In this document: piece after piece, positions 1 through 64,000 of the stretch
How the letters are laid out: each line of letters opens with the position of its first letter
Position numbering within the stretch: position 1 is the first letter of the stretch
DNA from: a virus
Strand: one strand, 5' to 3'
IMG/VR virus record: IMGVR_UViG_3300013137_000011
Coordinates: 1 to 64,000 of that record
DNA: 64,000 nucleotides
Position numbers and translations under genes: made by a program
The notes under the pieces: generated by a model
What the model was told of the DNA's origin: nothing
The model's input: only the letters and a program-made list of their open reading frames with translations
The model's database searches: none

Positions 1-102
1 TCAACAATCAGGCAGGCCCTGGATCACGCAAGGAAGTCAACAATCTCTGCGATGATATCAAGACGTGGAGAATTGATCTTGAAAAAAGAAAGGAGATAAA
101 AC

Positions 103-324
103 ATGGAAAATAGAATATATATCTTATTTCCAAATGGTAGCACAAAAACTCAGGTAATATTTTGTGGAAATTGTTTATCAGAATTAGATATATCAAGACT
201 CATGGGCGATATGATGCAATACATAGGAACGAATCAACCTGAACTCATAGGCTCGATATTTAATCCAATGAGGCTTGAATATCGAGACAGTAATAATATA
301 GTCAGATTCTCTTATATAATTTAG
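103..324 (+). CDS. hypothetical protein
   Basis: ORF with AAGGAGA SD upstream, followed by a terminator. Confidence 0.6.
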   Translation: MENRIYILFPNGSTKTQVIFCGNCLSELDISRLMGDMMQYIGTNQPELIGSIFNPMRLEYRDSNNIVRFSYII

Positions 325-350
325 GCATCGCAGAGTCTATAGGACATCGC

Positions 351-394
351 AAAGCCGTAGGATCATGATTTATATCATGGTTCTGCGGCTTTTA
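351..394 (+). terminator. intrinsic terminator
   Basis: AAAGCCGTAGGATCATGAT / ATCATGGTTCTGCGGCTTT long stem with G-U pairs, then a T run. Confidence 0.75.
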
Positions 395-468
395 TTCTGT
401 ACCAGGATACCTGGCTGATGAGTTCTTAAAATAGAACGAAACAGAAAATCAATTTAAGGAGTGATACT

Positions 469-966
469 ATGAGTATAACGTACAAGATTGCTAACACAGG
501 ATGCGGAGGATTTCTTGCCCCTCCAAACCATCCAACAAAGGACAAGTGCATTGAAGAGTATGAGGGATCCGAGTTAGTAGGAATATATTCTATAGAGCAT
601 ACCGACAGAACAAATTGTGATTCAATATTCATGCTTCGATGCCTTGAGTTGATTGATATCTGGAAAGAAAGTAAACTTGCAATCAACTGCGAAGAAACTG
701 AGGATTGGATACATCAGGTTTTAGGATACTTCAGAGGAGGTTATGGAAATCCTAACATCCCTGAACCTGAAAGATGGAATGTATCAAATCTAGAATTTGA
801 TAATCGTGATCCATTAATCAACTTTGCAGATAGCGCAGGAGTTCACTGTATTAGAAAATTCTATCCAGAATATATACCTATCAAATCGGATTTCGATAAT
901 GCTTATTGGGGGGAGAGAAAGGAGAATAATCATGGAATATGCAATCACAAAACACAAAGACATTAA
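469..966 (+). CDS. hypothetical phage protein
   Basis: 165-aa ORF with AAGGAG SD. Confidence 0.65.
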   Translation: MSITYKIANTGCGGFLAPPNHPTKDKCIEEYEGSELVGIYSIEHTDRTNCDSIFMLRCLELIDIWKESKLAINCEETEDWIHQVLGYFRGGYGNPNIPEPERWNVSNLEFDNRDPLINFADSAGVHCIRKFYPEYIPIKSDFDNAYWGERKENNHGICNHKTQRH

Positions 967-1522
967 AAAGAGTCAGGTTACGATGAAAAATGGCAAAACC
1001 TTCTGGTATCAAGCGATTTACAAATGTGAATATCCACCGTCAGAAAAAATGCCTGAAGGCTTGATTTTATACTCAGTAGGAAACAGAATTGGAACTAGAG
1101 TATGTCCGCCGCAATTATTATCTACTAGAATGTGGATAAAGTTGAACCCTGGAATAAGGACAGACTTTTTTGAACAACTTTCTATCAGACAAGATATAAA
1201 TCAACTAAACAATGTTCCGAAGCAGATTAAGGCAATTGAATATCTTCCATTTCAGGAAGTAGATATCAATAACGAGAAAACGCCCCCAGAACCTGCACCA
1301 AAAAAAGAGAAAGAAGTAACCAATAAAGACCTAGATGTGCTTACTACGATAATAGCAGATGGTGTATCTGCCAAACTACAGGCAAAAAAGATAATCATAC
1401 CAATAGGAAAAGCTGTTACAAAAGACGAATTGATGAACAGGGCTCTAAATTTACTTGAGGCGCATAATATCTTGAGTAATCGGATTCTCGATCTTGTCGA
1501 ATATATTATTAAGGAGGCATAA
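932..1522 (+). CDS. hypothetical phage protein (start probably MEYAITK)
   Basis: AAGGAG SD precedes the ATG at 932 within track ORF 824..1522. Confidence 0.6.
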   Translation: MEYAITKHKDIKKSQVTMKNGKTFWYQAIYKCEYPPSEKMPEGLILYSVGNRIGTRVCPPQLLSTRMWIKLNPGIRTDFFEQLSIRQDINQLNNVPKQIKAIEYLPFQEVDINNEKTPPEPAPKKEKEVTNKDLDVLTTIIADGVSAKLQAKKIIIPIGKAVTKDELMNRALNLLEAHNILSNRILDLVEYIIKEA

Positions 1523-1591
1523 TTATGGAATACATGGAAGATATTATAAATGGAATGACCCTAAAGAACAAATAAAGGAGGTTATAAATCA

Positions 1592-1762
1592 ATGTGCAAT
1601 CAATGCGAAGCAGTTATGATCAATGGCATCTTATGCCATGAAACAGGATGCCCAGATGCCTGGAAAGATGAAGTACGAGAATGTAAATGGTGCGGAACAA
1701 AATTTAAACCAGAAACAAAAGGTCAAAAATATTGTTCTGACGAATGTAATATCACAGAGTAG
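1592..1762 (+). CDS. small Cys-rich (Zn-binding) protein, absent from the ORF track
   Basis: MCNQC...CHETGC...CKWC...CSDEC, 56 aa, AAGGAGG SD; track ORF 1623..1829 is a shadow frame. Confidence 0.75.
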   Translation: MCNQCEAVMINGILCHETGCPDAWKDEVRECKWCGTKFKPETKGQKYCSDECNITE

Positions 1763-2014
1763 AAAGAATCTATGGGAACAGGCTATTAAACATCGGATTT
1801 TGGACATTGTTCAAATTAATAGCCTGTAAACGATAATTGGTCTAGATAGTTGGAGAGATCCTTATCATTGATTGACTGACGATAGGGATTCTTGGACCAA
1901 AACATATAGTGGAGATTAATAAATAGGCATCCAAACAGATTTCTTTCTATAATTGGAAAAATTAAAGTCCCTGATAATTTTCTTAATGATTGCAAGTAGT
2001 AAAGGAGTTGACTC

Positions 2015-4156
2015 ATGAAAATATTTTATATCAACAATAGATTCGAAGCAGAAAGCAAGTATGAAGAGAAGTCAATCTTAAATGAGGCAAGATGGGCATG
2101 GGATCCTGCTTTGAAAGTTTGGTTCGCCTTAAAGCATGATAAACTTGTTACTCTTCGTGATTTACGAAGGACAAGTTATCAACATATTGACATCAGACTT
2201 TCAGAATCTGCTGTCAATGAGTTGAAACTCAGATTAAAAGACGAAGAGTCGAAAAAGGAAAAGATAGAAGCAAGTAGATTCGATGGATCTGGTATACATT
2301 TTGATTTTCCAAGACCAGATGGATTAGAATACTTGCCATTTCAGATGGCAGGTATAAATGCCATGAAAGATATGGACAGAATACTTTTATCCGACGAGAT
2401 GGGATTGGGCAAAACTATCCAATCAATTGGTATCATTAATATTCACAAACCTGATCGTGTATTAGTGGTTTGTCCTGCTTCCCTGAAGTTTAATTGGAGA
2501 AATGAGTTCAAAACTTGGCTTGTAGATGAGTATGATATGATCATAGTTAATGGTGAATTTAGGATGCCTAATTCTAATAAATTCATCATCATAATTAACT
2601 ATGAAATGATTCAAAAATATTACAAGACTCTTATGTGTTTTGGACAATTCGATCTTATCGTTTGCGACGAAGCACATTATATGAAAAATCCTAAAGCTCA
2701 GAGAACAAGACTAATCTTAGGTGGAAGATTCAAATTTGATGATCAAGAAAAACCAGAAAAGATATCTGGTATTTCAGCAATTTGCAAAAATAGGATGTAT
2801 TTAACAGGTACTCCTATTCTTAATCGGCCTGTTGAGTTGTGGCCCATTATCCATAATCTAGCGCCAAAAGAGTTTCCTAACTATTTCTCTTATGTTAAAA
2901 GATACTGTAAAGCCACTAGAGACAGATTTGGATGGGATGTTAAAGGTGCTAGTAATCTTGATGAATTTCAAAAAAAACTTAGGGCTTCTGTTATGATAAG
3001 AAGACTAAAGAAGGATGTTCTCAAAGAACTGAAAGGAAAGCGTAGACAAGTTATCGAATTAAGTAGACCTTCTGGAATTGCTTCTATTATTGAAGAGGAG
3101 AAAAAACTTTTTGATCTATACATGGCAGAGAAAGATCAGATAAAAGCCATATTGGACGAAAATTCTGATGAAGAGAATCTTGAAGAAGAGTATAAAAATA
3201 AGATATACAAACTAAGAGAAGCGTCTAAAATCGCCTTCTCTGAAATGGCAAGGATAAGAAAAGAACTTGCAATAAAGAAAATACCACAAGCACTATCTTT
3301 TATAGAGGATATTCTTGACAATGAAGAAAAGATAGTAGTATTCTACCATCATCATGAAGTTGGAGATGCTATAAAAGCCAAGTTTGGTGATATTGTAACA
3401 GGTTTTGATGGGAGACTAGTAGACAAAGAAGAAAGAATAAATCGTGTAGATAAATTTCAGAACGATCCTAATATCAAAATATTCGCAGGTAGTATAGGAG
3501 CAGCAGGAGTTGGAATTACTCTAACATCTGCTGCTACTGTTATTTTCGTTGAACTTGATTGGACTCCTGGAAAGATGAGTCAGGCAGAAGACAGGCTTGA
3601 CAGGATTGGACAAGTAAATCTCGTGCTTGTTATTCATCTTGTATTCGAGGAATCACTTGACTGTAAAATTGCAAAGACTATTATCTCTAAACAAGAGATA
3701 ATAGAAAAAGCATTAGATGTAAATGTAGATAATACTAGTATAGGAACATCTGTTTTGAGCGATGTTAAAAATTCGGTACAAGTTTCACTAGTAGATAAAT
3801 TAAAAGACGCAGTAAATAACACTACACCTATCCCAGATGTAGTGGTTAATCTTGAACCTGAAAAACCCGAACCAAAGCAACAAGAAGACATTTGGGATGA
3901 TAGTGTTTCTGCTAAATTTGTACTAATAGCATTACAGAAATTAGCAGGAGTTTGTAATTATGCTCTAACTCATGATGGCAGAGGATTTAATAAACCTGAT
4001 GCTAATTTTGGGCATGAATTAGCAAAAAGATCAAGACTAACAAAAAGGCAGGTAATTGCTGCAAAATCAATGCTGAAGAAATATCACGGACAGATTGATC
4101 CTGGAGATTGGTACTTAATATATGACTATAAGGAGGATATCAATAATAATGGCTAG
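2015..4156 (+). CDS. SNF2-family (SMARCAL1/HARP-like) helicase/ATPase
   Basis: SDEMGLGKT, VVCPASL, DEAH, LTGTP, GVGITLT, QAEDRLDRIGQ motifs. Confidence 0.95.
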   Translation: MKIFYINNRFEAESKYEEKSILNEARWAWDPALKVWFALKHDKLVTLRDLRRTSYQHIDIRLSESAVNELKLRLKDEESKKEKIEASRFDGSGIHFDFPRPDGLEYLPFQMAGINAMKDMDRILLSDEMGLGKTIQSIGIINIHKPDRVLVVCPASLKFNWRNEFKTWLVDEYDMIIVNGEFRMPNSNKFIIIINYEMIQKYYKTLMCFGQFDLIVCDEAHYMKNPKAQRTRLILGGRFKFDDQEKPEKISGISAICKNRMYLTGTPILNRPVELWPIIHNLAPKEFPNYFSYVKRYCKATRDRFGWDVKGASNLDEFQKKLRASVMIRRLKKDVLKELKGKRRQVIELSRPSGIASIIEEEKKLFDLYMAEKDQIKAILDENSDEENLEEEYKNKIYKLREASKIAFSEMARIRKELAIKKIPQALSFIEDILDNEEKIVVFYHHHEVGDAIKAKFGDIVTGFDGRLVDKEERINRVDKFQNDPNIKIFAGSIGAAGVGITLTSAATVIFVELDWTPGKMSQAEDRLDRIGQVNLVLVIHLVFEESLDCKIAKTIISKQEIIEKALDVNVDNTSIGTSVLSDVKNSVQVSLVDKLKDAVNNTTPIPDVVVNLEPEKPEPKQQEDIWDDSVSAKFVLIALQKLAGVCNYALTHDGRGFNKPDANFGHELAKRSRLTKRQVIAAKSMLKKYHGQIDPGDWYLIYDYKEDINNNG

Positions 4157-4616
4157 AAGAAAATCTTTTGTTGAAATCGCAAATGAAATACCAGATTCAA
4201 GTTGCACTTGTGAAAAGTGTATTGATATGTGTAATAGGAGGCCATGTTGGGGAACTCCTAGCGATATAGAAAGAATAATTGAGAGTGGATTTATTGATCA
4301 TTTAATGCGAGAATATTGGGCAACGAAAAATGGAAACTTATATATGATTGTTCCTGCTATAGTCGGATTTGAATTAAGAACATCTCCATATTGGCTTAGA
4401 GTTAAAAATAGATGTTCTTTATTAGATTCAAACAACAGGTGCAAAATAAACCATATAAAACCTATAGAAGGTCGCAAAGCAATTTGTCTTGATAATACTA
4501 AATATAATATACAAATAGATCGTCTTCACATGAATATATATAGAACATGGGATACTAAATTTGGATCAAAAGTACTAAAAATATGGGAGGATTATGTAAA
4601 TGCAGATCAAGCGTAA
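4149..4616 (+). CDS. YkgJ-like cysteine-cluster (Zn/Fe-S) protein
   Basis: CTCEKCIDMC..PC and CSLL....RCKI..IKP pattern; AAGGAGG SD before MARRK. Confidence 0.6.
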   Translation: MARRKSFVEIANEIPDSSCTCEKCIDMCNRRPCWGTPSDIERIIESGFIDHLMREYWATKNGNLYMIVPAIVGFELRTSPYWLRVKNRCSLLDSNNRCKINHIKPIEGRKAICLDNTKYNIQIDRLHMNIYRTWDTKFGSKVLKIWEDYVNADQA

Positions 4617-4762
4617 GTGTGGACACGTTGAGAAAATCAACAGGAATATATTTATGGTTCCTGAGTTGAAACATGAGCAGAATAAAGAGTGTGCAAAATG
4701 TGCAATTAAAAAATCTTTATCCAAAATACTAGCAAAATGATAATCATAATTCTGTGGTAATA

Positions 4763-4791
4763 TTGACAAGGTAGGTCGTATACATTATAAT
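4763..4791 (+). promoter_or_regulatory. sigma70/sigmaA consensus promoter
   Basis: TTGACA-17 nt-TATAAT, then AGGAGG SD of the 4813 gene. Confidence 0.9.
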
Positions 4792-4812
4792 AAAAGAATA
4801 CAGGAGGCTTAG

Positions 4813-6750
4813 ATGTACTTAGAATATATAGTTGAGGACGGGCTTCGGGTTGGAGTAAAAATCAATATGTTCAAGAATGAACAGGAAGCACGAAAAAAAT
4901 CACATCCAACATCCGATGATCAAGCATTTATTCTTTCAAAATATCAAAAATGGCATGACGGGTCACTATACAGTATGTCATTTAGATATGACAATGGAAA
5001 AATCGAATATGAACTTATAGATATATTATTGAGCATATCTAAATATGAATCAAAAATAAATATGATCTTTCAGATTCTTCCAAAAAATATAGTAGATGGA
5101 ATACATCCATTTACAAGTCTAAATAAAAATAAACAGAAAAAGGGCGGTATACCGAAGTTTGTAATGAGTCAGATGTTAGAATCGGCAGAACATGTAGCAT
5201 TTAATATCATTTATAATGACATGATCGATTCATACAAAAAGGCGAAGAATCCAATGCAAATCCATACCAACGTATCCATTGCTTTCAGGAACAAGGCTCT
5301 AAGAATAATTAATGGAATGATCAATAATATCATTTCTGATATTGGAGATAAATACTCAAGAATCAAACAATCAAGGAGATTCAACCCTAATCGAAGAAAA
5401 TTGGTATATGATCTTTTCTATAAAGATATAAAGTTTGAGCAGTTGACTGATTCATGTCCATATCTGTTATTTTATATGACAGATATTTATATGACAGATA
5501 ATGGTATGCAGGATGTAAACTTCGTTAATGAAAAACTCGAAACACTTTCATCTGATATATTGTCTGGGAAAAGATTGAAATTGATTCTTGATTCTTATGG
5601 AATTCCAAGATTTGTGTCTAAAATCCATAATCCCCAAATGGCTTGGATTATGTATAAAGCCTTGCAAGGACAAGGTAGTAAAATCATAAGAGGTTCAATC
5701 GAAAATCATAAGGGATTTGTTCCAGAAAAAAATAAACGTAAGTATCTCAGATCATTGGTTATGTTAAGAGATTTCATAAATGGTAATGGAGTATTTTATA
5801 ATGGAGATGAACAAAAATATTTAGAAAATATGTATGAATGGATAGGAAATATAATTATTACATATTATATTTCTGGATCCTCAGATGGAATACAAATGAT
5901 TCCTAAAGAAAATAATAATCATTCATCATGCATGATACTACCAAATGACGCCAGATTCTTCAGCAAACTAGAAAATATGAAAGATTGGATAAAGTGTTGC
6001 CATAAAGCAAACGTCTTTGAGATAAATGGAAATATCGGATTAAGAAGACGAGAAGTAATGGAAATTGGATGCTTAACTGCTAGATTCAATAAAGACATGA
6101 GTTTTATGACGGCAGTAAGACTATCTAACGATTGGCACCATAATATCATAAATCTTACGTATACTATAGATAAAGATCCAATTAACTTTCCAGAACCCTG
6201 GCTCCCTGCTGATACGTTCAGAACACAAAGATTTCGAAATATTGATATCAATACGAATGATATCAGAACAGAAGACGCAGATCCAATAATAACAGAATAT
6301 GCAATAATACCAATTGAAACATCTCTAGACTTAATAGAAGAAGGAAAAGGGATGCATCATTGTGTTGGAACATACATTGATACTGTGAATAATGGTAAAT
6401 CATACATCTATTCAATACGAAAAATAGATGATGAGTCTAGAGTTGCTACTCTTGAGTTAAGAAAACGCAAAAGTATATATAGTGAAGTAGAAAAAAAGAT
6501 AGTAGAGATACCAGAAACAATTTCTATTTCTCAGTTGCGTGGGATTTGTAATGAAGCGATTAACAAAGATATAGAAATTCAAATACAAAATTGGATTTCT
6601 AAATGGGATAAAAAACAAAAGGAGGAAAAGGACAATGCCAACGAAGGAAAGGATTGCGAAGATGAAGGAAAAGGGATTGAAGAAAATGGAGGTGGATACG
6701 AAGAAGAAGAAATCAACGAAGAAGGAAGATGCGACGCCGTTGGAGCGTAA
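4813..6750 (+). CDS. PcfJ-domain protein
   Basis: C-terminal L..EG..MHHCVGTY...IYSIR...RVATLEL and QLRG..N motifs; acidic tail. Confidence 0.8.
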   Translation: MYLEYIVEDGLRVGVKINMFKNEQEARKKSHPTSDDQAFILSKYQKWHDGSLYSMSFRYDNGKIEYELIDILLSISKYESKINMIFQILPKNIVDGIHPFTSLNKNKQKKGGIPKFVMSQMLESAEHVAFNIIYNDMIDSYKKAKNPMQIHTNVSIAFRNKALRIINGMINNIISDIGDKYSRIKQSRRFNPNRRKLVYDLFYKDIKFEQLTDSCPYLLFYMTDIYMTDNGMQDVNFVNEKLETLSSDILSGKRLKLILDSYGIPRFVSKIHNPQMAWIMYKALQGQGSKIIRGSIENHKGFVPEKNKRKYLRSLVMLRDFINGNGVFYNGDEQKYLENMYEWIGNIIITYYISGSSDGIQMIPKENNNHSSCMILPNDARFFSKLENMKDWIKCCHKANVFEINGNIGLRRREVMEIGCLTARFNKDMSFMTAVRLSNDWHHNIINLTYTIDKDPINFPEPWLPADTFRTQRFRNIDINTNDIRTEDADPIITEYAIIPIETSLDLIEEGKGMHHCVGTYIDTVNNGKSYIYSIRKIDDESRVATLELRKRKSIYSEVEKKIVEIPETISISQLRGICNEAINKDIEIQIQNWISKWDKKQKEEKDNANEGKDCEDEGKGIEENGGGYEEEEINEEGRCDAVGA

Positions 6751-6928
6751 GTACTACTTTGTTTCATGGCTTGCAGGTATGTCTCCTGGTCAGAGCGTGA
6801 TGGATTCTAATCCTCTTTTGAGGAATGAATTCATCTCTGGACAGCTAAAGTTGAATTTTATGTGCGAAATCGGAAAGGAGGTATATGATGCTTGGGATGT
6901 ATATGATTCTTTGATAGATAGTATCTAA
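6635..6928 (+). CDS. hypothetical protein with basic N-terminus
   Basis: AAGGAGG SD upstream; overlaps the acidic tail of the PcfJ gene. Confidence 0.6.
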   Translation: MPTKERIAKMKEKGLKKMEVDTKKKKSTKKEDATPLERKYYFVSWLAGMSPGQSVMDSNPLLRNEFISGQLKLNFMCEIGKEVYDAWDVYDSLIDSI

Positions 6929-6940
6929 CTATCACCAATT

Positions 6941-7041
6941 TCTCACAGTTAGAATCGGGAGACTATAGCGAACATCGCTAATATTAAGCATTAAAAATCT
7001 ATTAAAGTCTCATCGGGGGGTGGGGATGAGGCACTGTGAGA
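6941..7041 (+). ncRNA. putative structured ncRNA, G-rich loop element copy 1
   Basis: TCTCACAGT/ACTGTGAGA closing helix; GTCTCATC/GATGAGGC hairpin with loop GGGGGGTGGG. Confidence 0.6.
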
Positions 7042-7109
7042 TATGGAAAATTAAAACAAAATACAGTATAGTAAGTGTATATGATTTAAAAACCAACAAA
7101 CTGAATGAA

Positions 7110-7215
7110 TCCTGGTTCAAAATGGGTAAGAATAGTCAATGCGACTTTATTTAAAATTTTTGAACTAAGTATGTAGATTAAATCCAGAATGGAGGGTGGG
7201 ATTCTGGAGCCAGGA
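7110..7215 (+). ncRNA. putative structured ncRNA, G-rich loop element copy 2
   Basis: TCCTGGT/GCCAGGA closing helix; TCCAGAAT/ATTCTGGA hairpin with loop GGAGGGTGGG. Confidence 0.6.
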
Positions 7216-7221
7216 AAAGAT

Positions 7222-7293
7222 AGATCCGTAGCCAAGTGGTAAGGCAGGAGACTTTGGATCTCCCATTCGTAGGTTCAAATCCTACCGGATCTG
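7222..7293 (+). tRNA. tRNA-Gln(TTG)
   Basis: AGATCCG/CGGATCT acceptor, GGAGA-CTTTGGA-TCTCC anticodon arm, GGTTCAAATCC T arm; no encoded CCA. Confidence 0.95.
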
Positions 7294-7301
7294 ATAAACT
7301 A

Positions 7302-7384
7302 GCCGAGATGATGGAATGGCAGACATTTCTGACTTAAAATCAGATGGGAGATATCCCGTGCGGGTTCAAGTCCCGCTCTCGGCA
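7302..7384 (+). tRNA. tRNA-Leu(TAA)
   Basis: GCCGAGA/TCTCGGC acceptor, TCTGA-CTTAAAA-TCAGA anticodon arm, long variable arm, GGTTCAAGTCC, A73. Confidence 0.95.
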
Positions 7385-7408
7385 AGATAAAATCAAAAGG
7401 AGAATAAA

Positions 7409-7792
7409 ATGAAAATAGAAATCAAAGATCCAGAAAAGTGCAAGATTACAGATTACTCTCTATGCGAAACCGACGGTGGAATAAACGGTTTTCCAATATT
7501 TTACTTAAATATATCCTCAGAGTTTAAGAGGTTATGTTTATCTTGCTCTGGTCATTCTGGAGATGGAGAAGAATCGTCATTCTTTATTTCAGAGTGCGAA
7601 AATGACAATCATGATCTTTGTTCTGAAATAGTTGTAACAAAAACGGATCTTAGTCGTAGTTATAATGATAGTTGTAATATTATTTGTTCGTATGAGTTCA
7701 TGACGATAGATTCAAGATATGGAATTGAAGTATATTTAATTCCTATCGTATGGCCTATCAAACATCTTGAAAAAATTGGAGGAAAAGAATAA
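7409..7792 (+). CDS. hypothetical protein
   Basis: ORF with AAGGAG SD. Confidence 0.6.
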   Translation: MKIEIKDPEKCKITDYSLCETDGGINGFPIFYLNISSEFKRLCLSCSGHSGDGEESSFFISECENDNHDLCSEIVVTKTDLSRSYNDSCNIICSYEFMTIDSRYGIEVYLIPIVWPIKHLEKIGGKE

Positions 7793-8009
7793 TGAATATA
7801 AAAATAAATCCAAAAGCAAAAGCAGCATTAACAAAACTAATCAGAAATAATATGGACAAATTGTTTCTTTTTGGATTTGGAAGAACATATTCATTGAAAT
7901 GTAATATTTCAGTATTATCTGAAAAAATACTGGAATATATCATTAAAAAAGCAGATGAAGAAGGAATTAGTTTCTTCTTTACTAATAAAAACTGGAGGTA
8001 GATGTAATA

Positions 8010-9086
8010 ATGGAAATGTTAGAAGTTGATGGAGTTGGCGATGTTAATCCGGTAGTAGAAGTTAAACCTTTCGAGATGCAAGAAAAAAAGCATATGATTC
8101 CAATTGAGGATTGGATCATGGATTATGCTAGACAAGCCGGAAATACCGTACATGAATCTGGAATAGAAATGATTGACCTTGCAGGTACAGGTTATATCAT
8201 GAACAACAGGATTAAGAGGGCTCTTAATCAGGCGATTAAACTGAAGAAGGGCCTTTTTCTTAGGGGGAAGCCTGGATGTGGAAAAACTGAAGTAGCAAAT
8301 TCACTCTGGAAAGCCTGTGGAGGACGTATCGAAATTGATAGTTTCGGTAATGAAATTCATCACGGACCAAAGTTTGTAAAGATTATTTGTAATCCTGACA
8401 TTGATTCTGAGAAGAAACTTGTAGGAGAATGGGATATCCAGAACCAGATGGTTCAATTAGAAATCATGAGAAGCATGATTAATGTAGGGGTTTCAGTAGA
8501 GGGAATAAAAAGAGAACTTTACTCAGAGAGGTTTCTCATTAAACGTGGCATAATAGAGGCTCTGACGGCTCCAGAAGGAGCGATCCTGCTCATAGACGAA
8601 GCAGACAAGTCCAGGAGGGTAGAGTCCTTCCTATTGGAGTTTTTGGACAAGTGGCGGGTGAGCATCCCACAGATGGGTGAGATAAAAGCATTGAAGATTC
8701 CTATGGTTATTATCACGGCAAATAGAGCCCGTGAATTTTCTGAAGAATTTCACAGAAGATGTGTTTTTGTTCCTATCAATTATCCAGATATTGACACTGA
8801 GATTAAGATTTTACACTCAAGATTGCCTAATATCAGAAAGAAAATTGCTGAACAAATATCAAGTATTATGAGTATTATTAGAAATAGGGAAGTTGACTTC
8901 AGATATACTCCTGGTACTAGTTCAGCATTAGATTGGGCTCAAATTCTTATAGAGATGAATATCGAGAGTATCAAAAGAGAGCAGTTGATTCTCGATGCTC
9001 AAATTATCATGAAGCACGAGGATGATATGACGATGCTTGAAAACATAAGTTATGATATTCAAAATAAAGTTGGACTGGAGGATTAG
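8010..9086 (+). CDS. MoxR-family AAA+ ATPase (CoxD-like)
   Basis: Walker A GKPGCGKT, Walker B LLIDEADK, ESFLLEFL, ITANRAREFSEEFHRRC. Confidence 0.9.
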   Translation: MEMLEVDGVGDVNPVVEVKPFEMQEKKHMIPIEDWIMDYARQAGNTVHESGIEMIDLAGTGYIMNNRIKRALNQAIKLKKGLFLRGKPGCGKTEVANSLWKACGGRIEIDSFGNEIHHGPKFVKIICNPDIDSEKKLVGEWDIQNQMVQLEIMRSMINVGVSVEGIKRELYSERFLIKRGIIEALTAPEGAILLIDEADKSRRVESFLLEFLDKWRVSIPQMGEIKALKIPMVIITANRAREFSEEFHRRCVFVPINYPDIDTEIKILHSRLPNIRKKIAEQISSIMSIIRNREVDFRYTPGTSSALDWAQILIEMNIESIKREQLILDAQIIMKHEDDMTMLENISYDIQNKVGLED

Positions 9087-9088
9087 TC

Positions 9089-9343
9089 ATGTTTATATCG
9101 GTAAATAAAATAGAAATACCTGATTCGTGTCCAAAAAATTGTATGGGATTAGATCCAAAAACTAGACATATACACATATCACAAGGAGGGTTGTGTCATC
9201 GCTGTCCAATATTCTGTTGTAAAAAAAATATCGAATATGATTTCTGTCTACTAAAACCTGAAGGATATAGAGAAGATTGGGCTATAGTATGGAGAGATTG
9301 GTTTCTTGGAGATATGAAAACATATCCAGAACTAAAATTTTAG
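9089..9343 (+). CDS. small Cys-rich hypothetical protein
   Basis: CPKNC...CHRCPIFCC; GGAGG SD. Confidence 0.6.
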   Translation: MFISVNKIEIPDSCPKNCMGLDPKTRHIHISQGGLCHRCPIFCCKKNIEYDFCLLKPEGYREDWAIVWRDWFLGDMKTYPELKF

Positions 9344-9761
9344 GAGATGATATAAATGAAAGAGAAAGTTTCACAACATATAACTAAAGTATTTGGGAAC
9401 ACTCTTGTTTTCTGGAGATATCCAGACACCAATGGAGATTTTGTAAGAATAGAACTATTAAATTTTATTTCAGGAGATAGTAATGGAAGAATTACACTAT
9501 CTTTTGATGAATTCAAAAATATGGTTAAAGAAATATTGGAGGAAGATTAGTATGAATATAGTTATTCGACACTATACTAGAGTTATTCTTGATAGAAAAT
9601 TAATTATAACTCCTGTGATAGTGACAATAAATCCTATTGTATGGATTGCAATAAAAATAAATGCAATTCCTGTAAATAAGGTATATGTATGGGATAAAAG
9701 ATACCACCACTACTATAGCAATATGGGATGGGCATCTTAATTTAATAAATAGCGAGGATGT

Positions 9762-11486
9762 ATGCTTTATAATATCAATGATTATTTTGATAAACTTCAG
9801 ATATCTGGTATTGACATTCCAATTGGAATGAGGCTTGAGGCTTTCAAAGCAATAGATATTATGGGTTCTTTTTGTTTTGAAAAAGATACTTCAGCAGAAG
9901 TTTGGAAAAATCTTATGGATGATATATTTTCTGCTATTGCAATTCGTGAGAAAGACGAACTTATAGCAAAAATGATATTCATAAAGCACTTTAGAGTAGG
10001 AGACTACTCTAATTTCATTTCTAAGAATGAAAATAAAATAATCTATTCTATGCGAAAAAACAGCAAAAAAGAAGAATCTATTTCGCATGAAACAATAGAT
10101 AATAGTAGAGTTGTTTTAAATTTTGGTAATATAAAAACAGAAGCATCTGATAAAATTGAAGATTCTTATCATCAAATAGAAGAAGATAAAAAAGATAATG
10201 ATGATCAAAATACTCAACTTAAACAAAATGCAAACGATAACTATAGTATTTTCGATGAAATAGATGAAATGATAGAAGATGAGGAGTTTGATTTTGGTAA
10301 AAATGACGACGATGCAATAGCAGATGATGACGAAATCGAAGCATTTAATAACGGAGAAGTAGAAGATTTAGACGATATAGAAAAATTTGCAAATAGCATA
10401 TCTGGCTTCAAAGAAGCACTTGAAAAACTCTCTGAAAGTGGATATGATATTGACACTAAAGAGTCTGCAGATGAAATATCAAATGAAATATATAATATTG
10501 CAGCATCTATAAGAGTTGAGTTTTACGGTAAAAAGAATAAAAAAAGGCGTGAAGAGTTATTTGATTGTTTGAATATAGTTAAAAGACATAAAATAGATGA
10601 GGAAAAAATAGAAAGAGAAATCATAGGAGAAACTATAAAAGAGATAAACAAAAAAGAACTTAAACAAGAACTAAATAATGGAAATAACAACGATCCTGGA
10701 ATACAATATATAAGTATATCCAGAATACCTGAAAGCAAATTGATAATTGAGATAGAAAGAATTGCCAATGAGATTGTAACAGATAGATCAAGAGATATTT
10801 TTGTTGCTGAGTCTGGTACTGAAATAGATTTGTTTGATACAGTCACCGAAAGCTTGTCAAATTTGAGAGGTGTAATATCAAACATTTATTTTTATAAGAA
10901 AGATAAGGGAAAAGCAAGAATTCTTGCAATATGTGACTTATCTGGAAGCATGAGGAGATATATTAATATATCACTGAATCTAATGCTAAATATGAGAAAA
11001 GTACTAGATGACGTTCAAATAACGGCATTTAGCAGTAATGATACAATATTAACAGAAAACGTATTTAAAAACCAAGATATATCATGCAAAAATTGGAAAA
11101 AAGTATTCCAATCAATATTCAATATAGTATCCATAAGGGGTACTTCATTAGTCACTCATCTTGAGAACGTAAAAAATTGGGCTGAAAGTGGTAGATTAAA
11201 TATAGATGAAGAGACTATTGTTCTTCTAATTTCTGATATGTTAGCAACAGATGTAAATATGTATTACGAAGAACAATACTATTGCAAAGAACAATACTAT
11301 TACAAAGAAATTGCATCAAAAATAGTTCCGATCAAAAATATGTGTAAAGAAATAATAATACTGTCACCAAATGAATATAACCAAAACTTCAATAATCTTG
11401 AAAATTATAGAAAAAAACTTGGCATAAGATATGCTACAATTGACACAATCAACCAATTAAGAACAGCAATTTCATCAATAGTTTAG
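9762..11486 (+). CDS. VWA-domain protein (CoxE-like MoxR partner)
   Basis: MIDAS motif CDLSGSM, RGTSL, VLLISD; long acidic linker; near MoxR. Confidence 0.85.
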   Translation: MLYNINDYFDKLQISGIDIPIGMRLEAFKAIDIMGSFCFEKDTSAEVWKNLMDDIFSAIAIREKDELIAKMIFIKHFRVGDYSNFISKNENKIIYSMRKNSKKEESISHETIDNSRVVLNFGNIKTEASDKIEDSYHQIEEDKKDNDDQNTQLKQNANDNYSIFDEIDEMIEDEEFDFGKNDDDAIADDDEIEAFNNGEVEDLDDIEKFANSISGFKEALEKLSESGYDIDTKESADEISNEIYNIAASIRVEFYGKKNKKRREELFDCLNIVKRHKIDEEKIEREIIGETIKEINKKELKQELNNGNNNDPGIQYISISRIPESKLIIEIERIANEIVTDRSRDIFVAESGTEIDLFDTVTESLSNLRGVISNIYFYKKDKGKARILAICDLSGSMRRYINISLNLMLNMRKVLDDVQITAFSSNDTILTENVFKNQDISCKNWKKVFQSIFNIVSIRGTSLVTHLENVKNWAESGRLNIDEETIVLLISDMLATDVNMYYEEQYYCKEQYYYKEIASKIVPIKNMCKEIIILSPNEYNQNFNNLENYRKKLGIRYATIDTINQLRTAISSIV

Positions 11487-11499
11487 CAGCATTTTTTAA

Positions 11500-11790
11500 A
11501 GAGGTGTTTATGATTATCCCTATATATAATATATACTATAAACATGAATATTATATATATAATATTAAGAATAATATACCTGATTATTCTATTAGCTATA
11601 GTATAGATATATATCCTATTAGTTATGGTATAAATATATATATATAAAAAATATGAATAATAAACATGAAATAGAAGTGATTAATAGTATTAATACAGTA
11701 TTAGTAGATAATATAGGATTAAGAAGTATTAATTTATATTATATATACATGATAAAGTATTATAATTATGTCATGTATATTAATATAATA
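11500..11790. other. extremely AT-rich, palindrome-rich tract (candidate replication origin)
   Basis: TATA runs; perfect palindrome AATATTATATATATAATATT at 11547-11566; AGAATAAT/ATTATTCT inverted repeat. Confidence 0.4.
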
Positions 11791-11922
11791 AGCGATAATC
11801 CAAAACCATCAAACAAAAAAAGTAATGATGAAATAGCAGATTTGTATGGAAGTGACAAAATCTTCGATCTTTTTGTTGAAAATGATGAAATATTTAATTT
11901 ATTGGATGAGGAGGGCTAAATA

Positions 11923-12408
11923 ATGAAGGTTTTTTCTAGTACTTTTAGAGTTTCTGTGGATGCAGATTATGATGGTCTTGATATTCTACAGATGATTTCT
12001 GAGAAAAGAAAAGTTTTCAATGAGCTTCAGAAAAAATTATCAGAAAATAATGAAACTTCATATCATGGTGGACGTATTCAAAGATTATGCCTTGAGTGTA
12101 AATCTCCTATGTTTTCTGGATTTTGGAAATTTGAAGATAAAATTAGCGAAAATTCAAAGTGTTCAGTAAGATGTGGATATAATGAATTCATAGTTTATGA
12201 CTTGATTTCTGCTCAAGTAGAATATAAATCATGGTTTGATGATGAAGAAAGTAAGCAGTACGAAGAAACTATTGATAAACAAAAAGAATTAAACTATGGA
12301 ATAAGTAATAAAATAATGGAACATTGCATAGAAGTAGAAAAGGTTAATCTAAATGAAGAAGATAAAAACTTTATTGAGGACTGTGATCTTTCAGATTTAT
12401 TTGATTAG
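11923..12408 (+). CDS. hypothetical protein (CxxC)
   Basis: ORF with SD, directly upstream of ruvB. Confidence 0.6.
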   Translation: MKVFSSTFRVSVDADYDGLDILQMISEKRKVFNELQKKLSENNETSYHGGRIQRLCLECKSPMFSGFWKFEDKISENSKCSVRCGYNEFIVYDLISAQVEYKSWFDDEESKQYEETIDKQKELNYGISNKIMEHCIEVEKVNLNEEDKNFIEDCDLSDLFD

Positions 12409-12416
12409 GAGTTTAG

Positions 12417-13322
12417 ATGGACATATTAAGACCTTCAGATTGGGATACATTTATAGGTAATTCAAATAATGTTGAACTTGTAAAAGAATCTCTTGAGGCT
12501 GCGCTGATTAAGATTGGACATATGCCTCATGTATTATTATCAGGTCCACCAGGAACAGGAAAAACGACAATAGCAAACATAATAAGAAATAAACTAGATA
12601 AAATTATGTTTCTAAATTTTCAGGATACTTCTGGATCTCTTCTTGACAATGTAAAATCAATAGAAGAAATAGTAGAGGAATTTAAAGATAATAATGGAGT
12701 CAACTATAATCTTGTTTTTATTGATGAGGTTGACATAATAGAAAAGAAAGCAGAAAAAACTCTACTAACTATTCTTGAAGATTTTAAATTCAAAGATAGA
12801 GTTGTTCCAAAATTTACTATGATCGCTGCTTGCAACGATCCTGGGAAAATTAGTAGTGCATTTATCCGAAGATTTCCGTTGAGACTGTCAATGGATGAAT
12901 ATTCGGATCAAGAAATGTACTTACTAATAAGAATGAATATAATCAAACTAGAAATCGAAATGGACGAAAATACAGTATTATTTATTCTTTCAAGAAGCAG
13001 AAATAATCCATCATTTGTAAACAATATATTGACTACACTCAAGGATCATAAAATCGCAAAATCTGGTATTCCTAATGACGGAATAATTTCACTAGAAGAT
13101 GTAAAATTAATCTGTGATAGGTTAGGAATTGACAGTTTAGGCTTGTTGAAGGACGAAAGGATAATCATTGACTATTTGAAATTCGTTTCCCGTCCAATTG
13201 GGGCCAAAATTATCTGTTCTGCCTGCCAATTAGAGTTGGACACTTATTTGAATGTTTATGAACCATACCTAATTCGTAAGAGATTAATAGCAGTTACCAA
13301 TAAGGGAAGGGTAATCGTCTAG
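12417..13322 (+). CDS. ruvB: Holliday junction branch migration helicase RuvB-like
   Basis: LRPSDWDTFIG N-terminus, HVLLSGPPGTGKTT, FIDE, C-terminal VYEPYLI...TNKGR winged helix. Confidence 0.85.
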   Translation: MDILRPSDWDTFIGNSNNVELVKESLEAALIKIGHMPHVLLSGPPGTGKTTIANIIRNKLDKIMFLNFQDTSGSLLDNVKSIEEIVEEFKDNNGVNYNLVFIDEVDIIEKKAEKTLLTILEDFKFKDRVVPKFTMIAACNDPGKISSAFIRRFPLRLSMDEYSDQEMYLLIRMNIIKLEIEMDENTVLFILSRSRNNPSFVNNILTTLKDHKIAKSGIPNDGIISLEDVKLICDRLGIDSLGLLKDERIIIDYLKFVSRPIGAKIICSACQLELDTYLNVYEPYLIRKRLIAVTNKGRVIV

Positions 13323-13358
13323 AATATGCAAACGGATAATCATAAAAAGTTTGGGTAC

Positions 13359-13387
13359 TTGACATTCAAAACCAGGTGTAGTAGAAT
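13359..13387 (+). promoter_or_regulatory. sigma70-type promoter
   Basis: TTGACA-17 nt-TAGAAT. Confidence 0.7.
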
Positions 13388-13490
13388 AGCAAGTACAGAA
13401 GGTTGTGGTAAATTTTGCAGTTTTATTCGAAACCATAGTCACTACCCTTCGAAAGAAAAAAACAGATGCAGGAACTTAGAGATTTCAAAT

Positions 13491-14117
13491 ATGCCAAAGT
13501 CAAGACTAAAGATCATAACTAATCAGTATGGCTCATGGGGAGAATATGCTGATTTCTTCGGCATTTCTTTGAGTACATACAAAAAATTAATCAATGATGA
13601 AATTATCCCAAGACCTCCAAAAGATCAGTATGGAAAAATCATAAAGAAAGATAACGCATATATAAAACTGGTTCTGTCAGCAATCAAGGTCAAGAAACTT
13701 GTTAATGGCAGGCATCGGATAGTTTTAGCAAAAGGGCCTAGAATTGTATCGGCGGCTTTTTATGCAAAACTAGTCAATGTCTGCCCTTCTACTTATCATA
13801 GGTGGATTCACGAGATAAATCTTGCTACCGGACAAACCTTTGTAAATCCCCCTCCCAAAAATGAAAAAGGAAGAATTATTTTTGACGAGGGATATGTAAC
13901 TTATCTGATGTCAATAGTATCTCCAAAAGGTCCAGAGAAGATTAAAGTCAAAAAAGAGAAGAGAGTTGATACTTCTAGGCTATTGACTCATGATGCAGAT
14001 CAATATCAACAAGAAATGGACAAAAAGGACAAAGAAAACGAAGAGAAAACAGCAAAAGATTCAATCCACAAAAAAGGTGGAAAGGTCTTTTACAAGGGTG
14101 TTCCAAGGGAGAAGTGA
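13491..14117 (+). CDS. tandem MerR-like HTH DNA-binding protein (start probably MPKSRL)
   Basis: Two repeats, YADFFGISLSTYKKL..PRPPKDQYGKI and YAKLVNVCPSTYHRW..PPPKNEKGRI; the promoter lies inside the longer track ORF. Confidence 0.55.
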   Translation: MPKSRLKIITNQYGSWGEYADFFGISLSTYKKLINDEIIPRPPKDQYGKIIKKDNAYIKLVLSAIKVKKLVNGRHRIVLAKGPRIVSAAFYAKLVNVCPSTYHRWIHEINLATGQTFVNPPPKNEKGRIIFDEGYVTYLMSIVSPKGPEKIKVKKEKRVDTSRLLTHDADQYQQEMDKKDKENEEKTAKDSIHKKGGKVFYKGVPREK

Positions 14118-14159
14118 AAAATTTCCCCCTAAAACCTGTCAATTTTACCACAAAAGGGG

Positions 14160-14188
14160 TTGACAGGGCACAAGAAACGTGCTATAAT
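14160..14188 (+). promoter_or_regulatory. strong sigma70 promoter with extended -10
   Basis: TTGACA-17 nt-TATAAT preceded by TGn; inverted repeat CCTGTCAA(14134-14141)/TTGACAGG. Confidence 0.9.
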
Positions 14189-14217
14189 AGGCTTAGGTTC
14201 CAAAGAATAACCAAATA

Positions 14218-15036
14218 ATGAAAGGGGTAAGAAAAATGCAGGCTGTAATCGAGAAGGATAGCAAGGGTAAGTTTACGGGGATTAATTACGATGAGTCGCT
14301 CGATGGATCGCTCGTCGAGCAGGGAAAAGCGATGAATCTCAAGGATAAGGTCGCTATGATTCTTCACTTCATGGCGACTCGTGATGCAGAGGAGAAGGCT
14401 TCGGATACTCCTAAGATTGATGTCGCTGCTACCAGGACTGAGATTAAGGAACTGAAGAAGCAGGTATCCGCTGTGTCGATGATCGATGAAAAGTTCATCG
14501 CAACTATTCCTGATGAAAATCTCAGAAACGAGCTGATGAAGAATCGGGATGATCTCGCAAAGGTCTGTGAGATGAAGCAGACCAGAATTAACGAACTTGA
14601 GAAGAGTATCGAGGATCAAAAAGAGGAAAACAAATCCAAGGAGCCTACCAATGATGATCTTCTGATGTGGGGGGTTATCCGTGGTCTTGGGGCAAAGGTC
14701 GTGAAACCCAAGTCTCATAAGGAAGATAAGCCCAAAGGTGAAAAGACGGATTCCGGTAATAGTGGTCGCTTCAATGGAAAGAAGTTCTCTGAGTTTGTAA
14801 AGGATAAGATTGCTCAGGGAAAGACCATTCTGATGAAGGGAATCGATGATAGGAAATGGGAGTACACTCCCGAGATTGCAAAGACCAAGAAGATGTCACA
14901 GGCAGTACAGGATCCCGCTCTTGGTGGATATGGATCCCCTAGAGATGCCTCCAATCTCTTCATTAAGGTTGTCGGAGAAGATCCCGTTGTCGTAGAAAAT
15001 CCTTCCGCCGCAGAACCCGTTCCTGCGACGGCGTAA
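14218..15036 (+). CDS. hypothetical coiled-coil protein, probably highly expressed
   Basis: Own consensus promoter, GC-richer codon usage, downstream hairpin. Confidence 0.75.
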   Translation: MKGVRKMQAVIEKDSKGKFTGINYDESLDGSLVEQGKAMNLKDKVAMILHFMATRDAEEKASDTPKIDVAATRTEIKELKKQVSAVSMIDEKFIATIPDENLRNELMKNRDDLAKVCEMKQTRINELEKSIEDQKEENKSKEPTNDDLLMWGVIRGLGAKVVKPKSHKEDKPKGEKTDSGNSGRFNGKKFSEFVKDKIAQGKTILMKGIDDRKWEYTPEIAKTKKMSQAVQDPALGGYGSPRDASNLFIKVVGEDPVVVENPSAAEPVPATA

Positions 15037-15075
15037 GCACCTCCCCAATCTCATCAACCCCGTGTGTCCGGTTTT

Positions 15076-15101
15076 CCAGGGTTCCGGCTAAAAACCCTGG
15101 A
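15076..15101 (+). terminator. hairpin (terminator or processing site)
   Basis: TCCAGGGTT/AACCCTGGA stem; weak T tract. Confidence 0.45.
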
Positions 15102-15124
15102 TTAAATCATTTTAGGAGGAAAAT

Positions 15125-16285
15125 ATGGATAGTGCAGAACAGTTTTTCGGAGATATAGATAGTGTACTGGATGAATTTTCAGAATTAAAAGCAAAGACAC
15201 AAGAAACTCCTAAACAGGAAGATCCTCCTTCTGTAAATAGTATTGAAAATGATATTTCTGATTTATTCGAGGGTTCACAAAAGATGGAATCTATTGAACC
15301 TGAGATTAAATCTCAAGAAATGAATCCAGAAATTAAACCTGAACAAAAAATTGAAAAGAAGCAAGAAGAAATAATTAAACCTAAATCAGTAGACAAAGAT
15401 AATAAATTTCCTCTTGATTATATATCACCAAAAGACATAGACAGTATTATATATCCTGAACTTAAAAAAGAGTTAAAGAATGTATTAGATTCTGAGCAAT
15501 TTAAACAGTCTGTCCAAAAAGCAAAAACCAAATCCGAGAAAGGATATGACACAACTGGAATATCGTCATATTTCTTGATGGATCGTCTTAACGATGTTGT
15601 TGGTCCTTCTCATTGGAGGACTAATATTTTATCTGTCGAAACCAAAGAAAGTTCAACAGGTAGATCCTATCGTGGAATTGCAAGTGTAATTCTACAAATT
15701 GGAAATACGTTTGAATTGGATAGTAGTAAGTCTGTATGGAAATTTTATCCGGTATGGGAATCAAAACCCAATACTGGAACTTCTATCAATATGACGGAAG
15801 GAGATGCGCTCAAGGGTTGTGTTACGAACGCATTTAAGAAGGCTTGTGCAGATATTGGACTTGGAGCAGAGGCTTACCGTGGAACACTTGATGATGATCT
15901 TGAGGTTTTTGAGGAACAGGAAAAACAAAAGAAGAAGGAAGAGCAGACTCAGATAATTAATCAACAAGTCAAACTAAACACAGGAGAAGCAACGATACAA
16001 ACAAAGAACACTAAGCCCGATGTTATGGCTCAGTTTAAGCCTTGGGTTTCAGATAATCCAGATACTGAACACAATCGTGCAGGACTCTTAAAGACTGTTC
16101 ATAATTTATATCATGCTCTTAGCCTCAACTCAACACAATATCTGGATTGGGTAATTAGGAAAAAGGATGAGTTAAAACTCGTCGTTGTTCCTGAAGATGA
16201 AACTCAGATCGCATTTGAACCTCTCCAAAAGATTTACAATGCTTTGTATGAAACATACAAGAAAAAGATAGAATCCGCAAAGTGA
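15125..16285 (+). CDS. Rad52/Rad22-family single-strand annealing protein (Sak-like)
   Basis: MDRLNDVVGPSHWR and ALKGCVTNAFKKACADIGLG..AY motifs. Confidence 0.85.
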   Translation: MDSAEQFFGDIDSVLDEFSELKAKTQETPKQEDPPSVNSIENDISDLFEGSQKMESIEPEIKSQEMNPEIKPEQKIEKKQEEIIKPKSVDKDNKFPLDYISPKDIDSIIYPELKKELKNVLDSEQFKQSVQKAKTKSEKGYDTTGISSYFLMDRLNDVVGPSHWRTNILSVETKESSTGRSYRGIASVILQIGNTFELDSSKSVWKFYPVWESKPNTGTSINMTEGDALKGCVTNAFKKACADIGLGAEAYRGTLDDDLEVFEEQEKQKKKEEQTQIINQQVKLNTGEATIQTKNTKPDVMAQFKPWVSDNPDTEHNRAGLLKTVHNLYHALSLNSTQYLDWVIRKKDELKLVVVPEDETQIAFEPLQKIYNALYETYKKKIESAK

Positions 16286-16328
16286 AGACGGGTATAATAT
16301 CAATTAAATAAGAGGAGGATTGTAAGTA

Positions 16329-16646
16329 ATGTCTGCGATGTTATCGTACAGGGTGATCAACGGTAAAAAATTCGAAAATGATTATGGAGTTACATTCTAC
16401 GTCGATGTAGAAGTATCAGTAATCACAAATGAATTTGCAAACCCTCCAGATGTTGTTCCTGTTCTCGATATTTTCAAGATCAAGGTTCTTCCAAAGAAAG
16501 ATAAGAGTGGATGGAATGTGTTTATGCCGTCGCCTCCTTATAACAAGGAGACAAAGGCAAAGACGTATCCATTCGTTAGAACCAAGATTAAGGAAGACTA
16601 TGAGAATTTAATAAGTTTGCTGTCCAAGTGGGCTGATAATAACTAA
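16329..16646 (+). CDS. SpoVG-like nucleic-acid-binding protein
   Basis: IKVL.....GWNVFMPS resembles the SpoVG GLFVAMPS motif; sits where an SSB gene usually follows the annealase. Confidence 0.55.
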   Translation: MSAMLSYRVINGKKFENDYGVTFYVDVEVSVITNEFANPPDVVPVLDIFKIKVLPKKDKSGWNVFMPSPPYNKETKAKTYPFVRTKIKEDYENLISLLSKWADNN

Positions 16647-16661
16647 GCCCGCTCTATAGTA

Positions 16662-16727
16662 ATCGTGTCTGAAGTAGAACAGACTACTTGTGACTGATCA
16701 TCACGGGTTTTGAATCCCAGACACGAT
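16662..16727 (+). ncRNA. four-way-junction (cloverleaf) element upstream of the primase
   Basis: ATCGTGTCTG/CAGACACGAT closing three contiguous hairpins. Confidence 0.55.
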
Positions 16728-18935
16728 AACTTTTCTTTTATAAAAATATATAAAGAGGGGACAGGGTTAGGTAGGGTGCGTACAGAAAGTGTAAATATCC
16801 ACAAATTAGTCATAGAAAAATTTGTAGAATTATTTCAGGGTCGTCCTGATGTTTATGCAATACAACTTCAGGATGGTCAATATAAACCACAAGATGCAGA
16901 ATATTCAATAAACGTCATAGGAGAACATCTAGCAGGAAGAAGAACAGTAGGGATATATCCGGTACATAATAATAGGGTTAGGTTTACATGTATTGATCTA
17001 GATGAGGTAAATCTAGAAAAGATGGAAAAAATAAGAGAGTCGATAGCCAATCTTGGCTTGTCCAGTAATGAATACCTAATAGAATTTTCTGGAAAGAAAG
17101 GGTATCATTTCTGGCTTTTTTATTCTAATTGGATTGAAGCAAAATATGCCAGAGCGTTAGGTAAATTAATAACGTATAACGCAGGTTTGGAATCTCTTGA
17201 AGTATTCCCAAAGCAAGAAACAGTAGATCAATATTCTGCTAATGATAATGGTAAAAGAAATCTTGGAAGTTTAATTAAACTTCCAATGGGAATACACATG
17301 GTATCTAAGAAAAGAAGTGAAACATTAGATCAAACTTTAACGCCAAGATCAACAAGAATACTCGAAATAAAACCACTAAATATAGATGGAGCAATAGAAT
17401 TACTAAAAGCAAATTACAAGGTATATGAAAACTCTAGAGTAGAAAAAATGACTTCTACTATAAATAGTAGAACTTATCCTTGTTTCCAGAAAATGCAATT
17501 TGGTACAGACCAAGGCGATAGGGATGAGGTAGCATTTAGACTCTCAATTCATTGTTATAGAAATGGAATAGAATCTGACCTAGCATTAAAATTATTGCAA
17601 TCATGGAACGAAAGAAACGCTCCACCTCTATCTTCAAAAGAAATAGAAACTAAAATAAGATCAGCATATTCAGGAAAATATACTGGATTTGGTTGCGAAA
17701 AAACTTTCATGGCAAAGTACTGTTCTGATTCGTGTAAATTAAAAAAGAACAGGAAAAAGTCAGAAGATGTAAATATACTTATACCTCCTAATGGATTTGT
17801 TAGAGAATATATTGACTTCGCTATAGAGTGTACTGATGCGCCGGTACAATATCATATTATGTCGGCGTTTATTATTTTATCAACAATAATGAAGGGTGAT
17901 CTATGGCTTGAATTTGGTAATACAATGTTGAAACCTAACATCTGGGCGATTATTGTTGGACCGTCTAGCGGATTTAGAAAAACTGAGAGTTTGGGTATAG
18001 CAAGAACAATTATAGGAATGTATGATCCTAAACTCATATATCCAAAAGAATTTACTGGCGAAAGATTAATGGAAATAATGTCAGATAGGGCTCAAGGAGC
18101 ATTTTTCTTCTCTGAGTTTGGATCATTCATAAGTAACTTAAATAAATCATATATGGTTGGTGTTAAAGAAGTTCTTACTGAACTTTATGATTGTAAAGAT
18201 GATCCATCTCCACAAAGATCAACTAAATCTGGTGGAGATATATATATAAGAAATCCTTACATAAATATGTACGCAGCATCTACGTTAGACTGGATTACAG
18301 GTAAAATAACAGAAGAAGATATTATGAGTGGCTTTCTTCCACGCTGGCTATTAATGCCTGCAGTAAGAAAAACTCTTCACTATGGGTTGCCTCCGAAAGC
18401 AGATAAGTTAAAGAGAAATGCTCTTGTTCAGCAATTACATCATATAGCAACATTGGGAGGGGAGGTCGATAGGTCCAGAATTGAGGACAGATTTGAAACT
18501 TGGTCAAAAGAACTGGATGATAGAATAAATGGACTTTCTGGTAAACTACAACCATTTTTGACTAGATATGAAATATATGCTCTAAAGATTGCTATGTTAT
18601 ATGAAATTTCGTATAACTTCAGAAAGCCAGTTTCAATATCTCCAGAATCATTAGAATATGCAATATCTTTCATGGAGTTTATGTTTACTCAAACTAGAGA
18701 AATAATTGAAACTAAGATGGCGTTCTCTAAATTTGAAAAAGACAGACTCAAAGTTGTAGAATTAATTGATAATAAGAATGGTTCTATTTCAAGATCAATG
18801 CTTATAAGATATGCTCATATGCTTTCTTCCGATCTTGACAAAATAGTAAATAATTTAGTAAATGATGGAACAATTGAAATAGAGAATCAACAGGGCGGTG
18901 GTCCAATAATTTATAAGATGAGGGAGACTGAATAA
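16710..18935 (+). CDS. AEP (TOTE-like) primase with PriCT domain fused to DUF3987-like helicase; true start probably downstream of 16710
   Basis: FQGRPDVYA, CIDLD, EFSGKKGYHFW, LEVFPKQ, GSLIKLPMG; WNERNAPPL; GPSSGFRKTE P-loop. Confidence 0.85.
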   Translation: MNPRHDNFSFIKIYKEGTGLGRVRTESVNIHKLVIEKFVELFQGRPDVYAIQLQDGQYKPQDAEYSINVIGEHLAGRRTVGIYPVHNNRVRFTCIDLDEVNLEKMEKIRESIANLGLSSNEYLIEFSGKKGYHFWLFYSNWIEAKYARALGKLITYNAGLESLEVFPKQETVDQYSANDNGKRNLGSLIKLPMGIHMVSKKRSETLDQTLTPRSTRILEIKPLNIDGAIELLKANYKVYENSRVEKMTSTINSRTYPCFQKMQFGTDQGDRDEVAFRLSIHCYRNGIESDLALKLLQSWNERNAPPLSSKEIETKIRSAYSGKYTGFGCEKTFMAKYCSDSCKLKKNRKKSEDVNILIPPNGFVREYIDFAIECTDAPVQYHIMSAFIILSTIMKGDLWLEFGNTMLKPNIWAIIVGPSSGFRKTESLGIARTIIGMYDPKLIYPKEFTGERLMEIMSDRAQGAFFFSEFGSFISNLNKSYMVGVKEVLTELYDCKDDPSPQRSTKSGGDIYIRNPYINMYAASTLDWITGKITEEDIMSGFLPRWLLMPAVRKTLHYGLPPKADKLKRNALVQQLHHIATLGGEVDRSRIEDRFETWSKELDDRINGLSGKLQPFLTRYEIYALKIAMLYEISYNFRKPVSISPESLEYAISFMEFMFTQTREIIETKMAFSKFEKDRLKVVELIDNKNGSISRSMLIRYAHMLSSDLDKIVNNLVNDGTIEIENQQGGGPIIYKMRETE

Positions 18936-18936
18936 A

Positions 18937-19182
18937 ATGTTTATGTTTCCATATATTTATAATATGGTATTAGTTTTTGCAGATCAAGAATTACTTGATT
19001 TACATAGAAAAAATCCATCAGCATGGCCGAAACCAGAAGTATGGCTTAATTATGGAATAAAAATATTTGATGTTATTTTTATCAATCAAATCTTTTATGG
19101 AATTAAACATAAATTGCGTTTATTGATAAAACTAGATAAGCCAATCACTAATGATAAAGTGTTTATGCAAAGTTATATTTGA
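18937..19182 (+). CDS. hypothetical protein
   Basis: ORF; start duplicated at 19207. Confidence 0.5.
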   Translation: MFMFPYIYNMVLVFADQELLDLHRKNPSAWPKPEVWLNYGIKIFDVIFINQIFYGIKHKLRLLIKLDKPITNDKVFMQSYI

Positions 19183-19206
19183 ATTAAAAGGATGGTATTG
19201 AATAAT

Positions 19207-19434
19207 ATGTTTATGTTTCCATATTTATTAAGTCTTGTCGGAAACGAAAACTTGGCCCACCAAGTCAATATGAAATTGTTATATCTTATAGGAATTTAAT
19301 CTCCTACCCAAAAACCAATCACACTATATCCAGTATGTTTGATGGTTCCTGGAATATTATTTTTTAACTATAAGGTTGTATTCGCTGCTATTGTTCAAAA
19401 ACCAAAATCTAAAATCATAGTTGTAAATAGATAG
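19207..19434 (+). pseudogene. paralog of the 18937 gene with an internal TAA
   Basis: Identical ATGTTTATGTTTCCATAT start; in-frame TAA at 19297-19299, frame then open to TAG at 19432-19434. Confidence 0.45.
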
Positions 19435-19445
19435 GAGAAATTAAG

Positions 19446-20246
19446 ATGCCTTTGGTTGGTATAATATGTAGTGTTGATGGATGTAACTGTTCCTTGGAAC
19501 ATTGTTTAGAATGTTCATTGAATAGAAAAAATAAATATTGTCATTTCTCATATCCAATACTTAAATCAATGTTTGAAAGATTAAGAATTGCTCCTAGAAC
19601 ATCTGTAACTACAATATTTGGATGTGCTAGACAATTTTATCTTCTTTCAACAAAGAAATATTATATGGATTTACAAAAGAACTTTAAGCCGTATTTTGGA
19701 CAAGTAATTCATAGTGAACTTGAAAGAAATAAAGAGTTTGATTCAGATGCTGAATTTTCAATGGAAATGATAAAAGATTATGCTCCTATGGGAGAAAATG
19801 TATTTAGATTTACAATAACAGGAACTTGTGATTCTATAAGAATATCTCATGACCTAATCAGAGATTGGAAATTCACAGAGAAAGTTCCGTATAATAAATA
19901 TCCCTGGCCTAAGCATACACTTCAGATAAATATGTATAGGTGGATGTTAATCCTACAAAATCCAAACGCAATAGGGATCAAAAATCTTGAACTATGCTAT
20001 ATAAGCCCCTCTGAGAGCAAAATATGCAGGGCTAAGGTTTCTGACCTAAACGACCTTGAGAAGGCTCTAGAGAAGTCCCTGGAGCCCTATTACTGGCTAT
20101 TCACGAAGGGGGTTGTTCCCGCTCCGAATGTGGAGAAAGAGGACAAGGTTTTATGCCCTTTTTGTCAGGTAGAAAAAGAATGTTATCAAGAATATCACAA
20201 TATAGCATCAGCAAAACAAGTAGATAATATACTTGGAGGACTCTAA
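19446..20246 (+). CDS. Cas4-like PD-(D/E)xK exonuclease
   Basis: SVT...GCARQ, ITGTCD...IRDWK, LQINMY, CPFC.....C. Confidence 0.85.
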   Translation: MPLVGIICSVDGCNCSLEHCLECSLNRKNKYCHFSYPILKSMFERLRIAPRTSVTTIFGCARQFYLLSTKKYYMDLQKNFKPYFGQVIHSELERNKEFDSDAEFSMEMIKDYAPMGENVFRFTITGTCDSIRISHDLIRDWKFTEKVPYNKYPWPKHTLQINMYRWMLILQNPNAIGIKNLELCYISPSESKICRAKVSDLNDLEKALEKSLEPYYWLFTKGVVPAPNVEKEDKVLCPFCQVEKECYQEYHNIASAKQVDNILGGL

Positions 20247-20598
20247 ATTAATGAGATATAATATTCCTGCTCCAAATGAACCAATTGAGGTTGATTCATT
20301 ATTTGCCAAAAAAGTAGGAATGACATCTGATAAATTTGCTCAAGAATGTATATTATTTTGGGATAACTCCACAAAAACAACAACAATAAATTTCATGTAT
20401 ATAGAGAAATATAACCGTGGAAAAGGATATTTTAGTGAACTAGTAAAAAATCTTGAGAAGATATCTAAAAGAATAGTTATAATTTGTCCAACAGGTATAA
20501 TGCAAAAGATAATGAAACCAAAAGGATATGGACCTATTTCCAGATCAAAATCAAAAGATTTAGAAAATTCAGTCTGGCATAAAATAGTTATGAGTTGA
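20233..20598 (+). CDS. GNAT-like acetyltransferase
   Basis: YIEKYNRGKGYFSELV resembles the acetyl-CoA binding motif A. Confidence 0.5.
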   Translation: MEDSKLMRYNIPAPNEPIEVDSLFAKKVGMTSDKFAQECILFWDNSTKTTTINFMYIEKYNRGKGYFSELVKNLEKISKRIVIICPTGIMQKIMKPKGYGPISRSKSKDLENSVWHKIVMS

Positions 20599-20918
20599 TA
20601 GATATGAATAATGCAAAAATTATATTTGATGTAAGAATAGAGCAACTAAAAAATTCTATAATAGGAAAATTAATAGAATTTGACGAGAAACAAGAAAATT
20701 CTATATCAATAGAATTGGAAAGACAAATAAAAAATTTCGATTATGTTGAATTTATTAAATCTGAAGTTAAAAAACAGATAAATATAGAATTACAAGAAGC
20801 AATAAAATCAACAGTAAAAAGATTGTTTTGGTCCGATGGATTTAGAAATGCTTTAGCAGATATAGTAGCAAAAGAATTAGCATCAGAACTTAAAGCATAT
20901 AAAGATAGAGGATATTAG
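20595..20918 (+). CDS. hypothetical helical protein
   Basis: ORF coupled to neighbours. Confidence 0.55.
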   Translation: MIDMNNAKIIFDVRIEQLKNSIIGKLIEFDEKQENSISIELERQIKNFDYVEFIKSEVKKQINIELQEAIKSTVKRLFWSDGFRNALADIVAKELASELKAYKDRGY

Positions 20919-20921
20919 TAG

Positions 20922-21752
20922 ATGAATATATTCAAGTATAAAACAGACAAAACATTCGTAAAATTCTTTAATTGCGACAGTTTTGATATTGCTCCTAAAA
21001 TTCCCAATGAGAGTATTGATATGGTATGTACTGATATACCATATGGAGAAACTTCAAAAGAAGGCAGAATGATGCTTCATAAGGATGGAGTAAAATTGAG
21101 TTCAAATATAATGGCTTCATATGATGTATTTAAAGATAAGGCAGAATTTGATAACTTTGTTATAAGATTTCTAAAACATGCATACAGATTGCTTAAAAAA
21201 TCAGGATCTATGTACGTTTGGATGGGAAGGGAGTATGCAGGATATTTCATAAGACTTGCAGAATCAATAACAAATAGACTAGACGATTCAGATAAAGATG
21301 GATCTGGATTTTATAGCCATAATGTAATTATATGGGAAAAAACAAATCCAGGATTTTCTCAATTTAAATCAGAATGGTTATCGGCATATGAAGCATGTGT
21401 ATATATGACTAAAGATTTCAAAAAACCTTTAGTATGGAATTGGCAAGGACACGATATTATGCAAAATGTATGGACAATAGGAAATGCATTTAAAAAGGAA
21501 ACAGAACATCCAAACGAAAAACCGATAGAATGTTTTTCTAGACCTATATTATCAAATACAAATCCTGGAGATGTCATTTGGGATCCATTTGCAGGATCTG
21601 GATCATGTCTTAGGGCCTGTGAAGTAACAGGAAGAAGTATTATTGCATCTGAAATAAAATCCGATTATTTCAAACAAGCCTGCAAAAGATTAGGTAAACC
21701 AACCAACGTAGGAAATTCGGCAGAATCCTTGCTTGATGATATGTTCGCATAA
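20922..21752 (+). CDS. N4-cytosine/N6-adenine DNA methyltransferase (beta class)
   Basis: TDIPY (DPPY variant), IIWEK, HPNEKP, DPFAGSGS. Confidence 0.9.
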   Translation: MNIFKYKTDKTFVKFFNCDSFDIAPKIPNESIDMVCTDIPYGETSKEGRMMLHKDGVKLSSNIMASYDVFKDKAEFDNFVIRFLKHAYRLLKKSGSMYVWMGREYAGYFIRLAESITNRLDDSDKDGSGFYSHNVIIWEKTNPGFSQFKSEWLSAYEACVYMTKDFKKPLVWNWQGHDIMQNVWTIGNAFKKETEHPNEKPIECFSRPILSNTNPGDVIWDPFAGSGSCLRACEVTGRSIIASEIKSDYFKQACKRLGKPTNVGNSAESLLDDMFA

Positions 21753-22013
21753 AAATATATCCTTGTATAAAATATATTATAAAGAGGAGGAAGTCATGTC
21801 TAGTGATAGTAAAGGAAACAAACTAGAAACTTGTGTTCATTGTAAAGGAAATGGATGTACATTTGATGGATACCAGAATGGAGATTGTCCGCAAAAGAAT
21901 TGTAAACATGTAGGATGCGAATATTTTTGCAAAAAGTGTATAGGAACTGGTGAAATATAAATATCAAAGATACTTTTATTTTCATAAAGGCAGAATTAGA
22001 GAGGAACAATATT

Positions 22014-22220
22014 ATGGTGTATGATTCAGGTGCAAATACTGGAGATCCTCCTGTAGATGATGGTAGAATCTATAGTTATAGTTATATTGATAAAGATATA
22101 AATACTAAATCCTTCAGGTTGACTAGTACTGGAAAATCGGTTAAGTGTAAATACTGCAAAACATATTACAAACCAAACAATTATTATAAATGTCCTAATT
22201 GTGGAGCAAGTGAACAATGA
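22014..22220 (+). CDS. small zinc-ribbon protein
   Basis: CKYC...CPNCGA. Confidence 0.55.
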   Translation: MVYDSGANTGDPPVDDGRIYSYSYIDKDINTKSFRLTSTGKSVKCKYCKTYYKPNNYYKCPNCGASEQ

Positions 22221-22726
22221 ATTTTATGGGATTTGATATTGGATGGAATCAAATAGCATTTTCAGTAATAGATGAAAATGAAAAACTAATCTATTATAAT
22301 ATGCATTGTTACGAAGAACCAATACTTCATAATATTTTTGAAAAATGCTTAAATCTTATAGATAGATTTAATCCTACAGTAGTAGGAGTGGAGTGTCCAT
22401 TTGGAAGAAATCCAAAAGCTCTAATCATGCTTTCAGAAGTTAAAGGATCGATAAGATTAGCATGTCAGGAAAGAGAACGAATCTGTGTAGACATGACTCC
22501 AAATCAAGCAAGAGCCATGACTGGAAAAATTGCAAATTCAGATAAAGATAGAAAGAAGAAAGTTATAGAAAATACAAATAGGTACTACAAAGAAAAGAAT
22601 AAAAACTTTCCGTGGTTTGATAAATTAGATACAGAAAACGAACATATAGCGGATTCGGTAAATGTAGCATTGTATACTCTTAACATAGCAAAAAAAGAAT
22701 TAGGAAGTATATTCAAATGTCAATAA
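22217..22726 (+). CDS. ruvC: RuvC-like Holliday junction resolvase
   Basis: MGFDIG, VGVE, L.EVKG.I, HIADS catalytic pattern. Confidence 0.8.
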   Translation: MNFMGFDIGWNQIAFSVIDENEKLIYYNMHCYEEPILHNIFEKCLNLIDRFNPTVVGVECPFGRNPKALIMLSEVKGSIRLACQERERICVDMTPNQARAMTGKIANSDKDRKKKVIENTNRYYKEKNKNFPWFDKLDTENEHIADSVNVALYTLNIAKKELGSIFKCQ

Positions 22727-23232
22727 TAAAAACAGATAAAAATGGAAATACTGTTTATGATGTCCATACTCACATAGATATGATAGACTTTATTAAAATA
22801 AATTTATTTTCAAAATCTTTAGAATTATCTCCAGGTAGATGTGCTAAATTTGTAGTAGAAATAGCAGTAGATATTTTTTATAGTAAAGGATATGAGGTTA
22901 TTGAAAAAGAGTTGTACGAACTATCTGAAAAGAGAGTTGGATATAAAAGTTTACATATAATATTATCAGAAGACTATCATAATAAACTTGGAAATATAGC
23001 AAATCTAATGAAATGCGGATTAGGAACTTGTATAAGAAAACTCATAAGATTATTATTTATAGTATATCCACTAAAATTTGTTAAGAGAAGATTAGATAAA
23101 ATAGATATTAGTAATGAAAGAATTATTAAGCCAAAAATATCTAAAAGATGGAGAAAATGGAGAAAACACGGAAAACCAATATACTCACACGAAATTAAAC
23201 CAAAGAGAGGACCTTATAAAACACATGAATAA
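22717..23232 (+). CDS. putative ribbon-helix-helix DNA-binding protein
   Basis: SLHIILSEDYHNKL..IA......GTCIR pattern; basic tail. Confidence 0.35.
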   Translation: MSIIKTDKNGNTVYDVHTHIDMIDFIKINLFSKSLELSPGRCAKFVVEIAVDIFYSKGYEVIEKELYELSEKRVGYKSLHIILSEDYHNKLGNIANLMKCGLGTCIRKLIRLLFIVYPLKFVKRRLDKIDISNERIIKPKISKRWRKWRKHGKPIYSHEIKPKRGPYKTHE

Positions 23233-23376
23233 TAGAATAGAAAAAGGACATATAACAATCAAAGGAAAAGAATATTTTGTTTTTGATTGTAGAGATAAAA
23301 TTGAAATGTTCGAGTTTCTAAAAATAGTCATAATGGTATGTGATAAATATAAATCTAGTTATAATTAGGAGATATA

Positions 23377-24564
23377 ATGATAATAGATTGCATAGATTTA
23401 AAAAACATTTGTAAAAACTTCGAGCCCTTATTTTCAAAGGCTGGAATATCACATCATCTTAGCAATATAAGAATATCTTATCTTCCAGATAAGAAAGTTG
23501 CTTTATTTGTATCAACAAATGGAAGTATATTCTGTAATGTAATGTTGAAAGTAGAATCAGAACCAAACGATGATAAATTTGACTTCTTAGTTGACGGATG
23601 TAAATTCGCAAATGCAATTTATTCTTCCAATTCTAATAATATATATATAAAGAGCAAAGGCCAATCTCTAATTGTGAACGACAAAGAGGCAAAATCTAAG
23701 TTCAAGTTTCAGACCATGCCTACCGATGTGTTCCCCGCTCCAATAATGAACAAGACAAATATTGAGCAATATAGCATAGATGTAAAAGAACTATATAAAA
23801 TAGTTTCAGCAATTGTTGATGTTGCTAATGACTCAAAAAAGTCTGATAATGTTAAACAGTTTGGAGTATTTCTTGAGTTCAAGAATAGTGGATTAAATGT
23901 ATTCAATATTTCTGGAATGAGATCATTTATAATATCTCCAGACATAGATACAGGTAATTCAAATGAGAATACAATTTGCTTCGATTCTAGAGAATTTCGT
24001 TATATTAAGCAGGTTGTTAGACTAAAAATACAACGTCAGGACGATAATACTAAGATAGTAATTTCAATCGACAAAAATATTGGAATAGTTTCTTTTAGGT
24101 TTTCTGATTCTGTGATATATCTTCGCAAACTGTCTCTAAGACTACCCAATATATATAATATATTAAATAAGAACCGTGACTGTTTACTAACTGTAGAGAA
24201 AGCAACATTCTCCGAACTTCTTAAAAAAGCCTCTCTAGTAGAAGACATTGAAGCAGGACAGTTTGTATTTATGTTTATAAAACAAGAAGACATTATAATC
24301 AGAGTAACCTCTAAACATGATTCAATAGACAGCATGTTTGATTCTGAGATGACAGCAACACAAAATAATGGCGAAAATTCATTCTTCATGTTTAATGCTT
24401 CTGCTCTTATGGATAGTATTTCTGTTATAAATGATCCATTTATTGAACTAAAAATACAATCACAAGCACAAGTACTAAATGGAGAGAGTATATATGGTTG
24501 GGAAATATCTGGAAAAGATAATAGAGAAGTAATTTTGATATTCACCCCAATGAGAGTAAAATAA
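23377..24564 (+). CDS. dnaN: DNA polymerase III beta sliding clamp-like protein
   Basis: 395 aa; STNG, FP.P, GVFLE, LPNIY, FNASALMD, C-terminal IFTPMR match the clamp pattern. Confidence 0.75.
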   Translation: MIIDCIDLKNICKNFEPLFSKAGISHHLSNIRISYLPDKKVALFVSTNGSIFCNVMLKVESEPNDDKFDFLVDGCKFANAIYSSNSNNIYIKSKGQSLIVNDKEAKSKFKFQTMPTDVFPAPIMNKTNIEQYSIDVKELYKIVSAIVDVANDSKKSDNVKQFGVFLEFKNSGLNVFNISGMRSFIISPDIDTGNSNENTICFDSREFRYIKQVVRLKIQRQDDNTKIVISIDKNIGIVSFRFSDSVIYLRKLSLRLPNIYNILNKNRDCLLTVEKATFSELLKKASLVEDIEAGQFVFMFIKQEDIIIRVTSKHDSIDSMFDSEMTATQNNGENSFFMFNASALMDSISVINDPFIELKIQSQAQVLNGESIYGWEISGKDNREVILIFTPMRVK

Positions 24565-24575
24565 AGGAGGACAAA

Positions 24576-24938
24576 ATGGGAAAATATACTGAAGACGTAA
24601 CAATCATTCCTTCTGTAGAAGGAGAGGGAGAGGAACTTAAATGGAAATTCACACTTGATCTCGATAATAGAAGTGTTGTTGCTTCTGAAGTAGCAAAATC
24701 TCCTGCATTGGGTGAACTTATCGGAAGAAGAGGATATCTTGCAAGCGATTTTTATGAAATGTCTAAAGATGCAATTATGGCAGCAAGCAGGTTTAATATG
24801 TTAATAGAGAAGCAGGATAGAGGTGGAATCAAGAGAGTAGTAAATAAAGATGATGATGGGTCTGTAAATTTTGTTAGAATAGATTATATAGACAAGCTTA
24901 GGCATGAAAATGATACAGAAAAACCTACAGCGGGTTAG
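24576..24938 (+). CDS. hypothetical protein
   Basis: AAGGAGG SD. Confidence 0.65.
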   Translation: MGKYTEDVTIIPSVEGEGEELKWKFTLDLDNRSVVASEVAKSPALGELIGRRGYLASDFYEMSKDAIMAASRFNMLIEKQDRGGIKRVVNKDDDGSVNFVRIDYIDKLRHENDTEKPTAG

Positions 24939-25392
24939 GAGGATAAAATAATGATAGATGAATCGAAAGTTATAGTCGCCTCCACAAAGAAAATACATGA
25001 TAAATATTTCAAGGGATATGCAACATTAGTTACGTCGTGTGGATTAAGACTTCATATTGGAGAATATGCATATACAGATAAAAATTTAACTTGTAAAAAC
25101 TGCATAAAAATAGTTAAAAAAGAAGGTAGAAAATAATGGCTAAAAAGAAAGAAGAAATATATGATAATATATCTCCACAAGTAAATCAAATAATGCTAAC
25201 ATGTGGACATTTTGTAAATAATAAGGATGTTATCAATGATAACTTGATGGGACAATCTGTAATATGTAAATCATGTGAAAAAACAAAATTTACCGTAGGA
25301 GTAATAGCAAAAGTAATAAAAGAAGATCAAAATACTGCAACAGTAGTACTAATATCAAAAATAATAAAACCACTTAGGAGGATATAGATAAA

Positions 25393-25890
25393 ATGGAACT
25401 AGATGATAGAATGTTAAACCATATAGCATTAATGGCTGCAGATAGAAAAATAACTGAACTTAGAAATGGAATAAAACTAGATGATAGAGATGAGTTTATG
25501 GTTGGAAATGTCTCCGTTGCAGATTTTAAATCTATAACAGTATCTATAAAAAGAAGTAACTATAAAAGGTTATGGCTATTCTCACAAAAGAAGGGAATAA
25601 CATTATCTGAGTTAATAGATTCTATAATTGATACATTTGATGAGGATAGATATATAAAAAGAAAACTAGTAGTTCCAATTAAAGCAAGAAAACCAAATGC
25701 TATAGATATTATAGCAAAGGTTATGTTAGATGAGGCTAAAAAACTTGCAAATTCTGGATATATATCTAATAATATATTCGTAGAGAAAAAGCTAGAAGAT
25801 GAGACAATAGATGATAGCGAATTATACGATGTATTAGATGATATTTACGAATCTGATCAAGATATAATGGGGGATCTCTGTGGAGACTAG
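25393..25890 (+). CDS. putative ribbon-helix-helix regulator
   Basis: SITVSIKRSNYKRL...SQKKGITLSELI. Confidence 0.45.
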   Translation: MELDDRMLNHIALMAADRKITELRNGIKLDDRDEFMVGNVSVADFKSITVSIKRSNYKRLWLFSQKKGITLSELIDSIIDTFDEDRYIKRKLVVPIKARKPNAIDIIAKVMLDEAKKLANSGYISNNIFVEKKLEDETIDDSELYDVLDDIYESDQDIMGDLCGD

Positions 25891-26331
25891 TAAATTTGTA
25901 GAAAAACTATTCAAAACGTCTACAAAATTATCTTCAATAATTTCTAATACAATAAAACATGTAGATTTTATAAGAATAGAAAGATCAAAAATAAAAACAA
26001 ATACAACAACAGATCATAATATACATAAATGTTTGGTAGAGATATTAGAATCTCTTGCTCTAATTAACATATGTATAGTAAAACTTATAAATAGAACATC
26101 TAGATTAGTAAAACTAGTTAGAACGGAGGAAAATAAAAATGGGTAAGATTGTTGGACTCAGGGAGTTAAAAGAAGTAAAAACTCTGAATATGTTTCATCT
26201 TGGAATTAATGGAAATGTTTATTTAGAAGAATTATTAATAAAAATAGAATTTCTTTTTGAAATAGCATTGAAAGATAAAGTAGATTTAGATGCTCGGTGG
26301 CCTAACGCTGAATAAGAAAGGAGGTGTAATT

Positions 26332-26616
26332 ATGGATTTCTTTAAGATGATGATTCCGTTCCTTCCCAAACTCAAGGGATTTGACTATGCAAGGGCAATG
26401 CCTTTTCTTCTTGATTCGTATTCAATCGTAACTAAAATCGATGCAAATCACGATGACGTTATCGATGGGAAGGAAAAACTCCAGGCTGCGAAGAATGAAC
26501 TTCTTGAGATTCTTGAGCATTATCCAGAAATTAAGGATAAGTTTGCACTAGATCCTGAGAAGACCGAGAAGTTTATTAATTCGCTCGTCGAAACACTGAA
26601 CATCATTGTTAAGTAG
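26332..26616 (+). CDS. small protein with an EF-hand-like loop
   Basis: DANHDDVIDGKE; perfect SD AAAGGAGGTG; GC-richer codons. Confidence 0.6.
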   Translation: MDFFKMMIPFLPKLKGFDYARAMPFLLDSYSIVTKIDANHDDVIDGKEKLQAAKNELLEILEHYPEIKDKFALDPEKTEKFINSLVETLNIIVK

Positions 26617-26622
26617 ATGATA

Positions 26623-26765
26623 AATTCTATGTGCCATCTCCATAAGAGGCTGAGAATAGTGGTAAGTCCTGTGCCAACGTGGAATAAACTAAAAGTGATT
26701 TTTACATCGCCAAAATCAACAAGTAAGTTTATCTGCAGGCATAAAGCAGGATGGCATATAGAATT
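26623..26765 (+). ncRNA. putative structured ncRNA
   Basis: 16-bp closing helix AATTCTATGTGCCATC/GATGGCATATAGAATT with nested stems. Confidence 0.55.
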
Positions 26766-27328
26766 GGAAAGGTTAACATGATAGAAATATATATAAGCAT
26801 TGTACTCTTATTTTTAATGATATTCATACCAGTAGAAATAATAATTAGGAGAAAAGATAATGAACAAAAAAGTAAAAGATAGTTGCTACTGGATTGTTGA
26901 AGGTCGTGGAACTTGTTCAGATTGTGGAAATATTGGATGCGAGAATAATATAAATCAAGAAGTATTAGATTCATTAAATGAAATTATGTTTTTAGAGCGA
27001 GAGGAATTTACTTAATGGATAAGATACCTGATAAATTTTGTATAATTTGCGGGAGAAAACTCACAGAAAATGATGTACTACCACTATGTAAAGAACATGA
27101 AATTCATAGACATGAAATCAATAAAATCATTGATGATAAACTCAGGGATATTCATAAACAAGCAAGAAACTTATATGGATTCTACAAAGAAGAAATTATG
27201 TAATACTTGTATGAATGAAATACAGGATGGAAAATATTTATATATAGGAGAATATAAAGAACCATATTGTTCAATACTATGTATAATAAATAAAGTTAGA
27301 GATATTAAACAAAAGGAGAATTAATATA

Positions 27329-27821
27329 ATGCTTTTTAATGAATATCAAAAATTAGCATTACGAACTGCAGGCAAATTAGAATCTTTTGAAGATAAAATT
27401 ATACGTTTCTTTAGCATCTAATGCTTTAGATGTTCCACTTGAAGATGTAGCAAAAATAAATATATATAAACTAAAGAAAAGATATCCAAATGGATTTGAA
27501 GTAGAAAAATCTATAAATAAAGAAGAACAATATGAGACTATAGATGAAAATAAATTAATTAATTATAAGGCCTGTAAATTTAAAATGATAACAGAAATAA
27601 TATTTGATAAACTTAAAAATATCATTTATATTAAATTTAATAATATAAATCCTATATATAATGGATTAAACAATATAATAATTCCAATTAAACCAACATA
27701 TAATCTTAAAAAATTATTTGAAAACAACAACAAAGAAAGTATATTGTTTGAATCAGAAATAGTTGATCGTAAGTTAATTCTAATAAAGGAGATAAATGAT
27801 AATGCCATCAGCAATATGTAA
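27329..27821 (+). pseudogene. internally deleted, frameshifted MazG-like NTP pyrophosphohydrolase
   Basis: MLFNEYQKLALRTA (27329-27421) then, in another frame, YV..ASNALDVPLEDVAKINIYKLKKRYPNGF; central acidic catalytic motifs missing. Confidence 0.7.
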
Positions 27822-28023
27822 AGGATGTGGAAGAGCAACTAATTCTACTGTATCTAACTACTGGTGGTGTGAACCTGATAAACGACCGACAGAATGTTAT
27901 TCTGCATATGTAGATGGAAAATGGGTGGAGGGATGTGCATATAATCGAATAACTGGATTTGATAAATATTTTGCAACAAAGCTGATAAATGAAGATAAAA
28001 CAAAGGAGAACAAAAATGTTTAA
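27796..28023 (+). CDS. small Cys/Trp-rich phage protein
   Basis: CKGCGRATNS...C...W..GC; AAGGAG SD. Confidence 0.6.
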   Translation: MIMPSAICKGCGRATNSTVSNYWWCEPDKRPTECYSAYVDGKWVEGCAYNRITGFDKYFATKLINEDKTKENKNV

Positions 28024-28333
28024 AGAAATTGCACAAGAACTTGGAGAACTTGTTGACAAGAAACAAGAGGCTTATGGAGATTCAATTACCGGATGTGGTG
28101 AGATTCTAAAGCAACTATGCAGACATTGGAAGAAAGAAGATGGTCTATATCATATTCCAGAGTCCTTACTTATTCATCTTGCTATGTTAGTTAGAATTAT
28201 AGATAAACTTTCTAGAATATCAAGCAATCCAAATTTTGACTTAATGGGAGAGAGTCCATATAGAGATATAGCCGGATATGGATTACTTGGATATAAGTTA
28301 ATGAATCAAGTAGATAATTCTAAAAAGGAGTAA
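28016..28333 (+). CDS. nucleotide-modification-associated (DUF1599/DUF6378-like) helical protein
   Basis: KKQEAYGDS, RIIDKLSRI, ESPYRDIAGYGLL. Confidence 0.6.
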   Translation: MFKEIAQELGELVDKKQEAYGDSITGCGEILKQLCRHWKKEDGLYHIPESLLIHLAMLVRIIDKLSRISSNPNFDLMGESPYRDIAGYGLLGYKLMNQVDNSKKE

Positions 28334-28341
28334 TTAGTTAC

Positions 28342-28589
28342 ATGTCATTTTCATATTATGATATAGGAACATATACTTCAAGAGATGTTGATAGAGATAA
28401 AATTTTAGAAAGATTTGAAGCATCAAAATTAGTATGTGATACTTGTGGATTTATGTTTATAACAAGATTTGACCTAAAAAAACCATAAAACGGTGTCCTT
28501 CTTGTCCAGATAAAAAAGGACTAATAGAGAGATTGTTTGAGATGTTTATGAAAGCAAAAGAGAACAATAATGATAATAGTAAAGGATGA
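28342..28589 (+). pseudogene. zinc-ribbon gene split by a frameshift at an A7 run
   Basis: CDTC in frame 0, CPSC in the -1 frame after CTAAAAAAAC. Confidence 0.55.
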
Positions 28590-28826
28590 TATAAATGAGT
28601 GAATTAGAAAATATATTAATTAAATCAAATTCTAATACTTTATATTATATCAATCTAATATATATAGCAAGCCATAATATATTTATAGTAGAATATGGAG
28701 AAGCCTATAGAGGTGATGAATACATCATGTTTGACAATTTAAAAGAAGCCGATGAATTTTATAATAACAGAAAATCAACATATAAAATAGATTCTCAAGA
28801 TGAAATATACAATCAGGAGGTTATAG

Positions 28827-29444
28827 ATGAAAATAGTTGAACAATCAGTAGAAATCTTGGATGAACTCGATGGTTTAGAGATTCTCCAAAAACTAGAACT
28901 ATGTGGAAGAACTGCATATAAAAGTGAAGATAAGATAACAGAAGGATCTTCTACAACATTCATAAAAAATATAATAAAACGTAAACATGAATCAGTACTA
29001 GAACATGTATCAATTTCAGTAAAATGTATAACTGATAGAGCAATATCTCATCAATTGGTAAGGCATAGAATCGCTTCATATACACAGGAAAGTCAAAGAT
29101 TTTGTAAATATAAAGATGGTATAATTGTAATTGATTCAGGTTTTGAAGAAGATACTAGAGAAAGAAATAGATGGTTATTACTTATTTCTCTAGCAGAAGA
29201 AATATATATTGAATATCTTGACAACGGAGTTTCTCCACAAAAAGCCAGAAAAATACTTCCTAACTGCACCAAAACAGAGATTATTATAACACAAAATTTA
29301 CGTCAATGGAGACACTTCTTTAATGTAAGATGTGCCAAAGACGCCGACCCAGATATGCAAGTACTGGCAAAAATGATATTAGAAAAATTCTTAAAAAAAA
29401 TTCCAGTCGTGTTTGATGATATTGAATATAGATTGAGAGAATAG
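28827..29444 (+). CDS. thyX: FAD-dependent thymidylate synthase
   Basis: HESVLEH, RAISHQLVRHRIASYTQESQR, AR.ILP, NLRQWRHF..VR. Confidence 0.97.
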   Translation: MKIVEQSVEILDELDGLEILQKLELCGRTAYKSEDKITEGSSTTFIKNIIKRKHESVLEHVSISVKCITDRAISHQLVRHRIASYTQESQRFCKYKDGIIVIDSGFEEDTRERNRWLLLISLAEEIYIEYLDNGVSPQKARKILPNCTKTEIIITQNLRQWRHFFNVRCAKDADPDMQVLAKMILEKFLKKIPVVFDDIEYRLRE

Positions 29445-29724
29445 TATGCTAAAAACATATTTTTATTATTAAACAATTAATAATGATGGAGGAGACATAA
29501 AAATGTATTATATAGCAAGTAAAATTACATCAATAACTAATAATGTAAAACCAGGTGATTATGTGATATATGGTGGAATTGATAATATCAAATCATGTTA
29601 TAATAATCTGCAAAAAGCAATTGAATCAATGAGGATTGCATTTTCTGAAAATGGAGATAAATTTAGAATATTCAAATTGGTTGAGGTTGATATTAATTTA
29701 GAGATAAAGGAGAAATTAATATAA

Positions 29725-29751
29725 AAGGATTTCGGCTGCAGATTCTGGAAA
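29725..29751 (+). repeat. 27-bp direct repeat, copy 1 (copy 2 at 32367-32393)
   Basis: AAGGATTTCGGCTGCAGATTCTGGAAA identical in both places. Confidence 0.9.
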
Positions 29752-29807
29752 GTGGATGGGATGAGAAATGATGAAATTAAAATACAATTTGGTAAAGGAG
29801 AAAAACT

Positions 29808-30347
29808 TTGATTATTGGAGATTTCCATACACATATCAATGGCGGAGGAGATAGGGTGCAAAATGCTAGATTTTTAGCTAAAAAAGCAGTTGAATCTGGA
29901 TTTACTCATATTGCATTAGGATGTCATGAATGGATATGTCCTATGCAATTAAAACAATTGATAGAATTTGAATTTAAAATAAAAGTAGTTAGATTTGCAG
30001 AGTGTTGGTGTGAATTCGATGATCATCTTCTTGCACTTAATATAGGTGATGCCAGATTTTATACGGAAAAATACAAACCTATAGAATGGTACATAGACTA
30101 TATTCATGGGATTGGTGGAAAAGCAGTTCTTGCACATCCTGATACACAAAAAACATTTGAAAGAGTAAAACACTTACTTGACGGAGTGGAAATAATTAAT
30201 GGAAGATCCGGTGGTTATGGATATGTAAAAGATTCTGGATTACAATTATTTCAAAATAGTGACTTCCATGTATGGGAAGATGACAAAGATAGTTATGGAA
30301 AACTACATACAATTCTCGATGATAATTGGTTTGGAATTCTAAAATAA
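29808..30347 (+). CDS. PHP-domain phosphoesterase
   Basis: DFHTH, ALGCHE, HLLAL, VLAHP, GVEIING, NSDFH. Confidence 0.85.
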   Translation: MIIGDFHTHINGGGDRVQNARFLAKKAVESGFTHIALGCHEWICPMQLKQLIEFEFKIKVVRFAECWCEFDDHLLALNIGDARFYTEKYKPIEWYIDYIHGIGGKAVLAHPDTQKTFERVKHLLDGVEIINGRSGGYGYVKDSGLQLFQNSDFHVWEDDKDSYGKLHTILDDNWFGILK

Positions 30348-30360
30348 AAGGAGAAAAACA

Positions 30361-31083
30361 ATGAAACTTGTAACACCAGCAAATGATTGGAAAAATGTTA
30401 TTTTGGTAGATGATGAACATAAGGAATTTGCTATTGATCTATTAGGTGATGTGGCAAAGAAACTTAATCTACCATTTACTTATGATGATAAAAACAATAA
30501 ATTATATATAGATAAACCTAGAAATGTAATTCAAAAAATAGTATCCAGTGTTGTAAACACTGTCAAAAAAGTATTTACTAAACAAGATAAATATAGAATA
30601 GAATTTAAAATGCCCCTTCCAGAAAATCCAGTAGATCATTTAGTAGAGGGCTATTTAATATTATATTGTAATGATGTAGAATCGCTTAGAATAAGAGCTT
30701 CAAGTGGAGTAACCAGACATCAATATAAAAACCACTATTGGACTATAGGAAAATCTCCAATGCCTCCATCTAGTGAAATTGTTGGTTCTTATCAATATGC
30801 AACATTTTGGTATAAACCAGGAAACGTATCAGCTTGTGGATCAAGATTCTATCCTATTAAGCCAGATCCAATTATAAACAAATATAATAAGAAACAAAAA
30901 AGATCCGAAATAGGAGATCATTACGATGAAAATAATGTAGTTTCTCCAGGATCTGCAGGTTGTAATGTTGGTTTACCTAGAAAATCAACAGAAGAAAAAG
31001 GATGGAATGATTGGAAGGCAGCTTTAGATGAAATAAACAAACTAGGGATTAATTGGATTCCTGCTGAAGTAATTTATAATTAA
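30361..31083 (+). CDS. L,D-transpeptidase-like (Tlde1/DUF2778-type) peptidoglycan enzyme, candidate lysin
   Basis: ASSG, RSEIGDH....PGSAGC His/Cys motif. Confidence 0.6.
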   Translation: MKLVTPANDWKNVILVDDEHKEFAIDLLGDVAKKLNLPFTYDDKNNKLYIDKPRNVIQKIVSSVVNTVKKVFTKQDKYRIEFKMPLPENPVDHLVEGYLILYCNDVESLRIRASSGVTRHQYKNHYWTIGKSPMPPSSEIVGSYQYATFWYKPGNVSACGSRFYPIKPDPIINKYNKKQKRSEIGDHYDENNVVSPGSAGCNVGLPRKSTEEKGWNDWKAALDEINKLGINWIPAEVIYN

Positions 31084-31615
31084 CATACGAAAGGATGTCT
31101 AATATGATAGTTGCTAGAGTGCCCATTGAAACATTACAAAATTCATATTATAAAGATCAACTCAATAAACTTGAATCTTTCGTGGCTAAGAATTTTCCAA
31201 AAGAGTATAATTCTGATGACTCTTCTGTAGTTACTGCGGTTATTAGGATACTTAAAAAATTTATAGACAAAGAATCAATGTGTGAAGATATATCTGAAAT
31301 ACTTTCCGAATTATCATTTATTCATGAAAATCATAAGCCGGAGGTACCCGATGCCGAAGATAGCGATAATCAATGAGCATGAACCATGTCCCTACAATGA
31401 ACTTGGGAGCTGCACATACGACCTGTTAGCCGAGGAGGAGATTTGCGCCGGATACGACAAGTGCCTGCACCTCGAATCACTCACCGAGCACGATGCGGCG
31501 GTGTGGCGGAAGGCGATTGAGAAGATGGAGATGGCTATTCTAGGGTACGACAGGATGCTGTATTCGCATCAGGAAATTCGAACGATAGCCGCAATGCTGA
31601 AGGAGGCATAGAAAA

Positions 31616-32002
31616 ATGGAAAAACTGACGGAAATGACCATCGAAGAATTTGAGGTGCTTTATACGGAACATCTCAAATGGCTGGAGGACAAGTCACAGG
31701 GGAAACGGCTTTTGTTGCGAAACGTCCTTATAAAATTCGATCTGATTGATCGGAATCTTTCGTACAGCCGCTTCGTGCGCAGCAGTTTCGAGGATAGCCG
31801 CTTCGAGCGCAGCAGTTTCGAGCGCAGCAGTTTCGAGCGCAGCAGTTTCGTGCGCAGCAGTTTCGTGCGCAGCCGCTTCGAGGATAGTAGCTTCAAGCGC
31901 AGTAGCTTCGAGGATAGCCGCTTCGAGGATAGTAGCTTCAAGCGCAGTAGCTTCGAGCGTAGTAGCTTCGTGCGTAGTACAGGCATAATCTGGATGGATT
32001 AG
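31616..32002 (+). CDS. pentapeptide-repeat protein
   Basis: HLKWLED...G.R N-terminus, then 14 S[S/R]F[V/E/K][R/D] repeats. Confidence 0.8.
   Translation: MEKLTEMTIEEFEVLYTEHLKWLEDKSQGKRLLLRNVLIKFDLIDRNLSYSRFVRSSFEDSRFERSSFERSSFERSSFVRSSFVRSRFEDSSFKRSSFEDSRFEDSSFKRSSFERSSFVRSTGIIWMD
31766..31975 (+). repeat. 14 x 15-bp coding tandem repeat
   Basis: Units such as AGCAGTTTCGAGCGC and AGTAGCTTCAAGCGC. Confidence 0.9.
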
Positions 32003-32048
32003 TCGCAAGGTTGAAGGAAAAGACGACCATCCGATATGTGATAAAAAA

Positions 32049-32438
32049 ATGGGAGGCACCAAAATGAATGAAGAATCGCAGGTATGTAACGAGAGAATAG
32101 AGCCAACCTGCTGCTGCTTACAGAAGCAGCTCTCCGACCTCAAAGCGCAGGTGCAGGCGCTGACGGAGGAGCGGGATAATCTGCAAAAAACATTGAGCGA
32201 ACCACCTATCGTTGTGATGCAGTCACAGGCCGTAATGTTGCAAGAAATTGAGCGATTACGGGCCAAACTAGCCGCCTACAAGAAGAGGAGGTGTGGGAAT
32301 TGCGGGAATTATGGGACTGACGAGGATCATCATGAAATATGTTACGAGAGAAACGTATATACCTATAAGGATTTCGGCTGCAGATTCTGGAAAACGATGG
32401 ATGGGCGATTCAAAAGTAGTCTAAAGGAGAAAAAATGA
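32049..32438 (+). CDS. coiled-coil protein with Cys-rich C-terminus
   Basis: Coiled coil, then CGNC...C...GCRFW; lies in the GC-richer island. Confidence 0.6.
   Translation: MGGTKMNEESQVCNERIEPTCCCLQKQLSDLKAQVQALTEERDNLQKTLSEPPIVVMQSQAVMLQEIERLRAKLAAYKKRRCGNCGNYGTDEDHHEICYERNVYTYKDFGCRFWKTMDGRFKSSLKEKK
32367..32393 (+). repeat. 27-bp direct repeat, copy 2
   Basis: Identical to 29725-29751. Confidence 0.9.
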
Positions 32439-32712
32439 ACGGAAAATACGGATATTCATTTACTAAATTAGAAGATAAGTTCATAATAAAGATATTTATG
32501 TATGTAGTTCCAAACTACTTTAATAAATATAAAGATAGATCAAAACCAATCTTAACTATAATATCTGAACCAGAATATGAGTTTGATATGATAGATATTG
32601 CTATAATTATAGTAAAATCATTAAATGACAAATCAATGAACTTGCCTGCAGAGAAAACTATAAATTATAGACAAGCGAAAACTATTATTAATATAGGAAA
32701 GTAGAGATTAAA

Positions 32713-33303
32713 ATGAGTAATATGATAAAATTTCCAGACAAAAAATACAACATTATCTATATCGACCCACCTTGGAAATATAATTTAAGAAACAATCCGA
32801 ACACAAGATTTGGTTCAGGTATGCATATATATCCTGGAATGGAATTGCATGAAATTAAACGACTTCCAATTCAAACAATAGCGGATGAAAATTGTCTACT
32901 TTTTATGTGGACAACACCACCACAACTGATAAATCAAATATGGATTCCTGATCTGTGGGGGTTTGAGTATGTAACTAAAGCCTTCTGTTGGATAAAAATG
33001 AACGCTAGAAACGAAAAGTATAGGTTTGGAAACGGTTACTATTGTAAATCTAATACAGAAGATTGTTATTTGTATAGAAAAGGAAAAATACAAGTAATTA
33101 ATAATTCAATATCACAAATCATAGACAAAGAATTTCCTTCAGACATTATAACTCATATTAGAGATCATAGCAGAAAGCCAGATGAAGTTAGAGATAAGAT
33201 TGTTCAATTAGTTGGAGATTTACCAAGAATAGAACTTTTTGCACGAGGTCAATATCTAGGATGGGATGTATGGGGAAATCAGACATTTGAAACTATATAT
33301 TAG
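32713..33303 (+). CDS. MT-A70-family adenine methyltransferase
   Basis: IYIDPPWKY, LFMWTT, WGFEY, HSRKP, RIELFAR, WGNQ. Confidence 0.93.
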   Translation: MSNMIKFPDKKYNIIYIDPPWKYNLRNNPNTRFGSGMHIYPGMELHEIKRLPIQTIADENCLLFMWTTPPQLINQIWIPDLWGFEYVTKAFCWIKMNARNEKYRFGNGYYCKSNTEDCYLYRKGKIQVINNSISQIIDKEFPSDIITHIRDHSRKPDEVRDKIVQLVGDLPRIELFARGQYLGWDVWGNQTFETIY

Positions 33304-33748
33304 GAGGTATATATGAGCAAAATACTTGAAACATATCAATGTACTAGGTGTAGTAAAGAATTTACGGTATTATTTCACTATGATAGAGATATGTCATTAT
33401 GTCCATCTTGTGAAATGGAAAGTATCACTAATATGATTGAAGGAATGGTGAATGATAATAATAAACTATGCCTATTAGTAAATAAAGTATTTGATATGCT
33501 ATCTGACATTGAGTGGGCGACCGACGAACTTAATAAGTATGATATAATGAATGAAATAGGTAAAATAAAAACAATTATTTATACAGAAAGCAAATAACAA
33601 TTATGTCTAAAGTAAATTGTAGTAATCATAATTATAGATTTAATTGTGAGAAATTTAATGAATGTTATCTAGATGAAATAGTAATTGGAATGACAAAATT
33701 TGATGATATGGAGATATATGTTTGCGAATCTTCTGAAGTGGAGGAATA

Positions 33749-34246
33749 ATGCAAGGATTAGTAAGTATATTGATCGGATGTCATTCAGTAATACATTCGA
33801 TACTCGTTCTAAAATCTTGGATTATACTTTATAAAAAATGGCCTAAACCATGGCAAATAATATGTATATTTCTTCATGACATTGGACACATTGGACTTAA
33901 TTATTTAGATAATATAGAATCTAAAAATAAACATTGGATTCTTGGAGCGAATATAGCAAGTTATTTATTTGGTTTAGATGGATATTTATTAATCGCAGGA
34001 CATAATACACACTCTGGATATAGTATAAGTGAATTATATAAAGCAGATAAGTATTCTTGGTACATAGCACCTTATTGGTGGCTATATTGGAATAATATAG
34101 TTGAACCAAAATTAAAATGTGGAATGAAAAATAAAGAGGCTGTTATAGACTTTATGAATCAAGTAAATAAAAGTATTGAGTCAGGCGAATTTATAGAAAC
34201 TCATAAAATGTATACAGAAAGAAAAGAAAAACTTGAGAACAATTAA
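33749..34246 (+). CDS. HD-domain-like protein
   Basis: H...H, FLHDIGH, H, ADK motifs. Confidence 0.55.
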   Translation: MQGLVSILIGCHSVIHSILVLKSWIILYKKWPKPWQIICIFLHDIGHIGLNYLDNIESKNKHWILGANIASYLFGLDGYLLIAGHNTHSGYSISELYKADKYSWYIAPYWWLYWNNIVEPKLKCGMKNKEAVIDFMNQVNKSIESGEFIETHKMYTERKEKLENN

Positions 34247-34692
34247 TTGTAAAGAATTATCTGTAATTTCTGGAAATAAACGAAAAAGAAAAAATACCAG
34301 AAATTCTCCATGCGATAAAATTCCAATAACATGTCCCAAATGTGGAAAAATTAGATATTATAATTCTGGGAAGGTTCCATATCTAACAACAAAATTATGC
34401 AGGAAATGTTATCTTAGGAGTTTTAGATGATTAATATCAATACTAATAAAATAAATAGACAAGTACTACAACATGTACAAAACTTATTAATATCTGCATC
34501 ATCTAATTTAAATATAACATCAAGAATGATAAATCCATTTAGCATAAGCACATCTAGTATATATTTACAATATCGTAGAATGTGCATATGGTGCAAATGT
34601 GTGCAGGATATAGAAAACAAAATATGTATTGATTGCGGAGTAATACTTGATTGTACAGAAAATGTATATGATATTAGGAGGATTATTTAGTT

Positions 34693-35121
34693 ATGGAAGA
34701 ATTATTTAAAAAAATTCCTACAGTAACAGAAGAAAAATGGAAAGAAGATTTCATTTTAACAGACATGCATCTACCAAAATTATCTCCAAATTGGGGAGAT
34801 GTTAGCCCAGATAAGCATAGTGAATTATATGGATTAAAAATGTTTAAACATCAAATAAATGGACTAGGAGTATGTTTCTCTGTTTCTGTTCATGAAGATG
34901 GAAAAAGATGGATTCATGTTTCGGCATCAAAGAAAAGACAAATACCAACATATGATGAATTATGTTTCGTTAAAAAAGAATTTATAGGAGAAAATAGAAA
35001 AGCAATACAGATATTTGCTAAGTTAGATGAGCATATAAATATACATCCAAATTGTTTTCATTTGTGGTCATGTTTAGATAATGATGGATTACCAAATTTT
35101 GGAAAGGATGGTATGATATGA
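34693..35121 (+). CDS. conserved phage protein with His/Cys motif
   Basis: WIHVS...PTYDEL..VK..F, HINIHPNCFHLW. Confidence 0.65.
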   Translation: MEELFKKIPTVTEEKWKEDFILTDMHLPKLSPNWGDVSPDKHSELYGLKMFKHQINGLGVCFSVSVHEDGKRWIHVSASKKRQIPTYDELCFVKKEFIGENRKAIQIFAKLDEHINIHPNCFHLWSCLDNDGLPNFGKDGMI

Positions 35122-35122
35122 A

Positions 35123-35419
35123 ATGTCATATATAAAAGGTCATATATTAACAGTTAGTAGAGAAATTGGACCATGTTATAACACATGTAAAATGGAAATA
35201 GTTCTATCTCAAAATTCTTTCAATCAGTTTAATATTATTAATGATATACTAAATAGTGGAGGATTAATATTTATATGTAAAGATCCAGAAAAAAGTAATA
35301 TTATTAAAACCAAACCAGAAACATTTAGATGTATTTCTTGTGGAGCATATTTAGAAAAATATGAGAATAAATGTCAATTTTGTGATACACAACATTCATG
35401 GAAAAGGAGAGAAAAATAA
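35123..35419 (+). CDS. zinc-ribbon protein
   Basis: CISCGA...CQFC. Confidence 0.55.
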   Translation: MSYIKGHILTVSREIGPCYNTCKMEIVLSQNSFNQFNIINDILNSGGLIFICKDPEKSNIIKTKPETFRCISCGAYLEKYENKCQFCDTQHSWKRREK

Positions 35420-35748
35420 TGTCTTTTTTCGAATGTAAAATAGAACGCATTATCGACACTACCCCAAATTTAACAGAGTTAAATCATTGTGCCATGGATT
35501 TTACAGCATTAGTTCCAACACACATGGTCAAGGTAGAATTGACTATTTATGGAGTAAATTCTTTAGAAAGTATATTTAAATCAATCGAGAAAAGAGAAAA
35601 CTTATTACTTCTAAAAAATAATGATCATATTGATTCAAGATCATGTTTCTATTGCTCTGATTGTGGGGCATTAATATCTAACAATGATACAACAATTGAT
35701 AAGATGGAATATATTTGTAATTTCTGTGGAGCAAAATACGCTAGATAA
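35398..35748 (+). CDS. zinc-ribbon protein
   Basis: CSDCGA...CNFCGA. Confidence 0.55.
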   Translation: MEKERKIMSFFECKIERIIDTTPNLTELNHCAMDFTALVPTHMVKVELTIYGVNSLESIFKSIEKRENLLLLKNNDHIDSRSCFYCSDCGALISNNDTTIDKMEYICNFCGAKYAR

Positions 35749-35760
35749 AAAGGAGTAGAA

Positions 35761-36798
35761 ATGAAAAACGTACTATTAGCGGGAGCCTATGGTTATAACA
35801 ATTTTGGCGATGATCTTGTAAGAGATATGATACTCAAATCACTAGACTCTTCAGGTATAAATATTAAATGGATGTCTCCTGGTATGAAAAATCCATTTGG
35901 AAATGAAAAAATAGATTTCTCTATTTTAGGCGGCGGAGGAACACTATATGATGATCCAATCGAGAACCTAAATAATTATATAGAACTACTAAATCTTGGA
36001 GAGAAAAAAATTATTTTCAACATAGGAATACAGGGTATTATAACAATGAAAGGATTTGAACTATTCAAAAAGATGCTCGATTCTACATGTTTTATAAGTG
36101 TTAGAGATACAACATCTAAAAATATAGTTGAATCTTCTGGAAAACAATGCGAATTGGGATCGGATCCAGGATTTATATTTGAACATTTTGAAAATAAAAA
36201 TACTGAGTCAATAGGTAAAACTGTTGGATTAATATTACATGGATATGAAAATAGTGAAAACGATTCAATGATAAATAGAATTAAAGATTCTGTAAAAGAA
36301 AAATATATTAATGAAATGATAAATTGTGTAAAAGAACTTCAGAATATTGGATATAACATTACACTATTTGTAATGTCAAACGATGATCTTAAATTAGAAC
36401 ATTATATTCAATATAAATGCAATTTATCATGTAAATCAATAATATATGATGGTATGAACAGAGAAGAAGTTTCAACAGAACTTAAAAAATGTGAATATAT
36501 AGTTACAGGAAGATATCATGGAGCAATAATGGCTATGATATATGATATTCCATTTGTTATGATAGGAAAATATTATTGTCTGAATTTCATTACTACAAAA
36601 CACCAAAGGCTACAATCTGAAATAGGAGTTAATTCATTATTAATTGATGTTTCAGATGTAAATATAAATCAAATTGCATTACGACTTAAAATAAATTCTA
36701 TAGATAAAGTAATGAATTCAATCAGAGAATATAAAGATTTTCAACAAAAACTTTATATGGATTCTTATCTTAAACTAAAGAAGATTATTTTGGAATAA
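35761..36798 (+). CDS. polysaccharide pyruvyl transferase family protein
   Basis: GAYGYNNFGDD, GGGGT, SVRD..S, DPGF, GRYHG. Confidence 0.9.
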   Translation: MKNVLLAGAYGYNNFGDDLVRDMILKSLDSSGINIKWMSPGMKNPFGNEKIDFSILGGGGTLYDDPIENLNNYIELLNLGEKKIIFNIGIQGIITMKGFELFKKMLDSTCFISVRDTTSKNIVESSGKQCELGSDPGFIFEHFENKNTESIGKTVGLILHGYENSENDSMINRIKDSVKEKYINEMINCVKELQNIGYNITLFVMSNDDLKLEHYIQYKCNLSCKSIIYDGMNREEVSTELKKCEYIVTGRYHGAIMAMIYDIPFVMIGKYYCLNFITTKHQRLQSEIGVNSLLIDVSDVNINQIALRLKINSIDKVMNSIREYKDFQQKLYMDSYLKLKKIILE

Positions 36799-36811
36799 CA
36801 ATAGAAATAGC

Positions 36812-36866
36812 AAAACACTCAAAAGAAGTTTCCTAATAAACAAGAAAAATTCAATTTGAGTGTTTT
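36812..36866. terminator. bidirectional terminator-like hairpin between the convergent arms
   Basis: AAAACACTCAAA/TTTGAGTGTTTT 12-bp inverted repeat. Confidence 0.6.
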
Positions 36867-36995
36867 ACGACCAATGTTTATCAACAATTTCATGTATCCC
36901 TAGACTTAGGGAATCTGTAGCAATTTTGTTGATAAGGTTTTGGAACCTTCTCGAAGGAGGGAGGCTGGAGGTCTTGTCCGGTCTTTCTCTTCGGT
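36812..36995 (-). ncRNA. putative promoter-driven sRNA with a CCUCC-rich segment
   Basis: Consensus promoter upstream, no convincing ORF, two long hairpins, ends in a terminator-like stem. Confidence 0.55.
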
Positions 36996-37001
36996 AAAGC
37001 C

Positions 37002-37030
37002 ATTATAACAGGAAGGTAAAAGAAAGTCAA
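37002..37030 (-). promoter_or_regulatory. sigma70 promoter with extended -10
   Basis: Minus strand TTGACT-17 nt-TATAAT preceded by TGn. Confidence 0.8.
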
Positions 37031-37067
37031 GAGGTTCAGGGACATTTGATTATCTCCTGAACCTCTT
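37029..37067. terminator. terminator hairpin at the end of the late operon, carrying the GAGATAA..TCAAA motif
   Basis: AAGAGGTTCAGG/CCTGAACCTCTT stem with T-rich tails on both strands. Confidence 0.7.
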
Positions 37068-37089
37068 TTGTTTTGCTCCCAGGTTTATA

Positions 37090-37260
37090 TTATTTACTAA
37101 GTACCCCTGATATTACATTTACTGCTATATCTATAGATTTGATCAGTTTTACTGAACATTCTTCATACGCACCATTTGGAGATTTTATCATCTGATCTGT
37201 AACTTCTATGGCCTTATCTACGGCGATATGTGCCATAGCAATCTTGTCTCTTTTCTTCAT
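37090..37260 (-). CDS. small hypothetical protein, absent from the ORF track
   Basis: MKKRDKIAMAHIAVDK..., AAGGAGG SD. Confidence 0.6.
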   Translation of the reverse strand: MKKRDKIAMAHIAVDKAIEVTDQMIKSPNGAYEECSVKLIKSIDIAVNVISGVLSK

Positions 37261-37275
37261 TGGCAAAAATCCTCC

Positions 37276-37572
37276 TTAATCGGGATCTAAGATGTCTTTA
37301 CATTTACTTATCACACCGACAAGTTTATCTGTTAGTTCATTATGTTTCTCCATTAATCTACATTGACATTCCATGGTTGCCTGAGTTTTTGTTGATGCTT
37401 CTGCTTGTTTTTCTGCCAACAAAATAACTCTATCTGTTAATTGATCCCTTCTAAGAATCATTCTGAACACTAGGATTACTAGGATTAGTACAACAAATGC
37501 AAGAACTCCTGGTACTCCATTATTCAAGAAATTTTCTATCGCTTCTTTTGTTACTGTTATGAATCCTAACAA
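37276..37572 (-). CDS. holin-like membrane protein
   Basis: One TM helix GVPGVLAFVVLILVILVF plus coiled coil, at the end of the virion module. Confidence 0.55.
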   Translation of the reverse strand: MLGFITVTKEAIENFLNNGVPGVLAFVVLILVILVFRMILRRDQLTDRVILLAEKQAEASTKTQATMECQCRLMEKHNELTDKLVGVISKCKDILDPD

Positions 37573-37603
37573 TCCGATATCCCCACCTTTCTGTATATTT
37601 TAT

Positions 37604-38950
37604 TTACGAGTGGGTTGCCCAACCAATACCAAGTGCCGTGGATCCGCTAACGATCAAGAACTGGCCCTCAGATCCAGGATCGAGGATACCAGGAACTCCA
37701 GAGGCAGAGAATCCAATAATACAGCCCTTTGCGGTTCCAATAGACTTTGCGATAAGAGTAGTAAGATCCTGATCTCCGGTGTTAACGCCAGAGGTAGAAA
37801 CCAATCCATTGAGAGCAGTATCAATCTGTGCATGAGTGTTGGTGCCAATATCAGTAAGTGAGGTATGAGATTTGGTAGTGATATCTGCAATATCACTAGT
37901 TCCCTTGTCTACATCTGCCCAAATAGGGCGAGTCTTACCGAAAGTTCCAGCAACAGCATCATAGGAACTGAAGAACTGATTGCTAGTACTAGAAGTGCTT
38001 ATCGGAGTAACCTGATCTCCAGTATTAGTACCAGAAGTCGATACCAATCTCGTAAGAGCAGTATCAATCTGTGCGTGAGTATTAGTACCAATATCAGTAA
38101 TTCCAGTATGCGAAGGTTGCGCTTTACCAAAAGTACCAGCAACAGCATCGTAGGAACTAAAAAATTGATTGGAAGTAGATGACGTACTTACAGGAGTTAC
38201 CTGATCACCAGTATTGGTACCTGAAGTAGAAATTAATCTAGTCAAAGCAGTATCAATCTGTGCATGGGTATTAGTACCGATATCAGTTAATGCTGTGTGT
38301 GATTTGGTAGTAATATCTGCGATACTACTAGTTGCCTTATCAACATTAGCCCAAGTTGGTCTAGCTTTGGTAAATGCACCAGTAACTGCATTATACTCAG
38401 TAAAGAACTGATTAGAAGTTGCAGAAGTACTTACAGGAACAACCTGATCTCCAGTATTAGTACCAGAAGTATTACTAACGACGGTTCTTTGTGCATCTGT
38501 AATATATCTTCTATTAGTAGAATCAGGAATATCTGCAGTAGTGACATCCTCATCTAACTCATGAGTAATAAGAATGGTTCCAGAATCATTCTTAACTCCA
38601 TCTAGATCCCAAGTATAATTAGGACGAAGAGTTACGTCATAAAGAACTCTCGTTCCACCAGCATCAACGATCTTAACATAGAATCTAACATTAGCAGTAT
38701 CACGATTTTCGATAAGAATGTTTTTAACTACAATCGTAATTTTTGCATTAGTAGGGGCAGGTACAATAGTAACAGGAGTAGCTCCTGCCAACTGATACGT
38801 TTTGCTCTTCTCCTCTCTAAGCGCAGTAGACTCAACCTTACCAGATTTTTCTTCATACACAACAGTACAATCTGGCTGAGTAGTAGCTGGAGCCCCAGAC
38901 ATCACTACCTGGATATATTCAGTAGTCTTTTCAAGTGCAATTTCTCTCAT
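37604..38950 (-). CDS. tail fibre-like repeat protein
   Basis: 3x DIGTNTHAQIDTAL, 4x SG[T/V]NTGDQ, Ser/Thr-rich; six [V/I]STS motifs. Confidence 0.75.
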   Translation of the reverse strand: MREIALEKTTEYIQVVMSGAPATTQPDCTVVYEEKSGKVESTALREEKSKTYQLAGATPVTIVPAPTNAKITIVVKNILIENRDTANVRFYVKIVDAGGTRVLYDVTLRPNYTWDLDGVKNDSGTILITHELDEDVTTADIPDSTNRRYITDAQRTVVSNTSGTNTGDQVVPVSTSATSNQFFTEYNAVTGAFTKARPTWANVDKATSSIADITTKSHTALTDIGTNTHAQIDTALTRLISTSGTNTGDQVTPVSTSSTSNQFFSSYDAVAGTFGKAQPSHTGITDIGTNTHAQIDTALTRLVSTSGTNTGDQVTPISTSSTSNQFFSSYDAVAGTFGKTRPIWADVDKGTSDIADITTKSHTSLTDIGTNTHAQIDTALNGLVSTSGVNTGDQDLTTLIAKSIGTAKGCIIGFSASGVPGILDPGSEGQFLIVSGSTALGIGWATHS

Positions 38951-38962
38951 TTCAATCCTCCT

Positions 38963-39058
38963 TTATCGTACTTCGAGTTGTTTCATAAATGGCTTCGCCG
39001 GACAATTAAGTTTAGTAGAAGCCTTTTTCTTTTTACTAGAAGATTTTTTTCCTGCCAT
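38963..39058 (-). CDS. 31-aa highly basic peptide, absent from the ORF track
   Basis: MAGKKSSSKKKKASTKLNCPAKPFMKQLEVR with perfect SD AAAGGAGGTGA. Confidence 0.6.
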   Translation of the reverse strand: MAGKKSSSKKKKASTKLNCPAKPFMKQLEVR

Positions 39059-39116
39059 TCATCTCACCTCCTTTGCTATTTATTAACCCTGCCACTATAT
39101 TATTTACAACCTAAAA

Positions 39117-39905
39117 CTATCTTCTCTCATCTATTAAATCAGAACTAGGATCTGGTTTAACTGATTTTATAACATAACAAAATGCATACTTAGGACCAAC
39201 TAATCCTCCTAATGTCCTGAGAAGATTTATAACTTCCTCATCATTATCAGTAAGATGTCTAGCACCATCTAATCCAGGAACACCCCAATAAGGCATAAGA
39301 TGAATTCCTTTAGCCGAATCTATATAAAAACCTGTATTAAATAACATCTCTTTAGTCTCATCATAGGTTAATTCTTTGGTATGATCTTGGCAACATTTAA
39401 AATCTCTATATCCAAGAGCCCTATTCATAATAAGATGAAGACTATTTCTATTTGGAGAAGTCAAAAGAAATATCCCATTAGGTTTAAGAACTCTAAATGC
39501 TTCAGATATCATTTTTTCTGGATTCCCAACATGTTCTAATACTTCTTTAGCAACAACTATATCAAATGTATTATCTAGAAAAATTAGATTACAAGCATCC
39601 ATTTGCATAAACTCTGCTTCAGGATATTTTTTTTCAAACTTATTCCTAGCAATTGACATAGCAACTTCAGAAATATCAGTACAAACAATACTTTTACATC
39701 CTTTATATGAATGAAGAGATCCACATCCATCACCAGATCCAAGATCAAGTATGTGTTTTCCTTCAAATGGAACGCACATTTTTCTTGCTGTAGAATCAAT
39801 ATCTATTCCACGAACTCTATCCCATAAAAATTCTTGATTGTATGGTTTACCATTAGAGTATAAATCATTCATCATATCCCTACTATTACGTTCCATTATA
39901 ACCAT
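39117..39905 (-). CDS. class I SAM-dependent methyltransferase
   Basis: ILDLGSGDG, DIS, FDIV...EVLEH, RVLKPNG...TSPN. Confidence 0.92.
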   Translation of the reverse strand: MVIMERNSRDMMNDLYSNGKPYNQEFLWDRVRGIDIDSTARKMCVPFEGKHILDLGSGDGCGSLHSYKGCKSIVCTDISEVAMSIARNKFEKKYPEAEFMQMDACNLIFLDNTFDIVVAKEVLEHVGNPEKMISEAFRVLKPNGIFLLTSPNRNSLHLIMNRALGYRDFKCCQDHTKELTYDETKEMLFNTGFYIDSAKGIHLMPYWGVPGLDGARHLTDNDEEVINLLRTLGGLVGPKYAFCYVIKSVKPDPSSDLIDERR

Positions 39906-40597
39906 CCCTCCTCTGTAATAAGATAATTTTTCATAGCATCATTATTAAACGGAATAACAAATTTCTCTTGCCCTGGTGTACCTCCCCACTTTTTAATATA
40001 ATATCTTTGAAATATATCTGCAAAGATATTCATATTAAGAGTATTTCTCATTGGATCGGATGCAATAGTTTGGCTTCCTTCATGGTGAATTGGAAGTTTT
40101 TCTGTATATATTGCATGATATCCAGCAAGTTTGGCTCTATATATCTGATCGTTATCAGAGAAGTAGTTTGGGAGGTTTGGATCTACAAGTCCAATCTTTT
40201 TTATAGCACTAATACGCCATGCTATTACATACCATCTATCTGAATAGATCCACCAATTAGGATCCTCAAATGCTTTTTCTACACGTTCCATAAATTTCTT
40301 TAAAACATCGTCGCCAAGAAAGAATATATCAGAGTGTGTCCAAAACATAACATCATCTTCATTGTCAATACACTCTTTATAATACAGATTAAAGTTATCT
40401 GTAGATGATATATGCACTTTTGGTCTAATAATCTTTGGATTGAATCCAAATATTTTTTCTGGTTCTTTAAGATCAAAATTATCAGACACATCTGTTATAA
40501 CCAGTTTGTCATAAACCTCATGAACATTATAACTCTTAACTGCTTTTATAAGTAAATCTAATCTACTTTTGTGCATTATTTTGAATGACCATTTCAT
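39896..40597 (-). CDS. GT2/GT-A fold glycosyltransferase
   Basis: HSD (DxD-like), IG..D..LPNYFSDND..YRAKLAG, HHEGSQT. Confidence 0.8.
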   Translation of the reverse strand: MKWSFKIMHKSRLDLLIKAVKSYNVHEVYDKLVITDVSDNFDLKEPEKIFGFNPKIIRPKVHISSTDNFNLYYKECIDNEDDVMFWTHSDIFFLGDDVLKKFMERVEKAFEDPNWWIYSDRWYVIAWRISAIKKIGLVDPNLPNYFSDNDQIYRAKLAGYHAIYTEKLPIHHEGSQTIASDPMRNTLNMNIFADIFQRYYIKKWGGTPGQEKFVIPFNNDAMKNYLITEEGWL

Positions 40598-40603
40598 AAT
40601 TAA

Positions 40604-41482
40604 TTACCTCCAAGACCTATTAGTAAACATTGATGGAAGATTTCCATAAAAAGTAGCAGTACCACTATCAACACTATGAACTGCATTTGTATAATGATAT
40701 CCAATTGTAGGAAGCCAAAATAGTTGTGATGTTAGTGCTATAACATAACTATTTCCACAATCCTCCTGGGTTCCATCTGGCCCATCTGCCCTATCAACTC
40801 CGATACTCCATCTAGTTGGACCAGGATTACCCCCTGTTGTTTGAACAAAAGCAGTACAATCATGTGTATTTTCAGTAATTCCTACTACAAACTCATGTTT
40901 CCAATTAGCATTACCACCATTTGCTGCTGCTGGAGTCGAAGAATTATATGTCCATGATGCAGTAGTATCTTGTTGAGATGATATAACTAATATTTTATTA
41001 TAGTAATTATGCACAAATCTTTTCGCATTAGTGTTTTGAAATTTACTTGCAGCATCAACATGAACAGTACCAATATATCTTCTGGTTGTTGCTCCAGATT
41101 TAGATAGTACTCCATCCTGATAAACTAATGCTGTTGCTCTTGTAGCAGTACTAGCCCATGCAAGTTTTTCTAACGTAGGAGTTCCATTATCATCATAACA
41201 AAATATATCATGAGGTGTATTAGCAGTAAATCCAGAATTAGATATTGACAGTTCGGTAAAATGCCTAAGATGCCAAAAAGTTCCATCATATAAAGATATA
41301 AAATCTCCTATATATGGTGTAAAATATAGAGAAGTTTTGTCTGATTCATCGGCAGATGTAACAACAGGAGAACCACTAGTTAGTGTCAATCTTCCATTAA
41401 CAGTACTATTAGTGACAATAGAAAGGACTTCTTCTTCAGTAGCCATCTCTGGATTAAGAGATTGTTTTCCAGGTTTTCCCAT
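40604..41482 (-). CDS. tail fibre/receptor-binding-like structural protein
   Basis: NGRLTLTSGSPV, LYFTPY.G, TRRYIGT, FVHNYYN: phage fibre-associated pattern. Confidence 0.6.
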   Translation of the reverse strand: MGKPGKQSLNPEMATEEEVLSIVTNSTVNGRLTLTSGSPVVTSADESDKTSLYFTPYIGDFISLYDGTFWHLRHFTELSISNSGFTANTPHDIFCYDDNGTPTLEKLAWASTATRATALVYQDGVLSKSGATTRRYIGTVHVDAASKFQNTNAKRFVHNYYNKILVISSQQDTTASWTYNSSTPAAANGGNANWKHEFVVGITENTHDCTAFVQTTGGNPGPTRWSIGVDRADGPDGTQEDCGNSYVIALTSQLFWLPTIGYHYTNAVHSVDSGTATFYGNLPSMFTNRSWR

Positions 41483-43500
41483 TACTTTTTCCTCCTTATA
41501 TCAATCCAAAGTTGATCTCCAGAGTGATGTTTGATTACTGGTTTACAATAAATAATTTCATATCCAAATACATTTGCAAGATGCTCTAAACTACTTTTGT
41601 TATAAACAATGGTATGTTCACCAACAAAAGAAGCATTTAGGTATATCCAATTATTATTTCTTTCATTCCATTTATCTGTATCTGGAGTTATAATTGAAAT
41701 TACTCCATTTTCTGTTAACAACTCTTCAAGTTTCTCGAATAGTTTTATAGGATCATGTATATGTTCAATAACATGATTCATTAATATTAAATCATACTTA
41801 TATTTATTGTCAAAGTTTTCTACTGTTTTATCATATACATTTATTTCTAATTTATCATAAGTTAGTTTATAGTTGTCTCCGGTTTCTAATCCATCTGATA
41901 TCCATCCTAACTTTTCCATTTTATCTACTATAGTTCCTGCTCCACAACCAACATCAAGAAACCTTCCTATATTTCCATAATGTTTATTAAATCTATTGTT
42001 TAACTCAACAGCCAACTCAGATTCACGTTTTCTATAATCTTTTGTAAGATAACATCCAGTATACGATTTATCGTCATAGTATTTAGAACCATCTACAATA
42101 ATATCTGTATATATTGCTTCACAGTTCTTACATCTCAAGAATTTAATGTAACTTCTCCTCATTACAAATTCACATTCAGTATCTCCACATACAGGACAAT
42201 ACTCACGATATCCAGTATATGTTTCATCTTCTATATCTTTTAACTCAACAAATGGAGTTGAATCCATTGGAACTAAATCAATAGTTTTCTGTATTTCTTT
42301 CATTATTTCATCAATTTTAAATTGTTTCATACAATGTGGATAATTTGGGATCCCTCCTGTATCTAAACATGAGTGTCCGTGCAACATGCATGGACCACAT
42401 TTATCAGTTTTTTGAATCCATCTTCCATATTTGTAATATCTCATTCTAAGATCACCATCAAAAGGACCATATAAACCTAAACAAGGTTTATCAAATGCTC
42501 CTGCAATATGAACACAACAACTATCTAGACCAACAACAAATTCACAATTCTTAATAAATAAAATAATTTCTCTAAGAATAAGTTGATCTGGAAATATGAT
42601 CTTCTTATCAATATCATCAAACACCTTACTATCAAATCCAATCTTATTTCCACATTCCTCGCATCTTACTATGGTGTAGTGTATTCTTGGTCCTACATTT
42701 AAATCAACAATCTTTCCACAAGAACTACACTTTTTTTCTTGATAATATTTATATATAGACTTATCTCCAATCATTATAACATAATATCCATACTTTTCAA
42801 CAATTTCTCTAGCCAATTGAATCATCTTCGGTATTTCAAGATTTCTTAACATAGATGACGTTTCATACTGAAGTACAACAAACTTTTCTTTATTCATATC
42901 TATTTTATATATCTTTTTAAGATTCTTCTTAAATACTTTCATCTCTTTATCTGTAACATATAATGTTGGATTTTTCTCTTCGTCACTCATTTCATTAATT
43001 GGTGCGCCGACACAATCTAAGAATATATCATAAACATTATAAAGTTGTGCAAATGGATTTAATGTTATTTCTCCGTCAAAACAGAATACCATATCATATT
43101 CATCGGTAGAAATGTTATGGTAAACTTGTTTTGTTTCTTCTATATTTAACAGAGTTAAATCTGTATTATTCATGAACACATCTGCTCCACGAGCAGAAGA
43201 AGATACTGTAATCATGCAATTTGGATATTGTTTATGAAACCATTTGATCGCAGGCGTCATAAAAAGAACATCACCAACACCACCATGATGTATAAATAAC
43301 GCAGTTTTTGGATCTTGATGTACCGATCTTTTAGTGCCAATTGGAGTTATATCTTTAAATCCAAGATGTCTAATAAAATAATTCTTCCAATATTGTTGTT
43401 CTACAAATACAATACCATTAGAAAATCTATGTTCATATGCTTTTCCTGTTGCGTTTGAAGGAAATTTTTTACTTTTATTAGAATCAAGAATCCATGTCAT
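41482..43500 (-). CDS. GT9 (heptosyltransferase-like) glycosyltransferase fused to a class I SAM methyltransferase
   Basis: GGVGDVL; GLDS..VHIAGAFDKPCLGLYGP; Zn-ribbon CxxC pairs; FLDVGCGAG; HVIEHIHDP. Confidence 0.9.
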   Translation of the reverse strand: MTWILDSNKSKKFPSNATGKAYEHRFSNGIVFVEQQYWKNYFIRHLGFKDITPIGTKRSVHQDPKTALFIHHGGVGDVLFMTPAIKWFHKQYPNCMITVSSSARGADVFMNNTDLTLLNIEETKQVYHNISTDEYDMVFCFDGEITLNPFAQLYNVYDIFLDCVGAPINEMSDEEKNPTLYVTDKEMKVFKKNLKKIYKIDMNKEKFVVLQYETSSMLRNLEIPKMIQLAREIVEKYGYYVIMIGDKSIYKYYQEKKCSSCGKIVDLNVGPRIHYTIVRCEECGNKIGFDSKVFDDIDKKIIFPDQLILREIILFIKNCEFVVGLDSCCVHIAGAFDKPCLGLYGPFDGDLRMRYYKYGRWIQKTDKCGPCMLHGHSCLDTGGIPNYPHCMKQFKIDEIMKEIQKTIDLVPMDSTPFVELKDIEDETYTGYREYCPVCGDTECEFVMRRSYIKFLRCKNCEAIYTDIIVDGSKYYDDKSYTGCYLTKDYRKRESELAVELNNRFNKHYGNIGRFLDVGCGAGTIVDKMEKLGWISDGLETGDNYKLTYDKLEINVYDKTVENFDNKYKYDLILMNHVIEHIHDPIKLFEKLEELLTENGVISIITPDTDKWNERNNNWIYLNASFVGEHTIVYNKSSLEHLANVFGYEIIYCKPVIKHHSGDQLWIDIRRKK

Positions 43501-43528
43501 TTTTATTATTCTCCTTTTATTTTATTAT

Positions 43529-43557
43529 GAGGGGATTTGAGGTTATCTCCTCCCCTC
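43529..43557 (-). promoter_or_regulatory. conserved late-operon hairpin (GAGATAA..TCAAA)
   Basis: GAGGGGA/TCCCCTC stem enclosing the shared motif. Confidence 0.55.
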
Positions 43558-43569
43558 CAACTTTCAAAA

Positions 43570-43995
43570 CTATTGGATAGTAAGAGTAAATACAGAACTA
43601 GTGCTAGGTGGGGCGGCCCCAAGAGTAAATACAACCGCATCGGTAGATGCAAAGTAAACCTGATTCATATCGGTTGCATCAGTAGCATCAGTAACATTAT
43701 CGTTACAAAAAATACCATCAACCATAGGATGAACGCCAAACGCAGTAGGAGTCAGCGTTCCAGTTGCAGTAAATACCTTATTAGTTCCATTACATAATCC
43801 ACCTGCCATACCCATCACGGATGGCTTACCAGATACTCCCGCTGCAAGATGCGAAGCCTGAATAACTCCTGCGCTGATATGACTACCAACAACGGCGTCA
43901 GCAGAGATATGGCTACCAACTACGGCGTTATCGGCAATCAGAGTACCACCAACAGAACCCGCAAGACCTCTTGCTCCTAAATCAATTCTTCCCAT
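43570..43995 (-). CDS. small virion fibre/decoration-like protein
   Basis: AVVGSHIS repeats, GTNKVFT, FTLGAAPP; GC-richer codons. Confidence 0.6.
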   Translation of the reverse strand: MGRIDLGARGLAGSVGGTLIADNAVVGSHISADAVVGSHISAGVIQASHLAAGVSGKPSVMGMAGGLCNGTNKVFTATGTLTPTAFGVHPMVDGIFCNDNVTDATDATDMNQVYFASTDAVVFTLGAAPPSTSSVFTLTIQ

Positions 43996-44016
43996 TTTGG
44001 TTTCCTCCTTTCTTAG

Positions 44017-45150
44017 TTATTTCCACCATCTTAATACTATCTTATCTCCTTCAGAGATAGAACCTAGACCGCCTATATCAAATGTAATCGATCTATCATT
44101 TGTTTCGGTATATTCATCACCAAGCCAACAAAATGAACTTTGCCATTCAACTTGCATTGAATCATCCCCAACAGTATATACGCTACTAGTGCTTACTATT
44201 CCAGATGCTGCCTGTGCAGCAGATATGATTACTCTATCACAATAATGTTGATGAGTAGCACTTGTCGATACTGTTATTATCTTTCCAGATTGTGATATAT
44301 TAGATGATCCTGCACCAATAATGGTAATATTTCCATTTATATAATCATAACCATCTGCTTTTATTCCAGTTACATCAGCAGAAGTTGAAAAATATACTGC
44401 ATCTCCTACATGAGTTATTCCTACAGAACCAAGTCCGATAAATGTAAGATCACCAGTTATTTCATCTCCATCTACATTAATTGACTGGACACCTGCAGAT
44501 GTTGAAACTTCGTTTATTTGAGTGTATAACCAATCAAGAGTGTCCTCTAATGTTGAGGTTCCTGAAGTTGATACAATATTAGGATCGTAATAATCTAATT
44601 TTCCAGTAGTTATTCCTGCGTCTGTTGCTACATGACGATTTCTAATTGTTAATCCAGAAATTGAGTCGATTGTGAGAAGGGGACCGTCTTGGGCCGTCCC
44701 TGTGTGTTTATGTCCACTAGAGGCGTCAAAGGAGCCATATATGGAGGAGAGATATGCCTTTACCGTGGCGAATGTATACTGAGGATCCGTTCCAAGGGTT
44801 GACTGAATTTGTGAAATCGCATCCTGAAGTTGGTTAATGTCATCAGCAACAATGTAATCGCCATCACAAAGAATAGTTATTCCTACAGTAGAATTAGCAC
44901 TAGATGAATTAAACACTATTTCATTGTTTTCATAATCTATATAAAACCTATCAGATAACGTAGGAGGATTACTTGACGTTGAAATATAACCTGGTATTGT
45001 AACAACTGAAGATGTAGAAACACTATGATGTAAATGTACTATAAAATCTGTTGCTGGAATAACATAAGAATCGGTAACGGCTGTTCCACCATCAATCTTA
45101 TTCACTCTATTATAGAATATATCTAATGTACCTGGAAATAATGATAACAT
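44017..45150 (-). CDS. tail tip/fibre-associated structural protein
   Basis: ADDINQLQDAI..IQ.TLG.DP, GHKHTG; seven [V/I/F]STS motifs. Confidence 0.7.
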   Translation of the reverse strand: MLSLFPGTLDIFYNRVNKIDGGTAVTDSYVIPATDFIVHLHHSVSTSSVVTIPGYISTSSNPPTLSDRFYIDYENNEIVFNSSSANSTVGITILCDGDYIVADDINQLQDAISQIQSTLGTDPQYTFATVKAYLSSIYGSFDASSGHKHTGTAQDGPLLTIDSISGLTIRNRHVATDAGITTGKLDYYDPNIVSTSGTSTLEDTLDWLYTQINEVSTSAGVQSINVDGDEITGDLTFIGLGSVGITHVGDAVYFSTSADVTGIKADGYDYINGNITIIGAGSSNISQSGKIITVSTSATHQHYCDRVIISAAQAASGIVSTSSVYTVGDDSMQVEWQSSFCWLGDEYTETNDRSITFDIGGLGSISEGDKIVLRWWK

Positions 45151-45164
45151 TTGTTCACCTTCTT

Positions 45165-45665
45165 TTACTTATATTCACAGCCATCACCATATTTTTGAGT
45201 ATCATACTTATATCCCAAAAATGTATTAGATGCTCTACTAAAATATCCAGTTCTTTCTGCAAGATTTTCTAATCTTAAATAACACCAAAAATCTCCAGTA
45301 GTACTAGCACTAATAGGAATATCTATATCTATTGATGAATCTATAAATCCACCTTCTGAAAGTGAACCTATATTTAAAATAGATCCAGAAATCATTTGTT
45401 GGCTTCCGCCTCCAAAATCACATGAAATCCAACCTTCATCTACACATTCTTGTCCATATATATTTGAAGATCCACTTATAGTTTTTTCTCCAGTATATAT
45501 ATTAGCAGAAGATGAAATTACTGTAAAATAACTATCAACCTCTCCTAACATATATGACATACTAAAACTTACTGAAGAAGAATCACTAGTAAATAGATCC
45601 TGAAATTCTATTTCACTAAGGAAACTTTTATGATCGGTTTTAGTTAATTGTACTCCAGATTTCAT
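45165..45665 (-). CDS. putative tail tip protein
   Basis: Position in the tail module; beta-rich. Confidence 0.5.
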   Translation of the reverse strand: MKSGVQLTKTDHKSFLSEIEFQDLFTSDSSSVSFSMSYMLGEVDSYFTVISSSANIYTGEKTISGSSNIYGQECVDEGWISCDFGGGSQQMISGSILNIGSLSEGGFIDSSIDIDIPISASTTGDFWCYLRLENLAERTGYFSRASNTFLGYKYDTQKYGDGCEYK

Positions 45666-45667
45666 CG

Positions 45668-47560
45668 TTATACTTCCTGATGATAATACGCATCTCTAGT
45701 ATACGTTGAATCCCATATTGCCTTGTTAAACCCTATACACTTCAAAGTCACCCCACGTTTATCTCCAAGAGAACTATACTGTAGGGCTCCTATAAATGAT
45801 CCGGTAGAAATATTGTATTGATTTATATAACTTATTTCAGATGTATAGTCATAGTCAAATAGATTTAATTTAGAATCTGTTATTATTGGAGTTTTGCATG
45901 AAGTTGAAATTGTAGATGAATTCCAATTATTTGTACCTATTAAATCAATAGAATACCAATCTGTTAATTTATCTGGATCGTTGTTTACTGTTGTTTGAGT
46001 TATTGATGTCCTTGATTCTTCTGGATATATTATATCATCCTCACTATGTTCAAGACCACGAAATATTACTTGATCGTCTATTCCAGAATGATATTTATCA
46101 GTTAAATCATATATTCTATGATACTTTCTCTCAGTATAATTAGTAATTTCACTAGAAGCATCCCAAGTAACGCTTATATCATAATTTTTTTCTACATAGT
46201 ATGACGTTAATGTTTTTCTATTTGTTATATTTCCAGTTGATAATTCTATTGAAACAATTCTTGATTCAGATGAACTAACATAGGCCCAACTTTCAGTTCC
46301 ATCTACTTCAGAATATGGAAATGATGCTCCCTGATAAAATTTTACAGGAATAACAGCAAGATCAAATACTATATATCTTTCTTCACATATCAATACATCA
46401 TCTATTATACATATTGGTTTGTATAGTTTTATATCTTTAATATATTTTATACTATACGATTCTTTGCTCATTATGGTTCCAGGAGGATCTGTGACAATAA
46501 CATATTTTTGAGCATCTATTGAGCATGAATTTATAGTTATATCATTCAATGTCCATATATTAGTTAAGTTTGATCCACTATAACAATTTATATTTGAACC
46601 AAATTCTAAATAATTATCAAATGTAATTATATAATTATTGTTTCCAATAAAACTAATATTCCTAGAAACTTCTAATGGATTTGTACTAAAATCATAACCA
46701 GAATATTCATCTCCAAGTATACTATTTATAACAATTTCTCCGCTTACTGTATTATATTTAGATTTAGTATTACACAAAAGACCATACGAATATTCTAACA
46801 AACTTGGATGAATTGGATAAGGTTTTGCCGGATAGAATGTTCCAATATCTGGACCCGATCCATATTCAGTAAAACCATATATAAACGGACCATCTCCAAT
46901 ATTATAAAAAGTTTCTGGATCAAAATCTATATATAAAGATAAATCTGAAGTATATGATCTTATTTTAACTCCAGTAACCTGATGATTCGCACTATACCAC
47001 CATTCATTTCCTGCATTATAACTTATAATTATCATAAAATAAGTATTATTTACAAAAGCATTTCTACTTTGAAAAGTAATATTATCGTTATCAATAACAT
47101 CTTCAATAATAGACAAATCTGTTTTGTCTATACATAATATATGATCATCGTTATTTGAATCTTTATAGTGAATATATATGTATGTAGAATTAACTCCAAT
47201 AATTTCTCCAGAAGAACAATCTATTGATAATATAGATTCTAGCATTTTTATTATTGTTTCGATATCTTTAGATATACTATATTTATATAATGTTTTAGAT
47301 GAATAGTTAAATCCAAACGCATTTGTATTATCTATTACATCTATTACTTGTCCTTCATCTAATTGTTTTAAGTCTCCAGAGGTGCTAATTCCATCTTCAT
47401 TATCTACTGATTTTGTGAAACTTGAATTACTTTCAAATGTTCTAAATAATTTAGAAATCCACTTCATAATAGTAGTTCTAATTAATGGAATAACATTAGG
47501 AGTTTTGATTAACTCTATTATATTCTTATCTCTAAACATCATTGGAATATAATTTGTCAT
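45668..47560 (-). CDS. putative beta-propeller tail tip protein
   Basis: Tyr/Ile-rich beta strands with blade-like spacing; tail module position. Confidence 0.5.
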   Translation of the reverse strand: MTNYIPMMFRDKNIIELIKTPNVIPLIRTTIMKWISKLFRTFESNSSFTKSVDNEDGISTSGDLKQLDEGQVIDVIDNTNAFGFNYSSKTLYKYSISKDIETIIKMLESILSIDCSSGEIIGVNSTYIYIHYKDSNNDDHILCIDKTDLSIIEDVIDNDNITFQSRNAFVNNTYFMIIISYNAGNEWWYSANHQVTGVKIRSYTSDLSLYIDFDPETFYNIGDGPFIYGFTEYGSGPDIGTFYPAKPYPIHPSLLEYSYGLLCNTKSKYNTVSGEIVINSILGDEYSGYDFSTNPLEVSRNISFIGNNNYIITFDNYLEFGSNINCYSGSNLTNIWTLNDITINSCSIDAQKYVIVTDPPGTIMSKESYSIKYIKDIKLYKPICIIDDVLICEERYIVFDLAVIPVKFYQGASFPYSEVDGTESWAYVSSSESRIVSIELSTGNITNRKTLTSYYVEKNYDISVTWDASSEITNYTERKYHRIYDLTDKYHSGIDDQVIFRGLEHSEDDIIYPEESRTSITQTTVNNDPDKLTDWYSIDLIGTNNWNSSTISTSCKTPIITDSKLNLFDYDYTSEISYINQYNISTGSFIGALQYSSLGDKRGVTLKCIGFNKAIWDSTYTRDAYYHQEV

Positions 47561-47844
47561 TATATCTCCATCATAGAAAACTTACTGGTTCCGAAATTAT
47601 CATATCCAGTAATAATTCTATTCCCAGACTGAGTTTTAGAAATCCTAACAATATCATTAACTTTATATAAATTAGTAGTTGTATTATCTCCTGGTCTAAC
47701 TTCTATGGGTTTTTTGTAGTATGTAACATTTCCAATTCTAAAATCATATAAATTGCCAGAATATGTTTTAGTTATAATTGCACGTTCAACTGCAACATTC
47801 TTTTTTATTTGGTTCATTACCAAACCATAGAAGAAATCATACAT
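47560..47844 (-). CDS. small OB-fold-like tail tip protein
   Basis: YKVNDIVRI pattern immediately after the hub gene. Confidence 0.4.
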   Translation of the reverse strand: MYDFFYGLVMNQIKKNVAVERAIITKTYSGNLYDFRIGNVTYYKKPIEVRPGDNTTTNLYKVNDIVRISKTQSGNRIITGYDNFGTSKFSMMEI

Positions 47845-50084
47845 TATAGTACAAACCTCAACACATCCAAATTATCCCACATTCCTTTTTTAGTCAAGTT
47901 TCTTTTTTGACTTATAACATATAGATTAAGATCAATATCAAGTCTTGTATCAACAATTCTAATAACTTTACCTTTAAGTCTGATTGGGACAGAAGGAATT
48001 TTAACATTCATTCTTCTTTTTCTAGCAACAGAAAGATTTAAAAATCCATTTGCTATATAATATGCTATTGCAGTATCAGTAATAATTTGATCTTCTATTG
48101 GATGTAATGGTTGAACAACTCTTCCGAAAGACTGAATTTCTGATAACTTATCAACAATTACTGTTCCTGTCCAATCGGTTGGAACAGGTATTGGAGCCCC
48201 AAATGGCTGATCGGTTGTTTTTGCGGTAACAACCCAATTATATTCTGTATCATTTATAATCTTTTTATACCTAGAAGGATCTTTACTTCCTCCAGAATGT
48301 GCATATTTATAGGTTTCCTCTATAACATCATAGGACGGATCGAATGTCATATCAGATTGATTTTTAAAATCATATCCATCCATTGATTTACTTCTAGTAT
48401 AATCCACGGAGCATATTGGAACCGATGGAAAATAAGCAACTCCATTTTCATCAGTAGTTTTTCTAAAAGCATCAGAACTAAAAACTGGTGCAGGTTTATC
48501 AGATCCATCTACAACTATATCTATATTAGGATATAGATATGGTCCATCTGGTTCATATAATCTTTCATTACTTACATCAGTAAATTTTGATGAATCATAT
48601 GAACTTGCTATTGTCCCCAAAGTCCCCCAAATACATACTATATCTGTATTCGTTTTCTTCTCTTTTAAATAAAACCATCTTCCAGTTTGTCCTTCTGGAA
48701 ATGTTACCGATAATGTATCTATAAGACCTTTAATTGGAGTTATATTTTCTATTCTTGTTTCAGAATATTCTTCTCCTGCTCCACTTCTATAAACAGTAGT
48801 TGTAGCATCATACCAAAGATCCCTAATTGCCATACTATCTTTTATATTAGGATTTGTTGGAACAGTATTCCAAGGCTGATATTCAGAATTGTCTGTTATT
48901 GTATAAGGAATCCTTACTCTTCCAATATTTAATCCATAAGATCCTACAATATACTCTGCACCACTATATGAATGTGATCCATTAGATTCTTTATGTACTC
49001 CACCATATGCTTTTAATGTAGATGAATTTATTACTGCACCAGTATTTAAAAATGACTTCTCAAAATAAACATTATCATCATTAGTATATTTAAAACTAGG
49101 CGCAGGTTCAATTCCACATGGAAGTTCATTATCTCTACTACTAAATAAATCTGATGTTATAATTCCTGCTCCGATTGTCGTAGCGTTTGCATCAGCCCAA
49201 TTATTGAAATTCTGCTCGTAAGTAGCAGGATCATCAGATCCATTAAGAGTTGGTATTTCTGGGGTATAGATATATCTATTAAAACCAGTAGGATAATAGT
49301 CAACTACTTTTTCATGTTCATCATTCTGATTTCTATTATTATAGAATCTTTGAGTACCACTAGATATTGCTATTCTATTAAAATATTGATCTGTTGAATT
49401 TCTTTCGTTATATATTACTATATCATTATTGTCTCTTATTGTTAAAACAACATTGTTCAAATCTCTAGGTATTTTAGGTGAAAAATAAACTATATTTCCA
49501 ATTACTTGAACCTGTGCATATATTTTATTTGCAAACTCTGAAATAACATCTATTGGATATTTACCAGACATATCGTAATTAGGTAACTCCCAATCAAATG
49601 CTGAGTATATACACGACATTCCTGCAAGACCTGCACAGTATCCGATAATTGTTGATATCTTTACTTTTGTCTCGTAATACTTGTTTAGGAGAGTATTATA
49701 CCATGGATGAGCAACTTTTGCAAGCATATCACGGGACATTATTGAGAAATTTTCAGATTTAGATGTTTCAGAAAGGTTCCTATCATCAATTATTCCACGA
49801 TATATTTCTAAGTAATTATTATTATAACCCTGTTCAACTGTTATTATTTTATCACATGACAATGGTAAATTTACATTATTCATTATTCCTACAAATTCAA
49901 CATCACAAGACGACATAGGATTGTCGAGATCCTCTGAAATGGTAACACTCTTAATATCTTCTAAAACTACTCCATCTAATTTAACTCTCCAACATGGATA
50001 TAGTTCTATTAATTTTCCATGATCAACTGGAAATTGATATTTTATTACTGTTAAATTTCCTATTTCTTCAGTGGTGAATCCCAT
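47844..50084 (-). CDS. baseplate hub/Tal-like tail protein
   Basis: IKSVTISE...SCDV, QGY.....YRGIID, SRDM; downstream of tape measure. Confidence 0.7.
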   Translation of the reverse strand: MGFTTEEIGNLTVIKYQFPVDHGKLIELYPCWRVKLDGVVLEDIKSVTISEDLDNPMSSCDVEFVGIMNNVNLPLSCDKIITVEQGYNNNYLEIYRGIIDDRNLSETSKSENFSIMSRDMLAKVAHPWYNTLLNKYYETKVKISTIIGYCAGLAGMSCIYSAFDWELPNYDMSGKYPIDVISEFANKIYAQVQVIGNIVYFSPKIPRDLNNVVLTIRDNNDIVIYNERNSTDQYFNRIAISSGTQRFYNNRNQNDEHEKVVDYYPTGFNRYIYTPEIPTLNGSDDPATYEQNFNNWADANATTIGAGIITSDLFSSRDNELPCGIEPAPSFKYTNDDNVYFEKSFLNTGAVINSSTLKAYGGVHKESNGSHSYSGAEYIVGSYGLNIGRVRIPYTITDNSEYQPWNTVPTNPNIKDSMAIRDLWYDATTTVYRSGAGEEYSETRIENITPIKGLIDTLSVTFPEGQTGRWFYLKEKKTNTDIVCIWGTLGTIASSYDSSKFTDVSNERLYEPDGPYLYPNIDIVVDGSDKPAPVFSSDAFRKTTDENGVAYFPSVPICSVDYTRSKSMDGYDFKNQSDMTFDPSYDVIEETYKYAHSGGSKDPSRYKKIINDTEYNWVVTAKTTDQPFGAPIPVPTDWTGTVIVDKLSEIQSFGRVVQPLHPIEDQIITDTAIAYYIANGFLNLSVARKRRMNVKIPSVPIRLKGKVIRIVDTRLDIDLNLYVISQKRNLTKKGMWDNLDVLRFVL

Positions 50085-50842
50085 TATGATCCTACCTCAA
50101 AAGGAAAGTCTGTTCTATCAAATCCAATTATATTACAATGAATAGGAATCCACAATACACTATAAATATTTCTAGTACATAATCTGAAATAATTGTCTAC
50201 TAATTGATTGTCAATATATGCTTTTATCATTGTTGTTAATGGATTCTTATGCGAATCCCATGATTCGGGTACTGTTATTTTAACCCAAAACTTTAATTTG
50301 TCTCTATTATTAAAAGTAGTTACTTCTATTGATTTAGCGTAAGTTCCTGCAACTCCAGAATTGTCTTCTGCTAAATCAGTATGTATATGACCTTCTGAAA
50401 TTGCAAATCCAAAATCATCTATACTATTTAATATTGAATCTGAACGTAATATTATTCCAGGAATAACTTCTTTCATTTCTTTTAGTGGATCAAAATTCCT
50501 TACATCGTTCAATACGTTTCTGGGATTAATATATTTTAGTGGACGGACAAAAACTATTTCTTCGTATGAATTTATTCCAAATTTAAACAGATTGTCTATT
50601 ATTGCCTGCATATTAAGTTCGCTAAGTAACTGTGATCTATTATTAAAATACCATATTGACAAATCTGGATTTACCTGCAATTTTAATTTAGTATAATTAC
50701 TACCAGTATTATTGTTTATTTCAAACCAAGTTTCAATAACATCTCCAGACTTATATTTAGTAAGATCCTCATACCAAGAAATATTTAAACTATTCTTGGT
50801 TATTTGGGATCCTCCTTCTTTATTAAAGAAATTGATATTCAT
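50084..50842 (-). CDS. putative tail tip protein
   Basis: Synteny. Confidence 0.5.
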   Translation of the reverse strand: MNINFFNKEGGSQITKNSLNISWYEDLTKYKSGDVIETWFEINNNTGSNYTKLKLQVNPDLSIWYFNNRSQLLSELNMQAIIDNLFKFGINSYEEIVFVRPLKYINPRNVLNDVRNFDPLKEMKEVIPGIILRSDSILNSIDDFGFAISEGHIHTDLAEDNSGVAGTYAKSIEVTTFNNRDKLKFWVKITVPESWDSHKNPLTTMIKAYIDNQLVDNYFRLCTRNIYSVLWIPIHCNIIGFDRTDFPFEVGS

Positions 50843-50843
50843 T

Positions 50844-51257
50844 TTATGGTTCCTTGCATACTAAGAATGTTATTCTTGTTTTAAAGGCCCATGATCCATC
50901 ATTAAACTTAGCATTTTCCCAATCTATGTTTAGACCCTGTTTTCCAGGATGAAACCTAACAACTCTAGAATATCCATTCCAATTTGTATAAGTCCATTGA
51001 TACATAAGTTTTCTAGCATCTCTTAGATCATAAGCATAATTTTCTTTTAACCATGTTTCAATAGTAAGTTCCCTATCACACTCATGAAATCCAAAGGTTT
51101 GAAGAATTCTTTTTCCACCAATAGTATCTTCTATTTCATATCTTTCTTCATCTTCAAATAGATTTGTTGGATGTGGTTCAAGGTTAAACATAAAAGATGA
51201 AGAACTTATTCTTGTGAAAGTATACGAACCGTTATATCTTACTAGTTTTGATTTCAT
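50844..51257 (-). CDS. distal tail (Dit-like) protein
   Basis: Directly follows the tape measure; TIGG..ILQ.FG...RELTI pattern. Confidence 0.55.
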   Translation of the reverse strand: MKSKLVRYNGSYTFTRISSSSFMFNLEPHPTNLFEDEERYEIEDTIGGKRILQTFGFHECDRELTIETWLKENYAYDLRDARKLMYQWTYTNWNGYSRVVRFHPGKQGLNIDWENAKFNDGSWAFKTRITFLVCKEP

Positions 51258-54200
51258 TTTGCACCACCAGAAACAGCGTTCTTTCTTTTATCCTGATCTT
51301 GACAATATTTATTGATTTTGTTTATTTCTGCCTTAGCAATTTGTTCTGCAATCTTTTCTCCATCAAGATATATACTTGCATCTATGTGATAAATATCTGG
51401 ACCACTATTCTTTAATGGATGCTCTTGTGGCTTTACCTCTTCCTGTTTATTTTCATCGCCCTTTAGACGAATTCCATTATCCTTAGCCCAATCTTGTAAA
51501 TACTTTTTAAAATATTCATCAACATTAAATTTTCCAATATCATACTTCTTCATCATTTCTTCTAAATCTGCTTTTGCTGAACCAGTTATGGCATCAATAG
51601 AAACGCTTTGAATCTTTTCTGTTTTCATTGATAATTCTGCAATCAGTTTTGCTATAATATCTTGAGTTTTACTATCTGCTCTAAGTGCTAATTTTTTTAA
51701 TTCAGCAATACCTCTAGTCATATCGCTATCTGGACCATTTACTCTATCTCTATCTGATTTCATTCTATTATATATTTGAATTTGTTTTGCATAAGCCTGA
51801 CCTTCTGGGCTGTTGGCACCAACACCTCTTTCAACCATTGATCTTTGCCAATTAAATAAGAACTTGTGTCGTTCATCTATCTTATCCTGTTTTTCTGCTA
51901 TTTGATTTTTCATATATGGCAGATAGTCAATCCAACCTTTAACTCTCTTCTGTTCATCTCCAGATAAAACCTGACCAGATCCACCAGACTGAATCTTACC
52001 AAGTTCCGATCTATAAAGTTTTATCTGCTCAAAATCTCTTGAAGTTTTAAGTTTCTTACTTTCAAGAATCTTTAGATTATTTCTAAGCCTAGTCTCACGC
52101 TCTCCACCAACACCCATTTGACGCTCTTGTATGGCAATTCTATCTTCTTCTTCCTTTATCTGGGCATAGTAGAAAGGACGCATCCACGGATCAATACTAG
52201 GATCATTCATAGCCTTATACTTACTAGTATATAATCCAAATCTAGATCCAACAAGACTTCCTCTTTGATCTTGTCCTGTTCTCTGAGCATAAGATTGACT
52301 AGTAGAAACGAATATTCCCATTCCTTCCTGCATTGACTTAAATCTAGTGTCATATATTCTAGCATAAATACTTTTCCAAAGCATATATACTTTAGTTGAA
52401 AAATCTTTTTCGATTAGAAGTCTAAGTTCAATATCTCCATAATGTAATCTCATTCTATCGTTATACTCATTTTTGAGTGAATGATATTGTAAATTGTACT
52501 CTGCAGAAATTTCTTGCTTAGTTAAAGCAAATCTATTCTGCATAATACTCATATACATATCATTATATACTTTAGAATATTCTTCTTTAAATCTCCTGGC
52601 TTCTAATTCAAGTTCATTTTTAACATTAGCAGCAGCTTCTTTTCCCATTGGTGTATCTGGACCACCGGCATTTTGAACCTGTTGATATCCACTAGAGATA
52701 ATTTCTCTTATATTCTTATAGTGTTCCCCATATAAGTATCTTCCAGAAAGTTTTGCATTAAGTTGTTTTGTAGCGGTTTCAATTGCATACTGAATCGCAT
52801 AAATTCTTTCTTTATGATCTTTTACTGCTAGTTCTTCTTTTCCTTCATATATTTTCTTATTCTTTTTATAGGCATCTGATTCTGGATCTAAACTAGAAAG
52901 AATCCTATCTTTATCTGCTCTAATCTGCATTACAGTTTCAATAATATCTGCACGAAGAGTCTTGCCAATAAGTCTAAGTCTTGTCGCAACTGCACTAGCA
53001 TTTAAGGTATTAGTTTCACTTTGAAGATTAGATATATATACTTTATAATCTTGACCAAATGCTCTAGCATAGAATTTTCTTATTTCATTTTGCTTTATTA
53101 AATTATCCTTAGCAGTAAACATCTCATCATCAAATGATTTCTGATTCTGAATAGTTTTACTCTTATACTCTGCATCTGCATATTGTCCACGAAGTCTATA
53201 TTCTTCAATTATATTCCTTGCTTTAAGTTCTTTTAAGTTGTTCTCTTCATCTATTTTCTGTTTAGAGAACGTATGATTAAGTTCTCTTAAATTATAATAA
53301 TATTCAACTGCAAGCATCTTTAATTTATTAGTATCTTTCTCGTTATATGCCTGCCGTCTACTAGTTTCATAAGTATTCTGTAAACTACCTAGAGAAGAAA
53401 TATGATCTGCCTCTGGACCTCTTCCAGAAAGTCTTAATCCAATAGAACTAATAATACTTCTATATTGTTTAAGTTCTAACATTCTAGATGTTTCGATCAT
53501 AAACAATTTAGCAGTTTCAGTTAAATTTAAATCTTTTATAAGACCAGGAATAAGTTTTAATTCCTTTTGAAAAGTCTTTATTGCTGCATCTAATACCTTA
53601 ATTTTTTCTGGATCTTTTTCTTTTAATTTAGCATCTTTTGCTATATTAAGACTATCATTTATATCTTTATTTAATATATTAAACCAATCAAGTTGTTTTT
53701 TTGTGGAATCTTTAATTGACTTTTTCTTATTTTCATATGATGGAAAAAGTTGTGATATATCTGAATCTAATGTATTACGAGAATTTTCTATATCGTTATT
53801 CATTTCAAGAGCCATATTATGTAGTGACTCTATTCTTTCGATACTAAATTTTTTATTTATATCTATTCTTTGCTTTTCTAACTGTTTCTTCTTTTGGCTA
53901 AGACTAAGTATTTGAGTTTCCTCTTTTGTAATGCTAGTAGCATCTTTTTCATATTTCCTAGTTAATTCTTCTATTACTTTAGGTCCAGAAAATATTTTTA
54001 CAGAATCATAAGCACCATAATTTTTTAGATCACGATACAATTGTTTAGATACCTTATCTATTTGTTCATTAGATGATTTATTAAATTCATCTACCTCAAA
54101 TCTTCTTTTTCTAATATTATCAAACTGTCTTCTATACTTATTGTTTTGTGAAGAATACTCTAAATTAAATCCACTACCGGATTGTATATTAGATGTAAAC

Positions 54201-57200
54201 CAGCTACTTGTATTTAAATCTTTCCAATCTGGCACATTGGATAATTTTCCAGAAAGTTTATTATATTTTTTACTATATCCAGTTCTAGTATCAATAATAT
54301 CATATAATCCTGCAACAGACATTACTCCAATATCTAAAGATGGAATACCTTGCTTTTCTGCAAGTAATAGTGATGCAGTTAGTTTTCTATGTTTCATTAA
54401 TATCTTTTTATTAGTTTCTAAATCATCTCCAAATAGATTAAGATAACTTTCTTGACCAGAAACAAGTTTTTTATATTTTTCTACAGCATCTTCTGCTTGA
54501 TCTATAGATTTCTTAGCTAGACCAATTATCTCATTGGATAATGGTTCCATTTCTGTAGCAAAAGGTTCTCCAAATAGTGTTTTTAATAATTTAGACCATT
54601 CTTGTAATTTTTTTTCTCTTTCTGGACCAGAAACAGATGCAACATCTTTAAATATCTCATCTGTCTTAGACATTAAAGTGTTCATCCTTTCTGGAGTTAG
54701 GAACTGAAGTTTGTGTTTCCACTTATCTTTTAGTTCTTCTCTAACATTTTTTGATTCATCAAAACTCTTCTGAGGATCTGTTTTTGGAGCCATTCCCAAA
54801 TCTCCATAAAATCCTAATGAAGTCAATATATGACCCCAACCTTTTTTAACAGAATCATCATATTCTAGTGGATTTGTATCATAATTATTTAATTTCTCAA
54901 TTTCAAATTTAAATCTACTTCTTTGAGATTCTATTCTATCAGTAAGACCTATTGAAATAACCTTTTTTAGATTAATTAACTGCCTAAGTTCCTTTTCTGC
55001 TACATTTTCTTCTTGATAATTAGAAATACTCATTTTATATTTTTCGTATAGAATTAGAATATTTTTTAGTTTATTTATATCAGGATCAAATACACTAGTT
55101 GTATTTTCGACTGGAGCAATCATTCTCTCAATATATTTTCTAGTTATATTTGGAATAGTTGATATACTTTTTCCGGCATTTTGATCTCCAGTAGATTTAT
55201 ATAAATCTCTATAAAACTCTCCGCCACCAATATATCCAATTGATGTCTCAAATGCACGTTTAGAAACATTAGACTGTGCTATTTTTTGTTTTAAATCTTC
55301 TTCAAGTTTATCCTGGTTATCTTTATACCATTTTAATGCGGCAGAAGCAATAATACCAACAGAAATACCTACTGCAGGATTTAATACTGTTAATAATCCA
55401 CTAGCAATTCCTATTTTTGCTCCTGCACCTGCATCTCCTGTATATGCTGCTGCACCTATTCCCGCTAAAGCACCAACACCAAACATTCTGCTTCCTGCTC
55501 CAGGAAGTAATGTGCTTGGATATATATTTGAATTACCTGGATTAAATCCACCACTATAACCATATCCAGGTCTCTTTAAAAAATTATATATAGTTTCATC
55601 TTGTCCTAATATCTTATTTTTGGCCCAACCACCCATACTCCACAGAGCAGCAGAACCTCCCATAGCAACTATTGATTCAACTCCACCTGTAACGACACCT
55701 CCAATTCCAGGAGATCCTTGTGCTGCTTGCTTTAATCCAGTAAATAAATCAATACCCGCTTTTGCTATTTTTCCAATATCCTTAACTAATGGCTCTGCTA
55801 TTTCAATACCAAACTTGCCCATCTCATTAGAAAGAATCTTCCATTGATCTATAATATTATTAGTCATTACCTCAAATTGGCGTTGACCATCATTCATAGC
55901 CTTCTGCTTGTTAATTGCTTCATCAAAATCCGCTTTAGTATATCTCATCAATATTCTTCCAGCAGCGGAAGTTCTTTGTTCAAAGATATCTCCAAGATAC
56001 TTTTCTTGTTTTCCAGTTGGAAGTTTAGAAAGTCCTTCTTTAAGTCTATTTAATTTATCATAAAGACTTACAGCAGATCCATCTTCATTCATCATTTCTA
56101 TTCCCATATCCTTGAAAGCCTTTTGTGCTTCCTTAGATGGATCTGCAAGTCTCTTGATAACACCTCTCAATCTCTCACCCATATCAGTTCCACGAATACC
56201 TGCATCTGCTAGTTTCATCATCATTCCAAGAGTATCTTCAAATCCAAGACCTGACTCATTAGCAACAACACCTGCATATTTCATCGCTTCTGCAAGTTTA
56301 GGAATCTCTGTAGCAGATTTTGCTGCAGCATAAGAAAGCCCATCGAGAACTCTTTGAGATTCATCAGCACCCATATTAAACTGCTTCATTATAACAGCAA
56401 GATGAACTGCTGCTTCAGATGAATCATACATTCCTAAAGTAGCAAGTTTATTGGCATTTTCAGCATTTTTGATACTTGCAGCAACATCAAGATATCCATC
56501 CTTTGATTGACCTAATCCAGTAGAAACAATATGATACATAGTTTCTGCTGTCTGTGCAGACGAGAATACTGATTTATCCATATCAAGTATTCCCTTTTTA
56601 AGTAACTGCATCTGATCTCTACCATGTGCAGTTATTGATGCAACCCTAGTTAATCCCTTTTCAAATTGCGATTCTGCTTCAAATGCACGTTTAAATGCAT
56701 CGGCAACACCATATAGAACTGCTCCAGTAGCAACCCATTCAAGATGGCGTTTAACCATCCATCCCATTTCATTCGACCATTCTTTAGACTGTTCTCTACG
56801 AAGACCAATCTTTTCCTGACGAGTCATATCTTCTTTAGATATCTCGCCACGAAGAATCTGTTCTTTTCTTAATTGATCGTAAGACTCTTTTCTTTTACGA
56901 ATTTGTTCATTTTCTAATCCTATTGTACTACGAATATTATTAAGATCATTTTCATATTGTTCATTAGTAAAATTATACAAAGTATAACCTGTATATTTTT
57001 TTGTAGTCCAATTATTACCTTTATTTTCTTTTGGATCATATATATCTGGATCTTTAAGTCTAATACCAAGTTCTTGTGCTATTTTATGAACTTCTTGTCT
57101 AATTCTACTTACAGGGATATAATTATTATCTTGAGTTGTATTTAAATAAAATGGAAATTGTCTTGAAAGAGATTCGCTTCTTGCTCCAAAAACTTTATTT

Positions 57201-58594
57201 AAATATTCTTGTGTTCTAGGTGCTTGACGTTCATTTAATAGTTCAACATCTTTATCAAACATATGTCTTCTATTAGGAGCAAACCTAATTCTTCTTATAG
57301 TAGCATTTCTGGTATTTCTATCAACTACTCTACTACTATAATTATTTAATAAATCATTTTTTAAACTACTTAATTCTTCTTTCGATAGTTTCCTATTAGG
57401 ATCTCCAACAACACTACCAACTATATTTTCTGGACCTCCTGCAGTTCCAGCATATCTTCTATTTTGAATAATTGCTTGTTTTGTTAATGCAATCTGTTCT
57501 TTAATTGATTTATCCTCAAACTGCATCATTTGATACATTTCTTGTGATTCATTATGCATTTTCAACAAATAGTTTAGTTTTTGTTGTCTAAATTCATTCA
57601 TTAATTCTTTCATTAATGATGAAACACTAGAACCTTTTATTGATCCTTGTGTTATACCAAACTCTTTTTGTAGTTGTGCTATGTCGTTCTTTGAAAATAT
57701 TGCATCTGATATTTGAGTTGGTTGATTTCTAAGATCCTGAAATATTTTTCTAGACAAATCTATTACGCCAGTTTTTTCATCAAAACCACGACCAACATAA
57801 TTTCCAATTAAACTAATAATTGATCCTGGAAGTTTAGTTTCTCTTCCGCTAGGACCACTAGAAGATAATTTTCCTCCACCTGCCATAAGATGTGGAGTAT
57901 TAATAATTCCTTGTATTGTTTGATTTGCTTGATTCACCCTATCAACACTAGCAACAAGAGACTTCTCCAAGTCACTTAAACCCTTTACTCCTTTCTGTCC
58001 CTTCATGCTACTAATTAATTCTCTTAACGCACCCAACTCCCCAATTTCACCCATAGAACCTTGATTAAATAAAGGTTTAATACTTAATGACTGTAAATGA
58101 TCATTTATTTTCTTTACAGTATCAACTCTAGTTACATTGTTGTTTTTAATTATTTCTTCCATTGTTTGTTTAACAGATGCATTATATGCTCTTACATCTT
58201 GTGAAACAACATTCTGGAAATTCTGATTATTAGTACCAGACAAAGCACCAGCAAGACGTTGAATTTCTTCTCGTTGCGCTTTCATTCTGTGCAACATATT
58301 AGATGATTGCACAGTTATATTTCTCATCCTATCAACAAGTTGCTCTTCTGATTTTATGGCTGCTCTCTGTATTTCATTATATGCTTTATAAGAACCACCA
58401 AGTTTATTTAGTATTTCTGCTTGTTTTAAGAATGAGTTATTATAAGAATCAATTGCTTTCTGTCCCTGATAAATAGAGGGAGCCCATTTAGCCATGGCTC
58501 CCTGCACATCGTTAACCAATTTACCAATAACTTGAAATTTATCAAGTCCAGAAGTTTCGCAAGCAATTCTAATGATGTTATTTATTTCTGACAT
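51254..58594 (-). CDS. tail tape measure protein (TP901-family core)
   Basis: 2446 aa, helical; FEKGLTRV, FSSAQTAE, LAEAMKYAG.VA...G, LADAGIRGTDMG..LR. Confidence 0.93.
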   Translation of the reverse strand: MSEINNIIRIACETSGLDKFQVIGKLVNDVQGAMAKWAPSIYQGQKAIDSYNNSFLKQAEILNKLGGSYKAYNEIQRAAIKSEEQLVDRMRNITVQSSNMLHRMKAQREEIQRLAGALSGTNNQNFQNVVSQDVRAYNASVKQTMEEIIKNNNVTRVDTVKKINDHLQSLSIKPLFNQGSMGEIGELGALRELISSMKGQKGVKGLSDLEKSLVASVDRVNQANQTIQGIINTPHLMAGGGKLSSSGPSGRETKLPGSIISLIGNYVGRGFDEKTGVIDLSRKIFQDLRNQPTQISDAIFSKNDIAQLQKEFGITQGSIKGSSVSSLMKELMNEFRQQKLNYLLKMHNESQEMYQMMQFEDKSIKEQIALTKQAIIQNRRYAGTAGGPENIVGSVVGDPNRKLSKEELSSLKNDLLNNYSSRVVDRNTRNATIRRIRFAPNRRHMFDKDVELLNERQAPRTQEYLNKVFGARSESLSRQFPFYLNTTQDNNYIPVSRIRQEVHKIAQELGIRLKDPDIYDPKENKGNNWTTKKYTGYTLYNFTNEQYENDLNNIRSTIGLENEQIRKRKESYDQLRKEQILRGEISKEDMTRQEKIGLRREQSKEWSNEMGWMVKRHLEWVATGAVLYGVADAFKRAFEAESQFEKGLTRVASITAHGRDQMQLLKKGILDMDKSVFSSAQTAETMYHIVSTGLGQSKDGYLDVAASIKNAENANKLATLGMYDSSEAAVHLAVIMKQFNMGADESQRVLDGLSYAAAKSATEIPKLAEAMKYAGVVANESGLGFEDTLGMMMKLADAGIRGTDMGERLRGVIKRLADPSKEAQKAFKDMGIEMMNEDGSAVSLYDKLNRLKEGLSKLPTGKQEKYLGDIFEQRTSAAGRILMRYTKADFDEAINKQKAMNDGQRQFEVMTNNIIDQWKILSNEMGKFGIEIAEPLVKDIGKIAKAGIDLFTGLKQAAQGSPGIGGVVTGGVESIVAMGGSAALWSMGGWAKNKILGQDETIYNFLKRPGYGYSGGFNPGNSNIYPSTLLPGAGSRMFGVGALAGIGAAAYTGDAGAGAKIGIASGLLTVLNPAVGISVGIIASAALKWYKDNQDKLEEDLKQKIAQSNVSKRAFETSIGYIGGGEFYRDLYKSTGDQNAGKSISTIPNITRKYIERMIAPVENTTSVFDPDINKLKNILILYEKYKMSISNYQEENVAEKELRQLINLKKVISIGLTDRIESQRSRFKFEIEKLNNYDTNPLEYDDSVKKGWGHILTSLGFYGDLGMAPKTDPQKSFDESKNVREELKDKWKHKLQFLTPERMNTLMSKTDEIFKDVASVSGPEREKKLQEWSKLLKTLFGEPFATEMEPLSNEIIGLAKKSIDQAEDAVEKYKKLVSGQESYLNLFGDDLETNKKILMKHRKLTASLLLAEKQGIPSLDIGVMSVAGLYDIIDTRTGYSKKYNKLSGKLSNVPDWKDLNTSSWFTSNIQSGSGFNLEYSSQNNKYRRQFDNIRKRRFEVDEFNKSSNEQIDKVSKQLYRDLKNYGAYDSVKIFSGPKVIEELTRKYEKDATSITKEETQILSLSQKKKQLEKQRIDINKKFSIERIESLHNMALEMNNDIENSRNTLDSDISQLFPSYENKKKSIKDSTKKQLDWFNILNKDINDSLNIAKDAKLKEKDPEKIKVLDAAIKTFQKELKLIPGLIKDLNLTETAKLFMIETSRMLELKQYRSIISSIGLRLSGRGPEADHISSLGSLQNTYETSRRQAYNEKDTNKLKMLAVEYYYNLRELNHTFSKQKIDEENNLKELKARNIIEEYRLRGQYADAEYKSKTIQNQKSFDDEMFTAKDNLIKQNEIRKFYARAFGQDYKVYISNLQSETNTLNASAVATRLRLIGKTLRADIIETVMQIRADKDRILSSLDPESDAYKKNKKIYEGKEELAVKDHKERIYAIQYAIETATKQLNAKLSGRYLYGEHYKNIREIISSGYQQVQNAGGPDTPMGKEAAANVKNELELEARRFKEEYSKVYNDMYMSIMQNRFALTKQEISAEYNLQYHSLKNEYNDRMRLHYGDIELRLLIEKDFSTKVYMLWKSIYARIYDTRFKSMQEGMGIFVSTSQSYAQRTGQDQRGSLVGSRFGLYTSKYKAMNDPSIDPWMRPFYYAQIKEEEDRIAIQERQMGVGGERETRLRNNLKILESKKLKTSRDFEQIKLYRSELGKIQSGGSGQVLSGDEQKRVKGWIDYLPYMKNQIAEKQDKIDERHKFLFNWQRSMVERGVGANSPEGQAYAKQIQIYNRMKSDRDRVNGPDSDMTRGIAELKKLALRADSKTQDIIAKLIAELSMKTEKIQSVSIDAITGSAKADLEEMMKKYDIGKFNVDEYFKKYLQDWAKDNGIRLKGDENKQEEVKPQEHPLKNSGPDIYHIDASIYLDGEKIAEQIAKAEINKINKYCQDQDKRKNAVSGGAK

Positions 58595-58874
58595 GTCTGG
58601 TCTGTTCCTCTAATTCCTTTTGCATAGCAGGAGTTAGTTTTATAGATAGACCGGAACTTTCATCACCTTTCTTGTCTTTCCCACTTCTTTTTGATTTCTC
58701 TAGTTCCTCATCTAAACATTTCTTTTGTATCAAATAATCCTGTTCTTCACAAAGTTCCGATATAAGTAACTGTTCGTCTGTTAATCCCCAGACTTCTCTA
58801 CTGAAGAGTCCGACTCCGTATCTTTTTGCGTAGGATTGTCTTCTTCTGACTTCTGGGGATCTGATGAGTTTTTT
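58578..58874 (-). CDS. -1 frameshift extension of the tail assembly chaperone (gpGT-like)
   Basis: Slippery A-AAA-AAC at 58874-58868; the -1 frame is open for about 96 codons to TAA at 58580-58578. Confidence 0.85.
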   Translation of the reverse strand, partial: KKLIRSPEVRRRQSYAKRYGVGLFSREVWGLTDEQLLISELCEEQDYLIQKKCLDEELEKSKRSGKDKKGDESSGLSIKLTPAMQKELEEQTRHVRNK

Positions 58875-59563
58875 AGTTCTTCCTCATCAATCATCAACTT
58901 AGTATAACATCCAACAAGATATCCCATTTCAGTTTCTTCAAGTCTATCTACAGAATCAATAGTCTTAAAAAATCTCTTCGAATGATTATCTGCATACTTG
59001 GTTTGTGCAAAAATCATCGCAATAGTTCTTGCTGCGATATACGACTCTCTATAAAGATCGTCCTCATAATGTTCGTAATCTGCATAAATTGAGTATGCAA
59101 GATACTTTCTATCAATATATACACCTTTAATAATATTTGATTCAACTACATTAAACAACTTCCAATCAATAGGTTTCTCTTCTTCATCCTTATTATCTGG
59201 ATCATCCTTCCAAAATAGTTTTAAAGTTCCTAAATCTGCTGAGTTATGCTCAATTGAATAGAATACATAATCATTAGTTTTCTTATTAGATTCATCATCC
59301 CTAAGAGGAGTGATTTCAACATGGGCTTTATTAGATTCAAGAGTTCCATCTTCCTTTGCTTTATTTAGAAGAGTCCTAAAAGCCTTCTTTTGAATTATTT
59401 TATCAGAATATCTTGGAGTATCCAGGAATAGTCTGTATTCTTTCTTGTTAATGTTTATTGTAACAATTCTATTAGGATTTTCGTCTGGATTTACAATATC
59501 CTGCAACGAACTAATATTTTCCGAATCAATAATCGGAAGTACCTTCTTTTCTTCTTCTGACAT
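58781..59563 (-). CDS. tail assembly chaperone (gpG-like)
   Basis: Between tail tube and tape measure; contains the slippery site at ELKN. Confidence 0.8.
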   Translation of the reverse strand: MSEEEKKVLPIIDSENISSLQDIVNPDENPNRIVTININKKEYRLFLDTPRYSDKIIQKKAFRTLLNKAKEDGTLESNKAHVEITPLRDDESNKKTNDYVFYSIEHNSADLGTLKLFWKDDPDNKDEEEKPIDWKLFNVVESNIIKGVYIDRKYLAYSIYADYEHYEDDLYRESYIAARTIAMIFAQTKYADNHSKRFFKTIDSVDRLEETEMGYLVGCYTKLMIDEEELKNSSDPQKSEEDNPTQKDTESDSSVEKSGD

Positions 59564-59587
59564 AATATCCTCCTAGTTTTTTATTAC

Positions 59588-59618
59588 GACGAGGGTTTGA
59601 AATTATCTCGCCCTCGTC
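59588..59618 (-). promoter_or_regulatory. conserved late-operon hairpin (GAGATAA..TCAAA)
   Basis: GACGAGGG/CCCTCGTC stem enclosing the shared motif. Confidence 0.55.
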
Positions 59619-59631
59619 ACAGATTCCATAC

Positions 59632-60426
59632 TTACAGAGCAGACTGGACCGCAGTACCGATGATAACAGTAGAACCAATATCAAGTCCGTGGAAAATCAC
59701 ACAGCCCTTTGCTCCAATGGCCTCTGCATCATCATAAGGCAGGAACTCGTAAGAAGGATCTGCGGTAACACCGTCATCTCCCTCTCTATCGGTGATGTCG
59801 ATATAATCAGTTCCTGCACCCTTATATCTAACATAAGCAATCGCAGAAGATTCATAAGTGCTACTAAACTGACTATCAGCACCGGCATGTGCCGTGCTAG
59901 AAGTAGTTCCAGCAGTATGATAAACCTTTCCTGCGAAAGTTCTTACTTCATCACATCTACCAGAAATCGTAAGCATAGTGGCGGCGCCAGTAGAATTAGT
60001 ATTGCCCTTATTATCCGCTTTACAATTTCTAAGATACTCAGTAGTAATAACCTTAGCAGTTCCTCTGCGAAGTTCAGATTCCGAAGCCTCTGGATGGCAG
60101 TACTCCTGTTGAAAATCAACGGGAAAACTATTAGCGATATTGAAATAGTTGTTAGCACTACTCGAAATATTGCCCCATCTCTGAAGATCGGCAAGATCCG
60201 TGAGTCTAAAATTACCACTCCAATTATATGAATTTCCCTGAGTCAGATACTTGGTTTTGAGAGATCCCTGCTCGGGACAATCAATCGAAGAACCTGCTTC
60301 ATTATTAGTAAGACTCTCTTTATGATAGAGTCTCTTAGTGGTTCCAGAATTAGGATCGACCGCCTTAGTGATGATATGGCTACCACCAATTCCAGGTACA
60401 TCGGTAAACTCGTTAGTTGCGCCCAT
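59632..60426 (-). CDS. major tail (tube) protein
   Basis: Synteny before the chaperone; GC-richer codons; small-residue-rich. Confidence 0.7.
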   Translation of the reverse strand: MGATNEFTDVPGIGGSHIITKAVDPNSGTTKRLYHKESLTNNEAGSSIDCPEQGSLKTKYLTQGNSYNWSGNFRLTDLADLQRWGNISSSANNYFNIANSFPVDFQQEYCHPEASESELRRGTAKVITTEYLRNCKADNKGNTNSTGAATMLTISGRCDEVRTFAGKVYHTAGTTSSTAHAGADSQFSSTYESSAIAYVRYKGAGTDYIDITDREGDDGVTADPSYEFLPYDDAEAIGAKGCVIFHGLDIGSTVIIGTAVQSAL

Positions 60427-60440
60427 TTATTTCCCTCCTT

Positions 60441-61145
60441 TCATTCGATATCATCAGGCAGTTTAACTTTTATAACCGCCGAACCTTCCATCCCATTTGC
60501 GAACCTTCCTGAATCTTCAATTCTATCTATTTTGACTCTACCAACTGTGATTATTCCGCTCGTAGAAATGGCAGGAGAGACTGAATAATCCTTTAGTTTG
60601 ATGTTAGAAGAAAGTGCTGATTTCAATTCTTCCTTGATTCCATCTCTTTGTGAGACATCGAAACTTCCATTCTTCCTAACATCTGCATAAAAACCAATCG
60701 ATAGAATCTTTGTATCCTCTACAGTACTTTTTCCCTGATCATACTCCTGATCTATTTCAGAATCTATTTCAAACCACACCGCAGGCGTGGAAACTTGCTC
60801 TTTGTCTATTTGATTAAATGTTTCTTGCCACGATAACATCAATACTGGTTTATATTGATATTCAATTTCTACATTTTGACTAGAATTTGATGCATTAAAT
60901 TGTAAGTTTGTGCTATTACCTTTTCCACCATAATTTATTACTGTATATTGATTGACCTGTGGATTTGAACTTACTCTTGTAAATCCATCTATATTATCAC
61001 TTCCAGAAATTACTCTATTCTTTAATAATGTTTTGGAAGTACTTATGCTAAATGGATTTTCAGAATAATTTCTAGTAGATAAGTATAAATCAATGTGATC
61101 ATAAATGGATCTTATTATATTATCTGCGTGTTGTTGTCTATTCAT
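60441..61145 (-). CDS. tail terminator/completion protein
   Basis: Synteny; TPAVWFE pattern; two ISTS motifs. Confidence 0.55.
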   Translation of the reverse strand: MNRQQHADNIIRSIYDHIDLYLSTRNYSENPFSISTSKTLLKNRVISGSDNIDGFTRVSSNPQVNQYTVINYGGKGNSTNLQFNASNSSQNVEIEYQYKPVLMLSWQETFNQIDKEQVSTPAVWFEIDSEIDQEYDQGKSTVEDTKILSIGFYADVRKNGSFDVSQRDGIKEELKSALSSNIKLKDYSVSPAISTSGIITVGRVKIDRIEDSGRFANGMEGSAVIKVKLPDDIE

Positions 61146-61873
61146 CTTCTTCTTATGATTGGAGTCAATCCCTGTTCAATTCCGCTTATTTGGAAGGCTG
61201 TCCTTGTATTTGCAAGATTATTTAAATCTCTCATTACTAATTCAGAAAATCTTCTAGTCAACGCTTCTGCTGATTCCATTATTCTTGTAACTACTTTTCT
61301 ATTTTTCCGCTCTCTTACTTTAAAATTTGTTCCAGTAGAAAATCTTATTCTGGTTTTACTTTCTGCTCCACCGTCACGAATCCTTTTGTATTCATATTTA
61401 CTTCCGGTTGGTTTTCCATTTATTACATGTCTTCTTATTTCTACTGTTTTATCTTGTTCGTCAAATTTCTTTTCAAAAAATATTATATTTCCTGCACTTA
61501 ATGGTTTCCTTCCCCTCTCCATAGCCTTCCAATAATCTATTGGTCTTTTTATGTATGTTTCAGAATGTTTTCCTTTACTGTATGTTACACTTTCTGAATA
61601 TTCTGGATCTATGAAAACATTCATAGACATTCCAGAAACTCTTCCAGACGATCTTATTTCTCTTGTTGGTTCCCCTACTTTTATCGATCTTGCAAGTATT
61701 CCGTAATGATATCCAGGTCCATCAGGTTTTAATATCGAATCTATTTTCTCTCTTATTTCAGTTGCTAGTGTTTTAAATCTATTAGTTAGTACATTCTGTA
61801 AATCTCTAGGAAATCTACCTAGTGTACTTGTTATCTCTTCAAGACTTATCTGAATTGATATTTTCGGAATCAT
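61142..61873 (-). CDS. neck/tail-completion protein (gp10-like)
   Basis: GILARSI...YWKAMERGRKP; basic; synteny. Confidence 0.5.
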   Translation of the reverse strand: MIPKISIQISLEEITSTLGRFPRDLQNVLTNRFKTLATEIREKIDSILKPDGPGYHYGILARSIKVGEPTREIRSSGRVSGMSMNVFIDPEYSESVTYSKGKHSETYIKRPIDYWKAMERGRKPLSAGNIIFFEKKFDEQDKTVEIRRHVINGKPTGSKYEYKRIRDGGAESKTRIRFSTGTNFKVRERKNRKVVTRIMESAEALTRRFSELVMRDLNNLANTRTAFQISGIEQGLTPIIRRR

Positions 61874-62354
61874 GTTCTTTCAATTCTCTTTGCATTTTAG
61901 GAGTAAGAAAGAGTATTAAAGACTTTTTAACAACAATTCCTACTGTTGTTAGAAGACAACTAAAATCTCTCCAAAGATCATTAGTCGAATCAAGAAACTT
62001 ATCTCTAATAGATTTCTTTTCTTCTATTGTAATAAACCAACCCTTATCACTTGAATTACTACCAACAGGAACACCATCCCTATTAGATTTAAGAACACTA
62101 TCAAGAAAGTTAAGAAAATACTTTTGCGTTCTTACCTTAATCCAAGTTTCAACATTATTATTAAGTTCTTCGTCAATTTCACCATCTTTTGCAATAAAAC
62201 TATCAGTCATTCCGTTTTTTACAATTTTCTTTTGTGTTGAGATTATTTTGCCATCTTTCCAAAAAGTCAATATCTGAATAGTTTTTTCCCAAATATTATC
62301 ATACTCTTTCATATTAATTAGTTGACCTTTCTTTAATATTAAACAAAGCAGCAA
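61839..62354 (-). CDS. hypothetical virion-module protein
   Basis: ORF in the head-tail region. Confidence 0.5.
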   Translation of the reverse strand: MLLCLILKKGQLINMKEYDNIWEKTIQILTFWKDGKIISTQKKIVKNGMTDSFIAKDGEIDEELNNNVETWIKVRTQKYFLNFLDSVLKSNRDGVPVGSNSSDKGWFITIEEKKSIRDKFLDSTNDLWRDFSCLLTTVGIVVKKSLILFLTPKMQRELKEHDSENINSDKS

Positions 62355-62769
62355 ATAAATATGGATCGTTATCTCCTACATTAAAACCTGGTTGAATTTT
62401 ATGAAGTATATATCTTTCATCATTATAGATCAATTCTGTGGTATTTTTAAAGTCTTCAAAATCATCGTATTTACCAACTATTAACAAATCTCCTTCAAGT
62501 TTTAATCCAAGTCTGGTGAATATCTTTTCTTCAAATGGATTTGTTACTGTATTTCTGCTTAATGATGCTACATATCTTGCAAGTACACGTTTTGATTTTA
62601 GGGTTTCTGTTTCAGAGAATCCACTATTAAATGGATTTGAGTCTTGAACAGTATCTGTAGTTCTAGTAGAAACTAATATCGAAACGTCTTGACCATCACC
62701 CAACTTTCTTATGAAAGTAGATTTTATTCCTTTATGTACCTGCGAAGTTATAAATCCTCTTGTTATCAT
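62314..62769 (-). CDS. head closure/stopper-like protein
   Basis: G....GDL, ELIYNDERY.L pattern; synteny. Confidence 0.5.
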   Translation of the reverse strand: MITRGFITSQVHKGIKSTFIRKLGDGQDVSILVSTRTTDTVQDSNPFNSGFSETETLKSKRVLARYVASLSRNTVTNPFEEKIFTRLGLKLEGDLLIVGKYDDFEDFKNTTELIYNDERYILHKIQPGFNVGDNDPYLFAALFNIKERSTN

Positions 62770-62776
62770 TTTATCC

Positions 62777-63235
62777 TCAGTACTTGGTATCTAATCCAAT
62801 CGACCCAAGACTAGGTTTATCATAAACATCGTGAATACTTGCCATATGATCTGCCAAATCACTCTCAAGTTCCCTAATAATTTCTTTTCTATTCTTAGCA
62901 AGATCACGAGTATCTATAGTTCCAGAAATATCTTGATTATATACGCTATTATTCTGATCTTCAAAACGCTGAGATTTAGATATAGCCATTTGAGTTGCTA
63001 TAGATAAAGTTTGCAAATAATTATCGATATTTATATCTCCAGAAACTTCTACATTGAATCCACTATCTTCACTAACATACCATCCTTCACATGTTTCTGG
63101 ATATAAATCTCTTAAAATTCTGACACCCTGGAAAATCTTATTTCCAAGAAATGAAGCACTATAAGTATAAGGTTCAGTAGTATCTGCTATATCCTCTCTT
63201 ACTCTAGTGACAATATCAGAATAACTAATCGCCAT
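62777..63235 (-). CDS. head-tail adaptor-like protein
   Basis: IVTRVREDIADT..PYTYS N-terminus; synteny. Confidence 0.55.
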   Translation of the reverse strand: MAISYSDIVTRVREDIADTTEPYTYSASFLGNKIFQGVRILRDLYPETCEGWYVSEDSGFNVEVSGDINIDNYLQTLSIATQMAISKSQRFEDQNNSVYNQDISGTIDTRDLAKNRKEIIRELESDLADHMASIHDVYDKPSLGSIGLDTKY

Positions 63236-63702
63236 TACTTGCCTGCCCTATTCTTTCCAATCTTAGCCATTCTATCGTACTCTGCCTTAACAGCAAGTCT
63301 CGCATTTTGATTAGCAGGAATAACTTTATAATCTCTAATAAGTTCATTCTTGAGAAACTTTCTTCTTTGAATACTATCCATTTGTCCTCTTCTAATCAGA
63401 TCAACAAGATCAAAACTTTCTCCTGCCTCAATCATTTCCTTGTGAAGTCCAGAAAGATTAAGTTTAGCATCTCCAAACTTAATCTTAGTTGCTTTAGGAT
63501 TTTGCTGGATACCTCCACACCATACAAAAAGTTCACTAGTATCATCAACTGTTACGGTGTGTTCAAGTTTCTGTGCGGCAAGTTCAATGGAGAGCGGAGC
63601 GTCAATTATTTTTTGTGCAGTAGCCATTTTATTATTCCTTCCTTCTTCTAAATAATTATTATCTAAGTCCTCTAGAATATCCTCGAACTCTTCTATATCC
63701 AC
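63235..63702 (-). CDS. hypothetical protein after the capsid gene (start possibly MATAQK at 63627)
   Basis: ORF; SD-like GGAAGG before the internal ATG. Confidence 0.55.
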   Translation of the reverse strand: MDIEEFEDILEDLDNNYLEEGRNNKMATAQKIIDAPLSIELAAQKLEHTVTVDDTSELFVWCGGIQQNPKATKIKFGDAKLNLSGLHKEMIEAGESFDLVDLIRRGQMDSIQRRKFLKNELIRDYKVIPANQNARLAVKAEYDRMAKIGKNRAGK

Positions 63703-63792
63703 GATTAAAACTTGTTCTCCTTCTATGATTAGAAACTAGATTTGCTTTTCTATTTGAAGATTTTTTTAGAGACAATCTTTTTTTCATAGTTG

Positions 63793-63823
63793 TGCGGGAT
63801 TTTTGTGTTGGAGAAACCCCGCA
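63793..63823 (-). terminator. hairpin after the capsid gene
   Basis: Minus strand TGCGGGGTTT/AAATCCCGCA stem; no clear U tract. Confidence 0.45.
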
Positions 63824-63835
63824 AAACCATAAGAC

Positions 63836-64000
63836 TTAACCTGATGCGTTGATCTTGTATCTGAAGAGAGTCTTGTCGGCAGCAACGATGCCAAGACTAA
63901 CCTTCATCACAAAATGCCATCCACGCAGAAGTTCTCTCATATCCTCCCAATCATAAACACTAATTCCGCCCTTCTGAGCGAACTTAATGCCTCCAATTTG
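63836..64000 (-). CDS. 3' end of the probable major capsid protein (partial)
   Basis: Open frame QIGGIKFAQKGGISVYDWEDMRELLRGWHFVMKVSLGIVAADKTLFRYKINASG*; GC-richer codons; synteny. Confidence 0.6.
   Translation of the reverse strand, partial: QIGGIKFAQKGGISVYDWEDMRELLRGWHFVMKVSLGIVAADKTLFRYKINASG

Follow-up and report, generated by a model that had tools for sequence, protein, structure and literature searches.

Two neighboring segments of the phage DNA analyzed here, named E1 and E2, encode diverged paralogous copies of a structured RNA domain of ~100 nt, and they lie in tandem directly upstream of a tRNA-Gln and a tRNA-Leu gene. They are best described as a new orphan structured RNA, seen in one genome, which by analogy appears to be a variant of the small RNAs of tRNA clusters known from bacteriophage T4.

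Genomic setting of E1 and E2

The window, which is the whole stretch of DNA that was analyzed, covers the first 64 kb of an IMG/VR virus record of 78.8 kb, whose CheckV completeness is ~60% and GC content ~32%. From 1 to 36.8 kb the large ORFs are all on the + strand, and the cumulative GC skew turns at ~37 kb, where two convergent gene arms meet. E1 and E2 share a gene-free gap with both tRNA genes. The initial annotation had placed a structured RNA on the + strand adjoining the tRNAs, which agrees with the start of tRNA-Gln at 7221, just past the end of E2. The features of the locus, and one ribozyme elsewhere in the same gene arm, are as follows.

394-447: type III hammerhead ribozyme, in another gap of the same arm, above the Rfam gathering score
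6929-7408: gene-free gap of 480 nt between the early-arm ORF and the downstream ORFs, containing E1, E2 and both tRNAs
6941-7041, + strand: E1 (copy 1), 101 nt, scoring 113 bits with covariance model R1 (derived from this same pair of elements)
Between E1 and E2: A-rich spacer of 68 nt
7110-7215, + strand: E2 (copy 2), 106 nt, scoring 115 bits with the same self-derived model R1
Between E2 and tRNA-Gln: spacer of about 5-6 nt
7221-7294, + strand: tRNA-Gln (UUG), detected by ARAGORN, 67.7 bits with the Rfam tRNA model
7302-7384, + strand: tRNA-Leu (UAA), detected by ARAGORN, 58 bits with the Rfam tRNA model

The neighboring genes encode a PcfJ-like protein, unknown small ORFs, a MoxR-like ATPase, and a CoxE-type VWA protein, the latter being a partner of the MoxR-like ATPase. 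The upstream PcfJ-like protein of 645 aa had no relative among 5.8 billion proteins, and among the large ORFs on the minus-strand arm, those tested matched no PHROG or Pfam family. Relatives were found for the MoxR-like ATPase encoded 0.8 kb downstream (P0009 with 78% and P0010 with 52% identity), and for the terminase (P0005 with 81% identity). The phage lineage is barely sampled. The sequencing runs containing the E1/E2 locus were exclusively of lake-water metagenome DNA, with no RNA run among them, and the DNA runs with partial matches contained identical short pieces or unrelated tRNAs, which added no information on E1/E2 variation.

Architecture of the two copies

Both elements are built from three helices and several single-stranded motifs. 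Their parts are listed below in the order in which they occur in each copy.

6941-6949 pairs with 7033-7041, + strand: E1 terminal helix, 9 bp, UCUCACAGU/ACUGUGAGA
6950-6966, + strand: E1 5′ joiner, 17 nt, with the invariant GGG at 6957-6959
6967-6979, + strand: E1 small inner hairpin, AGCGA-ACA-UCGCU
7001-7006, + strand: E1 single-stranded AUUAAA, invariant in alignment A1
7007-7032, + strand: E1 G-loop hairpin, 8-bp stem formed by 7007-7014 with 7025-7032
7015-7024, + strand: E1 decamer loop, 10 nt, GGGGGGTGGG (= GGGGGGUGGG)
7110-7116 pairs with 7209-7215, + strand: E2 terminal helix, 7 bp, UCCUGGU/GCCAGGA, innermost pair U-G
7117-7133, + strand: E2 5′ joiner, 17 nt, with the invariant GGG at 7124-7126
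7134-7146, + strand: E2 small inner hairpin, AGUC-AAUGC-GACU
7177-7182, + strand: E2 single-stranded AUUAAA, invariant in alignment A1
7183-7208, + strand: E2 G-loop hairpin, 8-bp stem formed by 7183-7190 with 7201-7208
7191-7200, + strand: E2 decamer loop, 10 nt, GGAGGGTGGG (= GGAGGGUGGG)

In both copies zero nucleotides separate the G-loop hairpin from the 3′ strand of the terminal helix. The two decamer loops differ by one base, giving the consensus GGRGGGUGGG, and in both of them a GGA is present at the border of loop and stem. In the 78.8-kb record the GGGTGGG sequence occurs, on either strand, only in these two loops. The single-stranded motifs kept in both copies are the GGG of the joiner, an AUAG, the AUUAAA, and the loop GGRGGGUGGG. 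The initial annotation had described twin elements with a shared architecture; every detail that it listed is present in the sequence, and the minimum free energy (MFE) and centroid folds agree with it. Its description of the interior as variable is only partly right, because the joiner has the same length of 17 nt in both copies with its GGG invariant, and the inner hairpin is conserved. The MAFFT alignment of the two copies (alignment A1) further defines the conserved pattern of the joiner as U..AA..GGG..A..AU.

Two other ways of reading this DNA were considered and rejected. If the 42-codon ORF at 7026-7154 were real, half of E2 would be coding but the corresponding half of its paralogue E1 would not, and the ORF was not accepted as a real gene. 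A transposon or MITE was also dismissed, since E1 and E2 do not have the same terminal repeats and no target duplication was seen in the sequence.

Folding and covariation of E1 and E2

Both MFE and centroid predictions recovered the three-helix fold of E1, with the predicted free energy of -28.5 kcal/mol and a z-score of -3.75 in comparison to dinucleotide shuffles. The corresponding values for E2, again from MFE and centroid predictions, were -26.6 kcal/mol and -2.3. When 311 nt, from 6915 to 7225, were folded together, both domains remained intact (z -2.8).

The end-to-end alignment A1 of E1 against E2 contains the three helices with 21 pairs, in which 40 of 40 cells are paired. Ten of these pairs are changed on both sides, which are three in the terminal helix, two in the inner hairpin, and five in the G-loop hairpin, and this covariation comes from two sequences of one genome and is not a family-level statistic. 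Two pairs are G-U in one copy versus Watson-Crick in the other. When the pairing partners were slid by 1-3 columns as a control, 38-45% of the cells were paired, and the number of compensatory pairs fell to 0-1. RNAalifold, given the alignment alone as input, independently returned the same helices. These data uphold the earlier observation that the stems differ in sequence and yet pair in both copies. Because ten double changes without a broken pair cannot be neutral drift after duplication, the fold is clearly under selection.

The G-U pairs had also been proposed to favor the + strand. The two G-U pairs indeed fit only this strand, since they would become A-C on the minus strand, but two pairs make a weak argument. 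The + strand is preferred on the stronger ground that it carries the tRNAs as well as all large ORFs between 1 and 36.8 kb.

The minus strand of the two elements also folds well, with z-scores of -4.5 and -3.4, which would be consistent with E1 and E2 acting at the level of DNA, as single-stranded or cruciform hairpins in replication initiation, packaging, or recombination. Compensatory changes keep DNA hairpins as well as RNA, and G-T wobbles are tolerated in single-stranded DNA of the same strand. On the other hand, the elements sit in a presumably transcribed gap abutting tRNA genes, their conserved single-stranded motifs and multi-helix junction are typical of RNA, and the two G-U pairs are turned into A-C on the other strand. 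Moreover, no iterons, AT-rich unwinding element, or skew switch are present at E1/E2, the skew turning only at ~37 kb, and overall a role as DNA hairpins appears very unlikely.

Comparison with known RNA families

The search of E1 and E2 against Rfam 15 with cmscan and permissive filters returned no family at the gathering score or at E ≤ 10, which is in line with the earlier view of an RNA that the catalogue does not recognize. The same library does detect the hammerhead ribozyme at 394-447, which shows that the method works on this DNA. A degraded tRNA had been named as one finding that would speak against a new RNA; the data showed no tRNA or tmRNA in 6941-7215, either with ARAGORN or with cmscan at E ≤ 10 using the tRNA clan. 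Likewise, the models of hammerhead, twister, twister-sister, pistol, and hatchet ribozymes gave no match on E1/E2 at E ≤ 10.

The resemblance to tRNA is one of layout. As in the tRNA minihelix (RF00005), the 5′/3′ terminal helix, which has 7 bp in E2, would stack directly on the 3′-proximal hairpin, and the elements belong to a tRNA operon. Unlike tRNA, E1 and E2 have no cloverleaf, D arm, anticodon arm, or T-loop, and their stacks extend to 17 bp in E1 and 15 bp in E2, while in tRNA a 5-bp stem with the 7-nt T-loop (UUCRANY) completes a stack of 12 bp.

Theta ribozymes are double pseudoknots of ~55-60 nt, and the HDV-like fold is a nested double pseudoknot consisting of P1, P1.1, P2, P3, and P4, with the catalytic C located in J4/2. 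Theta ribozymes flank the tRNAs of gut phages, where their proposed role is in tRNA maturation, and their cleavage site is ≤5 nt from the associated tRNA (Kienbeck et al. 2024, PMC10879173). E1 and E2 are similar to them in being small structured RNAs that immediately adjoin phage tRNA genes, but they differ in having a nested three-helix fold and in lying upstream of the tRNA, with the 5′ end of E2 at a distance of 111 nt from tRNA-Gln. The scan of 6881-7420 with a descriptor of the HDV topology gave one weak A/U-rich match on the + strand and none on the minus strand, compared with the mean of 1.3 in shuffled sequences. The HDV-like or theta ribozyme was thus rejected, since the topology scan was at chance, the conserved helices are all nested, and no Rfam HDV model matched at E ≤ 10.

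It might still be argued that E1 and E2 descend from a known class and have degenerated. They could be what is left of a tRNA or tmRNA-like gene, or they could trim the tRNA precursor as a self-cleaving ribozyme of the HDV-like theta, hammerhead, twister, pistol, or hatchet type. The adjacency to tRNAs, which theta ribozymes also flank in phages (PMC10879173), the outline resembling an acceptor/T-arm, and the hammerhead elsewhere in the genome are consistent with such an origin. It is, however, extremely improbable in view of the negative ARAGORN and Rfam results, the single weak HDV-topology match, the nested helices that leave no junction strand for a catalytic C, and the 10-nt G-rich loop in place of a 7-nt T-loop. 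In addition, decay would not keep 21 of 21 pairs through ten double changes.

YrlA and Y RNAs (Chen et al. 2014, PMC4201824) were another group for comparison, as they are ~100 nt long, with a 5′/3′ closing stem and a tRNA-like module, and are sometimes encoded by phages. In contrast to them, the terminal helix of E1/E2 lacks a bulged site for Ro binding, the Y RNA and YrlA models of Rfam gave no match, and no TROVE/Ro60 gene was found. The VWA protein encoded at 9762-11486 matches VWA_CoxE only, with no TROVE at E ≤ 1, and the look-ups of this protein in PDB and ESM Atlas gave no Ro60; hence the explanation of E1/E2 as Y RNAs with a Ro60 partner was rejected.

Search for relatives of E1 and E2

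Model R1 detected only E1 and E2 when run on the whole record of this phage, and it gave no match on 11 distant SNF2-linked viral records and 6 MoxR-linked genome loci. The blastn comparison with 50,697 GenBank phages matched only the tRNAs, and at E ≤ 10 it added only noise.

The conserved motifs were also used as search patterns, in which the exact letters of ATTAAA and of the loop were demanded. The pattern ATTAAA-N8-GGRGGGTGGG gave 15 matches in IMG/VR, none of which was a hairpin. A pattern with a variable gap gave at least 119 matches in IMG/VR, and the sole hairpin among the matches listed scored nothing with model R1; its locus reads as coding sequence resembling a glycosyltransferase. 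The same variable-gap pattern gave at least 113 matches in JGI metagenome contigs, and the best among the matches listed (L159) scored 27.6 bits. L159 was rejected as a homologue, because its score came mostly from the searched pattern, its stem consists of A/T only, it has no enclosing helix, and its fold has a z-score of -0.25. The contig that carries L159 is unrelated and GC-rich, and shares no protein with this phage, and the match was judged to be due to chance. Two stricter patterns, searched in the 185,579 species genomes of GTDB, each gave two chance matches, one of which was in coding sequence resembling a P-loop (GKTGGGKT). The contigs encoding the kin proteins P0005, P0009, and P0010 lie outside the nucleotide collections that were searched, and the absence of homologues means that none was reached by these searches, not that none exist. 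The initial annotation had spoken of an ncRNA class, and had named a lack of homologs together with a lack of discrete transcripts as a point against it; among the matches listed for IMG/VR, the JGI metagenomes, GTDB, and the GenBank phages, none was a true copy of E1/E2 from another genome, which leaves such a class putative.

Proposed transcription and excision with the tRNAs

We tentatively favor, as a plausible reading of these data, that E1 and E2 are tRNA-linked small structured RNAs which are excised together with the tRNAs, and which show a G-rich decamer to a C/U-rich partner. Both would be transcribed within a long early transcript of the + strand. The consensus scan of 6300-7900 found no terminator-like sites, while the count of promoter-like sites was at or below that expected by chance or found in shuffled sequences. 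One long transcript that is cut to free the tRNAs is the simplest arrangement, because the genes are on one strand and no terminator-like site separates them, and processing of this arm at the RNA level is plausible because the hammerhead at 394-447 is located in the same arm.

In the transcript, the terminal helix of each element would stack coaxially on the 3′-proximal hairpin, in the layout of the acceptor/T-arm minihelix of tRNA and of T4 RNAC. The host nucleases that process tRNAs could then release the elements by RNase P or RNase E cuts followed by 3′ trimming. The cuts that free tRNA-Gln would free E2 too, and similar cuts at the bases of the terminal helices would free both elements. 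The released E1 and E2 may persist as small stable RNAs, compact and resistant to exonucleases. Recognition by RNase P is not assured, because the stacks of 17 bp in E1 and 15 bp in E2 exceed the 12 bp of tRNA, the loop is not a T-loop, and no CCA is encoded. The terminal helices of E1 and E2 differ by 2 bp, which argues against a strict molecular ruler.

The same location could instead point to elements that act in cis on the transcript, either as cassettes for processing or stability that mark the 5′ side of the tRNA precursor, or as nut/put-like hairpins which RNA polymerase or a phage protein would read to sustain transcription through the tRNAs and into the ORFs beyond them. We consider this alternative somewhat less likely than excision. 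It is consistent with the operon on one strand, in which terminator-like sites are absent and E1 and E2 lack a convincing promoter, with the end of E2 located ~5-6 nt ahead of tRNA-Gln, and with the hammerhead of the same arm, which makes processing of this transcript plausible. In lambdoid phages, nutL and nutR each contain a boxA box followed by a boxB hairpin, with two such sites per genome and loops that differ by one base. The loops of E1 and E2, one base apart and each following an AUUAAA box, recall this arrangement of boxA and boxB. In contrast to E1 and E2, the lambdoid nut sites, with which the HK022 put sites were considered alongside, have 5-bp stems and 5-nt loops, no enclosing helix or inner hairpin, and separate promoters, whereas the two copies here are in tandem in one transcription unit. 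Furthermore, the closing helix, the conserved joiner of fixed length, and the inner hairpin exceed what a nut site or an RNase site would need, and the domain is self-contained, like a released RNA. No N-like protein was identified by sequence, and no nearby terminator that would need to be overridden was detected in 6300-7900.

The G-rich loop and its candidate partners

Returning to the excised small RNA, we think that the decamer loop is a docking site. This is suggested by the fact that the decamer is nearly invariant while the stems diverged. The stack of ~15-17 bp would hold the G-rich decamer on its top, accessible to a C/U-rich partner. The most concrete candidate for this partner is the CCUCC anti-Shine-Dalgarno (anti-SD) tail of 16S rRNA, while a protein specific for the loop, or a host RNA rich in C, is just as possible. 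A protein reading the loop, or a role in cis in processing or antitermination, would fit the data nearly as well.

The ribosome-binding sites of this phage are of the canonical AGGAGG type, with AGGA in 52 of 87 ORF leaders and GGAGG in 25 of 87. The predicted pairing of the loops with the anti-SD sequence ACCUCCUUA had energies of -10.2 and -9.8 kcal/mol, compared to the median of -6.8 kcal/mol for real leaders. These values are compatible with an anti-SD decoy but unspecific, because any G-rich loop is predicted to pair well with CCUCC. The loop of E1 does not contain the GGAGG core, and its loss counts against an anti-SD decoy. The more specific proposal, that a minihelix-like scaffold excised by the host carries a "super-Shine-Dalgarno" decamer which titrates the anti-SD tail of 16S rRNA or another C-rich host RNA early in infection, is best regarded as improbable. 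If it were true, the tRNA operon would encode a decoy for translation or host takeover, which would be a new kind of phage small RNA.

In the phage itself, no complementary site was outstanding for the E1 and E2 loops. A C-rich candidate small RNA on the minus strand at 36953-36971 was rejected as the partner, as it ranks ~12th for E2 and falls outside the top 15 for E1. A G-quadruplex also appears disfavored from the sequence, because the 8-bp stem closes the loop and four separated G tracts are absent inside it.

The lack of a standout complementary RNA in the phage genome would be in accord with a protein as the reader of the decamer, with E1 and E2 acting as its operator or sponge. This protein could come from the phage or from the host, and might be a CsrA-like reader of GGA or an unknown phage protein. 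The conservation of the loop while the stems covary is as seen in the targets of coat proteins, of N at boxB, and of CsrA, and the GGA at the border of loop and stem in both copies fits the same explanation. Sponges of the CsrB/RsmZ type, however, have many hairpins with GGA loops, whereas E1 and E2 each have a single G-rich loop, which makes two in the whole 78.8-kb record. Moreover, no recognizable gene for an RNA-binding protein adjoins E1/E2, and the neighboring VWA protein has no Ro60/TROVE signal. A protein-binding scaffold of this kind is judged unlikely.

Comparison with the small RNAs of the T4 tRNA cluster

Extra small stable RNAs in phage tRNA clusters, such as T4 RNAC and RNAD, have been known for ~50 years. 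In T4, rnaD and rnaC are tandem genes of non-tRNA RNAs of ~100-140 nt, located a few nucleotides from a tRNA gene in the tRNA cluster, with rnaD 1 nt from tRNA-Arg and rnaC 6 nt from rnaD. E2 is packed against a tRNA gene in the same manner. The T4 cluster begins with tRNA-Gln followed by tRNA-Leu, which is the same order as beside E1/E2, and in T4 RNAC, too, a hairpin, in this case the T-arm, leads without a gap into the 3′ strand of the terminal helix. On the other hand, the 3′ hairpin of RNAC is a canonical T-arm with 5 bp and the loop UUCGAAU, different from the 8-bp stem and 10-nt G-rich loop of E1/E2. The rnaC and rnaD genes are downstream of the tRNA and are not paralogous to each other, while E1 and E2 are upstream and are clear paralogues. 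In addition, RNAC and RNAD were experimentally detected, whereas E1 and E2 are known from DNA alone. Model R1, run on the T4 tRNA region with filters off, gave scores of ≤12 bits with E ≥ 0.5, and the folds differ. Hence, the likeness of E1/E2 to RNAC and RNAD is an analogy, not homology.

The roles of T4 RNAC and RNAD are still unknown (PMC3014915; PMC9697503). That a distant lake phage, so far uncultured, carries a pair which is unrelated to them but equal in placement and general outline suggests that phages may repeatedly have used the tRNA-processing pathway to make small RNAs. The exposed 10-nt G-rich loop of E1 and E2, kept nearly unchanged under selection, offers a simple experimental handle, and if its partner were found, be it the anti-SD tail, a C-rich RNA, or a protein, this could also guide work on the T4 RNAs.

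Candidate relatives and possible partners of the G-rich loops

The candidate relatives of E1 and E2, the paralogous folded RNAs located upstream of the two tRNA genes, included the region 3399-3520 at the end of metagenome contig Ga0315286_10077784. This region contains ATTAAA, an 8-bp A/T stem and the loop GGGGGGTGGG, and it has the word TCGGGAGA in common with the joiner of E1 (the conserved 17-nt single strand that follows the terminal helix) and the word TCCTGG in common with E2. Its topology is unlike that of E1 and E2, and its predicted fold did not go beyond those of shuffled sequences (z -0.25); the resemblance is probably due to chance. The weakest match to the covariance model built from E1 and E2 themselves, at 22301-22396 of the window (+), was not significant (13.8 bits, E ~5); at this site AUUUAA precedes a hairpin of 6 bp that lacks a G-rich loop.

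A 42-codon ORF (7026-7154, +) starts 5 nt past the G-run of the E1 loop and ends within E2, a placement in which the G-run could possibly serve as its Shine-Dalgarno sequence. This ORF was judged to be spurious, since the half of E2 that it would occupy has a non-coding paralogous counterpart in E1. The C-rich tract CCUCCAGCCUCCCUCC (36953-36971, -), located inside the gap which separates the convergent arms, is able to pair with the G-rich loops of E1 and E2, but a dozen other sites are at least as good.

Genes around the tRNAs and phage lineage

The tRNA genes are surrounded by the following protein genes, the latter two of which form a pair just 3′ of the tRNAs:
4813-6750, +, 645-aa protein with a PcfJ-like domain (PF14284)
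8010-9086, +, MoxR-like AAA+ ATPase
9762-11486, +, 574-aa CoxE-type VWA protein

Among 5.8 billion clustered proteins the PcfJ-like protein matched only itself. In the VWA protein, the N-terminal 338 aa were without any match. The T4 tRNA cluster opens with tRNA-Gln then tRNA-Leu (NC_000866, 72370-72530), the same order as in the window (7221-7384), and the tRNA-Leu of T4-like cyanophages is ~80% identical to that of the window. Almost all of the large minus-strand-arm ORFs tested, in the window (37.6-64 kb) and in L143 (62-78.8 kb of the same record), were without a PHROG or Pfam match. L143 also encodes a sigma-70 region-2 protein (14728-15429) and a 513-aa protein (9106-10647) that was identified as a putative terminase large subunit only through 23% tblastn similarity. 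The phage lineage is very poorly sampled.

Hammerhead ribozyme in the early arm

The gap 325-468 between two plus-strand ORFs (103-324 and 469-966) houses a type III hammerhead ribozyme (394-447, +; RF00008, 52.3 bits versus a gathering score of 48.5), and just 5′ of it a long hairpin was discerned by eye (~351-393). The presence of this motif suggests that the early polycistronic transcript is self-cleaving.

What the first reader, a model, noticed from the sequence alone, without database searches (positions are those of the whole stretch)
35761..43500. Glycan-building and glycan-tailoring enzymes interleaved with tail-fibre genes
Seen: in late-operon order, fibre/tip genes, GT9+methyltransferase (41482-43500), fibre (40604-41482), GT2 (39896-40597), methyltransferase (39117-39905), fibre (37604-38950), with overlapping or near-abutting stops and starts. 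A pyruvyltransferase-family gene is the last gene of the opposite arm. Established: GT9 enzymes transfer ADP-heptose in LPS core synthesis, and some actinobacteriophages glycosylate virion proteins with their own GTs. Inference: late co-expression points to virion decoration with a possibly methylated and pyruvylated glycan, rather than DNA or host-surface modification. No nucleotide-sugar synthesis genes are in the window, so donors would come from the host or be encoded elsewhere.
Basis: partly seen in the sequence, partly recalled or inferred. Interest (0 to 1): 0.8.

Follow-up and report, generated by a model that had tools for sequence, protein, structure and literature searches.

The report
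Phage sugar-adding enzymes among tail-fibre genes
An uncultured lake-water phage carries sugar-transferring, sugar-methylating and pyruvate-adding enzymes packed between its tail-fibre genes, which most likely means it sugar-coats its own fibres, something shown by experiment so far only for mycobacteriophages and giant algal viruses.

Summary
On the minus strand, tightly packed and co-directional with the tape-measure and baseplate genes, lie a 377-aa fibre-like protein, a 141-aa fibre-like protein, a 672-aa GT9+methyltransferase fusion, a 292-aa receptor-binding protein, a 233-aa GT-A-fold enzyme, a 262-aa SAM methyltransferase and a 448-aa repeat fibre, then a holin-like gene. A pyruvyltransferase ends the opposite arm. 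A fifth transferase (GT4 type) lies outside the window in what appears to be the head-gene region.

All five enzymes lack membrane segments. The 78.8-kb record holds no nucleotide-sugar synthesis genes, integrase, C5-cytosine methylase or ThyA-type enzyme.

The fusion belongs to an uncharacterised family of about 30 full-length cluster representatives. Its methyltransferase half most resembles NDP-sugar C3-methyltransferases. Its GT9 half carries a conserved Cys4 finger, as in TibC, but it is neither a TibC-family (BAHT) member nor an LPS heptosyltransferase equivalog. Relatives sit inside virion gene modules of two other phage lineages, but also in replication modules and bacterial contexts.

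A [V/I]-S-T-S-[G/A/S] motif is concentrated in two fibres.

Best reading, about 50%: cytoplasmic glycosylation of the phage's own fibres. The target is unproven.

The scan has noted similar candidate systems on other DNA.

The parts
35761..36798 (+). Polysaccharide pyruvyltransferase-family protein (345 aa). It is the last gene of the plus arm and converges on the late arm.
   Evidence: Pfam PS_pyruv_trans at 103.7 bits, E 2e-29. The nearest NCBIfam model is CsaB at 80 bits, below its 213 cut-off. No TM segment. No match in cultured phages.
37276..37572 (-). Holin-like small membrane protein (98 aa) that marks the end of the late arm.
   Evidence: One strong hydrophobic segment, KD19 3.05 at residues 22-40. 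Its position is directly after the last fibre gene. The function is inferred.
37604..38950 (-). Repeat-containing tail fibre (448 aa), Ser/Thr-rich, with 8 STS tripeptides of which 6 fit [V/I]STS[G/A/S]. It is a candidate acceptor.
   Evidence: Translation and repeats. C-terminal residues 354-447 are 33% identical to the 'minor tail protein' of Microbacterium phage Arete. Motif counts against shuffles give p<2e-4, but the copies lie in internal repeats.
38963..39058 (-). Possible 31-aa basic ORF with its own Shine-Dalgarno site, filling the only large gap in the cluster.
   Evidence: Read directly from the sequence. It is unverified as a gene.
39117..39905 (-). Class I SAM-dependent methyltransferase (262 aa). 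Its substrate cannot be determined from the sequence.
   Evidence: Pfam Methyltransf_11 E 2e-22. phrog_22502 'methyltransferase' at 3.5e-21. PDB and NCBIfam give only generic small-molecule O/N-methyltransferases, all below cut-offs. No TM segment.
39896..40597 (-). GT-A-fold glycosyltransferase-like protein (233 aa).
   Evidence: ESM Atlas model pTM 0.84, with TM 0.84-0.85 to clusters named glycosyltransferase / GT family 2. phrog_29879 'galactosyl transferase' at 5.5e-9 over residues 131-218. No Pfam GT2 hit.
40604..41482 (-). Receptor-binding / tail-fibre tip protein (292 aa) with two beta-sandwich domains. It has no STS motif.
   Evidence: AF2 pLDDT 90.2. Foldseek matches include the phi812 spike knob, the lactococcal phage 1358 RBP, TNF/C1q-like lectins and many annotated tail fibres in BFVD. 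29% identity over 86% of its length to the Pam5 'tail spike'. More than 500 homologues, and 301 IMG/VR contigs carry relatives.
41482..43500 (-). Fusion enzyme (672 aa) with five parts: an N-terminal beta domain (1-60); a GT9 GT-B domain (65-411) with an inserted zinc ribbon (C258/C261/C280/C283) and a Cys4 finger (C368/C371/C378/C390); a linker; a zinc ribbon (C435/C438/C457/C460); and a SAM methyltransferase (472-672).
   Evidence: Pfam. AF2 pLDDT 92.4, pTM 0.91. VIA Z 25.0 to 3tov, 24.2 to WaaF, 21.8 to WaaC and 21.5 to TibC for the GT9 half. Z 26.7 to MtmC and 25-26 to TcaB9/KijD1 for the methyltransferase half. Conserved residues come from alignments A2-A4.
43570..43995 (-). Small fibre-like protein (141 aa).
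   Evidence: Weak PHROG tail-fibre hits: phrog_892 at 1.7e-4 and phrog_27577 at 8.8e-4.
44017..45150 (-). Acidic Ser/Thr-rich fibre-like protein (377 aa) with seven [V/I/F]STS[G/A/S] motifs in non-repetitive contexts. It is the strongest candidate acceptor.
   Evidence: Motif observed 7 times against 0.05 expected in 5000 shuffles. Codons at the motifs vary. The single homologue, at 53% identity in BLASTP (59% in the MAFFT alignment), keeps 4 of the 7 motifs. No family hits. The fibre role is inferred from position and composition.

Best explanation
The cluster is a phage-encoded, cytoplasmic protein-glycosylation toolkit that decorates the phage's own tail-fibre proteins as they are made late in infection.

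Proposed steps, all inferred:
1. Soluble transferases (the GT9 domain of the fusion, the GT-A enzyme and the GT4-type enzyme encoded in the head module) use host-made nucleotide sugars to build a short O-linked glycan on Ser/Thr of fibre proteins.
2. The most likely acceptors are the 377-aa and 448-aa proteins that carry the [V/I]-S-T-S-[G/A/S] motif.
3. The methyltransferase domain fused to the GT9 domain, whose fold is that of NDP-sugar C3-methyltransferases, methylates the sugar that the GT9 domain handles.
4. The separate methyltransferase, and possibly the pyruvyltransferase, tailor the glycan further.
5. The basic accessory elements of the fusion (N-terminal beta domain, zinc ribbon, Cys4 finger) would hold the acidic fibre substrate, by analogy with the iron finger of TibC.

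Shown: the gene identities, folds, order and packing, the solubility of the enzymes, the conservation of the family and the contexts of its relatives.

Not shown: expression timing, the sugar donor, the acceptor, and any glycan.
For: 1. Position. The enzymes are co-directional and tightly packed, with overlaps of 1 and 10 nt and a gap of 6 nt. They lie between fibre/RBP genes, downstream of the tape measure and upstream of a holin-like gene.

2. Recurrence in other phages.
- Full-length homologues (about 31% identity) sit in siphovirus loci L009, L010, L014 and L017. In L009 the homologue lies between the major head protein gene and the tail-fibre gene. In all four loci it lies after the putative tail tube and chaperone genes, and in L009/L010 directly before the putative tape measure.
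- A GT9...MT protein plus a second GT9 sit between head genes and the tail sheath in myovirus locus L008.

3. Solubility and missing partners. None of the five enzymes has a membrane segment. The record has no NTP_transferase, Epimerase, integrase, C5 DNA methylase or ThyA-type enzyme. This fits direct cytoplasmic transfer rather than a lipid-carrier pathway, lysogenic conversion or 5hmC/5hmU DNA glycosylation.

4. Intact enzyme. G76-D77, R219, D326 and S327/H331 are invariant or nearly invariant across the family.

5. Sugar methyltransferase fold. The methyltransferase half scores Z 26.7 (rmsd 2.3, 235 aligned) to the sugar C3-methyltransferases MtmC/TcaB9/KijD1, against Z about 19-20 for generic methyltransferases. 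The match includes their N-terminal Cys4 zinc domain.

6. Protein-targeting precedent within the GT9-like fold. TibC uses a Cys4 iron finger in its C-lobe and an N-terminal beta domain to bind its beta-helix substrate (PMC4358343). This family has a Cys4 cluster conserved at 90% or more in the C-lobe. The TibC alignment starts at residue 20, inside the N-terminal beta domain.

7. Charge. The acceptor-side N-lobe is acidic in all ten aligned family members, net -6 to -14. This is unfavourable for anionic lipid A-Kdo or DNA.

8. Candidate acceptor motif. [V/I/F]STS[G/A/S] occurs 7 times in the 377-aa protein and 6 times in the 448-aa fibre. Late proteins hold 22 STS in 9.5 k residues, against 2 in 10.6 k residues of early proteins. 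Codons at the motifs vary.

9. Published precedents.
- Mycobacteriophages glycosylate capsid and tail tube with their own glycosyltransferases, and cluster O phages have an O-methyltransferase next to three glycosyltransferases (PMC12363180, PMC11600133).
- Chlorovirus A064R is a GT-GT-methyltransferase fusion acting on the capsid glycan (PMC7826918).
Against: - No glycan, expression or virion data exist. Only DNA runs from lake water hold the sequence.
- Relatives of the GT9 enzyme at 25-28% identity lie in phage replication modules (L003-L005, L007). Full-length relatives also occur as lone genes in bacterial-looking DNA (L015, L016). The family is therefore not tied to virions.
- None of 80 loci (1 Mb) of other phages carrying the same receptor-binding protein has homologues of these enzymes.
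- STS is not an outlier among tripeptides once the repeat fibre is removed: 14 observed against 4.4 expected, half of them in one protein.
- The two STS-rich proteins share a weak homologous module, E 0.016.
- The motif is absent from the other phages that carry the fusion.
- The fusion does not match the TibC-type family model. Its fold is no closer to TibC than to WaaC/WaaF.
- The fibres are acidic, as is the N-lobe of the GT9 domain.
- The pyruvyltransferase lies on the other arm.
Confidence: 0.5

Rival explanations
1. Host-envelope modification. The GT9, GT-A and GT4 enzymes, methyltransferases and pyruvyltransferase remodel LPS core, O-antigen, capsule or a secondary cell-wall polymer of the infected cell. 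The purpose would be to block superinfection, or to stop progeny from sticking to debris. The genes travel with the fibre genes because receptor and receptor-binding protein co-evolve.
For: - GT9 is canonically an LPS-core family. The best sequence and fold matches of the GT9 half are WaaF, WaaC and a Veillonella GT9.
- The nearest model for the pyruvyltransferase is CsaB, which pyruvylates a cell-wall polymer.
- PHROG files the GT-A and GT4 relatives under 'moron / host takeover'.
- 80 loci of other phages with the same RBP lack homologues of the enzymes, so the enzymes look accessory.
- From general knowledge, glycan-modifying conversion genes sit next to tailspike genes in some temperate phages.
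Against: - No integrase in the record.
- No membrane-embedded Gtr-type, Wzx/Wzy or acyltransferase-type proteins. All five enzymes are soluble.
- Scores are far below every LPS heptosyltransferase cut-off, for example 37.5 against 134.6 bits.
- The N-lobe is acidic where LPS enzymes must face anionic lipid A-Kdo (the basic-lobe expectation comes from general knowledge).
- Placement deep inside the late virion arm, just before the holin, would leave little time for export of a modified polymer (an inference).
Confidence: 0.2
2. DNA hypermodification. One or more of the transferases glycosylate modified bases in phage DNA, as in the recently described phage pathways that put heptose, Kdo and other sugars on 5hmC. 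The methyltransferases would tailor the sugar.
For: - Phage glycosyltransferases of both GT-A and GT-B fold hypermodify DNA, including with heptose. Such clusters can lie near structural genes (bioRxiv 10.1101/2023.12.21.572611).
- Distant GT9 relatives (P0003 type) sit between helicase, primase, ribonucleotide reductase and DNA polymerase genes in L003-L005 and L007.
- The GT4-type gene lies about 3 kb from a DNA methyltransferase and an HD-domain gene.
- The record is only about 60% complete.
- There is a sub-threshold TAGT hit in the Rad52-like protein.
Against: - The record has no C5 cytosine methylase and no ThyA-type hydroxymethylase.
- No Tet_JBP hit was found, although the control for that search was silent.
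- The phage relies on N6/N4-type methylases and ThyX.
- The GT9 N-lobe is acidic, not the positively charged groove described for DNA glycosyltransferases.
- The fold hits are GT9 enzymes, not T4 beta-GT.
Confidence: 0.1
3. Unrelated accessory genes. The enzymes are independently acquired morons that landed in the recombination-prone fibre region. They act on different, non-virion substrates such as small molecules, host proteins or nucleotide sugars, so there is no single pathway.
For: - The RBP gene is a widely exchanged module with 40-50% identity to hundreds of proteins, while neighbouring genes have few or no relatives. This shows the region is mosaic.
- The stand-alone methyltransferase resembles only generic small-molecule methyltransferases.
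- Full-length fusion homologues occur alone in bacterial-looking DNA.
Against: - Five glycan-type enzymes in one 78.8-kb record, three of them within 4.4 kb with overlapping reading frames, is more than scattered morons would give.
- The fusion of a GT with a sugar-type methyltransferase argues for one glycan product.
- GT9-MT genes recur inside virion modules of three phage lineages.
Confidence: 0.15

Closest known systems
Mycobacteriophage virion glycosylation (Che8, Corndog, Myrna; Freeman et al. 2023, as described in PMC12363180 and PMC11600133)
   Same: The phage encodes its own glycosyltransferases and a methyltransferase. The proposed target is the phage's own virion proteins, and the donor sugars come from the host.
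   Different: - The enzyme families differ. tblastn found no match for the GT9-MT fusion, the GT-A enzyme or the pyruvyltransferase in 50,697 phage records.
- The host is not an actinobacterium as far as can be told: 31% GC, lake water.
- The genes are woven into the tail-fibre block.
- The proposed acceptors are fibres, not capsid or tail tube.
- A pyruvyltransferase is present.
- No experimental evidence exists here.
TibC/Aah bacterial autotransporter heptosyltransferases (BAHT; PDB 4RAP/4RB4; PMC4358343)
   Same: - GT9-like GT-B fold, Z 21.5 with 301 residues aligned.
- An extra N-terminal beta domain.
- A Cys4 metal finger inserted in the C-lobe.
- A cytoplasmic enzyme acting on Ser of beta-rich repeat proteins, which here is only the hypothesis.
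   Different: - No match to the BAHT family model at E 0.1 or below, and none in PDB profile searches.
- The fold score is tied with WaaC and lower than WaaF/3tov.
- The Cys spacing differs: C-x2-C-x6-C-x11-C here against C-x2-C-x15-C-x11-C in TibC.
- This protein has an additional zinc ribbon and a fused methyltransferase.
- The oligomeric state is unknown.
Chlorovirus PBCV-1 A064R (GT-GT-methyltransferase fusion acting on the capsid glycan; PMC7826918)
   Same: A virus-encoded multidomain protein joins sugar transfer and sugar methylation for a virion glycan.
   Different: A064R has two rhamnosyltransferase domains of another fold family and an O-2 methyltransferase. It belongs to a eukaryotic virus and acts on an N-linked glycan. 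No homology was tested or claimed.
NDP-sugar C3-methyltransferases TcaB9, KijD1, MtmC
   Same: The N-terminal Cys4 zinc domain plus the SAM domain superpose at Z 25-27, rmsd 2.2-2.3 A. The profile E-value is 7e-9.
   Different: The alignment covers chain residues 6-267 of enzymes of about 405-420 residues, so their C-terminal sugar-nucleotide-binding domain is absent here and is replaced by fusion to a GT9 domain. The chemistry (C- or O-methylation) is unknown.
LPS core heptosyltransferases WaaC/WaaF/WaaQ (CAZy GT9)
   Same: Pfam GT9 above its cut-off. Fold Z 21-24. The G-x-G-D and D-S-x3-H motifs are conserved.
   Different: - Far below the equivalog cut-offs.
- About 90 extra residues of inserts plus 60 N-terminal residues.
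- An acidic N-lobe.
- A fused methyltransferase.
- Encoded in a phage virion module.

Membership tests
CAZy GT9 / Pfam Glyco_transf_9 | Sequence match above the curated cut-off | tested here: met
   30.9 bits (cut-off 22) on the protein. 32.4 bits in the six-frame search. Only profile positions 173-215 are matched.
CAZy GT9 / Pfam Glyco_transf_9 | GT-B two-lobe fold superposable on solved GT9 enzymes | tested here: met
   Z 25.0 to 3tov (297 aligned, rmsd 3.1), Z 24.2 to 1psw and Z 21.8 to 2h1h over residues 58/65-411.
CAZy GT9 / Pfam Glyco_transf_9 | Conserved catalytic Asp in the N-terminal G-x-G-D loop and the D-S/T...H motif of the C-lobe | tested here: inconclusive
   G76, D77 and D326 are invariant and S327 and H331 nearly so across 10-150 relatives. 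Equivalence to WaaC Asp13/Asp261 and TibC Asp110 is inferred from position, not from a residue-level superposition.
LPS heptosyltransferase I/II/III (NCBIfam equivalogs) | Score above the equivalog cut-off | tested here: not met
   37.5 against 134.6, 31.6 against 170.2 and 28.8 against 185.3 bits.
BAHT (TibC/Aah protein heptosyltransferases) | Sequence membership in the family model | tested here: not met
   No BAHT-type model appears among the NCBIfam hits at E 0.1 or below. TibC is absent from the phmmer and profile PDB searches.
BAHT (TibC/Aah protein heptosyltransferases) | Cys4 metal finger in the C-lobe and an N-terminal beta domain | tested here: inconclusive
   A Cys4 cluster (C368/C371/C378/C390) is conserved at 90% or more, and beta strands occupy residues 3-33. 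The TibC alignment spans 20-411. The spacing differs from TibC C339/342/358/370, and structural equivalence of the fingers was not checked residue by residue.
BAHT (TibC/Aah protein heptosyltransferases) | Dodecameric ring and heptosylation of Ser in a beta-helix substrate | not testable with these tools
   This needs biochemistry or structure determination.
NDP-sugar C3-methyltransferases (TcaB9/KijD1/MtmC) | N-terminal Cys4 zinc domain plus class I SAM domain | tested here: met
   Z 25-26.7, rmsd 2.2-2.3 over model residues 428/432-672. C435, C457 and C460 are invariant and C438 is conserved at 90% or more.
NDP-sugar C3-methyltransferases (TcaB9/KijD1/MtmC) | C-terminal domain that completes the sugar-nucleotide site | tested here: not met
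   The alignments end at chain residue about 267 of 404-419, and the protein ends at residue 672.
Pfam Glycos_transf_2 (GT2), for ORF 39896-40597 | Sequence match to the family model | tested here: not met
   No hit on the protein at E 0.01 or below, and none in the six-frame search at E 1 or below.
GT-A fold glycosyltransferases, for ORF 39896-40597 | GT-A fold | tested here: met
   ESM Atlas model pTM 0.84. TM 0.72-0.85 to clusters named glycosyltransferase / GT2, several of which have PF00535 in 45-100% of members.
Polysaccharide pyruvyltransferase (PF04230) | Sequence match above the cut-off over the whole domain | tested here: met
   103.7 bits against 25.3, profile positions 1-277 of 280. 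It is not a CsaB equivalog: 80 against 213 bits.
Phage virion glycosylation systems (mycobacteriophage type) | Glycan covalently attached to virion proteins | not testable with these tools
   No isolate exists. Only DNA runs from lake water hold the sequence.
Phage virion glycosylation systems (mycobacteriophage type) | Phage-encoded glycosyltransferases with a methyltransferase, located among virion genes | tested here: met
   The published arrangement is described in PMC11600133.
Gtr-type / O-antigen seroconversion modules | Integral-membrane flippase and glucosyltransferase, and a temperate life style | tested here: not met
   No TM segments in the enzymes. No tyrosine integrase in the record. 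The record is about 60% complete.
Phage DNA sugar-hypermodification clusters (C5-MT + 5mYOX or ThyA homologue + GT) | A base-activating enzyme (C5 methylase with TET-like oxygenase, or a ThyA-type hydroxymethylase) in the genome | tested here: inconclusive
   PF00145 and PF00303 are absent, with working controls. PF12851 is absent, but the control was silent. About 40% of the genome is not held.

The most novel reading that the evidence does not exclude
The 672-aa protein founds a new class of protein O-glycosyltransferase. It would be a GT9 enzyme that recognises beta-rich phage fibre proteins through its Cys4 finger, zinc ribbon and N-terminal beta domain, transfers a sugar (possibly heptose) to Ser/Thr in a [V/I]-S-T-S-[G/A/S] sequon, and methylates that sugar with its fused TcaB9-like domain. 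It would have arisen independently of the TibC family. Together with the GT-A, GT4, methyltransferase and pyruvyltransferase genes it would give a methylated, pyruvylated (anionic) glycan coat on the tail fibres of a phage that is probably not an actinobacteriophage.
Probability: 0.25. Interest if true: 0.8.

Novelty: new variant of a known kind. Interest (0 to 1): 0.6.

Why it matters
Virion glycosylation by phage-encoded enzymes has been shown by experiment only in mycobacteriophages, where it alters antibody recognition. If freshwater phages of other hosts also coat their fibres with tailored glycans, several things follow.
- Fibre glycans could affect host range, resistance to proteases and grazers, and particle stickiness.
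- Receptor-binding predictions made from sequence alone would miss a layer.
- The GT9 + sugar-methyltransferase fusion is an uncharacterised family: about 30 full-length cluster representatives, within 434 representatives at E below 1e-30.
- That family has a high-confidence model and clear test substrates encoded next to it, so the question can be tested directly by co-expression and mass spectrometry.

Tried and rejected
The contigs of the closest homologues (P0002, 47% identity to the fusion; P0159, 53% to the 377-aa protein) could therefore not be read.
- Single-protein scans of IMG/VR with the fusion, the 746-aa baseplate protein and the RBP found no close relatives.
- The 30-sequence alignment was too diverse for locus scans.
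- The genome-contig scan with A3 found nothing. That scan is pattern-based, so this is weak evidence of absence in cultured species.
- tblastn against 50,697 phage records found nothing for the fusion, the baseplate protein, the pyruvyltransferase or the GT-A enzyme.
- TibC was never retrieved by sequence, and no BAHT model hit appeared. I therefore dropped the idea that the enzyme is a TibC-family member and kept it only as an analogy.
- Promoter and terminator consensus scans over 35.5-45.3 kb were at or below chance: 51 against 52.9 and 2 against 3.8. No transcription-unit claim rests on them.
- No RNA holder was listed among the sequencing runs.
- The STS motif is not found in L008-L010, L014 or L017 proteins, with at most one hit. 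It is therefore not a general sequon of the enzyme family.
- A survey of 80 RBP-relative loci found no co-occurring enzyme homologues. It used phmmer with single sequences, so distant glycosyltransferases would be missed.
- The Freeman et al. 2023 paper itself is not held. It is cited only through papers that describe it.
- The pyruvyltransferase has no PDB sequence relative.

Full report
**What the window is.**
- The window is the first 64 kb of a 78.8-kb IMG/VR virus record. The record is linear and about 60% complete by CheckV. Its GC content is about 31%.
- The sequence is held by several lake-water metagenome runs.
- Two arms converge near 37 kb.
- The plus arm (1-36.8 kb) carries replication and DNA-metabolism genes:
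  - an SNF2 helicase, an AEP primase-helicase, a sliding clamp and RuvB-like and RuvC proteins;
  - Rad52 and ThyX;
  - N6/N4 and MT-A70 DNA methylases.
- The minus arm runs from beyond 64 kb down to 37.6 kb and carries virion genes. These include a 2446-aa tape measure and a weak major-head-protein match just outside the window.
- The phage has no cultured relatives. tblastn of several of its proteins against 50,697 phage records found nothing.

**The observation.** In transcription order after the tape measure and baseplate-like genes, the minus arm carries:

| Coordinates (minus strand) | Product |
|---|---|
| 44017-45150 | 377-aa acidic Ser/Thr-rich protein |
| 43570-43995 | 141-aa protein with weak tail-fibre PHROG hits |
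| 41482-43500 | 672-aa GT9 + methyltransferase fusion |
| 40604-41482 | 292-aa receptor-binding protein (RBP) |
| 39896-40597 | 233-aa GT-A-fold protein |
| 39117-39905 | 262-aa SAM methyltransferase |
| 38963-39058 | possible 31-aa basic ORF |
| 37604-38950 | 448-aa repeat fibre |
| 37276-37572 | holin-like one-TM protein |

- These assignments rest.
- The junctions are a 1-nt overlap, a 6-nt gap and a 10-nt overlap, so the enzymes and fibres are packed as one block.
- Co-transcription is an inference from this packing. Consensus promoter and terminator scans were not above chance.
- The pyruvyltransferase (35761-36798, Pfam E 2e-29) is the last gene of the opposite arm.
- A fifth transferase, a GT4-type enzyme (Glycos_transf_1; phrog_2170 at 4e-28), lies at genome 68256-69524 on the minus arm. 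Its flanking genes look like head genes but are unidentified.

**Are the 'fibres' fibres?**
- The 292-aa protein has more than 500 homologues at about 40-50% identity, and 301 IMG/VR contigs carry relatives.
  - Its AlphaFold2 model (pLDDT 90) has two beta-sandwich domains.
  - The model matches the knob of the phi812 spike, the RBP of lactococcal phage 1358, TNF/C1q-like lectins and many annotated tail fibres.
  - The 'tail spike' of Pseudanabaena phage Pam5 is 29% identical over 86% of its length.
- The C-terminus of the 448-aa protein matches a minor tail protein of Microbacterium phage Arete.
- The 377-aa protein has one homologue only. Its fibre role rests on position and composition.

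**The fusion enzyme.**
- It is rare. The word-indexed search found only 7 hits in the 5.8-billion-protein set.
- An exhaustive profile search found 434 cluster representatives at E below 1e-30. About 30 of them are full-length (about 650 aa) and 25-47% identical end to end.
- All named members come from metagenomes, in clusters of 1-3 sequences.
- The model is confident: pLDDT 92.4, pTM 0.91.
- Residues 65-411 form a GT9 GT-B domain: Z 25.0 to Veillonella GT9 3tov, 24.2 to WaaF, 21.8 to WaaC and 21.5 to TibC.
- G76-D77, R219 and D326 are invariant, S327 and H331 nearly so. The enzyme therefore looks active.
- Relative to LPS enzymes it has three extras:
  - an N-terminal beta domain;
  - an inserted zinc ribbon;
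  - a Cys4 cluster (C368, C371, C378, C390) conserved in at least 90% of 150 relatives.
- TibC, the GT9-like enzyme that heptosylates serine residues of autotransporter adhesins, also has an N-terminal beta domain and a Cys4 iron finger in its C-lobe, which binds the beta-helix substrate (PMC4358343).
  - That is an analogy, not membership. The protein does not match the TibC-type family model or TibC by sequence.
  - Its fold score to TibC is tied with that to WaaC.
- It is not an LPS heptosyltransferase equivalog either: 37.5 against 134.6 bits.
- Residues 428-672 superpose on MtmC, TcaB9 and KijD1 (NDP-sugar C3-methyltransferases) at Z 25-27 and rmsd 2.2-2.3 A.
  - The match includes their N-terminal Cys4 zinc domain.
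  - Generic methyltransferases score Z 19-20.
  - The C-terminal sugar-nucleotide domain of those enzymes is missing here.
- The natural reading is that the methyltransferase acts on the sugar handled by the fused GT9 domain.

**Where relatives sit.**
- Full-length homologues (about 31% identity) occur in siphovirus contigs L009, L010, L014 and L017.
  - In L009 the gene lies between the major head protein gene and the tail-fibre gene.
  - In all four it lies after the putative tail tube and chaperone genes.
  - In L009 and L010 it lies directly before the putative tape measure.
- In myovirus contig L008, a 794-aa GT9...methyltransferase protein and a second GT9 lie between head genes and the tail sheath.
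- Three phage lineages therefore carry this enzyme type inside the virion module.
- Against a uniform reading:
  - P0003-type relatives (25-28% identical, with a different C-terminal domain) sit among helicase, primase, ribonucleotide reductase and polymerase genes.
  - Two full-length relatives are lone genes in bacterial-looking DNA (L015, L016).
  - Of 80 loci (1 Mb) from other phages carrying the same RBP, none has homologues of any of the enzymes. The interleaving is a feature of this phage, not of the RBP family.

**What the cluster lacks.**
- None of the five enzymes has a membrane segment.
- The 78.8-kb record has no NTP_transferase, NAD-epimerase, tyrosine integrase, C5 DNA methylase or ThyA-type enzyme, each with working controls.
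- It has no Tet_JBP hit either, but the control for that search was silent.
- This argues against a lipid-carrier polysaccharide pathway, lysogenic conversion and the known 5hmC/5hmU DNA-glycosylation routes. The caveat is that about 40% of the genome is not held.
- The acceptor-side N-lobe of the GT9 domain is acidic in all ten aligned family members, net -6 to -14. The accessory elements are basic.
- From general knowledge, LPS heptosyltransferases and DNA glycosyltransferases present basic surfaces to their anionic acceptors. This is a crude net-charge argument, not a surface calculation.

**A candidate acceptor motif.** I followed a lead from earlier notes of this scan and tested the tripeptide STS myself.
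- Late proteins hold 22 STS in 9.5 k residues, against 2 in 10.6 k residues of early proteins.
- [V/I/F]STS[G/A/S] occurs 7 times in the 377-aa protein (0.05 expected) and 6 times in the 448-aa fibre. There are single copies in four other virion proteins.
- Codons at the motif vary, so the signal is at the protein level.
- Several points limit this:
  - The copies in the 448-aa fibre lie in internal repeats.
  - The two rich proteins share a weak homologous module, E 0.016.
  - Without the repeat fibre, STS is only 3-fold enriched and is not the top tripeptide.
  - The one homologue keeps 4 of the 7 motifs, in regions that are conserved anyway.
  - The motif is absent from the other phages with the fusion.
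- The motif fits a sequon but does not prove one.

**Verdict.**
- The best explanation, at about 0.5, is cytoplasmic O-glycosylation and glycan tailoring of the phage's own fibres.
- It parallels mycobacteriophage virion glycosylation (glycosyltransferases plus an O-methyltransferase; PMC11600133, PMC12363180) and the chlorovirus GT-GT-methyltransferase fusion A064R (PMC7826918). The enzyme families and the location differ here.
- The rivals are host-envelope remodelling (0.2), unrelated morons (0.15) and DNA glycosylation (0.1).
- I file it as a new variant of a known kind.
- The same theme has been noted repeatedly by this scan on other DNA. Those notes are unchecked and were not used as evidence.

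Noticed in passing
L002:12728-13429 (genome 76728-77429, + strand): A 233-aa protein with a Sigma-70 region 2 domain (E 4e-7). This looks like a phage-encoded sigma factor, which could drive late transcription of the virion arm.
   Followed up: no
L002:4256-5524 (genome 68256-69524, - strand): A fifth glycosyltransferase (GT4 type; Glycos_transf_1 at 32 bits, phrog_2170 at 4e-28). It lies between unidentified genes that look like head genes, about 3 kb from a DNA methyltransferase (phrog_757) and an HD-domain gene.
   Followed up: partly
window 15125-16285 (+): A Rad52/22-family protein whose C-terminal part gives a sub-threshold hit to the TET-associated glycosyltransferase family (TAGT, 20.9 against 27.5 bits). 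This is probably noise, but it bears on the DNA-modification rival.
   Followed up: no
window 40604-41482 (-): The RBP is 40-50% identical to hundreds of proteins, and 301 IMG/VR contigs carry relatives, mostly from genomes of about 40 kb. Almost every other gene tested in this phage has no relatives. This is a clear case of a horizontally exchanged receptor-binding module.
   Followed up: partly
L003, L004, L005, L007 (about 9.8-11.5 kb in each locus): Proteins of about 580 aa with a Cys-finger GT9 domain and a different methyltransferase-like C-terminus. They sit between replicative helicase, primase, ribonucleotide reductase and DNA polymerase III alpha genes of large phages. Their function is unknown, and DNA or nucleotide modification is possible.
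   Followed up: no
L015:8034-9998 and L016:9989-11944: Full-length GT9-MT homologues that are lone genes in bacterial-looking DNA (MreB, MurA and ATP synthase genes nearby), each with a radical-SAM gene within 2-3 kb.
   Followed up: no
window 38963-39058 (-): A possible 31-aa lysine-rich ORF with a GGAGG site 6 nt upstream, in the only sizeable gap of the cluster.
   Followed up: no
window 7221-7384 (+): Two adjacent tRNA genes, tRNA-Gln(UUG) and tRNA-Leu(UAA).
   Followed up: no
window 31616-32002 (+): A pentapeptide-repeat protein (128 aa, E 2.5e-10) in the early arm. This is the fold of DNA mimics such as Qnr/MfpA.
   Followed up: no
window 20922-21752, 32713-33303 and L002:8648-9295: Three separate DNA methyltransferases (N6_N4_Mtase, MT-A70 and phrog_757) plus ThyX. 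The phage seems to rely on methylation rather than bulky base modification.
   Followed up: no
P0016 (853 aa, metagenome): One family member carries a further C-terminal domain after the GT9-MT core that resembles a second, TylF-like methyltransferase (alignment A3).
   Followed up: no

What the first reader, a model, noticed from the sequence alone, without database searches (positions are those of the whole stretch)
37604..61145. Recurrent [V/I/F]-S-T-S-[G/S/A] peptide motif concentrated in virion proteins: candidate sequon for phage-encoded protein modification
Seen: 18 copies of [V/I/F]STS on the virion arm. There are 7 in the 377-aa protein 44017-45150, 6 in fibre 37604-38950, 2 in 45668-47560, 2 in the tail terminator 60441-61145 and 1 in the tape measure, plus PSTS in 43570-43995. 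Of the 18, 15 are followed by G, S or A. I found only one among plausible genes of the 36-kb early arm (ORF 34427). In 44017-45150 the copies sit in unrelated contexts and use varied codons (TCT-ACA-TCT, TCA-ACG-TCA, TCA-ACT-TCA, TCA-ACA-TCT, TCA-ACT-TCT, TCG-ACA-AGT, AGC-ACT-AGT), so the constraint acts on the peptide and is not a DNA repeat. Inference: it is the acceptor site for the glycosyltransferases encoded between these genes, forming an enzyme-plus-sequon system that coats the virion with glycans. I know of no defined sequon for phage virion glycosylation.
Basis: partly seen in the sequence, partly recalled or inferred. Interest (0 to 1): 0.92.

Follow-up and report, generated by a model that had tools for sequence, protein, structure and literature searches.

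The report
Ser-Thr-Ser tag on phage fibre proteins
An uncultured lake-water phage carries the short peptide Val/Ile-Ser-Thr-Ser about ten to twenty times too often in its fibre and tail proteins, next to its own sugar-transferase genes, so the peptide may mark where the phage attaches sugars to its particle, but no chemistry has been done.

Summary
There are 18 [V/I/F]STS copies on the window's virion arm, 19 counting one just beyond it, and 16 of the 19 are followed by G, S or A. Composition predicts about 1 and dipeptide-preserving shuffles about 2. The early arm has 1 copy against 0.43 expected. STS and VSTS are the top 3-mer and 4-mer in an unbiased scan. Only S-T-S among the eight hydroxyl triplets is enriched, and codons vary.

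Caveats: about 9 of the 19 copies come from tandem duplication in the fibre and p377. An exact 4-mer shared by 3–4 proteins is common in other phage loci. With the motif defined on fibre plus p377, the remaining late proteins still show 6 against 0.8–1.0 (p≈1.5e-4).

The motif is specific to this lineage. Relatives of the same fibre module carry x-N-T-S-G and A-N-E-A-G at those sites (0 of 177 with STS). Three p377-family proteins each keep 4–7 copies at partly different positions.

Three glycosyltransferases (GT2-like, GT9–methyltransferase fusion, GT4), a further methyltransferase and a pyruvyl transferase sit in or beside the late operon.

The sequon reading is plausible (about 0.4) but unproven. 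The capsid protein lacks the motif, and cultured phages with the homologous GT4/GT2 pair lack it too. The scan has flagged similar motif-plus-GT candidates, with other motifs, on other phage DNA.

The parts
37604..38950 (-). Tail-fibre protein (448 aa) with 3-4 tandem units of a widespread fibre module. It has six motif copies at 38420-38434, 38219-38233, 38177-38191, 38030-38044, 37988-38002 and 37787-37801.
   Evidence: There are 703 module homologues. Site A (before TNTGDQ) and site B (before TSNQFF) carry [VI]STS here but x-N-T-S-G and A-N-E-A-G in relatives.
39117..39905 (-). SAM-dependent class I methyltransferase (262 aa), no motif
   Evidence: (Methyltransf_11, E 2e-22)
39896..40597 (-). 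GT2-like (GT-A fold) glycosyltransferase (233 aa), no motif
   Evidence: phrog_29879, E 5.5e-9. (Atlas score 0.99, TM 0.85 to GT2 clusters of Bacillota and phages). (homologues next to the GT4 in S-CBS4 and phiPsal1).
40604..41482 (-). S/T-rich 292-aa protein of unknown function between the two GT genes. It has no STS at all.
41482..43500 (-). Fusion protein of 672 aa: a GT9-fold glycosyltransferase (about residues 60-420, with Cys4 clusters at 258-283 and 368-390), a zinc-ribbon-like Cys cluster at 435-460, and a SAM methyltransferase (505-650). It is the candidate initiating enzyme.
   Evidence: PF01075 30.9 bits against cut-off 22; Methyltransf_23 E 4e-20. (RfaQ model over residues 68-348). 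(viral GT9 clusters, TM 0.65)..
43570..43995 (-). Small tail-fibre-like protein (141 aa) with PSTSS at 43594-43608
   Evidence: (phrog_892 tail fiber, E 1.7e-4)
44017..45150 (-). p377, a fibre-type virion protein with a confident N-terminal anchor domain. It has seven motif copies at 45007-45021, 44971-44985, 44560-44574, 44494-44508, 44377-44391, 44257-44271 and 44182-44196.
45668..47560 (-). 630-aa late protein of unknown function with ISTSG (47375-47389) and ISTSC (45896-45910)
   Evidence: no family hit
51254..58594 (-). 2446-aa probable tape measure protein with one VSTSQ (52295-52309)
   Evidence: The role is inferred from size and position only.
60441..61145 (-). 234-aa late protein of unknown role with ISTSK (61032-61046) and ISTSG (60555-60569)
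   Evidence: no family hit
35761..36798 (+). CsaB-like polysaccharide pyruvyl transferase, the last gene of the early arm, facing the late operon
   Evidence: PF04230, E 2e-29; TIGR03609 CsaB, E 1.6e-22
34427..34690 (+). The only early-arm ORF with a copy (ISTSS at residue 40), consistent with background
   Evidence: early arm 1 observed against 0.43 expected

Best explanation
[V/I]-S-T-S-[G/S/A] is a short peptide selected at the protein level and specific to this phage lineage. It sits on the fibre-type and some other late proteins, mostly at helix ends and in loops. It is most likely the recognition and acceptor site of a phage-encoded cytoplasmic O-glycosylation pathway that decorates fibre proteins before assembly. 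Proposed order: the lineage-specific GT9-methyltransferase fusion (41482-43500) puts the first sugar on a Ser or Thr of the motif. The GT2-like enzyme (39896-40597) and the head-module GT4 (genome 68256-69524) extend the glycan. The two methyltransferase domains and the CsaB-like pyruvyl transferase tailor it. Shown: the enrichment, its specificity, its peptide-level nature, its restriction to this lineage, the site turnover among relatives, and the identity and position of the enzymes. Inferred: that the enzymes act on virion proteins, that the motif is their acceptor, and which enzyme initiates.
For: (1) Enrichment is 19 against 1-2 expected and survives local and dipeptide-preserving shuffles. 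A hold-out test on proteins not used to define the motif gives 6 against 0.77-0.98. (2) Specificity is sharp. Of the eight hydroxyl triplets after V/I/F only S-T-S is enriched (19 against 1.04; the others 0-2, SSS 5). The preceding residue is V or I in 18 of 23 STS and never L, A or Y. (3) Codons vary, including both serine codon classes. (4) It is not a folding requirement of the fibre module. 0 of 164 site-A and 0 of 13 site-B instances in homologues have STS, and the fibre itself keeps one ancestral VSNTSG unit. 67 unrelated phage loci with the same module show 46 against 30.7, with no protein above one copy. (5) Sites turn over while copy number stays high: p377 has 7, P0002 has 4, and P0123 has 5 plus TSTSG, at partly different positions. 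(6) Three GTs, two methyltransferase domains and a pyruvyl transferase lie in or beside the late operon, three of them between the fibre genes. None has a strong membrane segment and none carries the motif. (7) The GT4 and GT2-like enzymes have homologues side by side in the head modules of phages of cyanobacteria and actinobacteria, which argues for a phage-intrinsic substrate. (8) In the usable parts of the models the motifs lie after beta-bridges in coil, at helix C-termini or in loops, with one in a strand. (9) Precedents: mycobacteriophages glycosylate capsid and tail tube proteins with their own GTs (PMC12363180, citing Freeman 2023). GT9-family TibC O-heptosylates serines of an autotransporter in the cytoplasm (PMC4358343). 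SASSAS is described as a signature motif of glycosylated Lactobacillaceae S-layer proteins (PMC10221546).
Against: There are no chemical data. The capsid protein, most tail proteins and two very S/T-rich neighbours (40604-41482 and 45165-45665) have no copy, so any glycosylation through this motif would be selective and would not form a coat. About 9 of 19 copies are duplication products. S-CBS4 and phiPsal1 carry the homologous GT4/GT2-like pair but show no STS excess (1 against 1.07; 1 against 0.25). The one panel phage with GT9 genes shows none either. The GT9 domain has no detectable similarity to the protein-modifying TibC. In relatives both fibre sites read x-N-x-x-G, and N to S is a conservative swap between side-chain-capped turns, so a structural reading is possible. 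Calibration: the best exact 4-mer in S-CBS4 reaches p 3e-6, and a 4-mer shared by four proteins occurs in 4 of 59 panel loci. The C-terminal half of p377 and most of the fibre are modelled at low confidence.
Confidence: 0.4

Rival explanations
1. It is a structural capping or turn element with no modification. The hydrophobic residue anchors the chain and S-T-S-G forms side-chain-capped turns or helix C-caps. The lineage reuses this solution, tandem duplication multiplies it, and the GT cluster works on something else, such as a host envelope polymer or another phage product.
For: Four of the 13 copies in the two modelled proteins (p377 215; fibre 240, 303 and 384) sit at the C-terminal end of a predicted helix. 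In relatives both fibre sites read x-N-x-x-G, and N and S can form equivalent capped turns (the turn equivalence is my own knowledge). P0123 carries the motif in a regular 14-residue unit between short helical segments. About half of the copies are duplication products. The blocks around the motif are the best conserved parts of p377 and P0002. The pyruvyl transferase is CsaB-like, a family that acts on cell-wall polymers.
Against: A general structural solution should appear in other phages. 177 homologous module sites, 67 + 7 panel loci and two cultured phages show none. The fibre tolerates the ancestral N-T-S-G in one unit. S-to-T swaps, which a structural role should tolerate, are absent. 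Single copies in unrelated proteins remain six-fold or more over expectation. Sites turn over between relatives.
Confidence: 0.3
2. It is a recognition site for another trans-acting factor: a different modification of Ser or Thr, a fibre assembly chaperone, or a contact made by the fibres with a host surface component.
For: The lineage specificity, sharp sequence definition and site turnover point to recognition by some lineage-specific partner but do not say which. Most late genes have no known family.
Against: No kinase, chaperone or other candidate was identified. The only recognisable enzymes beside the motif-bearing genes are sugar enzymes and methyltransferases.
Confidence: 0.15
3. It is a historical accident. 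Duplication within two fibre genes, exchange of short segments between them and a few chance copies elsewhere together give an apparent motif with no function of its own.
For: 13 of 19 copies are in two proteins. VSTSGT and VSTSAT are shared between the fibre and p377. Multi-protein 4-mers are common in phage loci, and top 4-mers reach p~1e-6 elsewhere.
Against: Hold-out enrichment is p~1.5e-4 by Poisson, with 0 of 2000 dipeptide shuffles reaching it. Serine codon classes differ between copies, which argues against recent DNA exchange. p377's copies show no DNA repeat. The motif was gained independently at two non-homologous module sites and in the unrelated C-terminal part of P0123.
Confidence: 0.1

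Closest known systems
Mycobacteriophage virion glycosylation (Che8, Corndog, Myrna; Freeman et al. 2023, known here through PMC12363180)
   Same: Phage-encoded glycosyltransferases that modify the phage's own structural proteins inside the infected cell.
   Different: There the capsid and tail tube proteins are modified and the chemistry was shown. Here the candidates are fibre-type proteins, the enzyme set differs (GT9-MTase, GT2-like, GT4, pyruvyl transferase) and nothing has been shown. The summary I could read reports no short sequon. The original paper is not held.
Bacterial autotransporter heptosyltransferases (TibC, AAH; GT9 family; PMC4358343)
   Same: A GT9-fold enzyme working in the cytoplasm that O-glycosylates many serines on a repetitive, elongated surface protein. 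A four-cysteine metal site follows the sugar-nucleotide-binding lobe.
   Different: There is no detectable sequence similarity to TibC. The matches are to LPS heptosyltransferase models, and I did not establish whether those carry such a Cys cluster, so it is not diagnostic. The phage protein has extra zinc-ribbon inserts and a fused methyltransferase. Its oligomeric state and donor sugar are unknown.
Chlorovirus capsid glycosylation machinery (B736L GT4, PDB 3oy2; the PBCV-1 A064R GT-GT-methyltransferase fusion, from my own knowledge)
   Same: Virus-encoded cytoplasmic glycosylation of a virion protein. B736L, a chlorovirus NY-2A GT4 (virus and family from my own knowledge), is the best solved relative of this phage's GT4. 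A GT fused to a sugar methyltransferase is the same design.
   Different: It is a eukaryotic algal virus with N-linked glycans on the major capsid protein. Similarity is weak (E 1e-4).
Short serine-rich motifs of Gram-positive surface glycoproteins (SASSAS in Lactobacillaceae S-layer proteins, PMC10221546; serine-rich repeat adhesins with GtfA/GtfB, from my own knowledge)
   Same: A short hydroxyl-rich peptide that recurs in glycosylated surface proteins.
   Different: These are cellular proteins, not phage proteins. The motifs and enzymes differ, and no homology was tested.
GT4 + GT2-like (+ methyltransferase) cassette in head modules of Synechococcus phage S-CBS4 and Pontimonas phage phiPsal1
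   Same: Homologues of this phage's GT4 (22-26% identity) and GT2-like enzyme (32-34% over 76-91 residues) lie side by side among the portal, capsid and neck genes.
   Different: Here the pair is split between the head and fibre modules and joined by a GT9-MTase fusion. Those phages have no STS excess. Their cassette has no known function in the records.

Membership tests
Glycosyltransferase family 9 (Pfam PF01075) - the 672-aa protein | Score above the curated Pfam threshold | tested here: met
   30.9 bits against a cut-off of 22.
Glycosyltransferase family 9 (Pfam PF01075) - the 672-aa protein | Both GT-B lobes recognisable | tested here: met
   the RfaQ model aligns over residues 68-348; both lobes align to GT9-like chains. 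TM 0.65 over residues 2-421 to a viral GT9 cluster.
Bacterial autotransporter heptosyltransferases (BAHT: TibC/AAH) | Detectable homology to TibC/AAH beyond the general GT9 fold | tested here: not met
   no TibC chain among PDB sequences even at E<=10. Only WaaC, WaaF and PnsB1 appear.
Bacterial autotransporter heptosyltransferases (BAHT: TibC/AAH) | Four-cysteine iron finger inserted in the C-lobe | tested here: inconclusive
   C368, C371, C378 and C390 follow the C-lobe motif, with spacing loosely like TibC's Cys339/342/358/370 (PMC4358343). The heptosyltransferase II model also aligns across this stretch, so it may be a general GT9 feature.
Bacterial autotransporter heptosyltransferases (BAHT: TibC/AAH) | Dodecameric ring | not testable with these tools
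   Needs biochemistry or a structure.
Bacterial autotransporter heptosyltransferases (BAHT: TibC/AAH) | O-heptosylation of a protein substrate | not testable with these tools
   Needs an activity assay and mass spectrometry.
Phage virion glycosylation system (mycobacteriophage type) | Phage-encoded GT genes associated with the structural genes | tested here: met
   the GT2-like and GT9-MTase genes lie between fibre genes. The GT4 lies between a 476-aa and a 513-aa ORF that I take, by position only, to be portal and terminase.
Phage virion glycosylation system (mycobacteriophage type) | Glycans demonstrated on virion proteins | not testable with these tools
   The phage is uncultured. No RNA or protein data are available.
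Phage virion glycosylation system (mycobacteriophage type) | Homology of the GTs to Che8 gp110 or Corndog gp38 | not tested
   tblastn of the GT4 against the phage collection returned no mycobacteriophage. No direct comparison was made.
Glycosylation sequon (acceptor motif) | Statistical excess of the motif in the substrate class and not elsewhere | tested here: met
Glycosylation sequon (acceptor motif) | Motif co-occurs with the enzyme across related genomes | tested here: inconclusive
Distant relatives lack both motif and enzymes. Phages with the GT4/GT2 pair lack the motif.
Glycosylation sequon (acceptor motif) | Motif accessible on the folded protein | tested here: inconclusive
   the copies lie in coil, at helix ends or, for one copy, in a strand. 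Solvent exposure was not computed, and more than half of the residues are modelled at low confidence.
Glycosylation sequon (acceptor motif) | Site-mapped modification on the motif | not testable with these tools
   Needs mass spectrometry.

The most novel reading that the evidence does not exclude
The phage runs a sequon-directed O-glycosylation system for its fibres. A phage-specific GT9-methyltransferase fusion recognises [V/I]-S-T-S-[G/S/A] and starts a methylated, pyruvylated glycan that a widely shared GT4/GT2-like pair extends. This would be the first defined acceptor peptide for phage virion glycosylation and the first protein-directed GT9 enzyme outside the autotransporter heptosyltransferases.
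Probability: 0.33. Interest if true: 0.8.

Novelty: new variant of a known kind. Interest (0 to 1): 0.55.

Why it matters
Among tailed phages, the only demonstrated case of virion glycosylation that I found is in mycobacteriophages, where it shields particles from antibodies. The searches I ran of the held papers found no short acceptor peptide for any phage. A sharply defined pentapeptide with a small set of candidate enzymes in one operon makes the question testable by co-expression in a laboratory host, even though this phage is uncultured. If true, it would give a portable tag-and-enzyme pair for decorating proteins. It would also show that fibres, the host-recognition organs, can be glycan-modified, and it would assign a function to the many phage-encoded GT9 and GT4/GT2 genes that sit among morphogenesis genes. 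If false, it is a clean example of a lineage-specific structural motif that mimics a sequon, which would help in judging the many similar candidates this scan has produced.

Tried and rejected
Relatives with gene context:
- megablast of the late arm against phages: no match.
- The search for related loci with the capsid protein, the GT9-MTase, the p377 alignment and the 746-aa tail protein in viral contigs: none.
- The 746-aa alignment in metagenome contigs: none.
- The p377 family in genome contigs: one 3-kb Lachnospiraceae MAG contig.
- The p377 family in metagenome contigs: seven distant loci with no motif excess and no enzyme homologues.

Other checks that led nowhere:
- GT9-bearing panel phage G020: unrelated, 66% GC, no STS signal.
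- Natural variation: the phage is in six lake-water runs. Laid contigs are near-identical low-coverage fragments with two SNPs outside motifs, so no test of constraint was possible. No RNA holder is listed.
- Fold of p377: no confident PDB match. Viral models give only fibre and anchor-domain resemblances.
- The fibre model is mostly low confidence.
- tblastn of the GT9-MTase against phages: none. p377 gives only two weak Bacillus jumbo-phage hits.
- The Freeman 2023 paper is not held. Literature searches for fibre glycosylation or a phage sequon found nothing relevant.

Considered and rejected:
- A DNA-level repeat or site: codons vary.
- S/T-rich composition or local patches: local and dipeptide shuffles exclude it.
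- A general property of the fibre module: excluded.

No complex prediction was run, because an enzyme with its substrate is a poor case for that tool.

Full report
**What the window is.** The window is the first 64 kb of a single 78.8-kb phage contig of about 32% G+C. A + strand early arm (1-36.8 kb) encodes an SNF2 helicase, an AEP primase, RuvB-like and Rad52-like proteins and a sliding-clamp-like protein. A - strand late arm starts at 37.3 kb. The late arm holds fibre genes, a 2446-aa probable tape measure, and, beyond the window, the capsid gene plus ORFs that by position may be portal and terminase. Most structural proteins have no Pfam or PHROG family, and the phage has no close relative in the phage or viral-contig collections. 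Its DNA is present in six lake-water metagenome runs.

**The observation.**
- Six [V/I/F]STS copies lie in the fibre 37604-38950 and seven in the 377-aa protein 44017-45150 (p377).
- Two lie in 45668-47560, two in 60441-61145 and one in the tape measure.
- PSTSS occurs in 43570-43995.
- 15 of the 18 are followed by G, S or A.
- A single ISTSS lies in the early arm (34427-34690).
- A nineteenth copy (VSTSS) lies just beyond the window, in the 182-aa protein next to the capsid gene.
- Codons differ from copy to copy and use both AGY and TCN serine codons, so the constraint acts on the peptide.

**Is it more than chance?** In 34 late proteins (11.9k residues) composition predicts 1.0 copies and dipeptide-preserving shuffles predict 2.0. 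None of 2000-3000 shuffles reached 19, including shuffles confined to 10-40 residue windows that preserve local S/T-rich patches. An unbiased scan of all k-mers puts STS first among 3-mers (23 against 5.7) and VSTS first among 4-mers (11 against 0.33). The early arm has 1 against 0.43 expected, and the six late enzymes have none.

The motif is narrowly defined. Of the eight Ser/Thr triplets after V/I/F only S-T-S is enriched (19 against 1.04). The others occur 0-2 times, and SSS 5 times. The residue before STS is V (11) or I (7) and never L, A or Y.

**Necessary discounts.**
- The fibre's six copies lie in three to four tandem units that are 75-80% identical at the DNA level, so they represent two independent sites.
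- Three of p377's copies (215, 254, 294) head successive ~40-residue protein repeats.
- With the fibre removed and p377's repeats collapsed the count is 11 against about 0.9. For [VI]STS alone it is 11 against 0.68, Poisson 2e-10.
- In real phage loci an exact 4-mer shared by four proteins occurs in 4 of 59 cases and one shared by three proteins in 50 of 59. The best 4-mer in the structural proteome of cyanophage S-CBS4 reaches p 3e-6. Spread over several proteins, or one exact 4-mer, would therefore not be remarkable alone.
- The cleanest test avoids look-elsewhere effects. The motif is defined on the fibre and p377 and counted in all other late proteins. That gives 6 against 0.77 (Poisson 1.5e-4), or 0.98 under dipeptide shuffles with 0 of 2000 reaching 6.

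I conclude that the enrichment is real.

**Lineage specificity.** The fibre's repeat unit is a widespread module, with 703 hits in the protein collection, many carrying collar, collagen or S74 chaperone domains. In these homologues the position before TNTGDQ (site A) reads mostly [G/A/S]-N-T-S-G. The position before the NNF(L/F) hairpin (site B) reads A-N-E-A-G or similar. None of 164 site-A and none of 13 site-B instances contains STS. This phage has [VI]STS in 3 of 4 site-A units and 3 of 3 site-B units, and it keeps one ancestral VSNTSG unit. So the module folds without the motif.

67 viral loci that share the module show 46 copies against 30.7 expected, with no protein holding more than one. 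Seven distant relatives of p377 on metagenome contigs show no excess and have no homologues of the enzymes nearby.

**Relatives of p377.** A full HMMER search found 44 relatives, nearly all sharing only the N-terminal domain.
- The closest, P0002 (59% identity), keeps the copies at 56, 193, 215 and 254. It has ISSSS at 44, lacks the copy at 319 and lacks one repeat.
- P0123 (37% identity) keeps ISTS at 56 and 254, lacks those at 44, 193 and 215, and has three further ISTSN plus a TSTSG in 14-residue tandem units in an otherwise different C-terminal part. That is 5 copies against 0.13 expected.

High copy number with partly different positions in three relatives is how modification sites usually behave, more than core structural residues. 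Whether they carry the enzymes therefore could not be tested.

**The enzymes.**
- Between the fibre gene and p377 lie a SAM methyltransferase (39117-39905), a GT2-like GT-A enzyme (39896-40597) and an S/T-rich protein of unknown function with no STS (40604-41482).
- Next comes a 672-aa fusion of a complete GT9-fold glycosyltransferase with a SAM methyltransferase (41482-43500).
- The fusion carries three four-cysteine clusters, at residues 258-283, 368-390 and 435-460.
- A CsaB-like pyruvyl transferase ends the early arm (35761-36798).
- A GT4 enzyme lies in the head module beyond the window (genome 68256-69524). Its best solved relative is B736L, a chlorovirus GT4 by my own knowledge.
- None of these proteins has a strongly hydrophobic segment.

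The GT4 and the GT2-like enzyme have homologues lying side by side, next to a methyltransferase, inside the head modules of Synechococcus phage S-CBS4 (portal-x-GT4-GT2like-MTase) and Pontimonas phage phiPsal1 (capsid-GT4-MTase-GT2-neck). A cassette kept among morphogenesis genes by phages of cyanobacteria, actinobacteria and this low-G+C lake phage points to a phage-intrinsic substrate more than a host-specific wall polymer. That is an inference.

Those two phages show no STS excess (1 against 1.07; 1 against 0.25). If the motif is a sequon, its specificity must come from another enzyme, and the lineage-specific GT9-methyltransferase fusion is the obvious candidate. GT9 enzymes that glycosylate proteins exist: TibC and AAH O-heptosylate serines of autotransporters in the cytoplasm (PMC4358343). 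However, the phage protein shows no similarity to TibC beyond the fold. Its Cys cluster after the C-lobe is also covered by the heptosyltransferase II model, so it is not diagnostic.

**Structural context.** With 43 aligned relatives, p377's N-terminal domain (1-140) is modelled at pLDDT above 90. The copies at 44 and 56 each begin at a beta-bridge and continue in coil. The copy at 215 ends a helix, the copy at 254 lies in a strand, and the rest fall in low-confidence regions. The domain resembles the anchor domains of T7-type tail fibres, head fibres and decoration proteins.

The fibre model is poor overall but usable for residues 170-240. Site A lies at the C-terminal end of the H-A-Q-I-D-T-A-L helix, and site B lies in coil just before a beta-hairpin. 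It also fits a helix-cap or turn role, especially since N-to-S is a conservative exchange between side-chain-capped turns (my own knowledge).

**Verdict.** My best reading, at about 0.4, is that the motif is an acceptor or recognition site for phage-encoded O-glycosylation of fibre-type proteins. In this reading the GT9-methyltransferase is the initiating enzyme, the GT2-like and GT4 enzymes extend the glycan, and the methyltransferases and pyruvyl transferase tailor it.

The main rival, at about 0.3, is a lineage-specific structural cap or turn multiplied by duplication, with the enzymes serving another purpose. Recognition by some other factor (about 0.15) and historical accident (about 0.1) remain possible.

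The claim that the system coats the virion is not supported. The capsid protein and most tail proteins have no copy, and 13 of 19 copies sit in two fibre proteins.

The scan has recorded similar motif-plus-glycosyltransferase candidates, with different motifs, on other phage DNA. Those are unverified notes and do not count as support here. They do argue for caution, because short Ser/Thr/Gly words are often somewhat enriched in fibrous virion proteins.

Noticed in passing
window 42652-42729, 42331-42399, 42121-42198 (- strand; residues 258-283, 368-390, 435-460 of the 672-aa GT9-MTase): There are three four-cysteine clusters. A CxxC-18-CxxC zinc-ribbon-like insert lies between the GT9 lobes. 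A CxxC-6-C-11-C cluster follows the sugar-nucleotide motif, roughly where TibC has its iron finger. A third, CxxC...C...CxxC, precedes the methyltransferase domain.
   Followed up: partly
genome 68256-69524 (L001:5256-6524, -) and window 39896-40597; L085:4917-6738; L084:6979-9351: This phage's GT4 and GT2-like enzymes have homologues lying side by side with a methyltransferase inside the head modules of Synechococcus phage S-CBS4 and Pontimonas phage phiPsal1. This looks like a conserved morphogenesis-linked sugar-enzyme cassette of unknown function across host phyla.
   Followed up: partly
fibre-module homologues P0004-P0122: The widespread fibre module has a near-invariant [I/L]-x-N-T-S-G-T-N-T-G-D-Q signature, found 164 times in 119 proteins. 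It contains two N-x-S/T triplets. No Pfam family matched the module in this phage's fibre.
   Followed up: no
P0123 residues 290-345: A relative of p377 carries four tandem 14-residue units of the form [I/T]-S-T-S-[N/G]-H-[L/I]-S-x-I-D-x-x-L. This is a two-heptad period with the motif at each unit boundary.
   Followed up: no
window 51254-58594 (-): A single ORF of 2446 aa lies in the tape-measure position. If it is a tape measure, the tail would be exceptionally long.
   Followed up: no
window 15125-16285 (+): A Rad52/22-like protein has a weak, sub-threshold match of its C-terminal part to the TET-associated glycosyltransferase family (E 4e-4, 20.9 bits against cut-off 27.5). This is a faint hint of DNA modification enzymes.
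   Followed up: no
window 7221-7384 (+): Two adjacent tRNA genes, tRNA-Gln(UUG) and tRNA-Leu(UAA), lie in the early arm.
   Followed up: no
window 37604-45150: The same phage sequence is present, nearly identical, in six lake-water metagenome runs from six studies of 2020. The two SNPs seen (44207 G>A, 45073 G>T) lie outside motifs.
   Followed up: partly
L085 (Synechococcus phage S-CBS4 structural genes): The 4-mer SPLS occurs five times in five different structural proteins against 0.22 expected. It was noted only as a calibration of how far chance or unknown constraints can push a 4-mer.
   Followed up: no
window 40604-41482 and 45165-45665 (-): Two very Ser/Thr-rich late proteins (13% T in one, 17.5% S in the other) lie beside the enzymes and p377 yet contain no STS at all. 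This shows that the motif is not a by-product of S/T richness.
   Followed up: partly
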